A stretch of 34,888 nt of DNA from positions 1-34,888 of the forward strand of contig JAMWDF010000002.1 of assembly GCA_023818865.1 (NCBI GenBank), given 5' to 3'. The DNA comes from Candidatus Omnitrophota bacterium. Its GTDB lineage: Bacteria; Ratteibacteria; UBA8468; B48-G9; DSTR01. Positions within the stretch are counted from its first letter, which is position 1, and every line of letters starts with the position of its first letter. This document shows, piece after piece, positions 1 to 34,888 of the stretch. The notes under the pieces were generated by a model that saw only the letters and a program-made list of their open reading frames with translations, was not told the DNA's origin and did no database searches. Both the position numbers and the translations under genes were made by a program.

Positions 1-530
1 AAAATTCCGGCTTGCCCTCCCGGATGCTTCTGGCAAAGAGAACAGATACCGATGTGCCAGGCTTCATCCAGTCCTACATGCATAAACAGAGAAGGGAAGA
101 TGGCCGTCAGTTCTCCCAGGTAATCTTCTAGAAATTGCCTGGTTTTCTGGCTCGAGGGGCAGAAGGTGTCATGATACCGGGCTGGTGTGTCCCAGCGTCC
201 TTGAAGATTGGTAGCGCGCAATTCTGAAAGCGGTTGTAGTTCTGGGAAACTTAAGAAGTGTTCCGCATGAGCCAGTGTCTGAGTGGCAGGAATGATATCT
301 ATGTTTTTTCCAGAGGCATATTCCACTATCTCCCTCATCTCCCCGGCTGAGTAGCTGTCTTTCGCCAAAGGATAGGGGAAATTTGTCGTGCGCACCCGGC
401 CTCCCAGATAAAGGAGCACAGCGTTATAATTGCTTTCAGCGGCAAAACTGATAAAGTTACGGATAAACTCAGGTGTTTCCTTCTGGCGAGCCAGATCAAG
501 CTGAACCGACCGTAGCCGAAAGTTTGCCAT
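1..530 (-). CDS. GH20-like beta-N-acetylhexosaminidase catalytic-domain protein (N-terminus present, gene runs off the window start)
   Basis: Absent from the supplied track because there is no stop in the window. Manual minus-strand translation from ATG 530-528 gives MANFRLRSVQLDLARQKETPEFIRNFISFAAESNYNAVLLYLGG...DTFCPSSQKTRQFLEDYLGELTAIFPSLFMHVGLDEAWHIG. The block CP..TxxFL..v..E....FP....HvG.DE matches the GH20 active-site strand with the catalytic D-E pair. The start lies 15 nt downstream of the preceding gene's stop. No signal peptide. Confidence 0.7.
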   Translation of the reverse strand, partial: MANFRLRSVQLDLARQKETPEFIRNFISFAAESNYNAVLLYLGGRVRTTNFPYPLAKDSYSAGEMREIVEYASGKNIDIIPATQTLAHAEHFLSFPELQPLSELRATNLQGRWDTPARYHDTFCPSSQKTRQFLEDYLGELTAIFPSLFMHVGLDEAWHIGICSLCQKHPGGQAGI

Positions 531-545
531 GAAGTCTAGGCCTTG

Positions 546-3146
546 TTATTTTCCTGTCTCCGGTTCAAGATGAAGCAACACAACTTCTCTTGGAGCCAGA
601 GGAAGAGCAAATCTCTGGAAGAAACTCGCTTCTGCTTTTGTTTGACCATTAACCAGCCCCTGTTTCAAAACAAAACTATCACCTCCAACCAGAGTAACGC
701 TGTATCTTCCGGAAGGCAAATCTAACCCTATAACCGGAACGGCTGGCCTGGATTCCCAGTTAGCCAGATAAAGAATGAAGTTTCCGTCTTCCACCTTTCT
801 GATAAGAAATTCCACCCGGCCATCCGGTTCAAAACGGAGGCCGGTTTCTCCCCTCATTTTTTTAATCAGAGACAGAAGATTTTGCCGAACAGACTTTTTC
901 ATCCCTTGGCGGGCGAGATTAATAGGCTGATAAGCCACATTTTTGCTGTCTAGCAGTCTTTTCAGGAGTGGTTCTGGATAAGGGTTGCCGTACTGGTCGG
1001 TTGAACCTAACTGGTCAAGGATGAGCAGTCTTGACCCGGTTTCCACGGCTTTCTTGATGGCCGCGAAAGATTCTCTGGATAAGGAGTAAGCAAAGGGCAA
1101 GATTAGAAGTTTATATTTTCCAAGGTCATCCAGAGTATCTGGCCTTTCCGCGAAACGAACATCATAGGGAATTCCGTTTTCCAGAAGCAATCCCTCTACG
1201 CACTTGCCTGAAACCATTCCCCGAAATCGCTCGTAGTTTAACTCCCTGGTCCTGGTATCTGTATCTCTTTTCAGCACAGCGGTCAGTTCCTCTATCCTCG
1301 GAAGATAAAGCACTGTTCCCAAGCTGCTGTCACTTACTTGTTCTGATAGCAGTCCTTCCATTTTTACCTCCCACCAATCTTCGGAAGCCCGGGAGAGAAT
1401 CAGGCAGACAGTTGCTGGCGTGTGGCTTTTTCCAATGCCCCATTGTTCCAGCAATCTCATCCTCTGAAAACCAGCGATGACGGTTGGCCGCCATTCTTTC
1501 CAATCCAACATGTAATTTATCCGGTAATTGGAAATATAGCGAACGCCTTCCATCACGGTCGGTAAAATATATCCATACATCTTTATCGGATCGTGCGTTC
1601 CGTTATACGTAATATTAAGCCACTGAATCGCTGCTTCCAGTCGGTCCTTCCCAAAAGCGCCGGCAAATCTCCGACACAAAGCGACATACTTGCCGGTATC
1701 CACTGTCACACCGCCATAGACTGTTCCAGCGTCCACTATTTTGTCGCGTCCAAGAATGTCCAAGGCTACTCCATGTTCCAGTCGGGTGTTGTATAACTGG
1801 ACCATTGCCTGGTTGCCATTGCTGAAAATCTTCAGGTTCGGTTTTAATTTTTTTAGCTTAGCAGCCACATCGTTAAATAGGGCATATAATTGCTCATATT
1901 CAAACAGCTCCCACTTCCTGTACTTTTCATTGTCGCCTGGTTTCTCCGGCAGGGAGGGGTAGCCAAACATGTCTTTAAAAGCCCTGGTGCAGGCAGGACA
2001 GTTGGTTCTGGGCAGGTTGTGGCCTTTGAAATAGTATTCGTCAGGCATAAGGTAAAGGCCATCAACTCCCTGAGCCACTGCTTCTGAAAGGAGCCAAAGC
2101 CACTTATCATGGAAATCGCTTTCGCTAATTACACAGGGATATTTCTCTGGGTAATACTGCCTTATCTCTTCTCGGTCAACAAACCGGTCGCTTTGCTCAT
2201 AAGGATAATCCCATCTCCTCCAGGGCATAGGTGCTATCTTGTCTGCCTTTTGGAATGGTGTAATCCAGGCATGAGTGAAGAAGTAAACCTTAAATCCTTC
2301 TTTATGCAGGGCGTCCACATAAGCTTTCAGGACATTCTTCTCAGTATGCGGACCGAGGTTCGTTGGCCAAGGAATGCGGTTATCACAACAACTGGTTTCG
2401 GAAAAGATTCTTACGCCGGTGGCTTCAACCAGCTTTAAACTTTCCACCAGGGTCCGGAAAGACTTGAAAGAATTTAGGTCTTCAGGCAAGTTGGAACCAT
2501 TCTGTTGGAGCCCGGCATGCCAGAAGTCGGTGCAGATAATGTTTTCAATATTCCGCACCTGCATCTTTGGTGGTCTTACCGCTTGGCCAGGAGTAATTCT
2601 GTTTTGGGGCAGCACTTTTTTCCCTGGGTCCAGGTTAACCTTAGTGGTGGTGTAAATTTCTACCTCACGAAACTGCGGAAAGGGACAGCGGTATCCGGCG
2701 TTGCCGGTCAGCGCCAGAAATTCAAGGCCATATAATTTCTTGTTGATTGGGACGGTGAGCCAGCTTCCAGCGATAATTTCCTGGTTTCTCACTATTTTGA
2801 TGTCTGTTTCAAATTTTCCGTCCCCGTCAATATCACCTGAGAGCTTGAAATCTTTTGCGCCGATTTTCCCCTGAATAAACCGGAAGGCGGTCACCGATAA
2901 AGGTTTCGGGAAATGGATAGAAAAAGTTCCAGCCACTTCCGGGCCACCCTCGTATCTGGAAGCAGTGTTTGGGTTACCGTCACAGAGATTATAAACACAG
3001 GTCATATAAGGATTGGCTGAGACTTCAGCCCAGTGGTACCAATCCAATTTGTAACCGGCTGGCGGCTCAGTTTCCTGCCCCGTCACAGACCTGGTTAGCA
3101 GCAGCCCGAGGATACCCAGGCTACCTACTATTTTCCCCTTGATCAT
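546..3146 (-). CDS. Secreted discoidin/CBM-like domain plus uncharacterised glycoside-hydrolase-like module with a GH42-type C-terminal alpha/beta domain (divergent paralogue)
   Basis: Track ORF 546..3200. I moved the start to ATG 3146, which is preceded by AAGGAGG with 5-nt spacing and gives MIKGKIVGSLGILGLLLT (signal peptide). The N-terminal jelly-roll-like segment (FSIHFPKPLSVTAFRF...REVEIY) contains a DIDGDGKFE Ca-loop-like motif. The C-terminal LLILPFAYSLSRESFAAIKKAVETGSRLLILDQLGSTDQYGNPYPEPLL resembles the GH42 beta-galactosidase trimerisation domain. Homologous to ORFs 3161..5221 and 7331..11356. Confidence 0.6.
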   Translation of the reverse strand: MIKGKIVGSLGILGLLLTRSVTGQETEPPAGYKLDWYHWAEVSANPYMTCVYNLCDGNPNTASRYEGGPEVAGTFSIHFPKPLSVTAFRFIQGKIGAKDFKLSGDIDGDGKFETDIKIVRNQEIIAGSWLTVPINKKLYGLEFLALTGNAGYRCPFPQFREVEIYTTTKVNLDPGKKVLPQNRITPGQAVRPPKMQVRNIENIICTDFWHAGLQQNGSNLPEDLNSFKSFRTLVESLKLVEATGVRIFSETSCCDNRIPWPTNLGPHTEKNVLKAYVDALHKEGFKVYFFTHAWITPFQKADKIAPMPWRRWDYPYEQSDRFVDREEIRQYYPEKYPCVISESDFHDKWLWLLSEAVAQGVDGLYLMPDEYYFKGHNLPRTNCPACTRAFKDMFGYPSLPEKPGDNEKYRKWELFEYEQLYALFNDVAAKLKKLKPNLKIFSNGNQAMVQLYNTRLEHGVALDILGRDKIVDAGTVYGGVTVDTGKYVALCRRFAGAFGKDRLEAAIQWLNITYNGTHDPIKMYGYILPTVMEGVRYISNYRINYMLDWKEWRPTVIAGFQRMRLLEQWGIGKSHTPATVCLILSRASEDWWEVKMEGLLSEQVSDSSLGTVLYLPRIEELTAVLKRDTDTRTRELNYERFRGMVSGKCVEGLLLENGIPYDVRFAERPDTLDDLGKYKLLILPFAYSLSRESFAAIKKAVETGSRLLILDQLGSTDQYGNPYPEPLLKRLLDSKNVAYQPINLARQGMKKSVRQNLLSLIKKMRGETGLRFEPDGRVEFLIRKVEDGNFILYLANWESRPAVPVIGLDLPSGRYSVTLVGGDSFVLKQGLVNGQTKAEASFFQRFALPLAPREVVLLHLEPETGK

Positions 3147-3160
3147 TCCTCCCTCCTTTG

Positions 3161-5221
3161 TTATCTCGCCGGAAAGATATAAAGTATCTTTACTTCCCAA
3201 GGTCTAAGCCCGATCTTAAATCTTGCCAGTTTCTTCGCTTCAATCTCTTTCTGCCTGCCCAGGAGTGCCCTTTTTGCTCCTTCAATGTCTGTCTGAACGA
3301 GCCGAAATTTCCCCTGAGGTAACTTCAGCCCGGCCTGGACCGAGACAGCGCAGTCCATCCAGTTAATAAAGCACAAAAATTTTTCCTGGGCATTTTTTTC
3401 CAGGCAGGCAAATTCTACATCGTCTCGGTCAGGCTGAAAGTAGCAGGTTTTCTTATCTCCGAGGAGTTTGTCCACCAGTTTAGCCATTTTCGCCTGGACT
3501 TCTGGATAGTGCCCAATAACTGTCAGGTCTTCTCCAAAATAGAATATTTCCCTGGAGGCCACCAATTTCTTAAGCAGCGGTTCAGGGTAGGCAGTACCAT
3601 ACTCATCGGTTTCTCCCAGGCCACCCAGCACCAGAATCTTCTTACCGCCTTCAGCCGCCTGTCTTATAGCGGCCAGAGCCTTCTGGCTAACACTGTAAGC
3701 GAAAGGGATAGCTACCACCTGGAATTCATTGATATCCTGCCAGTCTTCCGGATGGTCAAGATACCTCATCTGGTATGGATACCCATGGGAAAGAAGGAAT
3801 TCATGGAGCCATTTTTCATAAACAAACCCCCTGGTCTGGTCAGCCGGATTTCCTTGAGGGTGGTATCTTTGTCTTACCTGCCACCAGTCTTCAGAAGACC
3901 GGGAACGTAGCACCAGTATCTGTTTCGGTATTTTTGCTTCTCTTATTCCCCAGGTCGCTAGAGTGTCCAGAATGGAAAAAGCTTTTTCAACATAGCGATT
4001 ATAACCGCCGTGAAAGATAAAGTTGTATCGCCAGAAGGAAACAATGCTGGCTCCATGCATTACCGCGCTGAGGACCGGACCGTAAATATAGACAGGTGTA
4101 CATTCCAGATAGTAACCTGGATGTTTCATTGGGTCACTTGCCCAAGGACAGTTGTGGGTGGTGATAACCTCGCGGGGGAAGTTGGCTGCTTTCGCTCGCT
4201 TGACATTAGCGGCTGTCTTCCAGTGGTTGAGGTTGGTGTTGTCCTCATAAGCGCTGGCGTGGTAATAATCCACCAGGGCGGTGTGTCCAATGATATCATC
4301 AGCCACTCCCCAGTCCTGCCTTGTGTTCCAGGCAGTATCCAGGACAGTCAACTGAGTGAAGGTTTTAATCCGGGGATTAGCCTTTTTCGCTTCTCTGGCT
4401 GCTCCAGCAATGTAGTCAGCAAATTCTTCATAGGCAAAAACAATCCATTTTCTGAAAGATTCTGTGTCTCCTGGTTCTTCAGGAAATGGTACCTGGTACC
4501 TTTTCTCAAAGGCTTCCCGGGTAACTCTGTCGGCTGATTTTGGATACCGGAGGGCAGTCCAGCATTGCTCGTCATAGCCACACCCAACACCATCAACTTC
4601 ACTTGCGGCCTGTTCCCTGACAAACCCTTCCAGGAATTCCCGGCTGTACCTGGAAATGTAAGGAGCCGGTTGGTTCCTGGTGGGGGTGAGCGGAAATTCC
4701 TCCAGTTCTTTCGGATACACGCACCGGTCCATGGTGAAAAATATAATTCCATTTTTCTTGAATACACCGGCTAACTCCTGGAGAATATTTTCTTCCATGG
4801 ACCATCTATCATACTGACTCGGCCAGAGAACATCAGCTTCGTAGGTCCCTTTTCCTCTGGGGCTCTCAATGTTTCTTGGTGGCCAAAGATTGACGTAATT
4901 GGCTCTGATTTTCTTCAGGTTAGCTATAAAATCAAGCAGCGGTTGATACTGGTCTAAAGTTGGTCTCTTCTCCTTTGGAATTTTCAGCCAGCCAAGGATG
5001 TTGAACATCCAGGGCTCAATGTGAAAACCTTTGCCGAGCGGCTGATCAGGAATCTGGATAAGAGACTTTCTCTCTTCTTCGGTTAACTCCGCAGCAGACC
5101 AAGAAATGGTTTCACTCTTCCCAGTTTCGGAGAAAAACAGAATAAAGAAACAGAAGGTTATAACTTTCCTCCAGCCCTGGTATTTCTGCCTCAAATTTTC
5201 CAGTGAGCCATTAGCCAACAT
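3161..5221 (-). CDS. Uncharacterised glycoside-hydrolase-like protein (TIM-barrel-like module plus GH42-type C-terminal domain), exported or membrane-anchored
   Basis: 686-aa ORF with ATG at 5221 and a GAGGA upstream. It has an N-terminal hydrophobic segment, VITFCFFILFFS. It aligns along nearly its whole length with the C-terminal ~640 aa of ORF 7331..11356. Example: GFHIEPWMFNILGWLKIPKEKRP...PRGKGTYEADVLWPSQYDRWS versus GFHIEPWMFNILGWLNTPKEKRP...PRGKGTYESDVLWPSQYDRWS. Both also carry ILVLRSRSSEDWWQVRQRY. Confidence 0.6.
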   Translation of the reverse strand: MLANGSLENLRQKYQGWRKVITFCFFILFFSETGKSETISWSAAELTEEERKSLIQIPDQPLGKGFHIEPWMFNILGWLKIPKEKRPTLDQYQPLLDFIANLKKIRANYVNLWPPRNIESPRGKGTYEADVLWPSQYDRWSMEENILQELAGVFKKNGIIFFTMDRCVYPKELEEFPLTPTRNQPAPYISRYSREFLEGFVREQAASEVDGVGCGYDEQCWTALRYPKSADRVTREAFEKRYQVPFPEEPGDTESFRKWIVFAYEEFADYIAGAAREAKKANPRIKTFTQLTVLDTAWNTRQDWGVADDIIGHTALVDYYHASAYEDNTNLNHWKTAANVKRAKAANFPREVITTHNCPWASDPMKHPGYYLECTPVYIYGPVLSAVMHGASIVSFWRYNFIFHGGYNRYVEKAFSILDTLATWGIREAKIPKQILVLRSRSSEDWWQVRQRYHPQGNPADQTRGFVYEKWLHEFLLSHGYPYQMRYLDHPEDWQDINEFQVVAIPFAYSVSQKALAAIRQAAEGGKKILVLGGLGETDEYGTAYPEPLLKKLVASREIFYFGEDLTVIGHYPEVQAKMAKLVDKLLGDKKTCYFQPDRDDVEFACLEKNAQEKFLCFINWMDCAVSVQAGLKLPQGKFRLVQTDIEGAKRALLGRQKEIEAKKLARFKIGLRPWEVKILYIFPAR

Positions 5222-5399
5222 CTGCAGAAGGTCCTCAAGAGATCAAGAACCCAGACCGTAGGTCAAAGCAAGTAAGTCAGTCGAGACATAGCCTTCAGTC
5301 GTATTTGGGATTTTCCCTACTCAAGCCGCCCATACCTCAATGACGCCAGGGCCTACATTTTGATTTTCTGCCTGGGGCTCATCTTTGGATAACACCCTT

Positions 5400-7334
5400 T
5401 TAGCATCTTCCCTTTATCTTGCTCACTCCAGGCGCCTGATACCTTTTCCCGTTCAGGAGATAAGCCCCGGAGGAGAAATCTACTTCTACTTCAGTTCCAT
5501 CGCTAAAGACTGTCTGCTGAACCTGGCCAGCTTCTTCCAGCATTTTCCAGTCAATCATGGCTTCAAAACCTACTTTTTCCGAGAGCCCTTGAAGAGGCTT
5601 CAAGTCACGGACAAACTCTGCTGAAGACTTCCGGTAAGGGGAAAAATTGCACTCAAAGCCCTCGGGTCGCACTGAAGGGATGCCTCCCCAGAGCATCCCC
5701 CAGAGAAAAGCATCTTTTGGGTTTTTTTGGTCTATCCATGAAGGAACCACCAGGCAGTCATGCCAGACAAGAGCGTATAAGGGAAAAGGAATACCCAGGG
5801 GTTTATTTTCAAGCTTCTTCCGCAGATCAAAGGGACAGTTTCCTGGATGGACAGTATGGCAGAAGTCAAGAACAGGTATTGCCCAGTCGGCCCCGCCTTC
5901 AGAACTGGTGACCCAGCCAAATTTCTGGCAGAAGGCAAAGATTTCCGTCCAGGCTTTCCTGGTTTGACTTCTGGCGGAAAGGTGTTTCTGGTCGTAGCAT
6001 TCCCGCAGGTGGCTGAAAGTGAAACAATCAAGGTAGGTGGCAGAGGGACGGACTCTTTTTTGAATTTCAGACAGGTTGCGCCGGACAAACTTCATCGTTT
6101 TCTGCGGGCAAAGCCACTGCTGTCTTCCGCCAAGCCATTCATTATTTTCCGGCCTCACCCCGCTTAAATCAAGCACAGTTACCTCCGGGCCAAAGGATTT
6201 GCTGTCAGCATAAATGTCCACATAATTGTCATGAAGCAGAAAAAGATGACCCGAAGATTGAATAACCCTGGCCATCTTCACCAGACCATTCCAGCCGCCT
6301 ATTTTAGGATCCGGAGGAAGAATATCTGGATGGAGACAGTCATAACCCTTTCTTCCCCAGCCGTCAACATGGACTACCACCTTTTCTAAGCCAGCCTCTT
6401 TCTCCAGCTGCTTGAACCTTCTCAACCCTTCGGAAAAAGACATTCGCTGCCAGACATTTTTTTTCCTGAACCGGCCAAACCAAGATTCATGCCAGATATT
6501 GATAACGATGGCTCCGGGCAACTTAGCCACATTTGGTCTTTCTCTGGCTTTTTCTTTCAAGGTGAGAGCCAGCCCTTTACCGGCGGCATGTTGGCGATAA
6601 ACTTTGGCGATTTCTGGCAGGCTGATTTTGTTAAAAAATTTGTACTTAATGCTTCTTGGGTATCTGAAATTGCCCAGGCTGGCTAACCACCAAGGATGGA
6701 CAGTATGGCCATATTCTGGCTCGGTAACTACCCGAAAAGCGATGTCATCAGTAGTTTCTGGCAGGGCGACCATTGCCTCTCCAGAATCCGTTATCTGCGC
6801 CCACCAGGGCATCACGAAACCCATTCCCGCATAGGCAGGAAAAGTATGGGCAAGTTCTACCGGGAAATTCTTATCAAGGAGACACCCCTGTCCGTAAGGA
6901 AGAACGAGTTTGCCTCTAACCTTTTTCGGAAAAAGGAAGCCTCGGGGATAAGCACTGTCAATAAAAGAAGCTTCTCCTCGACCATTGCGGGTGCTTACAA
7001 TAATTTTCAAGGTGTCATAATCCAGATGAAAAGCCACTTCCACTGCAAAATCAAGATAACTCCAAACATTTGGTCTGTAAGGCCAACAGGAAAGCGTTAC
7101 CTTCCGAAAACAATTGTTTCCTTCCCAATTAATCTGCTGAGCCGAACTAAAAGGCAATCCTTCCCGAGGACCAGAATGCCCCTGAATGCCGATATCTCCT
7201 GGCCCGGTGGGCTGCATCAGCCAGCCCAAACCTGTTCTCAGGTCCAGTACATTGACTGAAAGGTTTCTTTGGTCTATCTCCACCTCAAGAAGTTGGTTTC
7301 TTATCTTGATTTTCCTGTTTTTCCATGGTCTCAT
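5400..7334 (-). CDS. Putative cytoplasmic glycoside hydrolase, GH101/GH129-like (DUF5696-type) (beta/alpha)8 protein
   Basis: 644-aa ORF. The ATG at 7334 overlaps the upstream stop (7331-7333) as ATGA. No signal peptide. The segment VHVDGWGRKGYDCLHPDILPPDPKIGGWNGLVKMARVIQSSGHLFLLHDNYVDIY resembles the DGW...G(H/Y)D..(H/Y)PD...P....GG...L......G....G.H.N block I recall from GH101/GH129 enzymes. The family assignment is from memory only. Confidence 0.45.
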   Translation of the reverse strand: MRPWKNRKIKIRNQLLEVEIDQRNLSVNVLDLRTGLGWLMQPTGPGDIGIQGHSGPREGLPFSSAQQINWEGNNCFRKVTLSCWPYRPNVWSYLDFAVEVAFHLDYDTLKIIVSTRNGRGEASFIDSAYPRGFLFPKKVRGKLVLPYGQGCLLDKNFPVELAHTFPAYAGMGFVMPWWAQITDSGEAMVALPETTDDIAFRVVTEPEYGHTVHPWWLASLGNFRYPRSIKYKFFNKISLPEIAKVYRQHAAGKGLALTLKEKARERPNVAKLPGAIVINIWHESWFGRFRKKNVWQRMSFSEGLRRFKQLEKEAGLEKVVVHVDGWGRKGYDCLHPDILPPDPKIGGWNGLVKMARVIQSSGHLFLLHDNYVDIYADSKSFGPEVTVLDLSGVRPENNEWLGGRQQWLCPQKTMKFVRRNLSEIQKRVRPSATYLDCFTFSHLRECYDQKHLSARSQTRKAWTEIFAFCQKFGWVTSSEGGADWAIPVLDFCHTVHPGNCPFDLRKKLENKPLGIPFPLYALVWHDCLVVPSWIDQKNPKDAFLWGMLWGGIPSVRPEGFECNFSPYRKSSAEFVRDLKPLQGLSEKVGFEAMIDWKMLEEAGQVQQTVFSDGTEVEVDFSSGAYLLNGKRYQAPGVSKIKGRC

Positions 7335-10300
7335 TGTGTTCCCTTAACGTAAAGGATTTTCATTTCCCAGGGTTCAAGCGAAACGAGAAATTGCTGAAGG
7401 TCACTGGACGCGATCTTTGTCTCTGGGCCGATGACCGCTTTTCGTACCCCATCCAGATCCCGAAGAAAAGCCTCATACGTTCCCGGTGGCAGGTTTAAAC
7501 CTGCGGTTACCTTTATCGCTCGGTCTGTCCAGTTAAGAAGGAGGACAAACTTTTCCCGGTCTCCCTTTTCGATTATTGCTGTTTCCACATCATTGCCCTC
7601 ACTGTTGAAGAAAAATAATTTTCTCGGCCCCAGCAATTTATCAATTTCCTTCTGAAAATTTGCCAGAAAATCAGGGTTATGCCCAAGAGAAACTATGTCT
7701 TCTTTTACTAGCAGTGCTTTGCCGGAAGAGACCATCCCTGAGAAAAGTGGAACAGGATAAAAATTTCCCCACTCATCGGTTTCTCCTTGCCTGTCCAGTA
7801 GCAAGATTTTTGTCCCGGCTTCGGCTGCCTTTTCAATTTTCTGGAAGGCTTCCCGGCTGATACTGTAAGGGAAGGGGAGTATCACCAAAGGATAGGCAGA
7901 AATTTCTGAGGCGAAATCTTCCGGATGCTCAAGGTAATAAATCCGGAATGGGTAGCCGTGGCTCAAAAGAAATTCTAATAGCCATTTCTCATAAATAAAT
8001 CCTCTGGTCTGGTCAGCTGGATTACCTTCTGGGTTGTACCGCTGTCGCACCTGCCACCAGTCTTCAGACGCTCTTGACTTCAGCACCAAAATTTGTCTGG
8101 GAATTCTGGCTTCTTTTGCTCCCCAGACAGCCAAAGTATCAAGCAGAGAGTAAGCCTGCTCAACGTACTTTTCGTAACCCCCGTAAAATATGAAGTTGTA
8201 TCTCCAGTAAAGCGGCAGACGACCGCCATGCATAAAGGAAACTACCGGTGGTCCATACATCCAGGCAGGAGTGGTATCAAGGTAGTAACCAGGGTATTTC
8301 ACCGGGTCATTCGCCCAGGGACAATTGTGGAGAGAGGCAGGGGCTCGGCCGCGGTTAGCCCCCAGCATTCTAAGAGTATTGGCGGCTGACACGAAGTGGT
8401 TCAAATTACCGTAATTTTGATAGCAGTAAGCTCGGAAAAAATCTATGTCAGCCATGTGTCCGACGATATCCTCGGCAATGTTTAGGTCAATCCTTCCGTT
8501 CCACAAATTTCCTAGGCAAACATGCACAGGCGTTTTGGTAAACACTTCTGGATTGGCTGCTTTTGCCGCGGCGGCAGCTTCAGCTAAATAAGAGGCGAAC
8601 TGTTCGTAACCGAAGATAATCCATTTTCTAAAAGCTTCAGTGTCTTCCATTTTGTCCGGCACTGGAAGGTTGTATTTCTTCTGGAAGGCTTCCCGGGTGG
8701 CTTCATCCACATTCGCCGGATTGCGTAACCCTCCCATCTGTTCGTCATAGCCGATTCCCACTCCATTGACTCCACTTTTCACCTGTTCCAAAACAAAACC
8801 CTTCAAGAATTCCCGGGTGTGTCTGGAAATGTAAGGGGCTGGTTTATCCCGAGTGTCGCTGGGTGGAAATTCTTCTAATTTTTTTGGGTAGACACACCGG
8901 TCCATAGTAAAAAGTTTGAGGCCACTGGCCTGGAAAACTTCCGCAATCTCCTTCAAGGCATTTTCGGTTAGAGACCATCGGTCATACTGACTAGGCCAGA
9001 GAACATCAGATTCGTATGTTCCTTTTCCCCTGGGCACCTGGATATTTCTGGGCGGCCACATATTCACAACATTGGCGTGATATTTCTTGATGTTCGTCAC
9101 AAAATTAAGGAAAGGCTCGTATTCTCTCAGAGGGGGTCGTTTTTCTTTTGGGGTATTGAGCCAACCCAAAATGTTGAACATCCAAGGTTCAATATGAAAC
9201 CCTTTTAGAACTTCCTCTTTTGGCTCCGGTGTCCTGAGGGTTATCGGTTCGCCGCCTTTGATTTCAGGGATGTTTTTCGGAGTCGGGGCAGCCGGTTTCC
9301 AAGTAGTCTGTTTCTTGGGAACGAGGATCTGGACGTCATAATAGCGGGGGGGGCCAAAAGTGGCCAGGAGAATTCCGGATACATTCTGAACTGATGGCTG
9401 GAAGGTGTTTTTTATCCAGGTCCTTGCCTTCCAGACACCACCGGGGTTGGTAATTTTTCCTTCCAAATCAGCCCGCAATAGTTTTTCGCAAACCCCATCA
9501 CCATTGGTATCAACGAGAATTGCCCAGGGACCAGAAGGTACCGCCCAGTTAATAGCCACAATCTCCTGGGGAGTATCAAAGTGGAAATAATATCTTGCAG
9601 TTTTTACTGGAGTTCCTTTTTCTGGTTCAGGCATGGTGCGCAGTTTTTCATCAGGGTCAACAAGAAGTCGCACCATCGTCGTGTAGGGAATAGTCCTAAT
9701 CTTGGCCGCAGGGGCGATATTCGCCAGTTCCAGACCTTTGGGTAGTTCAGGTCCAATCTGGTTATGGATGAGGGTCACCACACCAGGCAATGCCTCTGGT
9801 GCTACTGCCGGTTTAATCTCAGGAAACTGGTCTTTTGTCAGCGGCCCTTGAAGTTTCAAGCCAACATCATGGATTTCATAGTGGGCATACCTGGTGTCTC
9901 TAACTACCCCCAGCCAGAGCTCCCCACCTTCTTTGGTTTCCAATATTCCCTGGGATAGCTTGAATGTTCCGTTAACCTCCAGCGGTGCCTTGGTTATTGT
10001 GAGAGTACTGGCTGGTTTGTCCACTGTGAGGGAGGGAAAGATACTGGAGTAAGAATCTTTGGCTACTGTCCCGCCGGATTCAATTGTGGCTTTTTGAGGA
10101 CCGGTAAAGACAATCTGGGCTTTCTTCCCGAAATTCAGGCGAAAAGAATCTGTCCTTGGTTTTTCCGGCACAGGGGGAAGAAAGCAGGACCCAGTTATGG
10201 TAAGAACATTTTCCCCGAGATTGAAACTACCTACCTTGAAAAGGACGTCTCCCTGGATAGTCAGATTGCCTTCTTGGGTGACAGAATAAGCATAGTTTCC

Positions 10301-11356
10301 GGTATCAACAGTAAGCCCGGTAAAGATGGCTTCTTTTGGTTTCAGCCTCGCATGATAGCAACCGGAAGAAAAAACCAACCTGGGTCGGCCAATAATTTCG
10401 CCCTCATTAATCAAACCACGGCAATGGCTGACAATTCCTGACCCGCCAAAGGTAATGACAGAAACAGCGCTGGCGTCCAGGATGGCATCTTTCTCAATCT
10501 TTAACCCAGCACAGGCAAGATTACCTTTCAATCTGACGGTAGTGCCAGAACTTACACCCAGAGGTGGTAAAATCGCTTTGTTCCCGGTCACCTCCACCAG
10601 ATGGGTTTCTTTTCCCAAAAAAATTACCCAGGATTCTTCTTTTTCCTTTCCTCCACCACAAACCGCAGAGTCATCACTAAAAAGATTGCCGTTAAGGAAA
10701 ACCTGGCCTTCCATAGCCAGACTGGCAGAACTTTCCTTCCCTCCTGAAAAAGCAAGGTCCCCCTGAATGGTCAGGGTAACGCCCCGGGGAACAAAAAGGC
10801 CATGCCCGTTAAGAATTAGGTTGCCGGTAAGAGTTAGACTGTCAGTCAGAGTCACCCTGTAACTGTAAGAACCGGGAGGTAGAGTCAGAGAAGAAAAACT
10901 TGCTCCCCCAGCTTTAATCGCTGCATGATAACAGTATCCAGCAAGCACCAAAGCCGGTGTACCGACAATTTTCCCAAGATTGGTAAGCCCGCCTGGCCCA
11001 ACAGTGATAATAGAGTTTCCGTGAGAAGCATCAAGTGTTCCTTCAACCAAGATACCTTTTTTCTCTGAAGGTTGAAGATTTGTAAGTTTTAAATTATGTC
11101 CGGCCAGAGTGAGCCTGGCATTTTTTTCAATGACTAAAGAACCATCAACCGCTGCATCAGCAGTCAGCACAGGGTAGTTGGCCACGCCTCCAGAGATGAG
11201 AACATCTTTTCCGTCCCGGGCTACCGGCGCCTTTCCTGTGGACCAGTTTTCGCCAGAAAACCAGTCGCTGGTTTTTCCTGTCCACTGATTGGTGCCGGCA
11301 GTCAGCAAGGCGGAAAAGAGGAAACACCAAAGTCCCTGAAAGAGAAAGTATCTCAT
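7331..11356 (-). CDS. Large secreted multidomain protein: autotransporter-type beta-strand/beta-helix N-terminal region, discoidin/CBM-like domain and glycoside-hydrolase-like module
   Basis: 1341-aa ORF with GGAGGACAAGAA-ATG at 11356 and signal peptide MRYFLFQGLWCFLFSALLTAG. The N-terminus NQWTGKTSDWFSGENWSTGKAPVARDGKDVLISGG is typical of autotransporter-associated beta-strand repeat proteins. There are two internal ~110-130-aa repeats. The mid domain has a DTNGDGVCE loop. The C-terminal ~640 aa are paralogous to ORF 3161..5221. Confidence 0.65.
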   Translation of the reverse strand: MRYFLFQGLWCFLFSALLTAGTNQWTGKTSDWFSGENWSTGKAPVARDGKDVLISGGVANYPVLTADAAVDGSLVIEKNARLTLAGHNLKLTNLQPSEKKGILVEGTLDASHGNSIITVGPGGLTNLGKIVGTPALVLAGYCYHAAIKAGGASFSSLTLPPGSYSYRVTLTDSLTLTGNLILNGHGLFVPRGVTLTIQGDLAFSGGKESSASLAMEGQVFLNGNLFSDDSAVCGGGKEKEESWVIFLGKETHLVEVTGNKAILPPLGVSSGTTVRLKGNLACAGLKIEKDAILDASAVSVITFGGSGIVSHCRGLINEGEIIGRPRLVFSSGCYHARLKPKEAIFTGLTVDTGNYAYSVTQEGNLTIQGDVLFKVGSFNLGENVLTITGSCFLPPVPEKPRTDSFRLNFGKKAQIVFTGPQKATIESGGTVAKDSYSSIFPSLTVDKPASTLTITKAPLEVNGTFKLSQGILETKEGGELWLGVVRDTRYAHYEIHDVGLKLQGPLTKDQFPEIKPAVAPEALPGVVTLIHNQIGPELPKGLELANIAPAAKIRTIPYTTMVRLLVDPDEKLRTMPEPEKGTPVKTARYYFHFDTPQEIVAINWAVPSGPWAILVDTNGDGVCEKLLRADLEGKITNPGGVWKARTWIKNTFQPSVQNVSGILLATFGPPRYYDVQILVPKKQTTWKPAAPTPKNIPEIKGGEPITLRTPEPKEEVLKGFHIEPWMFNILGWLNTPKEKRPPLREYEPFLNFVTNIKKYHANVVNMWPPRNIQVPRGKGTYESDVLWPSQYDRWSLTENALKEIAEVFQASGLKLFTMDRCVYPKKLEEFPPSDTRDKPAPYISRHTREFLKGFVLEQVKSGVNGVGIGYDEQMGGLRNPANVDEATREAFQKKYNLPVPDKMEDTEAFRKWIIFGYEQFASYLAEAAAAAKAANPEVFTKTPVHVCLGNLWNGRIDLNIAEDIVGHMADIDFFRAYCYQNYGNLNHFVSAANTLRMLGANRGRAPASLHNCPWANDPVKYPGYYLDTTPAWMYGPPVVSFMHGGRLPLYWRYNFIFYGGYEKYVEQAYSLLDTLAVWGAKEARIPRQILVLKSRASEDWWQVRQRYNPEGNPADQTRGFIYEKWLLEFLLSHGYPFRIYYLEHPEDFASEISAYPLVILPFPYSISREAFQKIEKAAEAGTKILLLDRQGETDEWGNFYPVPLFSGMVSSGKALLVKEDIVSLGHNPDFLANFQKEIDKLLGPRKLFFFNSEGNDVETAIIEKGDREKFVLLLNWTDRAIKVTAGLNLPPGTYEAFLRDLDGVRKAVIGPETKIASSDLQQFLVSLEPWEMKILYVKGTQ
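10150..11060 (-). repeat. Internal tandem duplication at protein level within the 1341-aa ORF (two beta-helix-like modules)
   Basis: Module A is LDASHGNSIITVGPGGLTNLGKIVGTPALVLAGYCYHAAIKAGGASFSSLTLPPGSYSYRVTLTDSLTLTGNLIL...VTLTIQGDLAF. Module B is LDASAVSVITFGGSGIVSHCRGLINEGEIIGRPRLVFSSGCYHARLKPKEAIFTGLTVDTGNYAYSVTQEGNLTIQGDVLF...VLTITGSCF. Shared landmarks are LDAS, I.G.P.LV, CYHA, Y.Y.VT and LTI.G. Boundaries are approximate. Confidence 0.5.
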
Positions 11357-11412
11357 TTCTTGTCCTCCGATTGAAAGAAAAAGCTATTGTTGCTGATGGT
11401 TTTTCCTAATGG

Positions 11413-12216
11413 TTAATACACCGCGTCAGCCGGCGGCGCTCCGCCTGTTTGACTGGAATAATCATCAAAGGAGCGAGACTGCTGATACATACCCCAGTAG
11501 TGATTCTTAAGAGAAGTCTTCGCCTCCCCAGGGACAATACCAACATGGCCATCTACAAATAAAGCGTTACACTGACCGGCGTGCCGATAACCAAGCTGAC
11601 TCAACTCGTATAGTATCCCGTACCAGGTACTGCTGGCTGCTTCTACAATGAGGATTCTCTCAGAAGGATGGTCAACCCGGGAGCGGAAAACACCGTTGCA
11701 GGTATTGTAACAAGCGGTATTCATTCGGTTCCAGCCGTAACTAGTTCTTGGCGAAGCCCCGCCATAAGGCGGGTAACTACCCAGAGGCTGAGCGGCTCGC
11801 CAGGCACAGGCATAGTCACTCATTCCAGCCCAGTAAGGGTCATCAAAGGGTGGAACCTCGGGGAAAAGGACTCCCCAGGAAGGCAAGGCGGCAGCCATAG
11901 AAGGACACCGGAGCATATCCGGAGTTTTCCTGCTGCCTTCTACATAGCCCATATAAGGCAGACAAACGGTAATCCAGTTACCTTTGCCCTTGCCGGGATA
12001 ATCAGATGTTCCCTGGTAAGGCAATCGGTCATTCCAGTCGCTACAATACATAGCAACCACCTGGCCAATCTGCTTCAAATTGTTCATACAGGAGGCGCCT
12101 TCTGCTTTTTGCCTAGCTTTGCGCAGGGCAGGAAGAAGTAATGCGGCCAGGATAGCGATGATTGCCACCACAACCAGCAACTCAATCAAAGTAAAACCAG
12201 AAATTTTTCTTCTCAT
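11413..12216 (-). CDS. Prepilin-type N-terminal cleavage/methylation domain protein, H-X9-DG (DUF1559-like) pseudopilin
   Basis: GGGAGGAAAGAC-ATG start. The sequence [31 protein letters not shown] has the class III signal with G-F cleavage site and Glu+5. It carries the conserved head C.NNLKQIG. The C-terminal [14 protein letters not shown] is a canonical H-X9-DG. Confidence 0.85.
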
Positions 12217-12230
12217 GTCTTTCCTCCCTG

Positions 12231-13118
12231 TTACGGCATATAAATAAGGGGATTATGCAACCGGCTGATCCAGCCGGTCAATCCTTCTTGTCCGTTGGTG
12301 GCTGGTAGAACATAGAGGGTGTTGCCTTCCTGAACCACTTTCTGAGAAGGTATCCAGCGAACCGCACCGCTGACATAAAGGACGTTGATGCCATCTGTGC
12401 CATGGTTGTTCTCTTGCGTCAAGGTCAGACCAAGAGCGGTTGGGCTAGCTACCTGCTTGTAAACATCTACCGGCGAGGTACCATTATCCCAGCCTTCAAG
12501 ATACCAGTTTGGCGAACCAGCCAGGTTAGCCCGGCCAAAAGTCGCCGCAGGTCGCTGTCGGTCAGCCGCTAGGACCGAATCGTCCTGGGTAGAGCAATTC
12601 CAGCCAGTAGTAAAGTTGTAGGCATGTTCCCGGATGCTATAACTCACCCAGTCATAGGTAGAGATATCGCCGAGTTTACCGTAAGCGTAAGAGCATTCAC
12701 ACAAGATGGCCGGACCTTCTGAGCGGGTGGAGAGATAACCGCGATTGCGCACTCTAACAAGAGCTCGCATATCCATCTTCTGGCTGGGACAGAGAAAGAC
12801 TTCTGGATTCTTGATGTAGCTTACACCACCCAGACTGCCGGTAGAATCTTTACCCAGGAGTTTGTTAAAAGGACGCAGCGTCAAGATATACCAGGAAGCG
12901 GTGGCTGGCCCTCGGTAATCAGGGAACCAGCCGTCATAGTCTTCCGCATACATCCGGAAAGCCAGGCCGATCTGTTTTAGATTGTTCATACAGAGTGCTC
13001 GCCTAGCCTTTTCCCTGGCCTTGCCCAGGACTGGAAGTAACATCGCCCCCAAAATGGCAATGATGGCAATGACTACCAACAGTTCTATCAAAGTGAACCC
13101 TTTTTTCTTTCTCTTCAT
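12231..13118 (-). CDS. Prepilin-type N-terminal cleavage/methylation domain protein, degenerate H-X9-DG-like pseudopilin
   Basis: Track ORF 12231..13142. I moved the start to ATG 13118 (TTGGAGGATTGG-ATG), which removes the overlap with the upstream stop at 13132. The protein begins [31 protein letters not shown] and has CMNNLKQIG. The C-terminal [17 protein letters not shown] has Ser in place of the motif Asp and one extra residue. Confidence 0.8.
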
Positions 13119-13131
13119 CCAATCCTCCAAG

Positions 13132-13971
13132 TTAAAAGACACTTTCTACATTGGGTCCGCGTAGGAAAATCTGGTCATCAAAAGCATCAGTCGGTACCGT
13201 GTCAGTCATGTAATAAGGTCGGTCTCCAGGATAAACAGTAACATTGTAAGCGCAATTAGGTAATGCCGCAGCCGGCACATAACGGTAACCGTCGGAAGCC
13301 CGGTAAGAAGGAACCCAGCGAGCGTCCCCATGAATGTAAAGAACATTTATACCCACCCGACCATGGCTCATCATCCCGGTTAACCGCAGCCGGTAGTAAC
13401 CGCCATACCCGTAAGATTCACGGTTCTGAGTACCTCCGCCGCTATCATCTCCGGTGCTTTTCTTGTCGGCCACTAAAGCATAGTTAGACGATAGGAGAGT
13501 ACCAGCGGCCAACGTGGCTGGGATGGCGGGCTTCTTGGTATTCAGATTGAGAGCATAAGCATAAGAGCAGTGTTCGTACTTCAGATAACCGATGTCAGAT
13601 TTACTCTCATACCGGGAACTGGGACAAATAAAAATTTCTGGGTTGGTTATGTACCTTGGCCCCTCAAAATCTGCATCTGGCGCTGCTGCCGGCCCTCCCG
13701 GTCCAGAAACAATCTGGCCTACCAACAACATCAAGGAACGGGAACACTTGTTCATACCATTGGCATCCCTGGCCAGAGGAAACCAGCCGTCATAGTCTTG
13801 AGCATAGAGATAGAGGGCTACTCCAATCTGTTTCAGGTTAGAAATACAGGCGGCTCTTTTTGCTTGTTCCTGGGCCCTGACCAGCGCCGGAAGCAGCATG
13901 GCAGCTAGGACTGCGATAATAGCCACCACCACCAGTAGTTCAATCAACGTAAACCCCTCAGTTTTCTCCAT
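13132..13971 (-). CDS. Prepilin-type N-terminal cleavage/methylation domain protein, degenerate H-X9-DG-like pseudopilin
   Basis: Track ORF 13132..13980 begins at a GTG that abuts the SD. ATG 13971 sits 8 nt after AAGGAGG. The protein begins [30 protein letters not shown] and has CISNLKQIG. The C-terminal [17 protein letters not shown] has the DG replaced by HG. Confidence 0.8.
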
Positions 13972-14001
13972 ATTTCTCACCTCCTTGGTTTTCTGACAGT
14001 A

Positions 14002-15024
14002 TTATTCAAAGCCTAAAAGTTTTTCAATGCCCAGGTTGACTACTTCCTGGATAATGCTTTCCCGACCAACCACTCCAGTTTCAATTCTTACCCCTTCTCT
14101 GGGGAACTGTCGGTCATTCACTGACTTTCTCACTTTTTCCAGGAAGGTTTCTCCTACCTTGGCCAAAGCGCCGCCCAGAATAATCATTTCCGGGTCAAAA
14201 AGGTGAATCAGCCGGTTTAGTCCGGTAATGAAACTTGGGGAGGGGTCGCCCTCAGGAGTACGCACCTCTTCCGGGACAATGCCCAGGTTTTCTCCAGCGC
14301 ATCCCTGATAGCCACGATAGATTGAACCGTTTATCAATATTCCAAATCCGATTCCGCTGCTGGTTTTTATAACATAAATTGCCTGGCTTACACCCCGGGC
14401 TATTCCTATCCGGGATTCAGCCAACATCATCATGTTAGCATCGTTTTCCACAATGACAGGTACGCCAAAACGCTTTTCCAGCTCCTTTTTTACCGGGAAT
14501 TTCTGATTTTTTTCCATCCAGAGATATTCGCCAGCCAAACTCACCAGTCCGGAAAGGCTCACGGCTATCCCGAGAAGGTTATTTTGGCCATAAGTTTGCA
14601 ATAGATGATTAATCAAATCTCCGAGTAAATCGCAGGAGAAATTAGTTTTGGAAAGAGAAGAACGATGTTCCATCAGAACTTTGGCGTTTAAATCAGCCAC
14701 AATGCCGTAGGATTCCAGACCGACATCTACTCCTGCGACTACCCCAATCTGGCTCTGAAATTCTACCAGAAATGGATTGCGGCCAACATCGGAATGCGAG
14801 GCCTTCTTCAATCTTACCAGTTTTTTCTCATAAAGCTCCTGGACAATGCTGACTACAGTGGGGTGGCTGAGCCCAGTCCGTTTGGCAATCTCTGGTCTGG
14901 AAATGGGAGAAAATTCTTTGATGGTCAACAGTACCCGGGCATAATTCTGGCGGCGGTGATAATGAAATGAATTGCTGCCTAGCTGTGGCCTGGATAAACT
15001 GAAAACGAGTTCTTCATTTTTCAT
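14002..15024 (-). CDS. ROK-family transcriptional regulator (short form lacking the Zn-binding Cys motif)
   Basis: The N-terminal winged HTH reads ISRPEIAKRTGLSHPTVVSIVQELYEKKLV. ROK sugar-kinase-fold blocks are present: GVDVG, VIVENDANMMMLAE, GIGFGILINGSIYRGYQGCAGENLG and DPEMIILGG. The usual GH....C.CG..GC.E segment after AGE is missing. The protein is 340 aa, against roughly 400 aa for NagC/Mlc-type proteins. Confidence 0.8.
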   Translation of the reverse strand: MKNEELVFSLSRPQLGSNSFHYHRRQNYARVLLTIKEFSPISRPEIAKRTGLSHPTVVSIVQELYEKKLVRLKKASHSDVGRNPFLVEFQSQIGVVAGVDVGLESYGIVADLNAKVLMEHRSSLSKTNFSCDLLGDLINHLLQTYGQNNLLGIAVSLSGLVSLAGEYLWMEKNQKFPVKKELEKRFGVPVIVENDANMMMLAESRIGIARGVSQAIYVIKTSSGIGFGILINGSIYRGYQGCAGENLGIVPEEVRTPEGDPSPSFITGLNRLIHLFDPEMIILGGALAKVGETFLEKVRKSVNDRQFPREGVRIETGVVGRESIIQEVVNLGIEKLLGFE

Positions 15025-15032
15025 TTTATGGT

Positions 15033-15061
15033 ATTTTACCAGCCAGGAGTAGTTCTGTCAA
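15033..15061 (-). promoter_or_regulatory. Sigma70-type promoter for the ROK/pseudopilin/GH operon (TTGACA-17-TAAAAT with a TGg extended -10); leaderless or near-leaderless
   Basis: The minus strand reads CAC-TTGACA-GAACTACTCCTGGCTGG-TAAAAT-ACCATAAA-ATG. The -35 is at 15056-15061 and the -10 at 15033-15038. Only 8 nt separate the -10 from the ROK ATG (15024), and there is no SD. Confidence 0.55.
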
Positions 15062-15078
15062 GTGTTTTTAAAATACCT

Positions 15079-16320
15079 TTAAAAACTCCGGCGATTAACC
15101 AGGGAAAGAAGGTGGGTAGCGGCTACTTGGTTTCCTCTGGCTTCCTGGATAATTATTTGCTGAATTTTTTCGGAAGTAGAATGAAGATGGGCATCCTGAA
15201 GTACCTTGCTTAAGGTGCGGGAGAGAGTCTTTTCTGTCAACCGGTAACGGTCTAATCGGAGCCCCACCCCCAACCTTAAGCACCTGGCCGCATTATCAAA
15301 CTGGTCATGGCAAAAAGGAAGTATCATCTGGGGTTTGCCTGATTGCAAAGCGTCACCTATAGTGTTGATGCCCCCGTGATGAACAATCACCTTTGCCCTA
15401 GGAAAAACAACCTGATAGGGCAAATAGTCGGCGGTAGCCACTTTCCCGGGTACGCTTAGTTCTCTTAACCCGGGGCCAATCAGCAAACAACGAAGGTTCA
15501 GGCTCAGACTCACCTGAGAAACAAGCGAATAGAGGTCTCTAGCGTGCAGACTGGCGGCTGACCCGAAGGTGACAATCACTGGTGGTTCTCCTTCCCGGAG
15601 AAACTGGTCAATTTCTGGCGGCAATGGTGATGGGTCAATGAATGGTTGACAGAAGCCGCAGATGAAGGAACGAGGTGGATCATCAGTGCTGGCTGGACGG
15701 AAAAAAGGAGACCATAGTCCCAGATTTAAATTGACATCCCGCATTGCCTTTTCTGCTATCTGGTTATTCCAGGCAATCTGAAGTTTTTCGCACACCGGTT
15801 TAAGCGATTGACTGCAGTAAGAAAAGATTCGCTCTCGCAAAAACCGGAAGATTGGCCGGGTAAAACATGGCAAATAGCCTCCCTTAAGAACTAGGTCTTC
15901 ACTGGAAAGCCAACCAGTTGGGGTGGTCATCAGGACGGCTACTGGTAACCTGGTCTGATAGGCAGCTAGCAGACTGCCGACAGCCAGAAAGTGACCGGCA
16001 AGTAATACTGGGTGGTATTCCTGGATTGCCTGATAAGTAGCCTGATAAAAATCTTCCACCCCTGGCACAACAAATTCGTTCCAGACTGCCAGTGGGGCTG
16101 ATTGCGGGTCAAGAAACTGAGGATTTTTCTTGATTTCTTCAAACAGATGGACTTCTGGTCCTGCGCCGATAAATTCCAGTCCAGCCGTCAAAACCCTTTC
16201 CCGGTAAAAAGGGTGGGTAACCAAGAACACTTTTGCTCCCCCAGCGGCTAAAGTCTGACCAAGGCCTAAAACCGGATGGAGGTCCCCTAAGGAACCGACA
16301 GTGGAAAGTAGGATTACCAT
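15079..16320 (-). CDS. GT1-family (UDP-glycosyltransferase/MGT-type) glycosyltransferase
   Basis: The N-terminus MVILLSTVGSLGDLHPVLGLGQTLAAGGAKV is the GT-B acceptor-domain start. The C-terminal UGT signature reads VIVHHGGINTIGDALQSGKPQMILPFCHDQFDNA. Confidence 0.8.
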   Translation of the reverse strand: MVILLSTVGSLGDLHPVLGLGQTLAAGGAKVFLVTHPFYRERVLTAGLEFIGAGPEVHLFEEIKKNPQFLDPQSAPLAVWNEFVVPGVEDFYQATYQAIQEYHPVLLAGHFLAVGSLLAAYQTRLPVAVLMTTPTGWLSSEDLVLKGGYLPCFTRPIFRFLRERIFSYCSQSLKPVCEKLQIAWNNQIAEKAMRDVNLNLGLWSPFFRPASTDDPPRSFICGFCQPFIDPSPLPPEIDQFLREGEPPVIVTFGSAASLHARDLYSLVSQVSLSLNLRCLLIGPGLRELSVPGKVATADYLPYQVVFPRAKVIVHHGGINTIGDALQSGKPQMILPFCHDQFDNAARCLRLGVGLRLDRYRLTEKTLSRTLSKVLQDAHLHSTSEKIQQIIIQEARGNQVAATHLLSLVNRRSF

Positions 16321-16429
16321 GGTCTAATCACCAAGCCGATCCCGGATAATCAGAAAGAAGCAAAAATAAACCCAGGCGAAAATAAGACAGAAATAGTTCC
16401 TTATTAATTTTTCGACTTCCGTTTTTTCT

Positions 16430-17011
16430 TTACCTTGCCTTAGAACAGTCTGACAGACCAAGTGGGTCAATGCCGGTAAAAACAATTTCCCCCTGGGAAG
16501 TGATAAGAATTTCTGCCGGCAAAATATCCTGAAAATCTCTTTGGCTATATCTCCTAGTTAAGAAATGGAAGGTCTTATTGGCAGAACCCTGAAGGTCTTT
16601 AGCCAGTCTCTGTCCTTGGTCATACCGACCAGCAATGATGACATCAATCAGGGAAAATAAAGTTCTTTTTTCTCTCATTTTTATCACCTCTGCCCAACTG
16701 TAGCCGGTGAAAAGAATCACCGAAAGATTAGTCTGGGTCCGGAGAAGACCTAAGAATTCCAGTAGAGGTTTCTTCTGCTGGAGTGGCTCTCCGCCGCTGA
16801 TGGTCACCCCTTCTATCTGCCTGGAATAGCTGGCTATTTTTTCCACCAGGGCTCTCGGTTCAATCAGGTATCCACCTTTCCGGGGATGGGTCGCTGGGTT
16901 ACCACAGCCAGGGCATCCCAGGGTGCAGCCCTGAACCCAGATTACCGCCCGGTAGCCAGGCCCGTTGGCTCGACTGAAAGGGACCCAACGGTGGAGTCTT
17001 AAGGCGGCCAT
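16430..17011 (-). CDS. NrdG-like radical-SAM glycyl-radical activating enzyme (small, single-cluster type)
   Basis: The track start at 17029 is a TTG. ATG 17011 overlaps the dxs stop as ATGA. FSRANGPGYRAVIWVQGCTLGCPGCGNP contains the CX3CX2C motif. GVTISGGEPL is present. LIDVIIAGRYDQGQRLAKDLQGSANKTFHFL parallels E. coli NrdG LINVLVDGKFVQDLKDPSLIWRGSSNQVVHHL. There are no extra ferredoxin-type Cys clusters. Confidence 0.7.
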   Translation of the reverse strand: MAALRLHRWVPFSRANGPGYRAVIWVQGCTLGCPGCGNPATHPRKGGYLIEPRALVEKIASYSRQIEGVTISGGEPLQQKKPLLEFLGLLRTQTNLSVILFTGYSWAEVIKMREKRTLFSLIDVIIAGRYDQGQRLAKDLQGSANKTFHFLTRRYSQRDFQDILPAEILITSQGEIVFTGIDPLGLSDCSKAR

Positions 17012-18861
17012 CAACCACTCCCTAACCAAGAGTATGCTTCCTCCACTGACCGGGCAATGCCACGGCCAAAGAGGCCATATTTTTCTAAGATTTGCTTTCT
17101 CTGACCATGGCTGACAAAATCGTCAGGCAACCCTAAAACTAAAACTGGAGTTTTTCTCCTTTGCTCTGCCAAATATTCCAGTACAGCAGCTCCAAAACCT
17201 CCCACCCGGGAGTTTTCTTCTACGGTGACCACCAGCTGCCTCTTGCCTAACAACAATCTCTTAACCTCATCGCTTAGTGGTTTCACCTGATCCACTGCTA
17301 CTGCTGAGACTGAAAGTTCCTTGGTTTGAAGCAATTGGCTGGCCGTGAAACATTCCTCGGCCAGACTACCCAGTCCCAGAATCAGTACCTCTGCTTCTTC
17401 CCCGGAACCAAAAGATTGAGGCATATTTTCTGGGAGGTAAGCGCGGGGATAACGGATGGCTGAAGGAATTTTTTCCCGCAAACACTGGTGCAGGCACTTT
17501 CCCAAATTTTCTAAGCTGTAGGGAGCAAAGAGACGCAGCCGGGGAATAGTTCGGAGATAGGAAAGGTCATACATTCCCTGGTGGGTTGCTCCATCTTCTC
17601 CCACCACGCCGGCTCTATCCACCAGAAAAACCACCGGCAGTCCTTGAAGACAGACATCATGCCAGATTTGGTCATAGGCCCGTTGAAGAAAGGTACTGTA
17701 GATAGCCACTACCGGTCGTAACCCGACTTTCGCCAATCCGCTGGCTAAGGTAACACAGTGACTTTCAGCAATTCCCACATCCAGGAACCTCTCGGGAAAC
17801 CGAAGGGAAAAATCCTCCAACTCCAGCCCTTTTTCCATTGCCGCGGTAAGAACCACCAGCGTGTCATCATGACTGGCTATCTCCTCCAACGTCTTGGCGA
17901 CATAAGCTGAGGGAGTGGGCCCATTTTTTTCCATGGGGTGACCAGTCTTTATGTCAAACGGCCCTACCCCATGAAAATTCTCCGGATGCTCTTCTGCCGG
18001 CCGATAGCCTTTTCCTTTCTTAGTAACGACGTGAAGTAAAACCGGCTCATTGATTTCCTGGAGATTAGTTAGAATTTCCACTAATTGGCGCAGGTCATGA
18101 CCATCAATCGGCCCCAGATACCGCAGCCCCAGTTTTTCAAAGAAAACGCCTGGGACTAGAAGTTCCTTCGTTTTGGTTTCCAATTCCTCGGCCAGACGAA
18201 GAAGGTCATCACCAATATTCGGTATTTTTCGCAAAGCCTGATGAAGTTCTTGTTTCTGCCGGGTTATCCGAGGAGAGGTTACCAGCCGGGTAAGATAATA
18301 AGAGAGTGCCCCCCGGGTGGGGGAGATGGACATCTTGTTATCATTCAGAATTACCAGGAGTTTTTTCCGGCTGGCTCCCAGAAAATTCAGCCCCTCAAAG
18401 GTCAATCCATTGGTCAAGGACCCATCGCCGATTACCGCAATAATCCGGTGGTTGCTTTTGAGACTTTCTTCTCCCAGAGAGAGGCCAGTTGCTTGAGAGA
18501 CGGCGGTGCCGGCATGTCCGGTGAAAAAGATGTCTGCTTGGCTTTCTTCCGGGCAAGGGAAACCACTCAAGCCTCCTGTCTGTCTCAGGGTAAGGAAGAA
18601 ATCCTTTCGGTTGGTGAGAATTTTATGTGTATAACACTGATGTCCTACATCAAACACGAGTTTATCAGGGGGAATGGTGAAAACCCGATGAATGGCGATG
18701 GTTAATTCAATCGCTCCCAGGTTAGAAGCCAAGTGTCCGCCATTTCTGGCTACCACCTCAATAATCAAATTTCTGATTTCTTCAGCCAGGTCCTCCAACT
18801 CCCTGAGGGTTAGCCTTTTCAGCGTATGCTTGTCTTCTGATACTTGATCAAGGAGGGACAT
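17011..18861 (-). CDS. dxs: 1-deoxy-D-xylulose-5-phosphate synthase
   Basis: Diagnostic blocks are GGHLASNLGAIELTIAIHRVF, DKLVFDVGHQCYTHKILT, the ThDP motif GDGSLTNG and EDGATHQG. The track start at 18870 is a TTG; ATG 18861 (MSLLDQ...) is more likely. The start is uncertain by 9 nt. Confidence 0.9.
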   Translation of the reverse strand: MSLLDQVSEDKHTLKRLTLRELEDLAEEIRNLIIEVVARNGGHLASNLGAIELTIAIHRVFTIPPDKLVFDVGHQCYTHKILTNRKDFFLTLRQTGGLSGFPCPEESQADIFFTGHAGTAVSQATGLSLGEESLKSNHRIIAVIGDGSLTNGLTFEGLNFLGASRKKLLVILNDNKMSISPTRGALSYYLTRLVTSPRITRQKQELHQALRKIPNIGDDLLRLAEELETKTKELLVPGVFFEKLGLRYLGPIDGHDLRQLVEILTNLQEINEPVLLHVVTKKGKGYRPAEEHPENFHGVGPFDIKTGHPMEKNGPTPSAYVAKTLEEIASHDDTLVVLTAAMEKGLELEDFSLRFPERFLDVGIAESHCVTLASGLAKVGLRPVVAIYSTFLQRAYDQIWHDVCLQGLPVVFLVDRAGVVGEDGATHQGMYDLSYLRTIPRLRLFAPYSLENLGKCLHQCLREKIPSAIRYPRAYLPENMPQSFGSGEEAEVLILGLGSLAEECFTASQLLQTKELSVSAVAVDQVKPLSDEVKRLLLGKRQLVVTVEENSRVGGFGAAVLEYLAEQRRKTPVLVLGLPDDFVSHGQRKQILEKYGLFGRGIARSVEEAYSWLGSG

Positions 18862-18873
18862 AACTGTCAACGA

Positions 18874-20232
18874 TTATTTTCTCAATTCCTTGATTATTTC
18901 CTGAACAGCTTGGTCAACTTCCTCATTGTACTTCAGCTCCAGAGATTTTGACCACCATAAGATTGCCTTATGAATGTCTTGTTTCTGTCGGTAAAGATAG
19001 CCCAGGTGTTCAAATATTTCCGGGTCCTGTTCCAGAGAGGCGGCTTTAAGAAGAAGTTTTTCCGCCTGTTGGCTATTGCCCATGAGGAAGTAGGCCCAGC
19101 CCAGACTGTCCAAGAAAGCACCGTTGTCTGGTTCTATTTCGCAGGCTTTTTTAATCAGGGAAAATGCTTCCTGCAATTTTTCTGGAGGTAGGTTTTTTTT
19201 CAGGAGGTAGGAATAACCAAGATAGTTCAAAGCCATGGCATTCTCGGGATTCAGTTCAATTGCTTTTTTCATCGCGGTTTCCATCCGCTCGGTGTCTTTC
19301 ATTTTGTCGTAAGTCACCCCCAGGGTGAAATAAGCCTGGCTGGTCGGTTCAATCTCCAGGCCCTTTTTCACATACTCTTCGGCTCTCTGGTACTCCTTCT
19401 CTTCCAGGGCTATAGAGCCTAACATCTGGTAGAATTCCGCCCGATTTACCCCGTTTTTCAATCCCTCTTGGAGGATTCCTTTGACCGCTTCCAGGTCATT
19501 TTTTCTGGCATAGATTCCTTGGAGAAGAAGATAGGGAAGATGATTTTTCGGATTTACCTGGATAAGGCGGCGGTAAAGAGTTTCTGCCTGATCGGTTCGG
19601 TTGGTTCTTTCGTAAAGCAAACCGAGAGCCATGGTGGCTTGATGAAAGTTAGGGGAAAGTTCCAATGCCCGGAGGAATTCTTTTTCTGCCTGTTGCTCCT
19701 GGCCGAGTTTTTCCAACACGGTGGCGTAGTTAAAATGAAGCAGAGGATTTCTTCTATTTTCCTCAAGTAAAATCTGGTAGTGTTTGGCTGCTTCTGAGTA
19801 GTCGCCACTAGCCACCAGCAGGTCACTTAAAATCATTCTTACCGAGCTCGCTCCTGGGTCAATCTCCAAACCTTTCTTCAGATAAGAGATAGCCTGGGTG
19901 TTTTCCTTTTTCTGATAATATAGCAGTCCCATTCCGAAAAGGGCCTGGGCGCTTTCCGGGTCAATCTGCAAGGCTTTGGCAAAGTGTTTCTCCGCCGCTT
20001 TAAAATCCTTTTTTTTCAGGGCTAACTGGCCAAGTTTTGTCTGAAGGTAACCCACATTGGCGCCTTTCTCCGTCGCCTTCTGGAAAGCCGTGGCTGCTAG
20101 CTCATTTTCCTTCTGGCTTTCGTGGAGAAGACCCCGCACATAAATCTTTAACGCCTCTTCTTTCTTAGCCAGAGGTAACTGGCAGCAACCAGCCAGAATA
20201 CTTACACCCACCACCATCAACCCGGTTTTCAT
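18874..20232 (-). CDS. TPR-repeat lipoprotein
   Basis: GAGGGGGTTGG-ATG start. MKTGLMVVGVSILAGCC has the lipobox LAGC. Repeated 34-aa TPR-like units are visible throughout (A..F.KAL.IDP....A....G..Y). Confidence 0.7.
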   Translation of the reverse strand: MKTGLMVVGVSILAGCCQLPLAKKEEALKIYVRGLLHESQKENELAATAFQKATEKGANVGYLQTKLGQLALKKKDFKAAEKHFAKALQIDPESAQALFGMGLLYYQKKENTQAISYLKKGLEIDPGASSVRMILSDLLVASGDYSEAAKHYQILLEENRRNPLLHFNYATVLEKLGQEQQAEKEFLRALELSPNFHQATMALGLLYERTNRTDQAETLYRRLIQVNPKNHLPYLLLQGIYARKNDLEAVKGILQEGLKNGVNRAEFYQMLGSIALEEKEYQRAEEYVKKGLEIEPTSQAYFTLGVTYDKMKDTERMETAMKKAIELNPENAMALNYLGYSYLLKKNLPPEKLQEAFSLIKKACEIEPDNGAFLDSLGWAYFLMGNSQQAEKLLLKAASLEQDPEIFEHLGYLYRQKQDIHKAILWWSKSLELKYNEEVDQAVQEIIKELRK

Positions 20233-20258
20233 CCAACCCCCTCAAAAGGAAGGTCTGG

Positions 20259-20354
20259 TTATCTTTTTCTCTTCTTGTGGCGCAAAGCCTTCCGTCTTTT
20301 CTTCCTCTTGTGAGTTTTCACCTTGCGCAGTTTGCGCTTCCTTCCACACGGCAT
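20259..20354 (-). CDS. 31-aa highly basic protein, AURKAIP1/COX24-domain (bS22-like small ribosomal protein) candidate
   Basis: Below the track length cutoff. The minus strand reads AGGAGG-AATGAAT-ATG CCG TGT GGA AGG AAG..., translating to MPCGRKRKLRKVKTHKRKKRRKALRHKKRKR* with a TAA at 20261-20259. A perfect SD lies 7 nt upstream. The K.K.HK.KKR.K core resembles mycobacterial bS22 ([25 protein letters not shown]...). Confidence 0.55.
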   Translation of the reverse strand: MPCGRKRKLRKVKTHKRKKRRKALRHKKRKR

Positions 20355-20378
20355 ATTCATTCCTCCTGCTTAGGCACT

Positions 20379-21269
20379 CTAATAAATCACTTTATGCAAA
20401 GGATATTCCACAATACCTTGGGCCCCAAGTTTTTTTAGCCTGGGGATGAGATGCTTAGCCTCTTCCCGGTCAACAATTGTTTCCAGAGCGCACCACTCTG
20501 GATCAGTTAATTGGGAAATGGTGGGGTTCTTCATCGCTGGCAGAATCTTCAGAAGTTGATTAAGATTCTTTTTCTCCACATTCATTTTCAAGCCAACTTT
20601 CCTTTCTCCAATGAGAGCTCCCTGAAGAAGGAGAGCTAGATTCTCTATTTTTTCTCTCTTCCACTGGTTCCGCCAGGCTGCCTGATTGGCGATCAGTCTT
20701 GGTGTGGAAGTCATCACTACCTCAACAATCCTTAGGTGATGGGAAAAGAGAGTAGAGCCGGTTTCGGTAATTTCCACAATGGCATCTACCAGAGGCCCGG
20801 CTTTAATCTCTGTGGCGCCATAGGAAAATTCCACCTCAGCTTTCACCCGGTGTTTCTTGAGGTAATCCCGAGTGACATTGACCAGCTCAGTGGCAATTCT
20901 CTTGCCAGCCAGGTCCCTCACCGACTTCACCGGTGAGTTTTCCGGAACAGCCAGAACTATCTTTACTGGTCTTAACCCTTGCTTAGCATAAATCAATTCA
21001 GAAACTTCCACCACCTTGGCTCTGTTTTCCCTTATCCAGTCTTTTCCGGAGATGCCCACATCAAAAGCCCCCAGTTCCACATAGTGCGGAATTTCTTGGG
21101 CACGCAGCATAACGGCTTCAATCTCCGGGTCGTCAATAGAAAGAAAGTAACTTCTCGCATTAGCCGAGATTTCAAACCCGGCATGCTGAAAAAGGGTCAA
21201 GGTGGCTTCCTGAAGGGAACCCTTGGGTAGAACCAACTTAAGTTTCTTCTGGAGTGGCGGCAATTTCAC
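20379..21269 (-). CDS. hisG: ATP phosphoribosyltransferase, long form
   Basis: LKLVLPKGSLQEATLTLFQHAGF, GAFDVGISGKDW, KRIATELVNVTRDYL and DAIVEITETGSTL are present, plus a C-terminal regulatory domain (LKMNV...PTISQL..........IV). The 21269 start is a GTG that overlaps accA by 32 nt. TTG 21236 is an alternative start. Confidence 0.85.
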   Translation of the reverse strand: MKLPPLQKKLKLVLPKGSLQEATLTLFQHAGFEISANARSYFLSIDDPEIEAVMLRAQEIPHYVELGAFDVGISGKDWIRENRAKVVEVSELIYAKQGLRPVKIVLAVPENSPVKSVRDLAGKRIATELVNVTRDYLKKHRVKAEVEFSYGATEIKAGPLVDAIVEITETGSTLFSHHLRIVEVVMTSTPRLIANQAAWRNQWKREKIENLALLLQGALIGERKVGLKMNVEKKNLNQLLKILPAMKNPTISQLTDPEWCALETIVDREEAKHLIPRLKKLGAQGIVEYPLHKVIY

Positions 21270-22224
21270 GGAAAACCCCCATTTTTTTGTATTTCTGATA
21301 ACGGATTTCCACCAGTTGCTCCGCTTTTATGGTTCTTAATTCAGTCAGATGTTTACGCAAGACCTTAGCTAAGAGTTCTGCCGCCTTCTGCGGTTCGCGA
21401 TGAGCCCCGCCTGAAGGCTCTGGCACTACTTCATCAATCACCCCTAATTGCAGTAGTTCAGGGGCAGTCAGTTTCAAGGCTCTGGCGGCTTCTTCTATCT
21501 CCGGTAAATTTTTACTTCTCCAGAGAATGGAGGCGCAACCTTCCGGAGAGATAACCGAATAGATAGCATACTCCTGCATCAACACCCGATCACCCAGGGC
21601 GATACCAAGAGCCCCTCCGCTGCCTCCTTCCCCAATAATGGTTACCAGAATCGGGGTTTCAAGCCCAGCCATTACCTGCAAATTGGTGGCAATCGCCAGT
21701 GCCTGACCGCGTTCCTCGGCGGCCATATCCGGATGGGCTCCTGAAGTGTCAACAAAGGTTAACACCGGCAGGCGAAGTTTTTCTGCTAATTTCATTAGTC
21801 TTCTGGCTTTCCGGTAGCCTTCGGGATGAGCCATGCCAAACTTTCTTTGGAGATTCTCTTTAGTGTCTGCCCCTTTTTGCTGTCCGACTACCACGACCGA
21901 GGTTCCTTCAAACTTGGCCAGGCCGGCAATCACCGCTGGATCGTCCCCAAAGACCCGGTCTCCGTGCAGCTCCAGAAATTCTTCAAAGATAAATTTAATG
22001 TAGTCCAGAGTATGGGGCCGGCTGGGATGTCTGGCTAGCTGTACCTTCTGAAAGGGAGTGAGGGAGGAGAAGATTTGCTCAGTGGTTTCCGCCAGTTTTT
22101 GCTGGAGACGAATTATCTCAGTCTGAGTATCCTCAAAATTTTGCTGTTTTCTGATCTGGAGATGAGCCAGCTCTTTTTCAATGGCTTCCAGGGGTTTTTC
22201 AAAAGGTAGATATTTGCGTTCCAT
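21238..22224 (-). CDS. accA: Acetyl-CoA carboxylase carboxyltransferase alpha subunit
   Basis: LPFEKPLEAIEKELAHLQ, RHPSRPHTLDYI, FGMAHPEGYRKA.RLM.LAEK, PVLTFVDTSGA and GEGGSGGALG are present. The track start at 22239 is a TTG; ATG 22224 (MERKYLPFEKPL) fits the family N-terminus. Confidence 0.9.
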   Translation of the reverse strand: MERKYLPFEKPLEAIEKELAHLQIRKQQNFEDTQTEIIRLQQKLAETTEQIFSSLTPFQKVQLARHPSRPHTLDYIKFIFEEFLELHGDRVFGDDPAVIAGLAKFEGTSVVVVGQQKGADTKENLQRKFGMAHPEGYRKARRLMKLAEKLRLPVLTFVDTSGAHPDMAAEERGQALAIATNLQVMAGLETPILVTIIGEGGSGGALGIALGDRVLMQEYAIYSVISPEGCASILWRSKNLPEIEEAARALKLTAPELLQLGVIDEVVPEPSGGAHREPQKAAELLAKVLRKHLTELRTIKAEQLVEIRYQKYKKMGVFREIAATPEET

Positions 22225-22235
22225 TTCAACCTGAT

Positions 22236-22526
22236 TCAAATAACTCGGGGTACCTTGAAAAAATTGTCGCTTTTTTCTGGCGCATTAGCTAGGGTTTCCT
22301 CCGGAGAAAGAGAAGCAACCACCTTATCCTCCCGCCAGACATTGGTTGGGGGCAAAACATGGTAGGTCGGTTCCACGGCTGTGGTATCAATCGCTTCCAG
22401 TTGGGATACGTACTCCAAAATCTGCTCCAGGTCCTTCTCCAGCCTGATAGCCTCCTCCTCGGTAAGGGCTATCCTGGCTAAATTGGCAAGATATTTCACC
22501 TCTTCAGTGGTTACTTTTTTCCCCAT
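22236..22526 (-). CDS. gatC: Asp-tRNA(Asn)/Glu-tRNA(Gln) amidotransferase subunit C
   Basis: 96 aa. VKYLANLARIALTEEEAIRLEKDLEQILEYVSQLEAIDTTAVEPT is the GatC signature. Confidence 0.85.
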   Translation of the reverse strand: MGKKVTTEEVKYLANLARIALTEEEAIRLEKDLEQILEYVSQLEAIDTTAVEPTYHVLPPTNVWREDKVVASLSPEETLANAPEKSDNFFKVPRVI

Positions 22527-22532
22527 ACCTAT

Positions 22533-22561
22533 AGTTTAGGCGACAAACTAACTTCCGTCAA
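22533..22561 (-). promoter_or_regulatory. Sigma70-type promoter for gatC (TTGACG-17-TAAACT); geometry predicts a leaderless mRNA
   Basis: The minus strand reads TTGACG-GAAGTTAGTTTGTCGCC-TAAACT-ATAGGT-ATG. Only 6 nt separate the -10 from the gatC ATG (22526), and there is no SD. Confidence 0.5.
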
Positions 22562-22566
22562 AAAGA

Positions 22567-22595
22567 TTGCCTGGCAGGTATACTGGTGATAGGAT
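22567..22595 (+). promoter_or_regulatory. Candidate divergent promoter for the plus-strand amidohydrolase/GRE operon (TTGCCT-17-TAGGAT)
   Basis: The plus strand reads TTGCCT-ggcaggtatactggtga-TAGGAT. Its -35 lies 5 nt from the gatC -35 on the other strand. It is a weaker match than the other promoters. Confidence 0.3.
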
Positions 22596-22796
22596 ATAGA
22601 GGAAAATATGAAGGGCCAATCGTTACGCCAGTCCCTGGCCAACGGAGAAGTTTTTCTGGGAATAGGCCAAGCTTATGCCGAGGCGGGCATTCTGGAAATG
22701 ATGGTTATTCTTAAAACCCTAGGCTAAAGCCAAACTGGAGGAAGGGACTGAGGTTCTCTCAAAAAGGAGCGGCTAAGCTGATACAAAGAAGGGAAA

Positions 22797-23681
22797 ATGC
22801 TCATTGATTTTCACGCTCATATTGGCCGAGTCTCTCAAGAGAGAAAAGAATCCCTTGAGGCCAGTCAGATAATCTCTCGCTTGGACGAGTGGGGAATAGA
22901 CAAAGCCTGCGTGCTGGCCTTAAGCGAGACACCAGAGGGTAACTACCTGGAAGCTGACACCGAGGATGTTCTCCGGGAATGCAGCCATTTCCCGAAAAGA
23001 CTGATTCCTTTCTGTCTGATTGATCCCCGATTCGGGTTGAACAGCCCGGATATGGACTTTACCTTTCTCCTGGAAGAATATGTAGCCAGGGGTTGCCGGG
23101 GAATAGGAGAATTGCTACCAAAGATGTCTATTGATGACCCGCGGTGCCTCAACCTTTTCCACCAAGCTGGCCGATTTAAATTGCCGGTGGTGATTGACCT
23201 TCACAGTCGGCCAGTTTCCTACGGGCTGGAAGATGCCCCTGGCTTGCCTGGACTGGAGAGGGTTTTGAGAGTGTGTCCGGAAACAATTATTGTCGGGCAT
23301 GGTCCAACCTTCTGGGCTGAGATTTCCGGACAGGTCAGCGCTGAAGAAAGACAGGGCTATCCGTCTGGTCCGGTCAAGCCAGGCGGAGCAGTTCCAAGAT
23401 TGATGAAAACCTACCCTAATTTGTTTGCTGACCTTTCTGCTGGAAGCGGCTACAACGCCTTAACCAGAGACTTGTCTTTTGGCCTTGATTTCCTTGAGGC
23501 TTTCCAGGACAAACTTCTCTTCGGCACAGATTACTGTGTCCGCAGTCATACCAGAAATGAAGTCAAGATAATAGATTTTTTCCATCGGTTGAAGCAGGAA
23601 AAACTTATTTCCCTGGATGCCTGGGAGAAAATCGCCTGGAAAAATGCAGCCAGGTTGTTGAACTATGACCGAAAAAACTGA
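22797..23681 (+). CDS. Amidohydrolase-superfamily (Amidohydro_2/TIM-barrel metal-dependent hydrolase) protein
   Basis: MLIDFHAHIG carries the HxH metal ligands. Further ligands are an internal VVIDLHS, IIVGHG, and a C-terminal LLFGTDY (Asp ligand). 294 aa, no signal peptide. Confidence 0.7.
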   Translation: MLIDFHAHIGRVSQERKESLEASQIISRLDEWGIDKACVLALSETPEGNYLEADTEDVLRECSHFPKRLIPFCLIDPRFGLNSPDMDFTFLLEEYVARGCRGIGELLPKMSIDDPRCLNLFHQAGRFKLPVVIDLHSRPVSYGLEDAPGLPGLERVLRVCPETIIVGHGPTFWAEISGQVSAEERQGYPSGPVKPGGAVPRLMKTYPNLFADLSAGSGYNALTRDLSFGLDFLEAFQDKLLFGTDYCVRSHTRNEVKIIDFFHRLKQEKLISLDAWEKIAWKNAARLLNYDRKN

Positions 23682-25341
23682 CTTAGTGAAAATGATTGCT
23701 TCAGGAATTGCCCAGTTAAAAAGAAGCTATTCTTCAGGGACTGGCCGATTCCTTGACGAGAAAGGTCAATGGACTTTAACCAACCAGGATTTCATCTGGC
23801 CATTAGCCTGGTTTTTTGCCTGCCGGTATCCTGATAATCCCTTTTACCGCTCAAAAGAAATTCTGAACGCGGTCCAAAAAGGAGGGGACGCGATCGCGTC
23901 TTCCCAGGATAAAGACGGTCGGACGGAATTCCTTAAAGCTGACGGTTCTGCCTGGGGGAAAATTTATATGCCCTGGACAATGTTTCACTGGCTGGAGGCT
24001 TTCCGAGTTTGCCAGCCTTTCCTGGAAGAGAAACGAAAAGAAAGATGGAAGAAAGGTTTGCTGGCAGCCTATAGCGGCATCTCCCGGGAACTGAAAACAG
24101 ATCCAATCCATAACATCTCTGCCTGGAAAGCCATGTCTCTTTACCAGGCAGGAAAGGTTTTCTCTCATTCCGGTTGGAAAAAATTGGGCGGTGATTTTAT
24201 GAGAAAAGTGGCTGGAGAAGTTCAGCCAGACGGCTTCTGGCCAGAGGGTTCTGGTCCAACGGTTTCGTATAATACCATCTACCTTCACGCCCTCGGTCTT
24301 TACTATTTTATGTCCCGGGATGATTCTGTCCTTTCTGCCTTGGATAAGGCAACCGAATTTCACCGTCGCTTTTTATATCCGGATGGTTCCCTGGTGGAAA
24401 CCATAGATGGCCGGGTCAAATACCGGGAAGAAGTCTTATCTATCGGCTGGCCTGGTTTATTAACGGAGGGGAAGGGTCAAGGCTTAATCAGTTTTTTGCT
24501 AAAGTGCCTGAAGAGAAAACCTCCGGGAAAAATAGTCTTACCGTATCTAACTTCTGCCCTGGATATCTGGCCAGAAAGCTTTTCTTTGGCTGAACCGGTC
24601 TTCCAGGAAGAAAAGACTTGGCGAGAGGTTTACCGGGGAAAGGCTTGTCTAAGGAAAAAAGGAGATTTTTTTGTCTGCCTTTCTGGGTATGCTCTGAACG
24701 CCCAACAACAGCAGACAAATGCTGAGTCGCGTTGGTTGATGGACCGTTCCTGTTTTGTTTCGGTTTGGCATAGGAGTTGCGGCCTGATTATTTCCGCGGA
24801 TAATTCCAAGAACCAACCAGACTGGGCAAATTTTTCTTTTTGGCAAGGAGCCAGCCGGGGTTTCTCTCCAGTGAAAGCCAGGGTGTTTTCTGAAGACAAG
24901 AAAGATAGGCTCATTCTTGATTTTGGGGGGCCGAGCTGTCAGATAGCCGTTGCTTTCCCTCGCCCAGACAGAGTGGAATTAACTTTCTCTGTGGAGAAAT
25001 TTTCTCATCTCAAGCAGATTCGGGTAGCGGTGCCTTTACGACTTGGTGAAAGGGAGCAGGTCATTATTGGCCAGAGTAGGTTTAAGGTTTCACAGTTGAC
25101 CGAGCAACGGCTCAACCTTAAGACTGGAGAATACTTGAAGACAAAAAACTGGCAAATTTCCAGTCAGTTGCCGGCGTGGTTTTTCTGGCCGGTTTACCCT
25201 TTCAATCCCTATGCTCTCTCGGGTCTAGCCTTGCCTGAGCAAGTCCGGGCTTTCCTGGTCTTCAATCTTACTGCCAATCAACCTGTTAATCCCATTACCC
25301 TAAAGATGCATTCTGCGGTTCAGTCTGATAATCAGAAATGA
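23665..25341 (+). CDS. Hypothetical two-domain protein: helical (alpha/alpha)-toroid-like N-half plus beta-sandwich-like C-half (heparinase II/III-like architecture suspected)
   Basis: 558 aa, no signal peptide. The N-half is rich in W/Y helical repeats (DFIWPLAWFF, WTMFHWLEAF, PDGFWPEGSGPTVSYNTIYLHALGLYYF). The C-half segment RWLMDRSCFVSVWHRSCGLIISADNS is reminiscent of the H.D.LSF.L...G..L..D.G strand pair of heparinase II/III-type lyases. The gene overlaps its upstream neighbour by 17 nt and its downstream neighbour by ATGA. An alternative start is ATG 23692. Confidence 0.35.
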   Translation: MTEKTDLVKMIASGIAQLKRSYSSGTGRFLDEKGQWTLTNQDFIWPLAWFFACRYPDNPFYRSKEILNAVQKGGDAIASSQDKDGRTEFLKADGSAWGKIYMPWTMFHWLEAFRVCQPFLEEKRKERWKKGLLAAYSGISRELKTDPIHNISAWKAMSLYQAGKVFSHSGWKKLGGDFMRKVAGEVQPDGFWPEGSGPTVSYNTIYLHALGLYYFMSRDDSVLSALDKATEFHRRFLYPDGSLVETIDGRVKYREEVLSIGWPGLLTEGKGQGLISFLLKCLKRKPPGKIVLPYLTSALDIWPESFSLAEPVFQEEKTWREVYRGKACLRKKGDFFVCLSGYALNAQQQQTNAESRWLMDRSCFVSVWHRSCGLIISADNSKNQPDWANFSFWQGASRGFSPVKARVFSEDKKDRLILDFGGPSCQIAVAFPRPDRVELTFSVEKFSHLKQIRVAVPLRLGEREQVIIGQSRFKVSQLTEQRLNLKTGEYLKTKNWQISSQLPAWFFWPVYPFNPYALSGLALPEQVRAFLVFNLTANQPVNPITLKMHSAVQSDNQK

Positions 25342-27491
25342 CAGAGAGAGAAAGACAACAGATATTATCCTGGGAGCTAACCCCGGAGATAAAAATTCTC
25401 CGAGAAAAAGCCAGAGAGTGTCAGCGACTAATTCAGGAAGGATACTATTTGAGACCTTTTCAGCTTTCCCTGAGCGATGCCCAGGTCTGGTCAAATCGTT
25501 CTCCTGAAGAGGACTGGCTCATCTGGCGGGCTAGACGAACCGCTGAACGTCTGCGTGTCCTTCCCATCCATCTGGAGCCAGGTGAACTTATTGTTGGCAA
25601 GCCACTTTTTCGTCAGCCAACAACTGCTGAAAAAAAATTACTGAAGAAAGCAGAAAAAATCCTGGCTACAGTTCCGCCTTTTCCCGGAGGGGATGCTGGC
25701 CATTTCCATCCTGACTATGAGACTCTCTTCCAGGCAGGGATAGCAGGATTAGGTCTGAAAATTGTCTCTTGCCTGGAAAGTCCTAACCTCAAGGCTGAGC
25801 GAAAAGTTTTTTATCAAGCCTGCCAGATTGCCCTCAAGGGACTGCAGGTTTATATTCACCGGGTAGCTGAGGTTTGTCACAAGCTGGCTGGGCAAGATAA
25901 AAAAAACGTTGAGTCCTGGCAATCATTGAGTCAAATGTGTTGTTATCTGGCTAATAGTCCTCCTACCACCTTTCACCAGGCAGTCCAACTCCTTTTTCTC
26001 GTCACTATCAGCCTGTGGTTTGGAGAAGACCATGGACTCACTTCGCCGGGAAGATTAGACCGAATCCTCTGGCCATTTTACCAAGCGGATGTTAAGTCCG
26101 GTCGGTTAACTCCCCGGAGTGCTTTTGACCTGCTTTGCTGTCTTTTCATTCAGTATAACCGGATTCTTGGCCCAGGCTCAGCAGTGGCCGCGATGGTCGG
26201 TGGTCGGGATAGCCAAGGAAAGCCGATCTGTAATGACCTGACATTTATCTGCCTGGCTGCCAGAAAAGCCACCGGGCTGGTTTATCCAACGGTGGGCCTG
26301 GCTTGGCACAGAAATCTGCCGAAAAAACTGATGGATTTTTCCCTTAAAGTTTTGAGCACCGGCGTTGGTGACCCGGCTTTCTTCAATGATGAACTGATTG
26401 TTGAGGGGTTAAGGGAAAATGGGGTTAGTCGGCAGGATTCCTTTAATTATATGAATTCCACCTGTGTGGAAATAAAAATCTGTGGTGCTTCCAATATTTG
26501 GGTGACTGCTCCTTACTTCAACCTGCCTGGGGCTTTACTGGAGATCATTTGCTCCGGAAAGTCACCGGCTACCTTTGGAGCCTTAAAAAGCCTTTTGCGG
26601 AAGAATTTGTCAGAAAAGATTGCTTCAGCCGCGAGCAAACTGGATGAAATCTGGCAGAGACGCTCCCAGACTGGTTGTTTCCCGCTGGCCAGTTGCTTCA
26701 TCACTGACTGTCTGGAGCGCGGGCTGGATTTTGACCGGGGTGGAGCCAAATACAACTGGGTGGAGAATTCTTTTGTTGGCTTGGGGAATCTGGTGGACGG
26801 CCTTCTGGCGATTAAACATCTGGTATATGAAAAAAAGGTCCTGAGTTTGGACCAGTTTTCTCGAATACTCACTGCTAATTATAAGGGTGAGGAGAAACTG
26901 AGACAGTTCATTATTTCCCGATTGCCCCATTATGGCAACGACAACGATGAAGCAGACCGGCTGGCTAGGCAATGGGCTGAGTTTTTAATTCAGGAGACGG
27001 AAAAATGCCAAGTAGGGCCTCACCGATATGTTCCTGGGTTTTTCTGCTGGGTGATGCATGAAAGATTTGGCCGGGAAACTGGAGCCACCCCTGACGGGCG
27101 ATTAGCCGGTTGGCCTCTGGCGGATGGCGCAGGTGGCTGCCAGGGCCGGGAGACGAAAGGACCAACTGCAGCCGTTCTTTCTGCTACTAAATGGAGTCAC
27201 AAAAAAGTCCTCGGCGGACTGGTGCTAAACCTCAAGTTTTCTTCAGGTCTTCTGGCTACCAAGCAGGGGCAGGCAGCCGTGGGTAAACTGATAGAAACTT
27301 ACCTCAGCCGCGGTGGTTTTGAGGTCCAAATTAATGTGGTTAATTCAAAAATTTTGCGTCAGGCCCAGAAACATCCAGAAAGATATCAGGACCTCTTGGT
27401 CCGGGTGGCAGGCTACTCTGACTATTTTGTCCATCTACCGGAAAAACTCCAGCAAGAGATTATCGCCCGGACCGAGTACCGGGAGGGTTGA
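25338..27491 (+). CDS. Glycyl radical enzyme, PFL2/dehydratase-lyase type (compact, 717 aa)
   Basis: The C-terminal glycyl-radical motif is QDLLVRVAGYSDYFVHL (Gly692, nt 27411-27413), followed by QQEIIARTEY. The thiyl loop is YMNSTCVEIK (Cys376, nt 26463-26465), with Glu two residues after the Cys as in glycerol dehydratase/CutC-type GREs. The N-terminal block PIHLEPGELIVGK is typical of the PFL2 family. Confidence 0.85.
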   Translation: MTERERQQILSWELTPEIKILREKARECQRLIQEGYYLRPFQLSLSDAQVWSNRSPEEDWLIWRARRTAERLRVLPIHLEPGELIVGKPLFRQPTTAEKKLLKKAEKILATVPPFPGGDAGHFHPDYETLFQAGIAGLGLKIVSCLESPNLKAERKVFYQACQIALKGLQVYIHRVAEVCHKLAGQDKKNVESWQSLSQMCCYLANSPPTTFHQAVQLLFLVTISLWFGEDHGLTSPGRLDRILWPFYQADVKSGRLTPRSAFDLLCCLFIQYNRILGPGSAVAAMVGGRDSQGKPICNDLTFICLAARKATGLVYPTVGLAWHRNLPKKLMDFSLKVLSTGVGDPAFFNDELIVEGLRENGVSRQDSFNYMNSTCVEIKICGASNIWVTAPYFNLPGALLEIICSGKSPATFGALKSLLRKNLSEKIASAASKLDEIWQRRSQTGCFPLASCFITDCLERGLDFDRGGAKYNWVENSFVGLGNLVDGLLAIKHLVYEKKVLSLDQFSRILTANYKGEEKLRQFIISRLPHYGNDNDEADRLARQWAEFLIQETEKCQVGPHRYVPGFFCWVMHERFGRETGATPDGRLAGWPLADGAGGCQGRETKGPTAAVLSATKWSHKKVLGGLVLNLKFSSGLLATKQGQAAVGKLIETYLSRGGFEVQINVVNSKILRQAQKHPERYQDLLVRVAGYSDYFVHLPEKLQQEIIARTEYREG

Positions 27492-27591
27492 AGAAAACCT
27501 AACCTCGTTGTTGCTGAATCCAAGAGGTTTTAAGGAGATTGTTTCTCTCGTGATGTTATGATAGGATAAGAGCAATGAAAAGATTCCTAGG

Positions 27592-28539
27592 ATGAGACAT
27601 AAGGACAATACTCTCCTCCCCGAAGGCAGAAAGCAGAAAAAGAAAAGAGGGATTGCTGAGATTAGTTCTGTTTACCACCAGGAATTGTTCGCTGATATCA
27701 ATAGCCTTCTTGAAGAAGGAGGAATCCATCGGGTATTCTCAGACAGTGATACCGGCGTTTACCTTTTTCGCGGGGATTGCTTGGTCTTTATGGACATTCT
27801 CATCAAGAGCTTTCCCCGGGGTCTGGTTGACATGGTTTTCGCTGATCCTCCATATTTTCTGTCCAATGGAGGTATTACCTGCCGGGCCGGAAGAATGACC
27901 TGTGTGAACAAGGGTATCTGGGACAGGTCACGAGGAATAGATGAAAACCACCGATTCAATCAAGCCTGGCTTCTTCGGTGTCAGAAAATTCTCAAACCTG
28001 ATGGCACGCTCTGGGTTACCGGAACGCATCACGTTATCTACTCAGTTGGTTTTGCCATGCAGCAACTTGGTATGAAAATTTTGAATGATATCACCTGGGA
28101 AAAACCCAATCCACCGCCCAACCTTTCCTGTCGTTATTTCACCCATTCAACAGAAACAGTTATCTGGGCAGCTAGGGACAGGCGATCAAAACACCTCTTT
28201 AATTATGGGACAATGAGAAAGCTTAACCGTGGGCGGCAGATGAAAACAGTTTGGACCATTCCACCACCTGGTCCGGATGAAAAACATTTCGGCAAACATC
28301 CGACTCAGAAACCAGTTAAGCTTCTTGAGAGAATCATTCTGGCCAGCACCAGGGAGAATGATTTAGTATTCGACCCTTTTACCGGAAGCGGCACTACTGG
28401 GGTTGCCGCCGTGAATCTAAAGCGGAGATTCGTCGGTTGCGAACTTGATCCTACTTTCGCCGAACTTGCGGTTAAGCGATTGAAGCAGGCTACCCAAGAA
28501 AGAGTTGTTTGCCCGGAGATATTCGGAGTCAGGCGATGA
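27592..28539 (+). CDS. Type II DNA methyltransferase, beta-class N6-adenine (or N4-cytosine) family
   Basis: Motif IV VFADPPYFLSNGG comes before motif I LVFDPFTGSGTTGVAA, which is the beta-class order. HPTQKPVKLLERIILAS is present. DPPY rather than SPPY favours m6A. The N-terminal ~50 aa extension and the exact start are uncertain. Confidence 0.85.
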   Translation: MRHKDNTLLPEGRKQKKKRGIAEISSVYHQELFADINSLLEEGGIHRVFSDSDTGVYLFRGDCLVFMDILIKSFPRGLVDMVFADPPYFLSNGGITCRAGRMTCVNKGIWDRSRGIDENHRFNQAWLLRCQKILKPDGTLWVTGTHHVIYSVGFAMQQLGMKILNDITWEKPNPPPNLSCRYFTHSTETVIWAARDRRSKHLFNYGTMRKLNRGRQMKTVWTIPPPGPDEKHFGKHPTQKPVKLLERIILASTRENDLVFDPFTGSGTTGVAAVNLKRRFVGCELDPTFAELAVKRLKQATQERVVCPEIFGVRR

Positions 28540-29081
28540 AAAAGGACAGCCGGGGAGGCGGTCATACCATCACCGGCTTGAATTTCGAGAAGAAGGTTAA
28601 TCTTCAGGCAGCCTTAGCCAGCATTCCTGGTTACCAGATTCAGAAGGTGGCTAACAAAGCCGGTCACCACTTACTCTTCAAAGGAAAACTAGTTGCCAGA
28701 TGTTTCAAAAAGCACGAATTTTATGAATTTTTGAAGGAAAATAACATCCAGTGGAGGAAATTTGTCACCAGACGGTTATTGCCTGATGATGCTCTCTTGG
28801 TAGTCGTTCGGCGAACCTTGTTCATTATAGAAATGAAATATCAGCAAGTATCAGGCTCAGTGGATGAAAAACTGCAAACCAGTGATTTCAAGAAGAGGCA
28901 ATACACAAAACTTGTCAGCCCTCTGGGCTTGCAGGTGAAGTACGTCTACCTCCTCAGCAACTGGTTTAAGAAACCCGAGTATGCTGATGTTCTTGATTAC
29001 ATCAAGGATACAGGCTGCCATTACTTCTTTAACGAACTGCCGCTGATTTTTTTAGGTTTGCCTGAGGGTGAAGGTCACTGA
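28536..29081 (+). CDS. Putative Type II restriction endonuclease (PD-(D/E)xK fold)
   Basis: Track ORF 28509..29081. ATG 28536 overlaps the methyltransferase stop as ATGA. LLPDDALLVV...TLFIIEMKYQ gives a PD...E-x-K signature. It is 181 aa and sits directly downstream of the MTase. Confidence 0.6.
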   Translation: MKKDSRGGGHTITGLNFEKKVNLQAALASIPGYQIQKVANKAGHHLLFKGKLVARCFKKHEFYEFLKENNIQWRKFVTRRLLPDDALLVVVRRTLFIIEMKYQQVSGSVDEKLQTSDFKKRQYTKLVSPLGLQVKYVYLLSNWFKKPEYADVLDYIKDTGCHYFFNELPLIFLGLPEGEGH

Positions 29082-29197
29082 CAAGGAATAGAACCCCTTT
29101 TTCTTCTAAAGAGAAGCCGGACATGAAGGGAAGAAGGACAAAACTAAGGGACCTGAACAAATTTTAACTCCCATCTGGTGTAAGAAATCCTGGTGGT

Positions 29198-30295
29198 TTA
29201 TAGCTGGGGTAATTGCCACCGGGTATAAAGTAAAGAGCATTTTTCTTCAGAGGCAAGTTGCTGATAGTATACGGTGAGAACGCTGCCATCAGGCATCTCT
29301 ACGGAAGAAGGATAGCCCAGATCAGGGCTAGGGCCGTCATCCCGAATGACCCAGTCAGTTTCCCAGGTCTTGCCGTTATCCAGGCTGAACATCACCCGCT
29401 GGCCATAAGGTAACCGACGATATCCGTAGACACACACTAAAATTCCTGAAGAATGACGCAGGAGATGAGGTGGGGAACCATATACCCCGGTGGGTAGGGC
29501 TTTTGTCCAGGTCTTTCCGCCATCAGTTGACTCTGTCTGGAAAAGACTGAAGTTGATTAAGCCAGCCTCTGGTTTTTCCTCTTTTAACTTCTGCACCCGG
29601 ATTAACCCTACCAATTTGCCGGAAGGTAATTCCACGACATGGGGTTCATAGTAATTCTCAGGTTCCGTTCCTTCAAAGACAGGCACTTTTCCAACGACTT
29701 CCCAGCTCTTAGCCTCTTGACTCCAGGCGCAAATAATCGGCCTATTACTTTTCTGAACAGGTGTTGCCTTCCCCAAATAGAGCAATTTTCCGCAAGACAG
29801 TTTAATCGGCCCGTGGGGAGTATTGCAAGGTGTGGGAAAAGGGCCAATCCAACTTTCTCCGCCATCCTCAGAAATTAGAGACCAGGAACCTAACCATCTG
29901 TCAATATTGGCTTCGCTCTGGCCTTCCAAGGCTTCGGACCAGGAAGACAGTTCCTCATCGCCAAGCGCTTTCCGTAAGTTTTCTAAATAAGTCCGGGTGT
30001 TGGAGGTGAACCAGGTAACTAGAATTCTTTTTCCGCCCAGGCTAATCACGCCGGCATCCCGATCATCCAGGGGAGAATTGCTAATCACCAGGGGCCCTGA
30101 CCAGGTGTCTCCTTCATCATTACTGAAATAGAGGGTTGTTTTGCCAAAAGGACAGATATGCCAGCGCCTCAGCCCGGAACTGGCGACTACCAGCCGGTCA
30201 TCGTCCAGCCTGGCAATGGTTGGCCAACCAAAGTACCCGTTTTTTTCCTTCCCCAACCAGCAGACAACTCCGTGTTTCCCCTGAATTCTCTTCAT
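29198..30295 (-). CDS. BNR/Asp-box repeat protein, sialidase-fold (GH33-like) six-bladed propeller, cytoplasmic
   Basis: There are four Asp-boxes: SNDEGDTW, SEDGGESW, STDGGKTW and SLDNGKTW. No signal peptide. I could not find a clear FRIP motif (the N-terminus has GWPTIARL instead). Confidence 0.7.
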   Translation of the reverse strand: MKRIQGKHGVVCWLGKEKNGYFGWPTIARLDDDRLVVASSGLRRWHICPFGKTTLYFSNDEGDTWSGPLVISNSPLDDRDAGVISLGGKRILVTWFTSNTRTYLENLRKALGDEELSSWSEALEGQSEANIDRWLGSWSLISEDGGESWIGPFPTPCNTPHGPIKLSCGKLLYLGKATPVQKSNRPIICAWSQEAKSWEVVGKVPVFEGTEPENYYEPHVVELPSGKLVGLIRVQKLKEEKPEAGLINFSLFQTESTDGGKTWTKALPTGVYGSPPHLLRHSSGILVCVYGYRRLPYGQRVMFSLDNGKTWETDWVIRDDGPSPDLGYPSSVEMPDGSVLTVYYQQLASEEKCSLLYTRWQLPQL

Positions 30296-30398
30296 GTCGT
30301 TTCCTTTAATTCTTTCCTTCTTGAAACACTAAGCAGTTAATGACCTACCCTGAATTTTTTCCCAAAGATGCTTGCGTCTCTGTTTGTCTCTTGCCTTA

Positions 30399-30407
30399 TG
30401 CTATAAT
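30399..30407 (+). promoter_or_regulatory. Extended -10 promoter element (TGcTATAAT) upstream of cysS
   Basis: TGCTATAAT lies at 30399-30407, 60 nt upstream of the cysS ATG. There is no good -35, consistent with an extended -10 type promoter. Confidence 0.35.
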
Positions 30408-30467
30408 AACCGCAAAATTAATTTTAATCCATTAAAACGGATAAAAGCCAGAAAGAGTGTCAGCTCG

Positions 30468-31853
30468 ATGAAATTCTTCAACACCTTAACCGGCAAGAAA
30501 GAAGACTTCCAGACTCTTCAGCCTGGTCAAGTAGGGCTATATACCTGTGGGCCAACCGTTTATGACCTGGCGCACATTGGTAATTTTAGAGCCTATGTAT
30601 TTGAAGACCTGCTTCATCGTTACCTGCTTTACCGTGGTTACGCCGTCACCAGGGTGATGAACATTACGGATGTGGATGACAAGACCATTGCCGGCTGTCT
30701 GAGAGAGGGTATTAGCCTTAAGGAGTTTACCAACCGATACCTCAAATTCTTTTTGGAAGACATGGAGAGCCTTCGGCTTTTGAAACCAGATTATCTTCCC
30801 CGGGCGACCGAGCATATTCCGGAGATGGTTTCCTTGATAAAAACCCTTTTAGAAAAAGGCTTTGCCTATATGAAGGATGGCTCCATTTATTTTCGGATCA
30901 GTAAATTCCCCAGTTATGGAAAGCTGGCCCATTTGGATCTCTCGGCTATCAAACCCGGGGCGAGGGTAGAAGTGGATGAATATAGCAAGGAAGATGTGCG
31001 GGATTTTGCTCTGTGGAAGGCAGAACCGGAAGGTCAGGTAGCGTGGGAAACAGAACTTGGTCGGGGCCGACCGGGCTGGCACATTGAGTGCTCCGCTATG
31101 TCCATGAAGTATTTGGGAGAAACCTTTGATATTCACACTGGCGGGATAGACAATATCTTCCCTCATCATGAAAACGAGATTGCTCAGAGCGAGGCGGCTA
31201 CTGGGAAACCATTTGTCAGATATTGGCTTCACTGCGCCCATCTTCTGGTAAACAATGAGAAAATGTCCAAATCAAAAGGAAATTTTTACACTCTGCGTGA
31301 CCTGCTGAACAAAGGATACAACCCGCTTGCTGTTAGATATCTGCTGCTGAGTACCCACTACCGTGACCCCCTGAATTTTACAGAAACCTCTCTGGCTCAG
31401 GCCACTAACACTCTCCGGCATTACCAGGAGTTTTTCCATAACCTTTCTTTTTACCAGGGGAAACAAGATAACCAAATACTATCTCAGAAAATTGATCAGG
31501 CTAGAAAAGCCTTCATTGAGCATCTGGACGATGACCTGAACATTTCCCCAGCCTTGGCGGCTATCTTTGAATTGATTAAAGAAGCCAACATCGCTCTGAA
31601 TACCGCGTCTTTCTCCGCAGAAAACGTCAGGCAATTGGAATCTTTCTTTCTGGAAGTAGATCAGGTTCTGGCTATTTTGGAGAGACGAAAAGAGACCTTG
31701 GAAGAAGAAATAGTCAGGTTGATCCGGCAGAGGGAAGAAGCCAGAAAGGCAAAGAATTTTAAGAAAGCCGATGAGATTCGGGAGGAATTACTCCGGCAGG
31801 GTATTGTTCTTGAAGATACCCCAGCCGGTACCCGCTGGCATCGCCGCCAGTAA
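30468..31853 (+). CDS. cysS: Cysteine--tRNA ligase
   Basis: The track start at 30372 is a TTG; ATG 30468 gives MKFFNTLTGKKEDF. LYTCGPTVYDLAHIGNFR carries the HIGH motif. GWHIECSAM and KMSKSKGNF (KMSKS) are also present. Confidence 0.92.
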   Translation: MKFFNTLTGKKEDFQTLQPGQVGLYTCGPTVYDLAHIGNFRAYVFEDLLHRYLLYRGYAVTRVMNITDVDDKTIAGCLREGISLKEFTNRYLKFFLEDMESLRLLKPDYLPRATEHIPEMVSLIKTLLEKGFAYMKDGSIYFRISKFPSYGKLAHLDLSAIKPGARVEVDEYSKEDVRDFALWKAEPEGQVAWETELGRGRPGWHIECSAMSMKYLGETFDIHTGGIDNIFPHHENEIAQSEAATGKPFVRYWLHCAHLLVNNEKMSKSKGNFYTLRDLLNKGYNPLAVRYLLLSTHYRDPLNFTETSLAQATNTLRHYQEFFHNLSFYQGKQDNQILSQKIDQARKAFIEHLDDDLNISPALAAIFELIKEANIALNTASFSAENVRQLESFFLEVDQVLAILERRKETLEEEIVRLIRQREEARKAKNFKKADEIREELLRQGIVLEDTPAGTRWHRRQ

Positions 31854-31861
31854 GTCTTGAC

Positions 31862-32665
31862 TTAAATTCCAGCCAACATTTTCCTGGCGGCCCGATAGCC
31901 TTCCTCAATTAACGTCGGTACTTGGCTCAGATTGGTGTAATCGTATCCAGCCAGGTCAGGTTCAATGGTCAAATCTGCCTGAACAAGTTGCTGACTGGCC
32001 GCGGTATTCACCAGAATGTCAAAGGTGTTTGTGAGCAGGTCAATGATATTTCTCGGCCGGCGATAGTTTCTTTTAGCCGTCAAATTCACTCCTACCCGCA
32101 CCGTCGCTCCCATCTCGGACAAAGGAGAAATAGGAACATTTTCTACCAGTCCTCCATCCATCAACCAGCGTCCTTCCCTTTCCACTGGCAGGAAAATCCC
32201 CGGGACCGCGGCACTGGCCATGACCGCAGTTTCCAAGTCGCCCTCGTGAATCACTACCTTTTCGCCGGTAGAAATATCAGTCGCCAGAATTGCTAAAGGA
32301 AGAATAGCCATTTCTACCTTCACCGGCCCTAAGATTTCCTTGACAATTTCGCCTAATGGCCGATTAGAAAGAAGACCATATCGGGAAAGAGATACTCCAG
32401 AGACATCAAGCCATTTCAGCTTTCTAACCGTCTCCTCTAGTTGTCTAATACTCACTCCAAAGGCGTAAAGGGAAGCGACCAGCGCGCCCACACTTGTTCC
32501 AGACAGACAGGCGATATTAACCTTCTCTTCTTCAAAGGCCCGAAGAACGCCTACATGAGCTGCCCCTAAGACTGCTCCTCCGCCTAAGGCCAATCCGACC
32601 CGGGCTCGGGAAAGTTTCTCCTTTAAGTTTTTTTGCCTCTGGAATAACCTGTAAAAAATAGCCAT
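31862..32665 (-). CDS. Patatin-like phospholipase family protein
   Basis: GLALGGGAVLGAAHVGVL is the oxyanion GGG.G motif, GTSVGA is the G-x-S-x-G nucleophile, and MDGGLVENVP is the catalytic DGG. Confidence 0.85.
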   Translation of the reverse strand: MAIFYRLFQRQKNLKEKLSRARVGLALGGGAVLGAAHVGVLRAFEEEKVNIACLSGTSVGALVASLYAFGVSIRQLEETVRKLKWLDVSGVSLSRYGLLSNRPLGEIVKEILGPVKVEMAILPLAILATDISTGEKVVIHEGDLETAVMASAAVPGIFLPVEREGRWLMDGGLVENVPISPLSEMGATVRVGVNLTAKRNYRRPRNIIDLLTNTFDILVNTAASQQLVQADLTIEPDLAGYDYTNLSQVPTLIEEGYRAARKMLAGI

Positions 32666-32692
32666 AATTCCCTGGTCCGGTTCTATGCGGTC

Positions 32693-34057
32693 TCAGTTAA
32701 ATGTGGCTAGCATTGTTGAGTAGGCTGGCAAGAATATTCGGTCCAGGTTAATCTCCCTTTTTATCACTTCTCTGGCACTTTGGTTGATTTCTTCAATGGT
32801 TACCCGTTTTTTCTCTGGATGGTTCTGGAAACTGACTCGCCACCAGTGACCTTCCTGGGTAGGATTGGCTACCAGTACCAGAATCTGGCCAGCCGAGTTT
32901 CTTCCGGCCAGAAACCACAACCCCCCAGATTGCTCCCCAGTCTTCACCAGAAGCTTTTCACACCCAGCCAGCCGTGACCATAACGAAAAAGCCAGAGCAG
33001 GTTTTTTCGGAGTGCCATCAGGCTGAAACAGACCATAAAAATTAGGCTGATGCATGGACATGTCTATCCCCCGGTACACGAAGGCCTGACTCACATTTTC
33101 TGCCTGCAGAGCAATCCACGCCGCAGTAAGTATGGCTGCCCCAGCACTGCCAGCTCTCACTTCAATCGGAGATAACCCAGCCGGCAGGCGGCGGTCATCG
33201 GTATGATACTCAGTTACATGGCTTTCAGTTTTGAATAGGCCGCGTTTATCAAGTTCCTGACGGTAGAAGCGAGCTGCTTGCCTGAAAGTTACCGGGTCGT
33301 TAGCGTAAAGATGCCAGGAAATAAAATCAAGCGGGGTCCTCTGTCTCTGGATAAAATCCAGGAAAGCCGTGACTGTCAGATTGCCCCTGGGAAGAACAAC
33401 GGCCGCGGCTGTAAAGCCTGGTCCACCAACTTTTATCTCGGGAAAGTTTTTCTTCAAGGCGCAGGCTGTCTCATGGAAAAGAAGGTGAAATTCGTAAGGG
33501 GAATCGTCCCAGAATTGCTTGTGGTCCGGTTCGTTCCAGATTTCTACATAACGGAGCTTAGCCCCTGTGAGAGACCGATAGTGCCGGACCACTTCAACGG
33601 CTGCCCTAACCCAGTTATGCCTATTTATTGGAGCGCGTCTTTCAGGTGCAGGAAAATTTGGTCCGCTGTTCCAGGAATCGCCCAGCCGAAAATATGGCTC
33701 AAACCCGCCAGAAGTAATTGCCTTGAAAATTTGGTCGCTGTCTTCAAAGTTATAAGAGGCTGGAGAAACAGGGTCAGATTTCTGATCTGGATACAGGGTG
33801 GCCATGTCAAGGTAACCGTAATAATCGTGGGTACGCACCTGCTGGACACCAATTTTTTTATACGGCAGGGTGAGGTTAACTGCTTTACCTTCCCGGTTGA
33901 CCATTATCGGCCCTGCGTTCACCCCTAACAGCGGTTGAATGAAACCAGTTTTTTCCCCAATGGCTATTTCCACTTCTGCTGACAAGGAGAGAGAGAAAAA
34001 AAGAAGCTGCCCGCAAGCAAATAATTCTTTCCTTCTAAGCGTTTGGTGGCGAAACAT
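32693..34057 (-). CDS. Secreted clan GH-A glycoside hydrolase (GH39/GH5-like)
   Basis: Track ORF 32693..34114. I moved the start to ATG 34057 (AAGGAGAAAA-ATG), giving MFRHQTLRRKELFACGQLLFFSLSLSAE (signal peptide). VRTHDYYG is present. YVEIWNEPD has the acid/base NEP motif, and ESHVTEYH is the candidate nucleophile Glu. Confidence 0.6.
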   Translation of the reverse strand: MFRHQTLRRKELFACGQLLFFSLSLSAEVEIAIGEKTGFIQPLLGVNAGPIMVNREGKAVNLTLPYKKIGVQQVRTHDYYGYLDMATLYPDQKSDPVSPASYNFEDSDQIFKAITSGGFEPYFRLGDSWNSGPNFPAPERRAPINRHNWVRAAVEVVRHYRSLTGAKLRYVEIWNEPDHKQFWDDSPYEFHLLFHETACALKKNFPEIKVGGPGFTAAAVVLPRGNLTVTAFLDFIQRQRTPLDFISWHLYANDPVTFRQAARFYRQELDKRGLFKTESHVTEYHTDDRRLPAGLSPIEVRAGSAGAAILTAAWIALQAENVSQAFVYRGIDMSMHQPNFYGLFQPDGTPKKPALAFSLWSRLAGCEKLLVKTGEQSGGLWFLAGRNSAGQILVLVANPTQEGHWWRVSFQNHPEKKRVTIEEINQSAREVIKREINLDRIFLPAYSTMLATFN

Positions 34058-34081
34058 TTTTCTCCTTGTTCCCTTCTCGTT

Positions 34082-34110
34082 ATTATGCTTCCAGGATTTT
34101 CGCCTGTCAA
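34082..34110 (-). promoter_or_regulatory. Sigma70-type promoter for the GH-A hydrolase/patatin operon (TTGACA-17-CATAAT)
   Basis: The minus strand reads TTGACA-GGCGAAAATCCTGGAAG-CATAAT, followed by about 24 nt containing AAGGAG before ATG 34057. Confidence 0.5.
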
Positions 34111-34434
34111 ACAATTTTTTAATTATTTTCCGCCTAAAGATAGCCGAGAAATCTATTTGCCAAAGTGGGGTAAACTATCTTGCTGGCTTTCCGAGGCTGT
34201 GATTTGCTAATGTTTGAAAAATAAGTTTTTGCTCCTTCAAAGGGAAGTGAATTCCAGACCAAGTCGTTAGTCATATAGCCGGAATTAAACTTAGGAAAAA
34301 AGAGGTTTAAAGCACCGAGCAAAGTCCACTTCACTTAAGGAAACAAATAATTCTTCCGGTTTCCAATTCAACCATGTTCACCCTTAGAAAATAGCTCTGC
34401 CTCTATTCAGAAGTTGCATAACGCGCTTTCTAAA

Positions 34435-34888
34435 TTAACTGATTTTTTTGGCAAAATCGTCAAAATTATCACTCCAAAAATCAGCATATTGTTCACCTGT
34501 ATTTGTCCGTCCCCACATTATCAACCTAACTTCTACATTTCCATCAAAGACTTTGGGTTTACCAGCCTCCATAAAGACCCTTTTATATCCGTCAATCTTA
34601 TAATTTGCATCGGTATAAGTAGCAGCCTTTGGGTCAACGAATAAGATAAGATATCGTTCCCCCTTCTGCGCCCAAAAGATGAAATCAGGATAGAAATTTG
34701 CAATCTTATTCTCCTGGTGGCTGTAATAAGGAATGTAAACTTCGTCAAGCGTTTGGTCAATCTTTGAAAACATCCACCAGTCAAATTGCGAGAAAATGTT
34801 TTCCGGTTGAGCAAGATATTCTTCCAGTTGTTCAATAAATCTTACTTCACTGTCAACATTGATAATATGATTGAGATAATCAATTTTT
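34435..34888 (-). CDS. C-terminal fragment of a larger protein ending in a PD-(D/E)xK nuclease-like domain (restriction/helicase-nuclease type); the 5' part lies beyond the window
   Basis: The track lists 34435..34773, but the frame stays open to the window edge: KIDYLNHIINVDSEVRFIEQLEEYLAQPENIFSQFDWWMFSKIDQTLDEVYIPYY...FYPDFIFWAQKGERYLILFVDPKAATY. YPDF...FVDPK gives a D...D-x-K nuclease signature. Confidence 0.5.
   Translation of the reverse strand, partial: KIDYLNHIINVDSEVRFIEQLEEYLAQPENIFSQFDWWMFSKIDQTLDEVYIPYYSHQENKIANFYPDFIFWAQKGERYLILFVDPKAATYTDANYKIDGYKRVFMEAGKPKVFDGNVEVRLIMWGRTNTGEQYADFWSDNFDDFAKKIS

Follow-up and report, generated by a model that had tools for sequence, protein, structure and literature searches.

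A regulated cluster of putative glycan-active and pseudopilin-like genes shared by an Omnitrophota bacterium and related uncultured bacteria

At one end of the window, i.e., the whole stretch of DNA analysed, which is a complete contig of 34,888 bp, a block of genes brings together a sugar-sensing type of regulator, pseudopilin-like proteins, large exported proteins and cytoplasmic glycosidases, and raises the question of whether these genes work as one unit and, if so, upon which glycan and by which route. That the core of the block (~546-15076) is one sugar-responsive Omnitrophota operon attacking an extracellular glycan is a proposition we regard as evenly balanced, and the block yields testable leads for two unstudied protein families.

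Gene order, promoter and recurrence of the block

The ORF check of positions 1-15061 gave nine genes, all on the minus strand and where the original prediction had placed them; with start codons chosen by orthologue lengths, the successive gaps are of 30, 13, 14, 56, -4, 178, 14, and 15 nt, in line with the predicted range of 0-56 nt plus a single gap of 178 nt. Distances as short as 13-56 nt, or overlaps, speak for a common transcript. The shared strand is nothing special as such, all genes from 1 to 22239 being on the minus strand. Judged by N-terminal hydrophobicity, six proteins are exported, namely three with Sec-type signals and three with prepilin leaders, instead of the four signal peptides first announced, and the remaining three (ROK regulator, 644-aa protein, GH20-like protein) carry no signal. 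The window proteins that were scanned showed no match to a transporter family; the identity of the other window ORFs of at least 180 aa (DXS, HisG, AccA, CysS, patatin-like) was read off their translations and not from a family search. The BNR gene at 29198-30295, formerly taken as a hint at the substrate, has no link to the block, from which housekeeping genes spanning ~14 kb separate it.

The first gene encodes a ROK-family transcription regulator of 340 aa with an N-terminal MarR-type winged helix (14002-15024, minus strand; Pfam ROK, E 4e-27, and MarR_2, E 1e-7), whose best NCBIfam match is NagC (E 1e-22), far below the cut-off of that model. The sigma-70-type promoter TTGACA-17-TAAAAT predicted in front of it is present (15033..15061, minus strand), with a TG extension, and since its -10 hexamer ends 8 nt before the ATG, the ROK mRNA would be nearly leaderless. 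With 11 of 12 matches, it ranks first among 17 promoter-like sites in 17 kb, a number so close to the 16.4 expected from shuffles that the match by itself proves nothing. It becomes credible because the -35, the spacing, the -10 and an upstream palindrome, GTATTTT-N-AAAA(T/C)AC, are kept before the ROK orthologues of L049/L050 and L051 amid a spacer that has diverged, i.e., promoter and adjacent palindrome are conserved across three related lineages; the promoter reads TTGACA-17-TAAAAT in L049 and TTGACA-N-TATAAT in L051, with the -10 ending 9 and 5 nt from the ATG, respectively. The near-perfect palindrome of the window, GTATTTTAAAAACAC (coding strand; 15062..15076, minus strand), abuts the -35 hexamer, is the single match to its motif in the window and precedes, likewise fused to TTGACA, the ROK orthologues of L049, L050, and L051. 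It is a candidate operator, to which the ROK regulator may bind. Directly upstream of the window's promoter lies a GT1-family glycosyltransferase gene.

The core consists of the regulator, two or three pseudopilins of the DUF1559 type, a 1341-aa protein, a GH129 enzyme and a protein of the 884-aa type, the large proteins having in common a segment designated hereafter as module X. As a regulated glycan-active cluster it recurs in related uncultured bacteria, as synteny was expected to show for a block conserved as a unit, and this in at least five lineages (the window, L005/L049/L050, L051, L010, and L047/L048) with unrelated flanks (Hyp genes, GHL10/Memo, heparinase-like, UvrA). The pseudopilins are one-to-one orthologues among the copies, i.e., three per copy and two in L051. 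A sugar-sensor regulator heads every copy, of the GntR/periplasmic-binding type in place of ROK in L010 and L047/L048, and among 126 ORFs flanking module X genes, regulators of the GntR/LacI-PBP type are the most frequent. In L053, a deletion corresponding to ~897-15063 in window coordinates begins at the promoter and stops shortly before the 884-aa gene ends, the GH20 and GT1 genes being kept. This loss as a block favours one unit, as do the tight gaps together with the conserved promoter and palindrome as far as sequence can tell; it also places the GH20 gene, counted as part of the unit in the original prediction, at the flank of the conserved core. No SusC/D pair or ABC sugar transporter lies inside or adjoining any copy, in the window or in relatives, in agreement with the transporter-free locus proposed initially, and transporter families are absent from the top 25 neighbour families of module X genes (126 flanking ORFs). 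As for a transporter just past the window start, the closest relative with sequence there (L054) has, beyond GH20, an exported DUF4838 protein instead.

Enzymes, proposed mechanism and target glycan

Family support for the predicted glycosidases was found for two of them, in Pfam and the PDB alike, and not for the three large “GH-like” proteins, for which a sequence-level family is missing. From its sequence, the cytoplasmic 644-aa protein (5400-7334, minus strand) is a clear GH129 relative: it aligns with the alpha-N-acetylgalactosaminidase NagBb of Bifidobacterium bifidum (PDB 5wzn, E 1.3e-70) across residues 143-627, i.e., 485 residues, keeps the residues aligned to NagBb Trp398 and to its catalytic Asp435 and Glu478 (for Trp398 as reference residue, see PMC8106489), and matches DUF5696 (E 1e-14) and GH129 (E 1e-6) in Pfam. 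Like NagBb, it has no signal peptide, but it originates from an environmental Omnitrophota and not from a gut mucin degrader, and its partners differ. Its specificity may be a different one, since other GH129-like enzymes act on 3,6-anhydro-D-galactose (5opq, matched at E 3e-11). The last gene, cut by the contig end after its first 176 codons (1-530, minus strand), encodes by the same kind of evidence a distant, cytoplasmic GH20 (Pfam E 3.5e-14, 53 bits vs. a cut-off of 22; motif HVGLDE), of which the full-length orthologue in L054, ~615 aa long, finds GH20 chains in the PDB (E 1.5e-9).

In the operon we propose, the ROK repressor would bind the palindrome beside its own promoter and be released by a breakdown sugar. 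A prepilin peptidase would mature the three DUF1559 pseudopilin-type proteins and a type II secretion or type IV pilus-like machine would incorporate them; peptidase and machine must then have their genes elsewhere in the genome. The pseudopilins would serve as a locus-specific part of that machine, either for moving the enzymes across the outer membrane or for holding enzyme or polymer at the surface. Two or three exported module X enzymes would cut the polymer outside the cell and the fragments, entering via a transporter outside the locus, would be trimmed in the cytoplasm by the GH129 alpha-GalNAc-ase relative and the GH20-like enzyme of the neighbouring gene. The substrate is probably a HexNAc-containing polymer, e.g., a bacterial exopolysaccharide or envelope glycan. 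Against such an operon stands the fact that cytoplasmic GH129 and GH20 enzymes need an importer, none of which is found in the 35-kb contig; as the window is this entire contig, the rest of the genome may encode one.

Compared with the Sus-type polysaccharide utilisation loci (PULs) of Bacteroidota and the ABC-type PULs of Gram-positives, the locus similarly co-localises, and probably co-regulates, a regulator, exported depolymerases and exo-glycosidases for one glycan, and it fits the loose dbCAN definition of a “CAZyme plus transcription factor” cluster. Unlike them, SusC/SusD, ABC and MFS transporters occur in none of the five copies, and pseudopilins directly follow the regulator. Of the initial view of a PUL-like unit organised differently, the lack of SusC/D and ABC components thus holds, whereas the layout has precedent in these phyla.

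PslG, PelA, BcsZ, and Sph3/Ega3 are exopolysaccharide-processing hydrolases encoded in synthesis operons, Sph3 and Ega3 being TIM-barrel enzymes that act on a GalNAc-rich polymer. In the same manner, the block might remodel or release the cell's own exopolysaccharide or envelope glycan instead of feeding on a foreign one, which appears rather unlikely. As in those systems, clusters for polysaccharide synthesis enclose some of the module X genes (L001; proteobacterial loci), which speaks against the feeding operon: P0002 (L001), which among homologues on long contigs comes closest to the 686-aa protein (56% identity), is tightly packed in a cluster of GT4, GT2, Wzy_C, acyltransferase, WecG and WecA-type genes, and recurring module X neighbours comprise GT4 (4), Wzy_C (3), WecG (2), GDP-mannose dehydratase (3), and exosortase (2). 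The GT1 gene next to the promoter would point the same way, but L053 keeps it although the block is deleted, so that the two are uncoupled. Unlike the synthesis operons, the window unit lacks synthesis genes and opens with a regulator of catabolic type, and no sequence or top-ranking fold relationship of module X to PslG, PelA, BcsZ, or Sph3/Ega3 was found; the five copies of the Omnitrophota-type unit are all free of glycosyltransferase, flippase and polymerase genes, and each of them starts with a catabolic-type sugar sensor (ROK or GntR/PBP) and includes a cytoplasmic exo-glycosidase, GH129, with no obvious role in polymer export.

Enzymes and pseudopilins could also be attack tools of predatory or epibiotic Omnitrophota, directed at envelope or capsule glycans of host or prey, with importer-based nutrition secondary. 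Predation or host dependence has been proposed in Omnitrophota (bioRxiv 10.64898/2026.06.07.730766; 10.1101/2023.11.21.568195), with secretion/pilus genes beside extracellular glycosidases and a weak carbohydrate-import signal. In keeping with this, import genes lie in or beside no copy of the unit, and the HexNAc-directed partners, i.e., GH129 and the GH20-like enzyme, suit cell-surface glycans. Such a role is nevertheless unlikely: the module X family, along with neighbouring pseudopilins, is also found in phyla that are free-living and saccharolytic (e.g., Lentisphaerota, Planctomycetota), a repressor that senses sugar and exo-glycosidases located in the cytoplasm suggest that the released sugars are used, and no lysis or effector domains were detected.

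Pseudopilin-like proteins

Pseudopilin-like protein 1 (13132-13980, minus strand; probable start at ATG 13971) carries a prepilin leader, G|FTLIE, and a DUF1559 head (Pfam N_methyl and SBP_bac_10/DUF1559 above cut-offs), and has one-to-one orthologues in L005 (85% identity) and L010 (45%). Protein 2 (12231-13142, minus strand; probable start at ATG 13118) belongs to DUF1559 by Pfam and has more than 6,657 homologues (E<=1e-10); its AF2 model (pLDDT 87.4) combines a long helix at the N-terminus (residues 18-68) with a globular head. No PDB fold match was found for this head (best E 2.2), which, being without structural relative, gives no direct clue to sugar or protein binding. Protein 3 (11413-12216, minus strand), a DUF1559 protein by Pfam with a C-terminal H-X9-DG motif (TIGR04294, 21.5 bits vs. 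a cut-off of 19), has orthologues in L005 (76% identity) and L010 (35%).

In the pul regulon of Klebsiella, as in some other operons for type II secretion, the secretion genes are co-regulated with a secreted glycanase. In Verruconatronum alginivorum (Verrucomicrobiota), a pulG-like pseudopilin, one of 67 paralogues, lies inside an alginate cluster, a pseudopilin not identified as the cluster's own is induced on alginate, and type II export of the alginate lyases is proposed (PMC13274419); in Omnitrophota, secretion/pilus genes are reported beside extracellular CAZymes without import clusters (bioRxiv 10.64898/2026.06.07.730766). As in pul and V. alginivorum, the locus sets G|FTLIE pseudopilin-type proteins and a sugar-responsive type of regulator beside exported, putatively polysaccharide-degrading enzymes. 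It differs from both in the three distinct pseudopilin paralogues conserved as a set, and from pul-type operons in that secretin, ATPase, platform protein and prepilin peptidase are found nowhere in the window, which counts against the proposed operon. The locus pseudopilins, of 267-303 aa with DUF1559/H-X9-DG heads lacking a PDB fold match, are also about twice the size of GspG.

DUF1559 genes being very numerous in these phyla (68 paralogues in the planctomycete P. limnophila; PMC10632474), some adjacency arises by chance, and the three pseudopilins could be bystanders, fortuitously set beside an ordinary CAZyme cluster without a functional part in it. Compatible with this very unlikely case are the size of the family and the presence of a pseudopilin within 3 kb at only 15 of the 43 module X genome loci, as well as enzymes without pseudopilins in L003 and on the P0012 contig. 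At these 43 loci, though, 27 DUF1559 genes were counted in 240 kb at 1-5 kb from module X genes and 1 in 92.5 kb at 7-10 kb, a density about ten times higher in the nearer range. The same orthologous pseudopilins, moreover, stand in unchanged order after the regulator and before the 1341-aa gene across lineages 35-60% identical in protein, the set persists although flanks and regulator differ, and the short gaps or overlaps suggest that it is co-transcribed with the rest.

Module X and the three large exported proteins

The three large proteins (1341, 686, and 884 aa) are paralogues with a common module X of 630 aa. The 1341-aa protein (7331-11356, minus strand) comprises a signal peptide, an N-terminal region of ~700 aa without Pfam match and module X (DNA 7334-9223), and has orthologues of 1341-1349 aa in L005, L010, L047, L049, and L051. 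The 884-aa protein (546-3200, minus strand), probably of 866 aa from a start at ATG 3146, comprises a signal peptide, an N-terminal domain of ~190 aa and a divergent module X (29% identity to the 686-aa protein, E 5e-59); orthologues of this type, of 864-874 aa, are present in all copies of the unit. The carbohydrate-binding module (CBM) formerly assigned to it finds no Pfam or PDB match in the N-terminal domain, which is weakly similar to the segment preceding module X in the 1341-aa protein (E 3e-4).

Module X gave no Pfam, NCBIfam or PDB sequence match to any GH, profile search included, apart from weak Pfam GH42M matches (E 4e-3), and at the sequence level it is an undescribed family. Its glycosidase nature is suggested by a predicted GH42/GH164-like fold. 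The AF2 model of the 686-aa protein (pLDDT 86.9, pTM 0.87) retrieved GH164, GH42 and beta-1,2-glucosyltransferase structures with Foldseek (E ~1e-17, TM ~0.6, 10% identity) and resembles clan GH-A enzymes of the GH42/GH164/GH35 type (Bs164 beta-mannosidase, 6t5o; GH42, 5xb7) in its three-domain build, i.e., a (beta/alpha)8 barrel, a GH42M-like alpha/beta domain and a C-terminal beta-sandwich, with a Glu after strand 4. Unlike clan GH-A, it has Asp-Glu instead of Asn-Glu after strand 4 (D217/E218, invariant in 78 of 78 members), and the strand-7 position of the nucleophile Glu is taken by N (45/78) or Q (21/78), a carboxylate after strand 7 being absent from the model and lacking in the family. 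The absence of this carboxylate, present in the closest structural relatives, puts the mechanism of module X, and even hydrolase activity, in doubt. GH18, GH20, GH84, and GH123 use a strand-4 Asp-Glu or Asp-Asp pair and no enzyme nucleophile; GH20 and DUF4838, which have the Asp-Glu motif in common, show no profile similarity to module X. That module X would be a binding or scaffold protein, or a transglycosylase, lyase or esterase on a GH42-like frame, draws on this missing nucleophile, family and profile similarity and on the remoteness of the best structures, but is most improbable given the invariant Asp-Glu in the usual place of the acid/base residue after strand 4 and the conserved D309, E203, and R398, which indicate that an active site has been maintained, and given a genomic company of glycosidases and sugar regulators.

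The 686-aa protein (3161-5221, minus strand), composed of a signal peptide or anchor and module X, is 56% identical to module X of the 1341-aa protein. Its gene is missing or decayed in relatives and matches 7917-9038 with 72% nucleotide identity at a fixed offset of 4173, so that, on this alignment, it arose in this lineage alone by duplication of the 1341-aa gene's 3' half.

Organisation and conservation of the unit

The locus comprises nine genes, all on the minus strand and spanning positions 1-15024 of the window, itself a complete contig of 34,888 bp, i.e., in gene order, a ROK regulator (14002-15024) combining a MarR-type winged helix with a ROK domain, three pseudopilins (13132-13980, 12231-13142, and 11413-12216), a 1341-aa protein (7331-11356), a 644-aa protein (5400-7334), a 686-aa protein (3161-5221), an 884-aa protein (546-3200), and a GH20-like protein (1-530). 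With start codons chosen according to orthologue lengths, the intergenic gaps amount to 30, 13, 14, 56, -4, 178, 14, and 15 nt, in agreement with the original prediction of nine same-strand genes separated by 0-56 nt except for a single gap of 178 nt. The shared strand means little in itself since the minus strand holds every gene from 1 to 22239. In the 178-nt gap, which lies 5' of the 686-aa gene, the predicted sites include neither a promoter nor a terminator, and no Rfam family or tRNA was found in the window.

A promoter of near-consensus sequence had also been proposed directly in front of the ROK gene, namely TTGACA-17(TG)-TAAAAT at 15061-15033. This is the top-scoring of 17 promoter-like sites in 17 kb, and as shuffled sequence yields 16.4 such sites, the match by itself is no evidence. 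Upstream of the ROK orthologues in two related lineages (contigs L049/L050 and L051), however, the -35 element, the spacing, and the -10 element are all kept while the spacer sequence diverges, and the -35 element is preceded by a palindrome, GTATTTT-N-AAAA(T/C)AC, whose copy at 15062-15076 is its sole occurrence in the window. This joint conservation of promoter elements and palindrome around a divergent spacer makes the promoter credible. In the three lineages (window 15024-15061; L049:8056-8092; L051:8925-8963), the -10 element ends 5-9 nt ahead of the regulator ATG, leaving no room for a Shine-Dalgarno sequence, so that the regulator mRNA would be leaderless or nearly so in all three.

By synteny, the block is conserved as a unit, since the gene set recurs in four lineages besides the window, namely (i) L005/L049/L050, with ROK, three pseudopilins, the 1341-aa protein, GH129, a decayed 384-aa ORF, an 869-aa protein, and an extra gene of the family here called module X, (ii) L051, with ROK, two pseudopilins, 1341-aa protein, GH129, and an 864-aa protein, (iii) L010, of the Omnitrophota, with a GntR/PBP regulator, three pseudopilins, a 1343-aa protein, an 869-aa protein, and GH129, and (iv) L047/L048, with a GntR/PBP regulator, three pseudopilins, a 1349-aa protein, an 874-aa protein, and GH129. 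The pseudopilins are one-to-one orthologous across lineages, with identities of 85, 70, and 76% to L005 and of 45, 58, and 35% to L010. The flanks are unrelated from one lineage to another, the L010 unit, for example, having hydrogenase-maturation genes on one side and an alpha/beta hydrolase gene on the other.

The limits of the block are revealed by L053, a metagenomic relative collinear with the window over DXS (74% protein identity), the radical-SAM activase (63%), and then a GT1 gene. At L053:3780-4200, the sequence breaks off within the palindrome and resumes at codon ~768 of the 884-aa gene, of which a remnant of 116 codons is left, and the GH20 gene (76%) thereby comes next after the GT1 gene; window positions ~897-15063 are thus deleted there as one piece. 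As such, the block is dispensable, and the GH20 gene, retained in L053 and counted within the unit by the original prediction, lies outside it.

Exported module X proteins and cytoplasmic glycosidases

The 1341-, 686-, and 884-aa proteins are all exported and all contain a 630-aa region, module X, with 56% identity between the 686- and 1341-aa copies and 29% between the 686- and 884-aa copies. The 686-aa gene duplicates the 3' half of the 1341-aa gene (3744-4865 against 7917-9038, at a fixed offset of 4173, with 72% nucleotide identity), and the only meaningful DNA repeats of the window trace to this duplication; in relatives, the 686-aa gene is either missing or shrunk to a 384-aa ORF matching no family. 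The segments just before module X in the 1341- and 884-aa proteins are weakly alike (E 3e-4). Neither the 711 N-terminal residues of the 1341-aa protein nor the supposed carbohydrate-binding module (CBM) of the 884-aa protein has any Pfam match at E<=10 beyond noise, and the latter is also devoid of a PDB match, leaving the proposed CBM without support from these searches.

Module X itself belongs to no Pfam or NCBIfam family. Its only matches, below threshold, are to the GH42 trimerisation domain, with none to Glyco_hydro_42 or to any other GH catalytic-domain family, and nothing relevant was retrieved from PDB sequences by single-sequence or profile search. The description of these three proteins as GH-like thus found no family support at the level of sequence in Pfam, NCBIfam, or PDB. 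The family is small, with 317 clusters (50% identity, E<=1e-3) among 1.84 billion proteins, its named members all being annotated as hypothetical. It is at the level of structure that a likeness appears: as modelled by AF2 (pLDDT 86.9, pTM 0.87), the 686-aa protein matches in Foldseek a GH164 beta-mannosidase, GH42 enzymes, the beta-1,2-glucosyltransferase of Ignavibacterium album, and GH167 at ~10% identity (E ~1e-17, probability 1.0; TM 0.58-0.64 across 6t5o, 7omi, 5xb7, and 5e9a), and this likeness spans all three domains, i.e., the TIM barrel, the trimerisation-type domain, and the beta-sandwich. The less likely alternative that module X is not a glycosidase at all would suit the silence of the GH catalytic-domain families and the low identity to the best structures; on the other side stand the glycosidases and sugar regulators encoded nearby and the conservation of candidate catalytic residues.

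This conservation was assessed on 78 full-length members with a median identity of 30%, the barrel strands being assigned by DSSP on the AF2 model and not by residue-level superposition. Asp217-Glu218, directly after barrel strand 4, is invariant (78/78); D309, E203, and R398 are kept in 77, 75, and 70 of the 78 members, respectively. After strand 7, the position is Asn in 45 and Gln in 21 of the 78, and Asp or Glu in none. The carboxylate pair of clan GH-A is thus half present: module X has the three-domain fold of GH42 and GH164 and their Glu after strand 4 (E218), but has neither sequence membership of these families nor the strand-7 nucleophile Glu. An Asp-Glu pair on strand 4 without an enzyme nucleophile is characteristic of families acting on N-acetylhexosaminides by substrate-assisted catalysis, i.e., GH18, GH20, GH84, and GH123. 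The residue pattern of module X may therefore point to such catalysis, which fits the GH129 and GH20 neighbours. Kinship of module X with GH20 or with DUF4838 through the common Asp-Glu motif was considered and rejected, as hhalign gave nothing in profile comparison with the GH20-like protein and DUF4838; the substrate-assisted idea, drawn solely from the residue pattern and the gene company, is accordingly kept as a lead only.

The two other enzymes of the locus lack a signal peptide. The 644-aa protein, as originally called, is on sequence grounds clearly a GH129 relative: its residues 143-627 align with residues 130-628 of NagBb (5wzn; E 1.3e-70, 485 residues), and it scores 28.1 bits against the Pfam GH129 model (cut-off 25.6). 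It is identical to NagBb at the aligned positions Trp398, Asp435, and Glu478, the last two of which are the catalytic residues. Trp398 is the GalNAc-stacking residue of NagBb (PMC8106489). NagBb is an alpha-N-acetylgalactosaminidase; ZgGH129 (5opq), which matches at E 3e-11, shows that the wider GH129 family has other specificities.

The GH20-like call for the last gene, cut by the contig end, was likewise upheld, with 53.4 bits to PF00728 (cut-off 22.3) and the H-x-G-x-D-E pair in the motif MHVGLDEAW; these features identify the product as a distant GH20 member. The remainder of this protein is known solely from the 76%-identical relative L054, whose orthologue (~615 aa) finds GH20 chains in PDB (E 1.5e-9). 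The protein is very rare, with three matches among 5.8 billion clusters; a homologue search with the fragment returned two tiny contigs only, and a metagenome scan returned L053-L055. Around L054:1846-3039 and L055:3467-5155, the gene following the orthologue encodes an exported DUF4838 protein in L054 and a polysaccharide deacetylase of CE4 in L055, both neighbours being consistent with N-acetylhexosamine chemistry. A transporter just beyond the window start would have made the locus conventional; in L054, a 76%-identical relative, that place is taken by the DUF4838 gene, which speaks against this objection for that relative only.

Pseudopilins without machinery, enzymes without transporter

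Each of the three pseudopilins (267-303 aa) combines a leader of prepilin type (G|FTLIE) with a DUF1559 domain. N_methyl (PF07963) and TIGR02532 exceed their cut-offs in all three, indicating a leader for prepilin cleavage and methylation, whereas matches to GspG (E 1e-8 to 1e-10) stay below cut-off and are limited to the first ~55 residues. With 29-44 bits to PF07596 (cut-off 23.3), all three fit the DUF1559/H-X9-DG protein class; the motif H-X9-DG is found in the third (267 aa), where TIGR04294 is above cut-off. Alignment A3 shows H247, G251, N253, and W263 to be conserved. For the second, AF2 predicts with confidence (pLDDT 87.4) a helix of pilin type at the N terminus and a globular head, and the model has no PDB fold match at E<=0.001. 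The name SBP_bac_10 given in Pfam would imply the two-lobed fold of solute-binding proteins; this reading was rejected as unsupported, no solute-binding protein occurring among the 50 matches listed. DUF1559 is a very large family (>6,657 matches at E<=1e-10), of which single PVC genomes carry dozens, e.g., 68 in P. limnophila, where two are essential and the function is listed as unknown (PMC10632474); the literature searched mentions DUF1559 in passing only and holds nothing on DUF5696 or H-X9-DG. That the pseudopilins are mere bystanders would be in keeping with so abundant a family. The density of DUF1559 genes around module X genes speaks otherwise, with 27 in 240 kb at 1-5 kb vs. 1 in 92.5 kb at 7-10 kb, i.e., a ~10-fold difference, and so does the one-to-one orthology of the pseudopilins.

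The locus was compared with three known types of system, and it belongs to none of them because their defining parts were sought and are absent. (i) A Sus-type polysaccharide utilisation locus (PUL) has adjacent SusC and SusD; no Pfam or NCBIfam match to a TonB receptor (SusC) or SusD was obtained in the scanned window proteins or in the flanks of L010 and L047-L051. (ii) The Gram-positive or ABC-type PUL has a solute-binding protein with two permeases, none of which is found in the window. (iii) A type II secretion operon shares the pseudopilin leaders but also encodes the secretin GspD, the ATPase GspE, the platform GspF, and the peptidase GspO, which are absent from the 34.9-kb contig and from the fetched flanks of related units. 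The original statement that the locus has no SusC/D or ABC components therefore stands. In the copies of L005/L049/L050, L051, L010, and L047/L048, a transporter is neither inside nor abutting the unit; in L051, an ABC_tran and BPD_transp_1 pair lies ~4 kb upstream, separated from it by a cyclase gene, a transposase gene, and an opposite-strand 208-aa ORF. GH129 and GH20 with the ROK regulator do place the locus within the looser definition of a CAZyme gene cluster (dbCAN-type), which asks for one or more CAZymes with a transcription factor or transporter a few genes away at most.

Across the representative genomes of 185,579 species, module X was found at 43 loci, mostly in Planctomycetota, Lentisphaerota/Victivallales, Omnitrophota, and Armatimonadota; a few belong to proteobacterial MAGs. 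In a Pfam census of 126 ORFs next to module X genes, the commonest family was that of GntR/LacI-PBP regulators (6-8), followed by M42 peptidases (4/126); no transporter family was among the 25 commonest. M42 genes, a family including CelM-type "endoglucanase" annotations, adjoin module X in unrelated lineages, e.g., at L002:3316-4371 and on the P0012 contig. Polysaccharide-synthesis genes are also among the neighbours (GT4, Wzy_C, WecG, GDP-mannose dehydratase, exosortase), so that module X has two contexts, the regulated catabolic-looking unit and the polysaccharide-synthesis cluster. Of the latter, L001 is a clear example: the closest homologue of the 686-aa protein on a long contig lies there (L001:1-23183) within a cluster of GT4, GT2, two Wzy_C, acyltransferase_3, WecG, and WecA-type genes. 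Two genes downstream of the L001 module X gene, an 879-aa protein without family match is encoded. A substrate common to both contexts would be a bacterial exopolysaccharide (EPS), processed with module X by its producers and attacked with it by scavengers or predators. Remodelling of self-EPS, in place of catabolism, is the rival explanation closest to the synthesis clusters, and the regulated units favour catabolism; predatory use of the block would agree with the same common substrate, as would scavenging.

Proposed mechanism and remaining genes of the window

A mechanism can be proposed around what is established here, i.e., the gene set, the exported/cytoplasmic split, the conserved promoter and palindrome, the conservation of the unit and the loss of the block, the lack of transporter genes, and the predicted fold and invariant residues of module X. 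The ROK protein would act at the palindrome to keep its own operon repressed as long as no breakdown sugar is present. Once processed, the pseudopilins would be used by type II or type IV machinery encoded elsewhere, of which they may form the locus-specific part, exporting or presenting the module X enzymes, or binding the polymer. These enzymes would depolymerise a HexNAc-containing glycan outside the cell, and the fragments would be taken up by an unlinked importer, after which GH129 and the GH20-like enzyme encoded next to the unit would trim them. Such a scheme is supported by two precedents. In a verrucomicrobium, the alginate cluster holds a pulG-like pseudopilin with 67 paralogues, alginate induces genes including a pseudopilin, and type II export of the lyases was proposed (PMC13274419). 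In Omnitrophota, secretion or pilus genes are reported to lie beside extracellular glycosidases, import machinery being scarce (bioRxiv 10.64898/2026.06.07.730766).

Earlier work had thus already noted PVC polysaccharide clusters that contain pseudopilins, as well as Omnitrophota CAZyme loci poor in import functions, and neither the GH129 nor the GH20 member is out of the ordinary, though both are distant. What is new is (i) the undescribed module X family, with three copies in the locus, (ii) the presence, within a sugar-regulated operon, of three DUF1559 pseudopilins as a fixed set, and (iii) the conservation of this arrangement across lineages without any transporter. The joint reading, in which DUF1559 sets are cargo or substrate adaptors, the unit is a third layout for polysaccharide use, and module X is a new GH family, is regarded as rather unlikely. 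If true, each set of DUF1559 proteins would connect its own group of exported, glycan-degrading enzymes to a type II/type IV pilus-like machine common to all sets, DUF1559 being, on this reading, the family of unknown function with the most paralogues in PVC-type bacteria; the combination of a sugar regulator, three DUF1559 proteins, module X enzymes, and a cytoplasmic exo-glycosidase would differ from both the Sus and ABC paradigms; and module X would act on HexNAc polymers by substrate-assisted catalysis, with the strand-4 Asp-Glu and no enzyme nucleophile. In any case, a small conserved operon linking three DUF1559 proteins, exported enzymes, and a sugar regulator offers a tractable route to DUF1559 function, and module X, a compact family none of whose members has been described, has a confidently predicted structure and an obvious pair of candidate catalytic residues; a single successful assay of it could define both a new glycoside hydrolase family and the glycan degraded by these widespread anaerobic uncultured bacteria. 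As transporter genes are repeatedly absent beside the units, pipelines demanding a transporter to call polysaccharide loci will miss this class.

Elsewhere in the window, a BNR/sialidase-like gene (29198-30295, minus strand), with no obvious signal peptide, and an exported GH39-like gene (32693-34114, minus strand) were considered as members of the locus and rejected: both lie 14-18 kb off, past housekeeping genes, and neither occurs near the unit in relatives, which tells against the link originally drawn to the BNR gene. The region 22797-27491 (plus strand) encodes a short glycyl radical enzyme of 717 aa, below all NCBIfam equivalog cut-offs, preceded by an amidohydrolase_2 gene and a 558-aa protein without family; the only radical-SAM activase (16430-17029, minus strand) lies 8 kb away on the opposite strand, beside DXS. 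At 27592-29081 (plus strand), a gene for a CcrM-like adenine methyltransferase and a 190-aa ORF without family match overlap, the two probably forming a small restriction-modification pair.

Follow-up and report, generated by a model that had tools for sequence, protein, structure and literature searches.

Proteins of the DUF1559 family, described from Planctomycetota, Verrucomicrobiota and Lentisphaerota and known also by the H-X9-DG motif and the Pfam name SBP_bac_10, carry a class III signal at the N-terminus. Few protein families without known function are as large as DUF1559: our search recovered 69,353 representative clusters (50% identity) at E<=1e-10, planctomycete genomes contain 68-91 paralogs each according to published counts, and two paralogs were reported to be essential in P. 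limnophila. The literature searched contained no functional study of DUF1559, H-X9-DG or SBP_bac_10 proteins, in agreement with a previous reading of the present locus made without database searches (the sequence-only reading), which had called the function still unknown. Genes of the family are in general dispersed away from secretion loci and lie beside genes encoding signal peptides (PMC8567305). In Omnitrophota, T2SS/T4P-like loci containing numerous small class III-signal genes lie ahead of the genes for very large secreted proteins (bioRxiv 10.1101/2023.11.21.568195). Here, we analyzed a window of 34.9 kb (the whole stretch of DNA under study) in which three DUF1559 genes and secreted enzymes form a compact, conserved and regulated module linked to GalNAc/HexNAc-type sugar chemistry (GH129, GH20).

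The ORF listing and the sequence identified three co-directional neighbors on the minus strand: gene A (13132..13971, 279 aa, start MEKTEGF), gene B (12231..13118, 295 aa, start MKRKKKGF) and gene C (11413..12216, 267 aa). Each encodes a pilin-like protein with a class III signal and DUF1559, A and B being of the H-X10-xG subfamily and C containing the canonical H-X9-DG-H motif. A GGAGG-type ribosome-binding site lies ahead of each gene, and the N-termini follow the pattern [KR]-rich-G|FTLIELLVV with Glu +5 and Pro +22 and continue with C-[IM]-[SN]-N-L-K-Q-I-G; the three consecutive class III-signal genes with a C.NNLKQIG-type head noticed by the sequence-only reading were hence recovered. In a six-frame scan with a family HMM and the class III signal pattern, only A, B and C were found in the window. 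The family HMM covers all three at full length with E-values of 1e-47 to 1e-69, and because of these values and of the syntenic trios in other assemblies we do not consider the trio a chance pattern. The first gene of the unit encodes a ROK-family regulator with an N-terminal MarR-type winged helix (14002..15024, minus strand; PF00480 4e-27, PF12802 1e-7), for which the best NCBIfam matches, NagC and Mlc, are both far under cut-off. Intergenic gaps are 30 nt (ROK-A), 13 nt (A-B), 14 nt (B-C) and 56 nt (C to the gene of a 1341-aa protein). The best sigma-70-like promoter match of the region (15033..15061, minus strand; TTGACA-17-TAAAAT, 11/12, with TG) sits in the 54-nt gap upstream of the ROK start codon; it is a consensus match only, the total of promoter-like sites in the region being equal to chance expectation. 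No terminator-like sites were detected within the gaps of the ROK-headed run, and no structured RNAs matched Rfam in the window. The tightly packed co-directional run from the ROK gene, the promoter-like site upstream and the gaps free of terminator-like sites fit a single transcription unit, as had been proposed before. Domain searches of the window genes also agreed with the earlier statement on secretion and pilus core genes: within the 34.9 kb there is no gene for a secretin, an ATPase, a platform protein or a prepilin peptidase.

A, B and C add new members to a known family, and what is informative about them is the genomic context. All three exceed the Pfam gathering cut-off of PF07596 (DUF1559/SBP_bac_10; A 29.5, B 44.6 and C 43.2 bits, cut-off 23.3), the match in B and C spanning only the first ~40-60 profile positions, and they exceed those of PF07963 (N_methyl; 29.8-40 bits, cut-off 21.2) and TIGR02532 (27.6-32.7 bits, cut-off 16.3). 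With PF07963 and PF07596 above cut-off, the HMM searches bear out the prepilin-type/DUF1559 assignment made previously. The H-X9-DG model TIGR04294 was passed by C alone (21.5 bits versus a cut-off of 19, residues 209-225) and gave no match in A and B. The best full-family NCBIfam match for all three proteins was GspG (TIGR01710), at 32.9-38.7 bits versus a cut-off of 88.85 and limited to model positions 1-56 of 134 (residues 1-60 of A, B and C). GspH (26.8-28.5 bits, cut-off 80), GspI (17.1-19.8 bits, cut-off 44), ComGD and ComGE stayed under cut-off as well, all matches to minor pseudopilins and competence pilins being confined to the N-terminal helix, and the Verru_Chthon models TIGR02599 and TIGR02596 (cut-offs 256.5 and 70) reached 15.6-21.7 bits over the N-terminal ~35 residues only. 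The identity implied by the Pfam name SBP_bac_10, an ABC-transporter solute-binding protein, was rejected because neither the operon nor the syntenic loci nor the commonest neighbor families contain permease or ATPase genes.

The motif ends in H-X10-HG in A, H-X10-SG in B and H-X9-DG in C, A and B being without the motif Asp and the next His. These strings had been written correctly in the sequence-only reading, but the term degenerate used there is misleading, since A and B are members of an extensive, conserved subfamily that has a signature of its own (H-X10-xG with x mostly G or R; consensus H-G-x-x-G-[IV]-N-V-L-Y-V-x-G) and evolve under purifying selection. The subfamily consensus at this site is H-X10-[G/R/S/D]G; of the 120 best hits, 51 end in GG, 30 in RG, 9 in DG and 8 in SG. 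Profile-profile comparison of the A/B type with the C type indicated homology that extends from the helix up to and including the motif (probability 100%, E 3e-65). Relative to their orthologs in a related assembly (L001), A, B and C show 0.09-0.18 non-synonymous differences per site at saturated synonymous sites, and by this comparison A and B are under strong purifying selection. That they are decaying paralogs was rejected on account of this selection and of the large conserved subfamily. A possible metal site (His...Asp-Gly-His) is kept in C and absent from the A/B subfamily, which suggests different roles within a complex.

In the AF2 model of C (pLDDT 75, pTM 0.74), a long N-terminal helix (residues 10-60) is followed by a small beta-sheet (strands 157-163, 188-198, 217-220 and 225-227), and the motif lies on a confident beta-hairpin formed by residues 217-227. 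When this model was compared with the PDB using Foldseek, the helix was matched alone (E>0.1); sequence and profile searches against solved structures likewise matched only the N-terminal pilin helix, and because of this the fold yields no functional inference. The heads of A, B and C (~200 aa) are enlarged and fast-evolving while the helices are conserved, and no carbohydrate-binding fold or domain was detected in them by Pfam, Foldseek or a profile search of the PDB.

Downstream of C lies the gene of a secreted 1341-aa protein (p1341; 7331..11356, minus strand) with a signal peptide, a ~700-aa N-terminal region without Pfam match and a C-terminal GH42/GH164-like module of ~630 aa, residues 712-1337 of which are 56% identical to p686, a secreted 686-aa paralogue with a hydrophobic N-terminus (3161..5221, minus strand). 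A further secreted paralogue of 866 aa (546..3146, minus strand; start taken at an internal Met, followed by a signal peptide) is 27% identical to the C-terminal module of p1341. Signal peptides are carried by p1341, p686 and p884. The AF2 model of p686 (pLDDT 86.7, pTM 0.87) has its best Foldseek matches in GH164 Bs164 (E 2e-18, TM 0.6) and GH42. Only 27 relatives were found at E<=1e-10, none with a matching Pfam family. The three secreted paralogues belong to a rare, unannotated family with a predicted GH42/GH164-like fold, which the locus brings to light. Between p1341 and p686 is the gene of a 644-aa GH129-family, alpha-N-acetylgalactosaminidase-like glycosidase (5400..7334, minus strand; PF18952 and PF11308 above cut-off). 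It matches NagBb (PDB 5wzn) with 1.3e-70 over residues 143-627 and conserves the Asp in YLD and the Glu in SSE, aligned with NagBb positions 435 and 478, which we take to be the catalytic Asp and Glu. As it has no signal peptide, GH129 is probably cytoplasmic. A GH20-family (hexosaminidase-type) gene (1..530, minus strand; PF00728 3.5e-14) has its 5' part in the window, runs off its end and is equally without signal peptide. The earlier statement that the downstream glycan enzymes are secreted stands in part: GH129, GH20 and the three secreted paralogues are glycan-active types, but GH129 and GH20 lack signal peptides. No gene of the window matches the Pfam families of SusC-like TonB-dependent transporters or SusD-like proteins.

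The order regulator-A-B-C-1341-aa enzyme-GH129 is kept in two further lineages, one of which has a GntR/LacI-type regulator in place of ROK. In the first (L001, ROK-A-B-C-1341-GH129), identities to the proteins described here are 46% for ROK, 86% for A, 74% for B, 76% for C and 71% for the 1341-aa protein. In the second (L093), a GntR/LacI-type regulator is followed by A-like, B-like and C-like proteins (46%, 58% and 35% identity), a 1343-aa protein (47%), the 869-aa ortholog of the 866-aa paralogue (41%) and GH129 (57%). Trios also lie upstream of full-length 1341- and 1349-aa orthologs of the secreted enzyme in two more loci (L098 and L116). The arrangement A-B-C-1341-aa enzyme...GH129 has persisted across lineages whose synonymous sites are saturated.

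A survey of DUF1559 genes in related genomes, which the sequence-only reading had put forward as a check, showed that their linkage to sugar-type regulators and large secreted proteins is not random. It covered 80 genomes, chiefly of Verrucomicrobiota, Lentisphaerota, Planctomycetota and Omnitrophota, with loci chosen by similarity to protein C (one family branch may be over-represented) and with our own crude gene calls. Of the 21 GntR/LacI-type regulators, 10 immediately precede a DUF1559 gene in the same orientation (odds ratio 24, p=4e-9). Co-oriented downstream neighbors were at least 600 aa long in 19 of 47 cases versus 13% of background genes (p=5e-6), and by a heuristic signal-peptide test 25 of 37 had signal-peptide-like N-termini versus 29% of background (p=3e-6). 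Among the Pfam families of these neighbors are beta-helix, heparinase II/III, polysaccharide lyase, sulfatase, rhamnosidase and DUF4838, and at individual loci DUF1559 genes are paired with GH42, CBM9, CBM4_9 or GH123-type proteins of 860-1360 aa. Most clusters (74/81) are single DUF1559 genes; the trio described here comprises three distinct members in a fixed, conserved order. ROK as a general partner was rejected, GntR/LacI-type being the common partner and no ROK-like protein occurring among the 973 survey ORFs; of the proposed link to a sugar-responsive ROK regulator, the association with sugar-type regulators holds, while the partner is usually GntR/LacI-type and ROK is rarer. One survey neighbor is a T2SS F protein, and at one locus (L095) a prepilin peptidase is encoded 5 kb away. 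Three DUF1559 clusters (L005, L094 and L095) have no secreted or glycan-active neighbor. Seen from the enzyme side, of 70 genes of the GH42/GH164-like family 9 directly follow a DUF1559 gene and 61 have none adjacent; one close homolog sits in a polysaccharide-biosynthesis cluster and others in different contexts. An obligate link was rejected on these grounds, and GH42/GH164-like enzymes do not intrinsically need DUF1559 partners. A shared docking motif W-x-G...W...NW near the N-terminus, as in p1341, was present in 0 of 19 large downstream neighbors and was discarded.

We tentatively favor, at somewhat less than an even chance, that A, B and C are non-redundant, enzyme-dedicated accessory subunits of pseudopilin type, through which a machine encoded elsewhere exports or tethers the co-encoded enzymes. 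The cognate sugar would relieve the regulator, and the three prepilins, each combining an N-terminal helix like that of GspG with an enlarged, fast-evolving head, would be produced along with the enzymes. Cleavage of A, B and C at G|F would fall to a prepilin peptidase encoded elsewhere, and a T2SS or type IV pilus-like machine, also encoded elsewhere, would pull them out of the inner membrane and build them into a short hetero-oligomeric pseudopilus (endopilus), processing and filament formation being assumed because the window contains no assembly machinery. The variable heads would then act as a dedicated adaptor that pushes the co-encoded secreted enzymes through the outer membrane or tethers them at the cell surface. 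Released GalNAc/HexNAc-type oligosaccharides would be imported by a transporter encoded elsewhere and finished by cytoplasmic GH129 and GH20. The conserved A-B-C-enzyme order, the regulator link and the large, signal-peptide-bearing downstream neighbors argue for such an adaptor; the majority of enzyme-family members without DUF1559 (61/70), the DUF1559 clusters without a secreted neighbor and the absence of a common docking motif argue against it.

A serious rival, although in our estimation an unlikely one, is that A-C belong to a pilus on the cell surface, as its subunits or as decoration, that their variable heads bind the target polysaccharide, and that the fiber holds it near the enzymes or reels it in, by analogy to the dextran-binding fibers of Planctomycetes or to cellulolytic Firmicutes, whose type IV pilins bind polysaccharide. 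Co-regulation of the trio with glycan enzymes under sugar-type regulators and hypervariable heads on conserved helices are as expected for such a fiber, gold-labeled dextran binds to pili-like fibers of P. limnophila and G. obscuriglobus (PMC5394234), pilus expression in C. bescii responds to xylan (bioRxiv 10.1101/614800), and cytoplasmic GH129 and GH20 in an operon without transporter call for some uptake route. This route would, however, still need a transporter to cross the inner membrane, and none was present in any cassette seen; the heads, moreover, gave no carbohydrate-binding match, and by position the strongest association is with the secreted protein encoded next downstream, which is not always glycan-active and in many cases has no Pfam family. 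The glycan uptake device put forward by the sequence-only reading gained no direct support for the same reasons, namely the lack of a transporter in the cassettes and the tighter link to the downstream secreted protein.

That the proteins do not polymerize at all but stay anchored in the inner membrane, where they would hold, chaperone or scaffold the large enzymes on the periplasmic side or act as sensors of the envelope, seems improbable to us: Gly-1, Phe+1, Glu+5, Pro22 and the GspG-like helix are strictly conserved and would be needless for a simple membrane anchor, and the T2SS F protein of the survey and the prepilin peptidase at L095 also speak against it. Such a role would nevertheless fit the lack of machinery genes nearby, the recovery of Tuwongella family proteins in Triton- and SDS-soluble envelope fractions (PMC8567305) and heads that, at about 200 aa, are very large for pseudopilins. 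The size of the family, its many paralogs per planctomycete genome and the DUF1559 clusters in unrelated contexts could also mean that the adjacency is incidental and the trio a set of spare subunits of a general T2SS or type IV pilus. We regard this as very improbable, as the A-B-C-enzyme order is kept at 35-58% identity even where the regulator type is replaced, the regulator association and the enrichment for large, signal-peptide-bearing downstream proteins are pronounced, and scores for GspG/H/I/J/K are far under cut-off and restricted to the N-terminal helix.

The adaptor reading can be extended to the family, a step which we consider possible but doubtful: DUF1559 proteins may be interchangeable, enzyme-specific pseudopilin modules, in which cassettes of a sugar-sensing regulator, one to three pilin-like adaptors and a large secreted enzyme plug into one shared T2SS or type IV pilus-like machine, A-B-C being a hetero-trimeric adaptor with the metal site in C only. 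If so, Planctomycetota, Verrucomicrobiota, Lentisphaerota and Omnitrophota would organize polysaccharide use, and possibly the digestion of prey envelopes, in cassettes that are the functional counterpart of the SusC/D loci of Bacteroidota, and the dozens of paralogs per genome would be explained. If the enzyme-adaptor idea holds, it would show how a major group of polysaccharide degraders of the environment and the gut that are without SusC/D deploys its exo-enzymes. The recurrence of the cassette in related bacteria is a testable clue to the function of DUF1559, and the locus together with the survey association makes this function accessible to specific experiments, namely on secretion, on tethering at the surface and on the binding of glycans.

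Compared with described systems, the trio shares the class III signal and PF07596 with the DUF1559 family and, like it, lies away from secretion loci and beside signal-peptide genes; it differs in that H-X9-DG is found in C only, A and B lacking the defining Asp and the following His, in its fixed trio arrangement and in its host, which is labeled Omnitrophota. The N-terminal 55-60 residues resemble GspG of the endopilus (33-39 bits), including Glu+5, Pro22 and the amphipathic part of the helix, but the heads are about twice as large and without detectable similarity to solved GspG structures, and the genes are not part of a gsp operon. Several side-by-side pilin-like genes in conserved order are likewise found in the minor pseudopilin and pilin sets (GspH-I-J-K; PilV-W-X-FimU) that form tip or priming complexes, and by analogy this may point to a hetero-oligomer with a specialized role; in contrast to these sets, A-C do not belong to them by sequence, share a single head family (DUF1559) and are encoded with enzymes instead of a machine. 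Pilin-type proteins are also tied to polysaccharide degradation in the C. bescii pilus locus, which is regulated by polysaccharide, and in the crateriform-associated fibers of planctomycetes, but these systems have identified machinery or visible fibers, and the heads of the trio are unrelated to them. The giant-protein loci of Omnitrophota (West-Roberts et al., 2023, preprint) come from the same phylum label and place large secreted carbohydrate-active or adhesion proteins beside pilin-like genes; they contain gspD/E/F and giant genes (>25 kb), whereas the present locus has neither and is headed by a sugar-type regulator. The polysaccharide utilization loci of Bacteroidota follow the same logic, in that one locus combines a regulator specific for the substrate with non-catalytic envelope proteins and secreted glycoside hydrolases, and breakdown is completed within the cell; in the locus described here, which is without SusC/SusD or a TonB-dependent transporter, the non-catalytic partners are pilin-like.

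Three consecutive minus-strand genes encode the pilin-like proteins A (13971..13132, 279 aa), B (13118..12231, 295 aa) and C (12216..11413, 267 aa), whose N-termini are basic at the start and continue with G↓FTLIELLVV (Glu at +5), Pro at +22 and C-x-[NS]-N-L-K-Q-I-G. All three exceeded the Pfam cut-offs for PF07963 (N_methyl) and PF07596 (DUF1559/SBP_bac_10), and a search with an HMM built from family members and the class III signal pattern matched only A, B and C in the window. Secretin, secretion ATPase, platform protein and prepilin peptidase genes were not found within the window. The sequence-only reading had described three pilin-like genes of the DUF1559/prepilin-type family unaccompanied by such machinery, and the signals, the Pfam models and the family HMM confirmed this in each respect. 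The family is huge and its members highly divergent: 243,248 representative clusters were retrieved at E<=1e-3 and 69,353 at <=1e-10, but only 32 at <=1e-30. The AF2 model of C (pLDDT 75, pTM 0.74) consists of a predicted helix spanning residues 10-60 and a small sheet, with the motif on a confident hairpin (strands 217-220 and 225-227). In the PDB, searches by sequence, profile and fold matched the N-terminal helix only, namely that of type IV pilins, geopilins and GspG, and returned no solved relative of the head. In the public record of the contig, gene C (11413-12216, minus strand) is a 224-aa 'hypothetical protein' (NC911_00185), whose start was set too far downstream, so that the class III signal and the transmembrane helix are missing; such mis-starts would conceal pilin-like genes in annotation-based surveys.

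Among A, B and C, only C passed the H-X9-DG model TIGR04294. The 120 best database relatives of A shared H-G-x-x-G-[IV]-N-[VA]-L-Y-V-x-G, i.e. H-X10-xG, with Gly in 51, Arg in 30, Asp in 9 and Ser in 8 of them at position x. The alignment between profiles of the A/B type and the C type ran from the N-terminal helix up to and including the motif (probability 100%, E 3e-65), and the proteins thus form one family with two motif types. His212, Asp222 and Gly223 were conserved in >=90% of the sequences of the C-type alignment and His224 was invariant, whereas in the A/B type the initial His persisted together with Asn and Gly, and the Asp and the next His did not. Across lineages, the orthologous Asp position was occupied by H, N or D in A and by S or D in B, and by G in the C-like protein of a more distant Omnitrophota bin (L093); of 77 family genes in a broader sample, 44 had the strict motif and about 6 another residue in place of the Asp. 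Judged from these patterns, His...Asp-Gly-His is a possible metal site in C-type proteins, which would be dispensable in the A/B type. All three genes are under purifying selection: in comparison with their orthologs in L001 (GCA_964386305.1), synonymous sites were saturated, at 0.80-0.88 differences per site, against non-synonymous values of 0.09 (A), 0.18 (B) and 0.15 (C), A thus being the most conserved. Decay of A and B was ruled out on these grounds. The motif strings are exactly as previously read, but the A/B motif, which had been called 'degenerate', rather marks a distinct conserved subfamily.

The window is a contig of 34,888 bp, labeled 'Candidatus Omnitrophica bacterium' at NCBI, and carries these genes in a tight, operon-like co-directional run on the minus strand, which follows a GT1-like gene and starts with a ROK/MarR-type regulator (15024..14002). 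Gaps of 30, 13, 14 and 56 nt separate the ROK gene, A, B, C and the gene of a 1341-aa protein (p1341, 11356..7331), each with a GGAGG-type ribosome-binding site. The region's top sigma-70-like site (11/12 positions) lies in the 54-nt gap upstream of ROK and the intergenic gaps contained no terminator-like hairpin, in scans that rely on consensus matches only and whose totals equal chance. The only sizeable intergenic space of the run (178 nt, 5222-5399), between the genes of a 644-aa protein (7334..5400) and a 686-aa protein (p686, 5221..3161), could contain an internal promoter or regulatory site. An ~866-aa protein (3146..546) and the start of a further gene that runs off the window (530..1) complete the run. 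No transporter gene was found between ROK and this last gene.

The 644-aa protein is a member of GH129, matching the alpha-N-acetylgalactosaminidase NagBb of Bifidobacterium (PDB 5wzn) at 1.3e-70, and the incomplete last gene encodes a GH20 catalytic domain; neither has a signal peptide. In the GH129 protein, the residues aligned with those that we take to be the catalytic Asp and Glu of NagBb are conserved. The two cytoplasmic enzymes would finish GalNAc/HexNAc-type oligosaccharides. Signal peptides were found in p1341, p686 and the 866-aa protein, which are paralogues: the C-terminal 630 residues of p1341 are 56% identical to p686, and the 866-aa protein is 27% identical to this C-terminal part of p1341. 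Their family is rare: a search of 5.8 billion proteins returned 27 at E<=1e-10, all of them without a matching Pfam family. A confident AF2 model of p686 (pLDDT 86.7, pTM 0.87) matched three-domain GH164 beta-mannosidase and GH42 enzymes (E about 1e-18, TM about 0.6), and the family contains invariant acidic residues, e.g. E203, D217-E218 and E444-D445 of p686. By this predicted fold, the secreted paralogues (3161-5221, 7331-9221 and 546-3146, minus strand) look like an undescribed GH42/GH164-like glycoside hydrolase family. Secreted GH42/GH164-like enzymes together with cytoplasmic GH129 and GH20 justify the term 'glycoside-hydrolase operon' used in the sequence-only reading. A homolog 56% identical to p686 (L091:8001-11183) lies inside a polysaccharide/O-antigen biosynthesis cluster (GT4, Wzy_C, GT2, acyltransferase_3, WecG, Glycos_transf_4) that has no pilin-like gene; another task of the p686 family may be to trim polysaccharide made by the cell itself.

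Elsewhere on the contig, a BNR/sialidase-like protein (29198-30295, minus strand) and a GH39-like protein (32693-34114, minus strand) are glycan-related, and neither gene adjoins a pilin-like gene. At 22797-27491 (plus strand), an amidohydrolase_2 gene and the gene of a 558-aa protein without Pfam family precede that of a glycyl-radical enzyme (PFL-like plus Gly_radical, 717 aa), and a radical-SAM/4Fe-4S activase-like gene (16430-17029, minus strand) lies about 8 kb away on the opposite strand; the two point to an anaerobic lifestyle. At 27592-29081 (plus strand), the gene of an N6/N4 DNA methylase overlaps the ORF behind it, which has a weak PD-(D/E)XK nuclease match; the two may form a restriction-modification pair.

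The trio and its order are conserved, while the type of regulator is exchanged. L001 retains ROK-A-B-C-1341-aa-GH129. In L093 (GCA_023819255.1), the module opens with a GntR/LacI-type regulator; the trio comes next in unchanged order, its members 46% (A-like), 58% (B-like) and 35% (C-like) identical to those of the window, and behind it lie orthologs of 1343 aa (47% over the full length) and 869 aa (41%) and a GH129 gene (57%). The same trios precede 1341- and 1349-aa orthologs on the metagenome contigs L098 and L116. The regulator (14002-15024; L001:7196-8224) evolves much faster than the module genes, with only 46% identity between the window and L001 versus 71-86% for the structural genes, and in L093 (7901-8989) its place is taken by the GntR/LacI-type protein with the structural module intact. 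A trio of A-like (46%), B-like (40%) and a third DUF1559 gene, seen on 18 contigs, occurs without glycan enzymes (L094:9001-11243); A and B may have been paired before they became tied to the operon of the window.

A survey of related genomes covered 80 loci from species-representative genomes, mostly of Verrucomicrobiota, Lentisphaerota/Victivallales, Planctomycetota and Omnitrophota, which were retrieved with the family alignment as query and chosen by similarity to protein C. ORFs were called in-house and DUF1559 members marked by HMM, the gene calls and the signal-peptide test being crude. The 88 DUF1559 genes formed 81 clusters, 74 singles and seven pairs, with no trio among them. Sugar-type regulators were enriched upstream, and large signal-peptide proteins downstream. 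Of the genes directly upstream and co-oriented, 10/45 encoded a GntR/LacI-type regulator (11/928 in the background; odds ratio 24, p=4e-9), and Peripla_BP_3 and the GntR helix-turn-helix occurred in 10/45 and nine/45 co-oriented upstream neighbors. Downstream, 19/47 co-oriented neighbors had >=600 aa (background 13%, Fisher p=5e-6) and 25/37 a signal-peptide-like N-terminus (background 29%, p=3e-6). Pfam assigns some of the downstream proteins to families such as beta-helix, DUF4838, heparinase II/III, polysaccharide lyase, sulfatase and rhamnosidase, and many to none. Annotated examples are a GntR/PBP regulator followed by two DUF1559 genes and a CBM9 protein (L006), a GntR regulator followed by DUF1559 and a 1133-aa protein together with a DUF1559 gene before a 1350-aa GH42 protein (L007), and DUF1559 genes near a 1361-aa GH42 protein (L009) and a GH123-type protein (L010). 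L008 (1-11529) contains three consecutive pairs of DUF1559 and an ~905-aa protein without Pfam family, a striking repeat that adjoins a GntR/PBP regulator and a ROK regulator.

We tentatively favor, at somewhat less than an even chance for the scheme as a whole, a pseudopilus-based adaptor. The three prepilins would be co-induced with the enzymes and cut at G↓F, the peptidase for this being encoded elsewhere. Their assembly into a short hetero-oligomeric pseudopilus would fall to a type II secretion or type IV pilus-like machine, and the variable heads of the pseudopilus would be the dedicated adaptor through which the co-encoded large enzymes are exported or tethered at the surface. Reaction products would enter via a putative transporter and be finished by GH129 and GH20. 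Retention of the trio order despite exchange of the regulator is as expected of three non-redundant partners of the downstream enzymes. Planctomycete fibers bind dextran (PMC5394234), and a glycan-capturing fiber formed by A, B and C is an unlikely but serious alternative. Less probable again, in our view, is that the proteins are a non-polymerized, membrane-anchored periplasmic holder. Exceptions to the cassette pattern are L005, L094 and L095, and from the enzyme side DUF1559 lay directly upstream of only 9/70 GH42/GH164-like family genes. The best-scoring full-family NCBIfam model for A, B and C, GspG, covered positions 1-56 only and stayed far under its cut-off, and the three failed all GspH/I, ComG and Verru_Chthon cassette models. 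That they are generic pilins whose adjacency to the enzymes is incidental seems to us improbable.

Full-text literature searches returned no functional study of DUF1559. P. limnophila has 68 copies of this paralog family, whose function is described as unknown, and two of the copies are essential (PMC10632474). In Tuwongella immobilis N_methyl and SBP_bac_10 are combined in 91 genes, with 25 proteins detected; genes of the family are in general scattered apart from secretion loci and adjoin genes for signal-peptide proteins (PMC8567305). In Omnitrophota, T2SS/T4P-like loci with small class III-signal genes precede giant secreted proteins (bioRxiv 10.1101/2023.11.21.568195). As new members of a known family, A, B and C are not in themselves a new kind of object; what makes them valuable is the conserved trio-plus-enzyme module and the quantified cassette pattern, for which our literature searches found no prior report and which make DUF1559 function directly testable.

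Follow-up and report, generated by a model that had tools for sequence, protein, structure and literature searches.

The 717-residue, oxygen-sensitive glycyl radical enzyme (GRE) encoded in the window analyzed here (the whole contig, 34.9 kb) belongs, by its sequence relationships, to a large, strongly conserved, and uncharacterized clade of compact PFL2-type GREs. Judged by alignment, it has every catalytic element of GRE 1,2-eliminases and isomerases (Gly692, Cys376, Glu378, and His122), and its pocket positions beyond these catalytic residues differ from those of every characterized member. It is encoded by the last of three genes that are probably co-transcribed as a lineage-specific unit of an uncultured Omnitrophota bacterium; the trio is not a conserved functional module, its grouping being confined to this small lineage. 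From the gene neighborhoods of its homologues, we tentatively propose that the GRE acts in this unit as a radical aldonate dehydratase whose activase is encoded elsewhere (a probability of roughly 0.35). The relevant features, with GD standing for glycerol dehydratase, are as follows:

16430 to 17029, minus strand: small radical-SAM gene, 199 aa, of the GRE-activase/NrdG type, overlapping the stop codon of dxs
22797 to 23681, plus strand: Amidohydro_2 gene, 294 aa, TIM-barrel metal-dependent hydrolase, first gene of the unit
23665 to 25341, plus strand: lyase-fold gene, 558 aa, with a 17-nt overlap with the upstream amidohydrolase gene
25338 to 27491, plus strand: compact GRE gene, 717 aa, with an ATGA start/stop overlap with the upstream 558-aa gene
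25701 to 25703, plus strand: His122 codon, in the motif PGGDxGHFHPDY, invariant in the clade and aligned with GD His164
26454 to 26477, plus strand: Cys loop NSTCVEIK, with the thiyl site Cys376 and Glu378 of the CXE motif
27402 to 27428, plus strand: glycyl radical loop RVAGYSDYF (Gly692), placed by translation, Gly_radical match, and HMMER alignment

Organization and conservation of the three-gene unit

The open reading frames are exactly those described in the first-pass annotation, which had reported three overlapping plus-strand genes, and both overlaps (17 nt at 23665 to 23681 and ATGA at 25338 to 25341) were read directly in the DNA. These overlaps of 17 and 4 nt point to co-transcription of the three genes. 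As the frames are long and have very strong family matches, they are not due to chance. Microcompartment genes are absent from the window, and no activase adjoins the unit either.

The same annotation had treated the trio as a functional unit and suggested examining its conservation in related genomes, a comparison that went against it. Only one relative (L002, GRE 67% identical) has all three genes intact, and in another close one (L001, GRE 71% identical) the 558-aa gene has shrunk to a remnant of about 60 residues; the amidohydrolase-GRE pair is kept in both. Aside from these two loci, just 1 of 77 loci with relatives of the amidohydrolase contains a GRE, a distant one of 30% identity; for the 558-aa protein, no GRE was present in any of the 79 loci with its relatives.

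The GRE and its catalytic residues

The 717-aa protein matches the Pfam PFL-like (E value of 7e-97) and Gly_radical (E value of 6e-26, residues 595 to 698) domains; the same profile searches, suggested at the outset, recovered Amidohydro_2 in the first protein and nothing in the 558-aa protein. The hallmarks originally read from the sequence (Cys376-x-Glu378 and Gly692) hold in the translation and in HMMER alignments to solved GREs: Cys376 and Glu378 align with Cys433 and Glu435 of GD, with C431 and E433 of PflD, and with the Cys loops of CutC and HypD. The protein is thus a genuine PFL2-type GRE with the CXE arrangement found in eliminases and isomerases, as had been supposed, with a Thr preceding Cys376 where Gly is usual. 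The Gly loop likewise aligns with those of HypD (RVAGYSDHF), GD (RVAGYSAQF), and PflD. Among 116 clade members, N373 to E378 and K380 are invariant, I379 is at least 95% conserved, and every position of the Gly loop except one is invariant. His122, aligned to 1r8w, 5i2a, and 8yjo, corresponds to GD His164, which has been proposed to assist the leaving hydroxyl as a general acid (PMC13450708).

The enzyme had been placed outside the characterized clades, and this placement was borne out. All NCBIfam equivalogs score 3 to 4 times under their cut-offs, and the PFL2-3 subfamily model gives 393 bits against a cut-off of 678. The best PDB matches (243 to 286 bits) place it at about the same distance from diol dehydratase, PflD, CutC, HypD, and GD, and no matching enzyme was found in a 2026 review of GREs. 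Its shortness was also correctly noted, the solved PFL2-type GREs having 776 to 850 aa or more. Homologues were collected from at least 120 database clusters (56 to 70% identity, 674 to 768 aa). The clade, here termed GRE-a, has 160 positions invariant across 116 members and is compact (about 710 to 770 aa); in this analysis all its members came from uncultured Omnitrophota, Planctomycetota, Lentisphaerota, Poribacteria, Chloroflexota, and Armatimonadota.

Comparison of the active site with those of GD, CutC, HypD, and PflD, as the first-pass annotation had recommended, showed aligned catalytic residues and differing pocket residues. The B12-independent glycerol and 1,2-propanediol dehydratases (1r8w and 5i2a) resemble the GRE in the PFL-like barrel, the Gly_radical domain, and the Cys-x-Glu loop, and His122 also aligns with His166 of the propanediol enzyme; a ketyl-radical 1,2-elimination is to be expected. 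However, the GRE is about 70 to 125 aa shorter, has Leu234 for GD Ser282 and Thr390 for GD Asp447, and lacks the loop bearing GD Tyr339. YbiW and PflD (8id7, 8id0, and 8yjo), the 1,5-anhydrohexitol-6-phosphate isomerases of “anhydroglycolysis,” are the only characterized GREs acting on sugars; they have the CXE motif and the His in common with the GRE, but similarity is low (PRK09983, 314 against a cut-off of 1109), and PTS or aldolase contexts are absent. HypD, the trans-4-hydroxy-L-proline dehydratase (6vxc, 271.8 bits), has the CXE motif and a near-identical Gly loop (VRVAGYSDHF, compared with VRVAGYSDYF in the GRE), but the GRE scores only 314 against a cut-off of 1100 with NF043068, lacks proline-metabolism neighbors, and differs in pocket residues.

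The amidohydrolase and the lyase-fold protein

The 294-aa protein is a member of the Amidohydro_2 family (PF04909; E value of 3e-12, 47.3 bits against a cut-off of 26.4), and its N-terminal D4/H6/H8, together with H168 and D245, is invariant in 47 relatives. It has no PDB match by sequence. The folds in the PDB that best fit its AlphaFold2 model (pLDDT of 92) in Foldseek searches are the LigI-like 4i6k, 3irs, and 3cjp and the L-fucono-1,5-lactonase 4dlf (TMq of 0.59 to 0.66, rmsd of about 5 Å), whereas ACMSD-type decarboxylases fit less well (rmsd of about 8 Å). Hence, this protein is likely to be a lactonase-type hydrolase. More than 1600 homologues, 56 to 80% identical, occur across phyla. 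The genes found near relatives of the amidohydrolase encode DegT-type aminotransferases, M55 peptidases, or ceramidase-like proteins more often than a GRE.

The 558-aa protein has no sequence match in Pfam, NCBIfam, or the PDB, and its relatives bear only a weak precomputed “Ulvan_lyase_N” tag. The toroid plus β-sandwich architecture guessed earlier was subjected to the structural searches then proposed for it, and the AlphaFold2 model (pLDDT of 94.3) and Foldseek agree with it: the matches include dermatan sulfate epimerase 1, glycosaminoglycan lyases, heparinase III, the PL15 and PL17 alginate lyases, PL33, PL8, and PL40 (E values of 1e-8 to 3e-14, TMq of 0.5 to 0.65). As modeled, the protein is therefore an (α/α)-toroid plus β-sandwich protein of the polysaccharide/oligosaccharide-lyase or uronate-epimerase type. 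It has the same two-domain fold as PL8, PL12, PL15, PL17, PL21, PL33, PL35, PL40, and dermatan sulfate epimerase 1 (Foldseek probability of 1.00), but identity is 7 to 14%, and it falls in no PL family by sequence; most of these lyases are also longer, and the likeness is one of predicted fold. His149-Asn150, Tyr202/Tyr206, and Arg250 are invariant and are of the residue types used by toroid/β-sandwich lyases. The N terminus does not resemble a signal peptide, and the protein is apparently cytoplasmic. Paenibacillus relatives adjoin ABC-transporter permeases and AraC/Cache regulators.

Gene neighborhoods of the GRE homologues

Homologues at least 50% identical to the GRE provided the sugar-acid context. 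One locus (L035) encodes a GntR regulator, a 2-hydroxyacid dehydrogenase, a FAH-family hydrolase, an aldehyde dehydrogenase, GRE-b, GRE-a, two SDRs, an epimerase-like reductase, and an Amidohydro_2 protein; the FAH, aldehyde dehydrogenase, and 2-hydroxyacid dehydrogenase set also occurs in L007 and L008. A 243-aa SDR (57 to 65% identical) is present in six homologue loci and an epimerase-like protein of 285 aa in five. Other contexts include a GH95 fucosidase directly upstream of the GRE (L012), a LacI regulator with a Zn-ADH (L026), sulfatase and FGE-domain giant proteins (L216), and GFO_IDH_MocA oxidoreductases with a 3-keto-disaccharide hydrolase and a PfkB kinase (L033 and L041). Amidohydro_2 is among the top recurrent neighbor families, and lactonase-family members of it recur beside the close homologues (at least 50% identity); since the amidohydrolases beside GREs in different loci show just 22 to 32% mutual identity, the link is one of families and not of orthologues. 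The sugar-acid gene set is found in only about 3 to 6 of approximately 23 distinct loci of the clade at that identity threshold, and many homologues lie amid housekeeping or unrelated genes, such as tmk/holB (L042 and L214) or Hdr/ETF-type genes (L037).

These contexts parallel the non-phosphorylative L-fucose/L-rhamnose and pentose (Weimberg-type) pathways, of which the expected SDR, Amidohydro_2 lactonase family member, FAH, aldehyde dehydrogenase, and GntR are found in homologue loci; the GH95 fucosidase likewise suits the oxidative fucose/rhamnose pathways. In contrast to these pathways, no enolase-superfamily or IlvD/Edd dehydratase was found in the annotated homologue loci, which have one or two GREs instead, and the window itself has only the amidohydrolase of the gene set.

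The cognate activase

The observation that no activase is adjacent stands for the window, but this is not peculiar to it, most homologues also lacking one nearby. Canonical activases of about 310 aa (300 to 326 aa) directly adjoin GRE homologues in 6 of approximately 35 distinct loci (L013, L019, L022, L024, L029, and L033/L034), which indicates that the clade uses ordinary activases. Because the invariant Gly loop of the clade resembles that of HypD, the cognate activase is probably encoded off the contig, most likely as a canonical GRE activase of about 310 aa elsewhere in the genome.

The one candidate named earlier, the 199-aa gene 8.3 kb upstream of the unit, is indeed the sole activase-like or radical-SAM gene in the window but makes a poor candidate. 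Its product has Fer4_12 and Radical_SAM domains and scores best, below cut-off, with NrdG (TIGR02491, 98.9 bits against 126.1; PFLE_PFLC, 46 against 174). That it serves as a dedicated, unusually minimal activase of this GRE is unlikely. Such a role would accord with the glycine-rich GRE-activase motif NGPGYR and the cluster motif Cx3Cx2C, with the lack of an adjoining NrdD (NrdD adjoins only a 27%-identical relative), and with retention of both this gene and the GRE in the two syntenic relatives. However, the gene stays with dxs in L001 and L002, so that synteny explains its retention; none of the loci tested has a homologue of it next to a GRE homologue, and its nearest other relatives (48 to 56% identity) sit in Hsp70-like/DUF1257/rSAM/WD40 clusters without GRE or NrdD. 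Further, GRE homologues with the same Gly loop adjoin the canonical activases, which have ferredoxin-type inserts, and activase specificity is thought to follow the Gly-loop sequence, here HypD-like and not NrdD-like.

Alternative explanations and proposed function

It is doubtful, though conceivable, that the three genes share no pathway, their order being a lineage-specific accident and the GRE acting on a non-carbohydrate small molecule such as an amino alcohol, hydroxy-amino acid, sulfonate, or another diol. The trio occurs in one other genome with its middle gene decayed in a second, homologue contexts are very heterogeneous and often housekeeping, relatives of the two partners are almost never GRE-linked, and the substrates of known CXE GREs are very diverse. 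Yet the overlapping start and stop codons point to one transcript, the amidohydrolase-GRE pair persists despite decay of the middle gene, and Amidohydro_2 and sugar-oxidoreductase genes recur by homologues in distant phyla; a sulfonate is further disfavored in that nothing around His122 evidently corresponds to the Arg/Gln/Arg sulfonate triad of C-S lyases.

Within sugar chemistry, we regard as rather improbable a YbiW/PflD-type ring-opening isomerase of an anhydro-sugar or anhydro-aldonate, in place of an open-chain aldonate dehydratase. Such an enzyme might convert 3,6-anhydrogalactonate to 2-keto-3-deoxygalactonate or act on an unphosphorylated 1,5-anhydrohexitol, by C2 hydrogen abstraction, a Glu-assisted ketyl, and cleavage of the adjacent C-O bond with the ring ether oxygen as leaving group. 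With 282.9 bits, PflD ranks among the leading PDB hits, the CXE motif and His are common to the GRE, YbiW, and PflD, and the tandem GRE-a/GRE-b pairs of homologue loci recall the stereoisomer pair YbiW/PflD. The aldehyde dehydrogenase, SDRs, PfkB kinase, GFO_IDH_MocA, and sulfatases near homologues are as in red-algal anhydrogalactose pathways, of which the step missing from these contexts is the enolase-type cycloisomerase. Nevertheless, the His-Asp pair that follows the Cys loop in PflD (H444-D445) and GD is Val389-Thr390 here, the GRE is as far from PflD as from diol dehydratase or CutC, phosphosugar-specific neighbors such as aldolases are absent from homologue loci, and the GH95 fucosidase and FAH-hydrolase contexts better suit a 6-deoxy-aldonate.

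A sugar-related substrate, as suggested in the first-pass annotation, is the most reasonable guess. For an aldonate, the amidohydrolase fold is nearest to lactonase-type members including the L-fucono-1,5-lactonase; against it, classical aldonate dehydration works without radical chemistry, making the rationale for a GRE not obvious, homologue contexts are heterogeneous, and relatives of the window amidohydrolase and 558-aa protein are almost never near a GRE. As Ser282 and Asp447 of GD are not conserved and its Tyr339 loop is deleted, the substrate could also be quite different.

Taken as a radical aldonate dehydratase, the GRE would first be activated by a separate radical-SAM activase. Following the mechanism of CXE GREs (PMC13450708), the Cys376 thiyl radical would take a hydrogen from a hydroxyl-bearing carbon, and Glu378 would deprotonate that hydroxyl, giving a ketyl radical; the neighboring C-O substituent would then depart, aided by His122, and the resulting α-keto radical would regain a hydrogen from Cys376. 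The likeliest substrate would be a sugar acid of the aldonate kind, for instance L-fuconate or a different 6-deoxy- or pentonate, and the product would be the 2-keto-3-deoxy acid. The upstream amidohydrolase might supply the acid as a lactonase-type hydrolase, and the 558-aa protein, as an accessory and not obligate partner, might work in the cytoplasm, at an earlier step, as a lyase of oligosaccharides or an epimerase-like enzyme on an imported glycan fragment. We infer that, in the homologue loci, the GRE replaces the classical aldonate dehydratase; in anaerobes, it would thereby stand in for the enolase-type or IlvD-type enzyme of the oxidative non-phosphorylative pathway.

Organization of the three-gene locus and its surroundings

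The window spans an entire contig of 34,888 bp from a metagenome-assembled “Candidatus Omnitrophica bacterium,” and the glycyl radical enzyme (GRE; locus tag NC911_00255) is the last in a row of three genes:

22797-23681, plus strand: amidohydrolase (294 aa; Pfam Amidohydro_2)
23665-25341, plus strand: 558-aa lyase-like protein without a Pfam match
25338-27491, plus strand: GRE (717 aa; Pfam PFL-like and Gly_radical)

The reading frames overlap by 17 nt between the first and second genes and by an ATGA between the second and third, a layout typical of a single transcript with coupled translation. GC content is even throughout the region, and promoter and terminator scans returned nothing informative. 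An N6/N4 DNA methylase (315 aa) is encoded directly downstream of the GRE (27592-29081, plus strand) and is overlapped by a small protein with a weak match to the PD-(D/E)XK nucleases; the two likely constitute a type II restriction-modification pair. Since tblastn recovered only a partial match to the methylase in L001 and none in L002 (the two syntenic close relatives among the loci fetched for comparison, all numbered with an L prefix), this pair looks like a variable insertion. At the other end of the contig, three large paralogous ORFs (884, 686, and 1,341 aa; 546-11356, minus strand) with no Pfam or NCBIfam match lie on either side of a DUF5696/GH129-like protein (5400-7334), and three DUF1559/N-methyl pseudopilin-like genes (11413-13980) come next. 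Together they are probably a glycan-processing cluster of the PVC type that has so far escaped characterization.

The GRE belongs to a large, compact clade with a distinctive active site

The GRE contains the PFL-like (PF02901; E = 7e-97) and Gly_radical (PF01228; E = 6e-26) domains. Its RVAGYSDYF loop, bearing Gly692, has the RVxG[YF] form of the GRE superfamily, and its NSTCVE loop supplies Cys376 and Glu378; both hallmarks had been called in the first-pass annotation and are borne out by translation and by HMMER alignments with solved GREs. In these alignments, Cys376 falls on Cys433 of the B12-independent glycerol dehydratase (GD), Cys431 of PflD, and the Cys-loop cysteines of CutC and HypD, while Glu378 and Gly692 fall on the catalytic Glu and Gly of the same four enzymes. 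Cys376 is invariant among 116 clade members, as is the whole motif C376-V-E378, which places the clade in the CXE class; this motif is the criterion for GRE 1,2-eliminases and isomerases (PMC13450708). A further residue, His122, lies in an invariant GHFHPDY motif and aligns with His164 of GD, His166 of the 1,2-propanediol dehydratase, and His172 of PflD, so that the general-acid histidine of GD is retained. The Gly loop, in turn, is nearly identical to that of HypD.

Other features set the enzyme apart from these relatives. The substrate-binding residues of GD are absent, with Ser282 and Asp447 replaced by Leu234 and Thr390, respectively; the loop carrying Tyr339 of GD falls in a deletion of about 12 residues; and the residue preceding the catalytic Cys is Thr rather than the Gly of GD. 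Likewise, the single Cys of STCVE lacks the adjacent Cys-Cys pair of pyruvate formate-lyase. The enzyme scores 393.3 bits against the PFL2/glycerol dehydratase subfamily model TIGR01774 (cutoff, 678.2), 224 to 314 bits against the HypD, CutC, HpsG/HpfG, PRK09983, and indoleacetate/hydroxyphenylacetate decarboxylase equivalogs (cutoffs, 1,000 to 1,150), and 67.7 bits against pyruvate formate-lyase (TIGR01255; cutoff, 994), thus lying 3 to 15 times under the cutoff of every NCBIfam equivalog, that of pyruvate formate-lyase included. Together, the cutoffs and the active-site residues exclude pyruvate formate-lyase, propanediol/glycerol dehydratase, CutC, HypD, and the C-S lyases as its identity. 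The best matches among solved structures, namely, diol dehydratase, PflD, CutC, HypD, and GD, all score 243 to 286 bits, and the enzyme is therefore about equally distant from each.

A protein search with this GRE recovered 535 homologues. The best 120 are 56 to 70% identical to it, measure 674 to 768 aa, and come from metagenomes of Omnitrophota, Planctomycetota (including Brocadiaceae), Lentisphaerota/Victivallales, Poribacteria, Chloroflexota, Armatimonadota, and Verrucomicrobiota; the named hits include no cultured isolates. We refer to this compact PFL2-like clade as GRE-a. An alignment of 116 full-length members has 160 invariant positions, with invariant motifs including PGGDxGHFHPDY, NSTCVEIK, YNWVENSFVGL, YVPGFFCW, TGATPDGR, QGRExxGPTA, and LLVRVAGYSDYF; the compact length (717 aa here versus 776 to 850 aa in solved GREs) is a trait of the whole clade. 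None of the enzymes listed in a 2026 review of the superfamily, namely, six C-O eliminases, CutC, three C-S lyases, and three isomerases, corresponds to GRE-a, and the review states that entire GRE clades still await assignment (PMC13450708). The GRE locus is real and correctly described, and GRE-a is one of these unassigned clades, large and with a distinctive active site. The existence of clades of this kind is expected by specialists.

GRE-a frequently occurs with a second compact paralogue, GRE-b (about 720 aa; 26 to 33% identical to the window GRE), which has a CTE Cys loop and a VRIGGYSEYF Gly loop. The pairing was found in L003, L007, L013, L019, L033 to L035, and L216, and five or six loci of the clade defined by at least 50% identity have GRE-b beside GRE-a; in L033 and L034, one canonical activase is located between them. 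This arrangement recalls the stereoisomer-specific GRE pair YbiW/PflD. Very large proteins (869 to 1,460 aa) with an HZS_alpha (hydrazine-synthase-alpha middle) domain also flank GRE-a/GRE-b pairs in Planctomycetota and Victivallales (L216:1011-15223, L007:7419-11168, and L026:6067-8676), those of L216 having additional FGE-sulfatase and discoidin domains and adjoining a sulfatase.

The trio is a lineage-specific arrangement

Conservation of the trio was assessed by tblastn on 32 GRE loci, 79 amidohydrolase loci, and 80 loci of the 558-aa protein. Orthologues of the window amidohydrolase were detected in just two of the 32 GRE-homologue loci, L001 and L002. All three genes are present in L002; L001, the closest relative, keeps the amidohydrolase and the GRE 460 bp apart, with a spacer (L001:9546-10000) that retains only an N-terminal remnant of about 60 residues of the 558-aa gene (tblastn E = 4e-11), pointing to recent decay inside the operon. 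In the reciprocal searches, a GRE was present in 3/79 amidohydrolase loci, namely, the two syntenic relatives and one other, in which it is 30% identical, 4 kb away, and on the opposite strand, and in one of the 80 loci of the 558-aa family (L002). When the genes neighboring these two families were clustered, no GRE link emerged, and the resulting clusters were all small and mixed in content (DegT aminotransferase, M55 peptidase, ceramidase-like protein, ABC permeases, and AraC/Cache regulators). A conserved three-gene module is ruled out across these loci. Hence, from this scarcity and the remnant in L001, the trio is a recent arrangement of one small lineage in which the middle gene is dispensable. 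Intact in L002 only and decayed in L001, it does not live up to the description of an unusual conserved operon of three partners. The first-pass annotation had named loss of the trio from every relative as a refuting condition, and on that count its claim survives by a narrow margin, through L002.

The partner proteins

The 558-aa protein has no Pfam match up to an E value of 10 and none in NCBIfam or, by phmmer, in the PDB, and its annotation was informative only through structure prediction and Foldseek. The AF2 model (pLDDT, 94.3) has a helical toroid up to about residue 300, followed by the strands of a C-terminal β-sandwich, and Foldseek confirmed an (α/α)-toroid with an antiparallel β-sandwich, the fold that had been guessed from the sequence beforehand. 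Its matches are dermatan sulfate epimerase 1, glycosaminoglycan lyases, heparinase III, PL15/PL17 alginate lyases, PL33, PL8, and the PL40 ulvan lyase, with TM-scores of 0.5 to 0.65 and sequence identities of 7 to 14%. By sequence, it falls in no defined PL or Pfam family, although a precomputed Ulvan_lyase_N tag, itself weak, is attached to some relatives. Members of its family occur widely, those of Paenibacillus adjoining ABC-transporter permeases and AraC/Cache regulators; that context, along with an N terminus devoid of any signal-peptide-like segment, would fit a cytoplasmic oligosaccharide-processing enzyme.

The amidohydrolase scores 47.3 bits against Amidohydro_2 (PF04909; gathering threshold, 26.4), and H6, H8, H168, and D245, which include the N-terminal HxH and the late Asp of the TIM-barrel fold, are invariant among its relatives. 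These number more than 1,600 and span Clostridia, Planctomycetota, Armatimonadota, and Lentisphaerota, with identities usually near 60%. No sequence match was found in the PDB, and the fold of its model (pLDDT, 92) matches PF04909-type structures in Foldseek. The best superpositions are on the LigI-like 4i6k, on 3irs and 3cjp, and on the L-fucono-1,5-lactonase 4dlf (rmsd of about 5 Å), the matches of lactonase size reaching a TMq of only 0.59 to 0.66; the ACMSD-type decarboxylases fit more poorly (rmsd of about 8 Å). The model thus suggests a lactonase-type hydrolase. In the amidohydrolase loci L045 to L121 and in L015, L016, L021, L031, L035, and L038, relatives of the window amidohydrolase and sister-clade GREs are also surrounded by a loose recurring set comprising a DegT/DnrJ/EryC1-type aminotransferase, Amidohydro_2, GFO_IDH_MocA, DUF4838 with CBM9, and a protein of about 410 to 490 aa with a faint neutral-ceramidase match, which suggests an (amino-)sugar catabolic module not yet characterized.

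The source of the activase

GREs depend on a dedicated radical-SAM activase that installs the glycyl radical. Neither the 34.9-kb contig nor the 22-kb regions of synteny in L001 and L002 encode a canonical enzyme of this type. The lack of an activase next to the GRE, singled out at first as remarkable, proves to be the common state in the clade (about 29 of 35 distinct GRE-homologue loci); the other six have one. Canonical activases of 300 to 326 aa with Fer4 inserts directly adjoin the GRE homologues in L013, L019, L022, L024, L029, and L033/L034. The window itself encodes one small radical-SAM protein:

16430-17029, minus strand: small radical-SAM protein (199 aa; NGPGYR glycine motif and Cx3Cx2C cluster site)

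It scores below cutoff with both NrdG (TIGR02491; 98.9 versus 126.1 bits) and the canonical GRE activase model PFLE_PFLC (TIGR02494; 46 versus 174 bits) and, unlike the 311-aa activase of L033, has no detectable Fer4 dicluster domain; the window contains no nrdD. Its gene overlaps the dxs stop codon and is kept in L001 and L002, a retention that we ascribe to synteny with dxs. The closest relatives outside the lineage (48 to 56% identity; Anaerolineae, Chloroflexia, and Blastocatellia) are found in a conserved four-gene cluster (L204 to L212, e.g., L204:5771-10798) that encodes an Hsp70-like ATPase (about 530 aa), a DUF1257 protein (about 125 aa), the radical-SAM protein (about 190 aa), and a WD40-repeat protein (about 750 aa), and no GRE or NrdD is encoded near them; nrdD adjoins only a 27%-identical relative from Bacteroidales. 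An ordinary NrdG encoded beside nrdD is thus excluded for the close relatives, found as they are in these clusters. The Gly loop, which is invariant throughout GRE-a, is also informative, as activase specificity appears to track its sequence (PMC13450708). Because homologues have adjacent canonical activases and the invariant loop is HypD-like, the simplest reading is that the window GRE is served by a canonical activase encoded elsewhere in the genome, off this contig.

Genomic neighborhoods and a possible function for GRE-a

The contexts of the GRE homologues are heterogeneous, several of them lying amid housekeeping genes (tmk/holB in L042 and L214) and one beside Hdr/ETF-type genes (L037). 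In L035 (Lentisphaerota), the order is GntR, 2-hydroxyacid dehydrogenase, FAH-family hydrolase, aldehyde dehydrogenase, GRE-b, GRE-a, SDR, epimerase-like reductase, SDR, and Amidohydro_2. The set of FAH-family, aldehyde dehydrogenase, and 2-hydroxyacid dehydrogenase genes (66 to 74% identical) recurs in L007 and L008, and, within the clade of at least 50% identity, six loci have the 243-aa SDR (57 to 65% identical) and five have the epimerase-like protein. Other neighbors are a GH95 fucosidase encoded just upstream of the GRE (L012), a LacI regulator and a Zn-ADH (L026), a double Amidohydro_2 (L007), a sulfatase with giant FGE-sulfatase-domain proteins (L216), and GFO_IDH_MocA oxidoreductases, a 3-keto-disaccharide hydrolase, and a PfkB kinase (L033 and L041). 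A Pfam count of 116 neighbor proteins from 26 further loci was headed by the activase, DUF4432, and Amidohydro_2; the DUF4432 proteins, which have an aldose-epimerase-like fold, are neighbors of GREs of a sister clade of 36 to 48% identity.

Nonphosphorylative L-fucose/L-rhamnose and Weimberg-type pathways employ a sugar dehydrogenase, a lactonase, an aldonate dehydratase, and a 2-keto-3-deoxy-acid 4-dehydrogenase, followed by an FAH-family hydrolase/dehydratase and an aldehyde dehydrogenase; they were reportedly described by Yew et al. in 2006, Watanabe and Makino in 2009, and Hobbs et al. in 2013. We take the recurrent gene set to represent enzymes of these pathways. A single family is missing from it: no aldonate dehydratase of the enolase or IlvD type was found in any of the annotated GRE-homologue loci. 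In CXE GREs, the thiyl radical takes the hydrogen of a carbinol carbon as the Glu deprotonates the hydroxyl, and a vicinal C-O, C-N, or C-S substituent is lost before the α-keto radical regains a hydrogen (PMC13450708). Applied to an aldonate, which the amidohydrolase of the window would supply from its lactone, this chemistry would have the thiyl radical abstract the hydrogen at C2, yielding a ketyl with the assistance of Glu378, and the C3 hydroxyl leave with the assistance of His122, to give a 2-keto-3-deoxy acid. Hence, given the recurrence of the sugar-acid gene set, the missing classical dehydratase, and the product that a CXE GRE could generate, we propose that GRE-a may dehydrate aldonates by radical chemistry. 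By analogy with YbiW/PflD, it could otherwise be a ring-opening isomerase acting on an anhydro-aldonate, a closely similar possibility.

Stated broadly, the compact clade, often as a GRE-a/GRE-b pair, would be a radical sugar-acid dehydratase or cycloisomerase that takes the place of the aldonate dehydratase of the enolase superfamily or IlvD/Edd type in an oxidative, nonphosphorylative 6-deoxyhexose or pentose pathway operating anaerobically. Its users would be uncultured glycan degraders of the PVC group, Armatimonadota, and Chloroflexota, which might, for instance, use fucose liberated from sulfated glycans resembling fucoidan. We regard this assignment as tentative and rather unlikely to hold in full. 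The sugar-acid gene set is present in only a minority of the GRE-homologue loci; the amidohydrolases beside different GREs are mutually just 22 to 32% identical; and relatives of the window amidohydrolase are more often found near DegT-type aminotransferases, M55 peptidases, and ceramidase-like proteins. Moreover, classical aldonate dehydration proceeds without radical chemistry, and literature searches returned nothing relevant on GREs in these phyla or tied to fuconate, rhamnonate, anhydrogalactonate, or fucoidan, nor any link between GREs and sugar acids. That the gene order of the trio is devoid of pathway information agrees with its scarcity among relatives, and we consider this, too, doubtful. 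To the layered explanation as a whole, which combines the GRE locus, its function, its partners, and the off-contig activase, we assign a probability of roughly 0.35.

GREs catalyze chemically difficult anaerobic reactions, and newly assigned clades have each exposed an overlooked pathway, as in the cases of choline conversion to trimethylamine, hydroxyproline, isethionate, and anhydroglycolysis. Given the size and strong conservation of GRE-a and its restriction, within the collections searched, to uncultured glycan-degrading phyla, the compound on which it acts is probably abundant in the environment. The size and restriction of the clade in these collections, the testable substrate hypothesis, and the ready GRE-plus-activase pairs make it worth following, and loci with an adjacent canonical activase (e.g., L033/L034) offer a practical pair for expression. 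If the sugar-acid reading is true, this would be the first GRE to act on a carboxylated, unphosphorylated sugar; it would mean that an oxidative sugar pathway operates in anaerobes by way of a radical dehydratase, adding a new substrate class to GRE chemistry and improving the metabolic annotation of many metagenome-assembled genomes.
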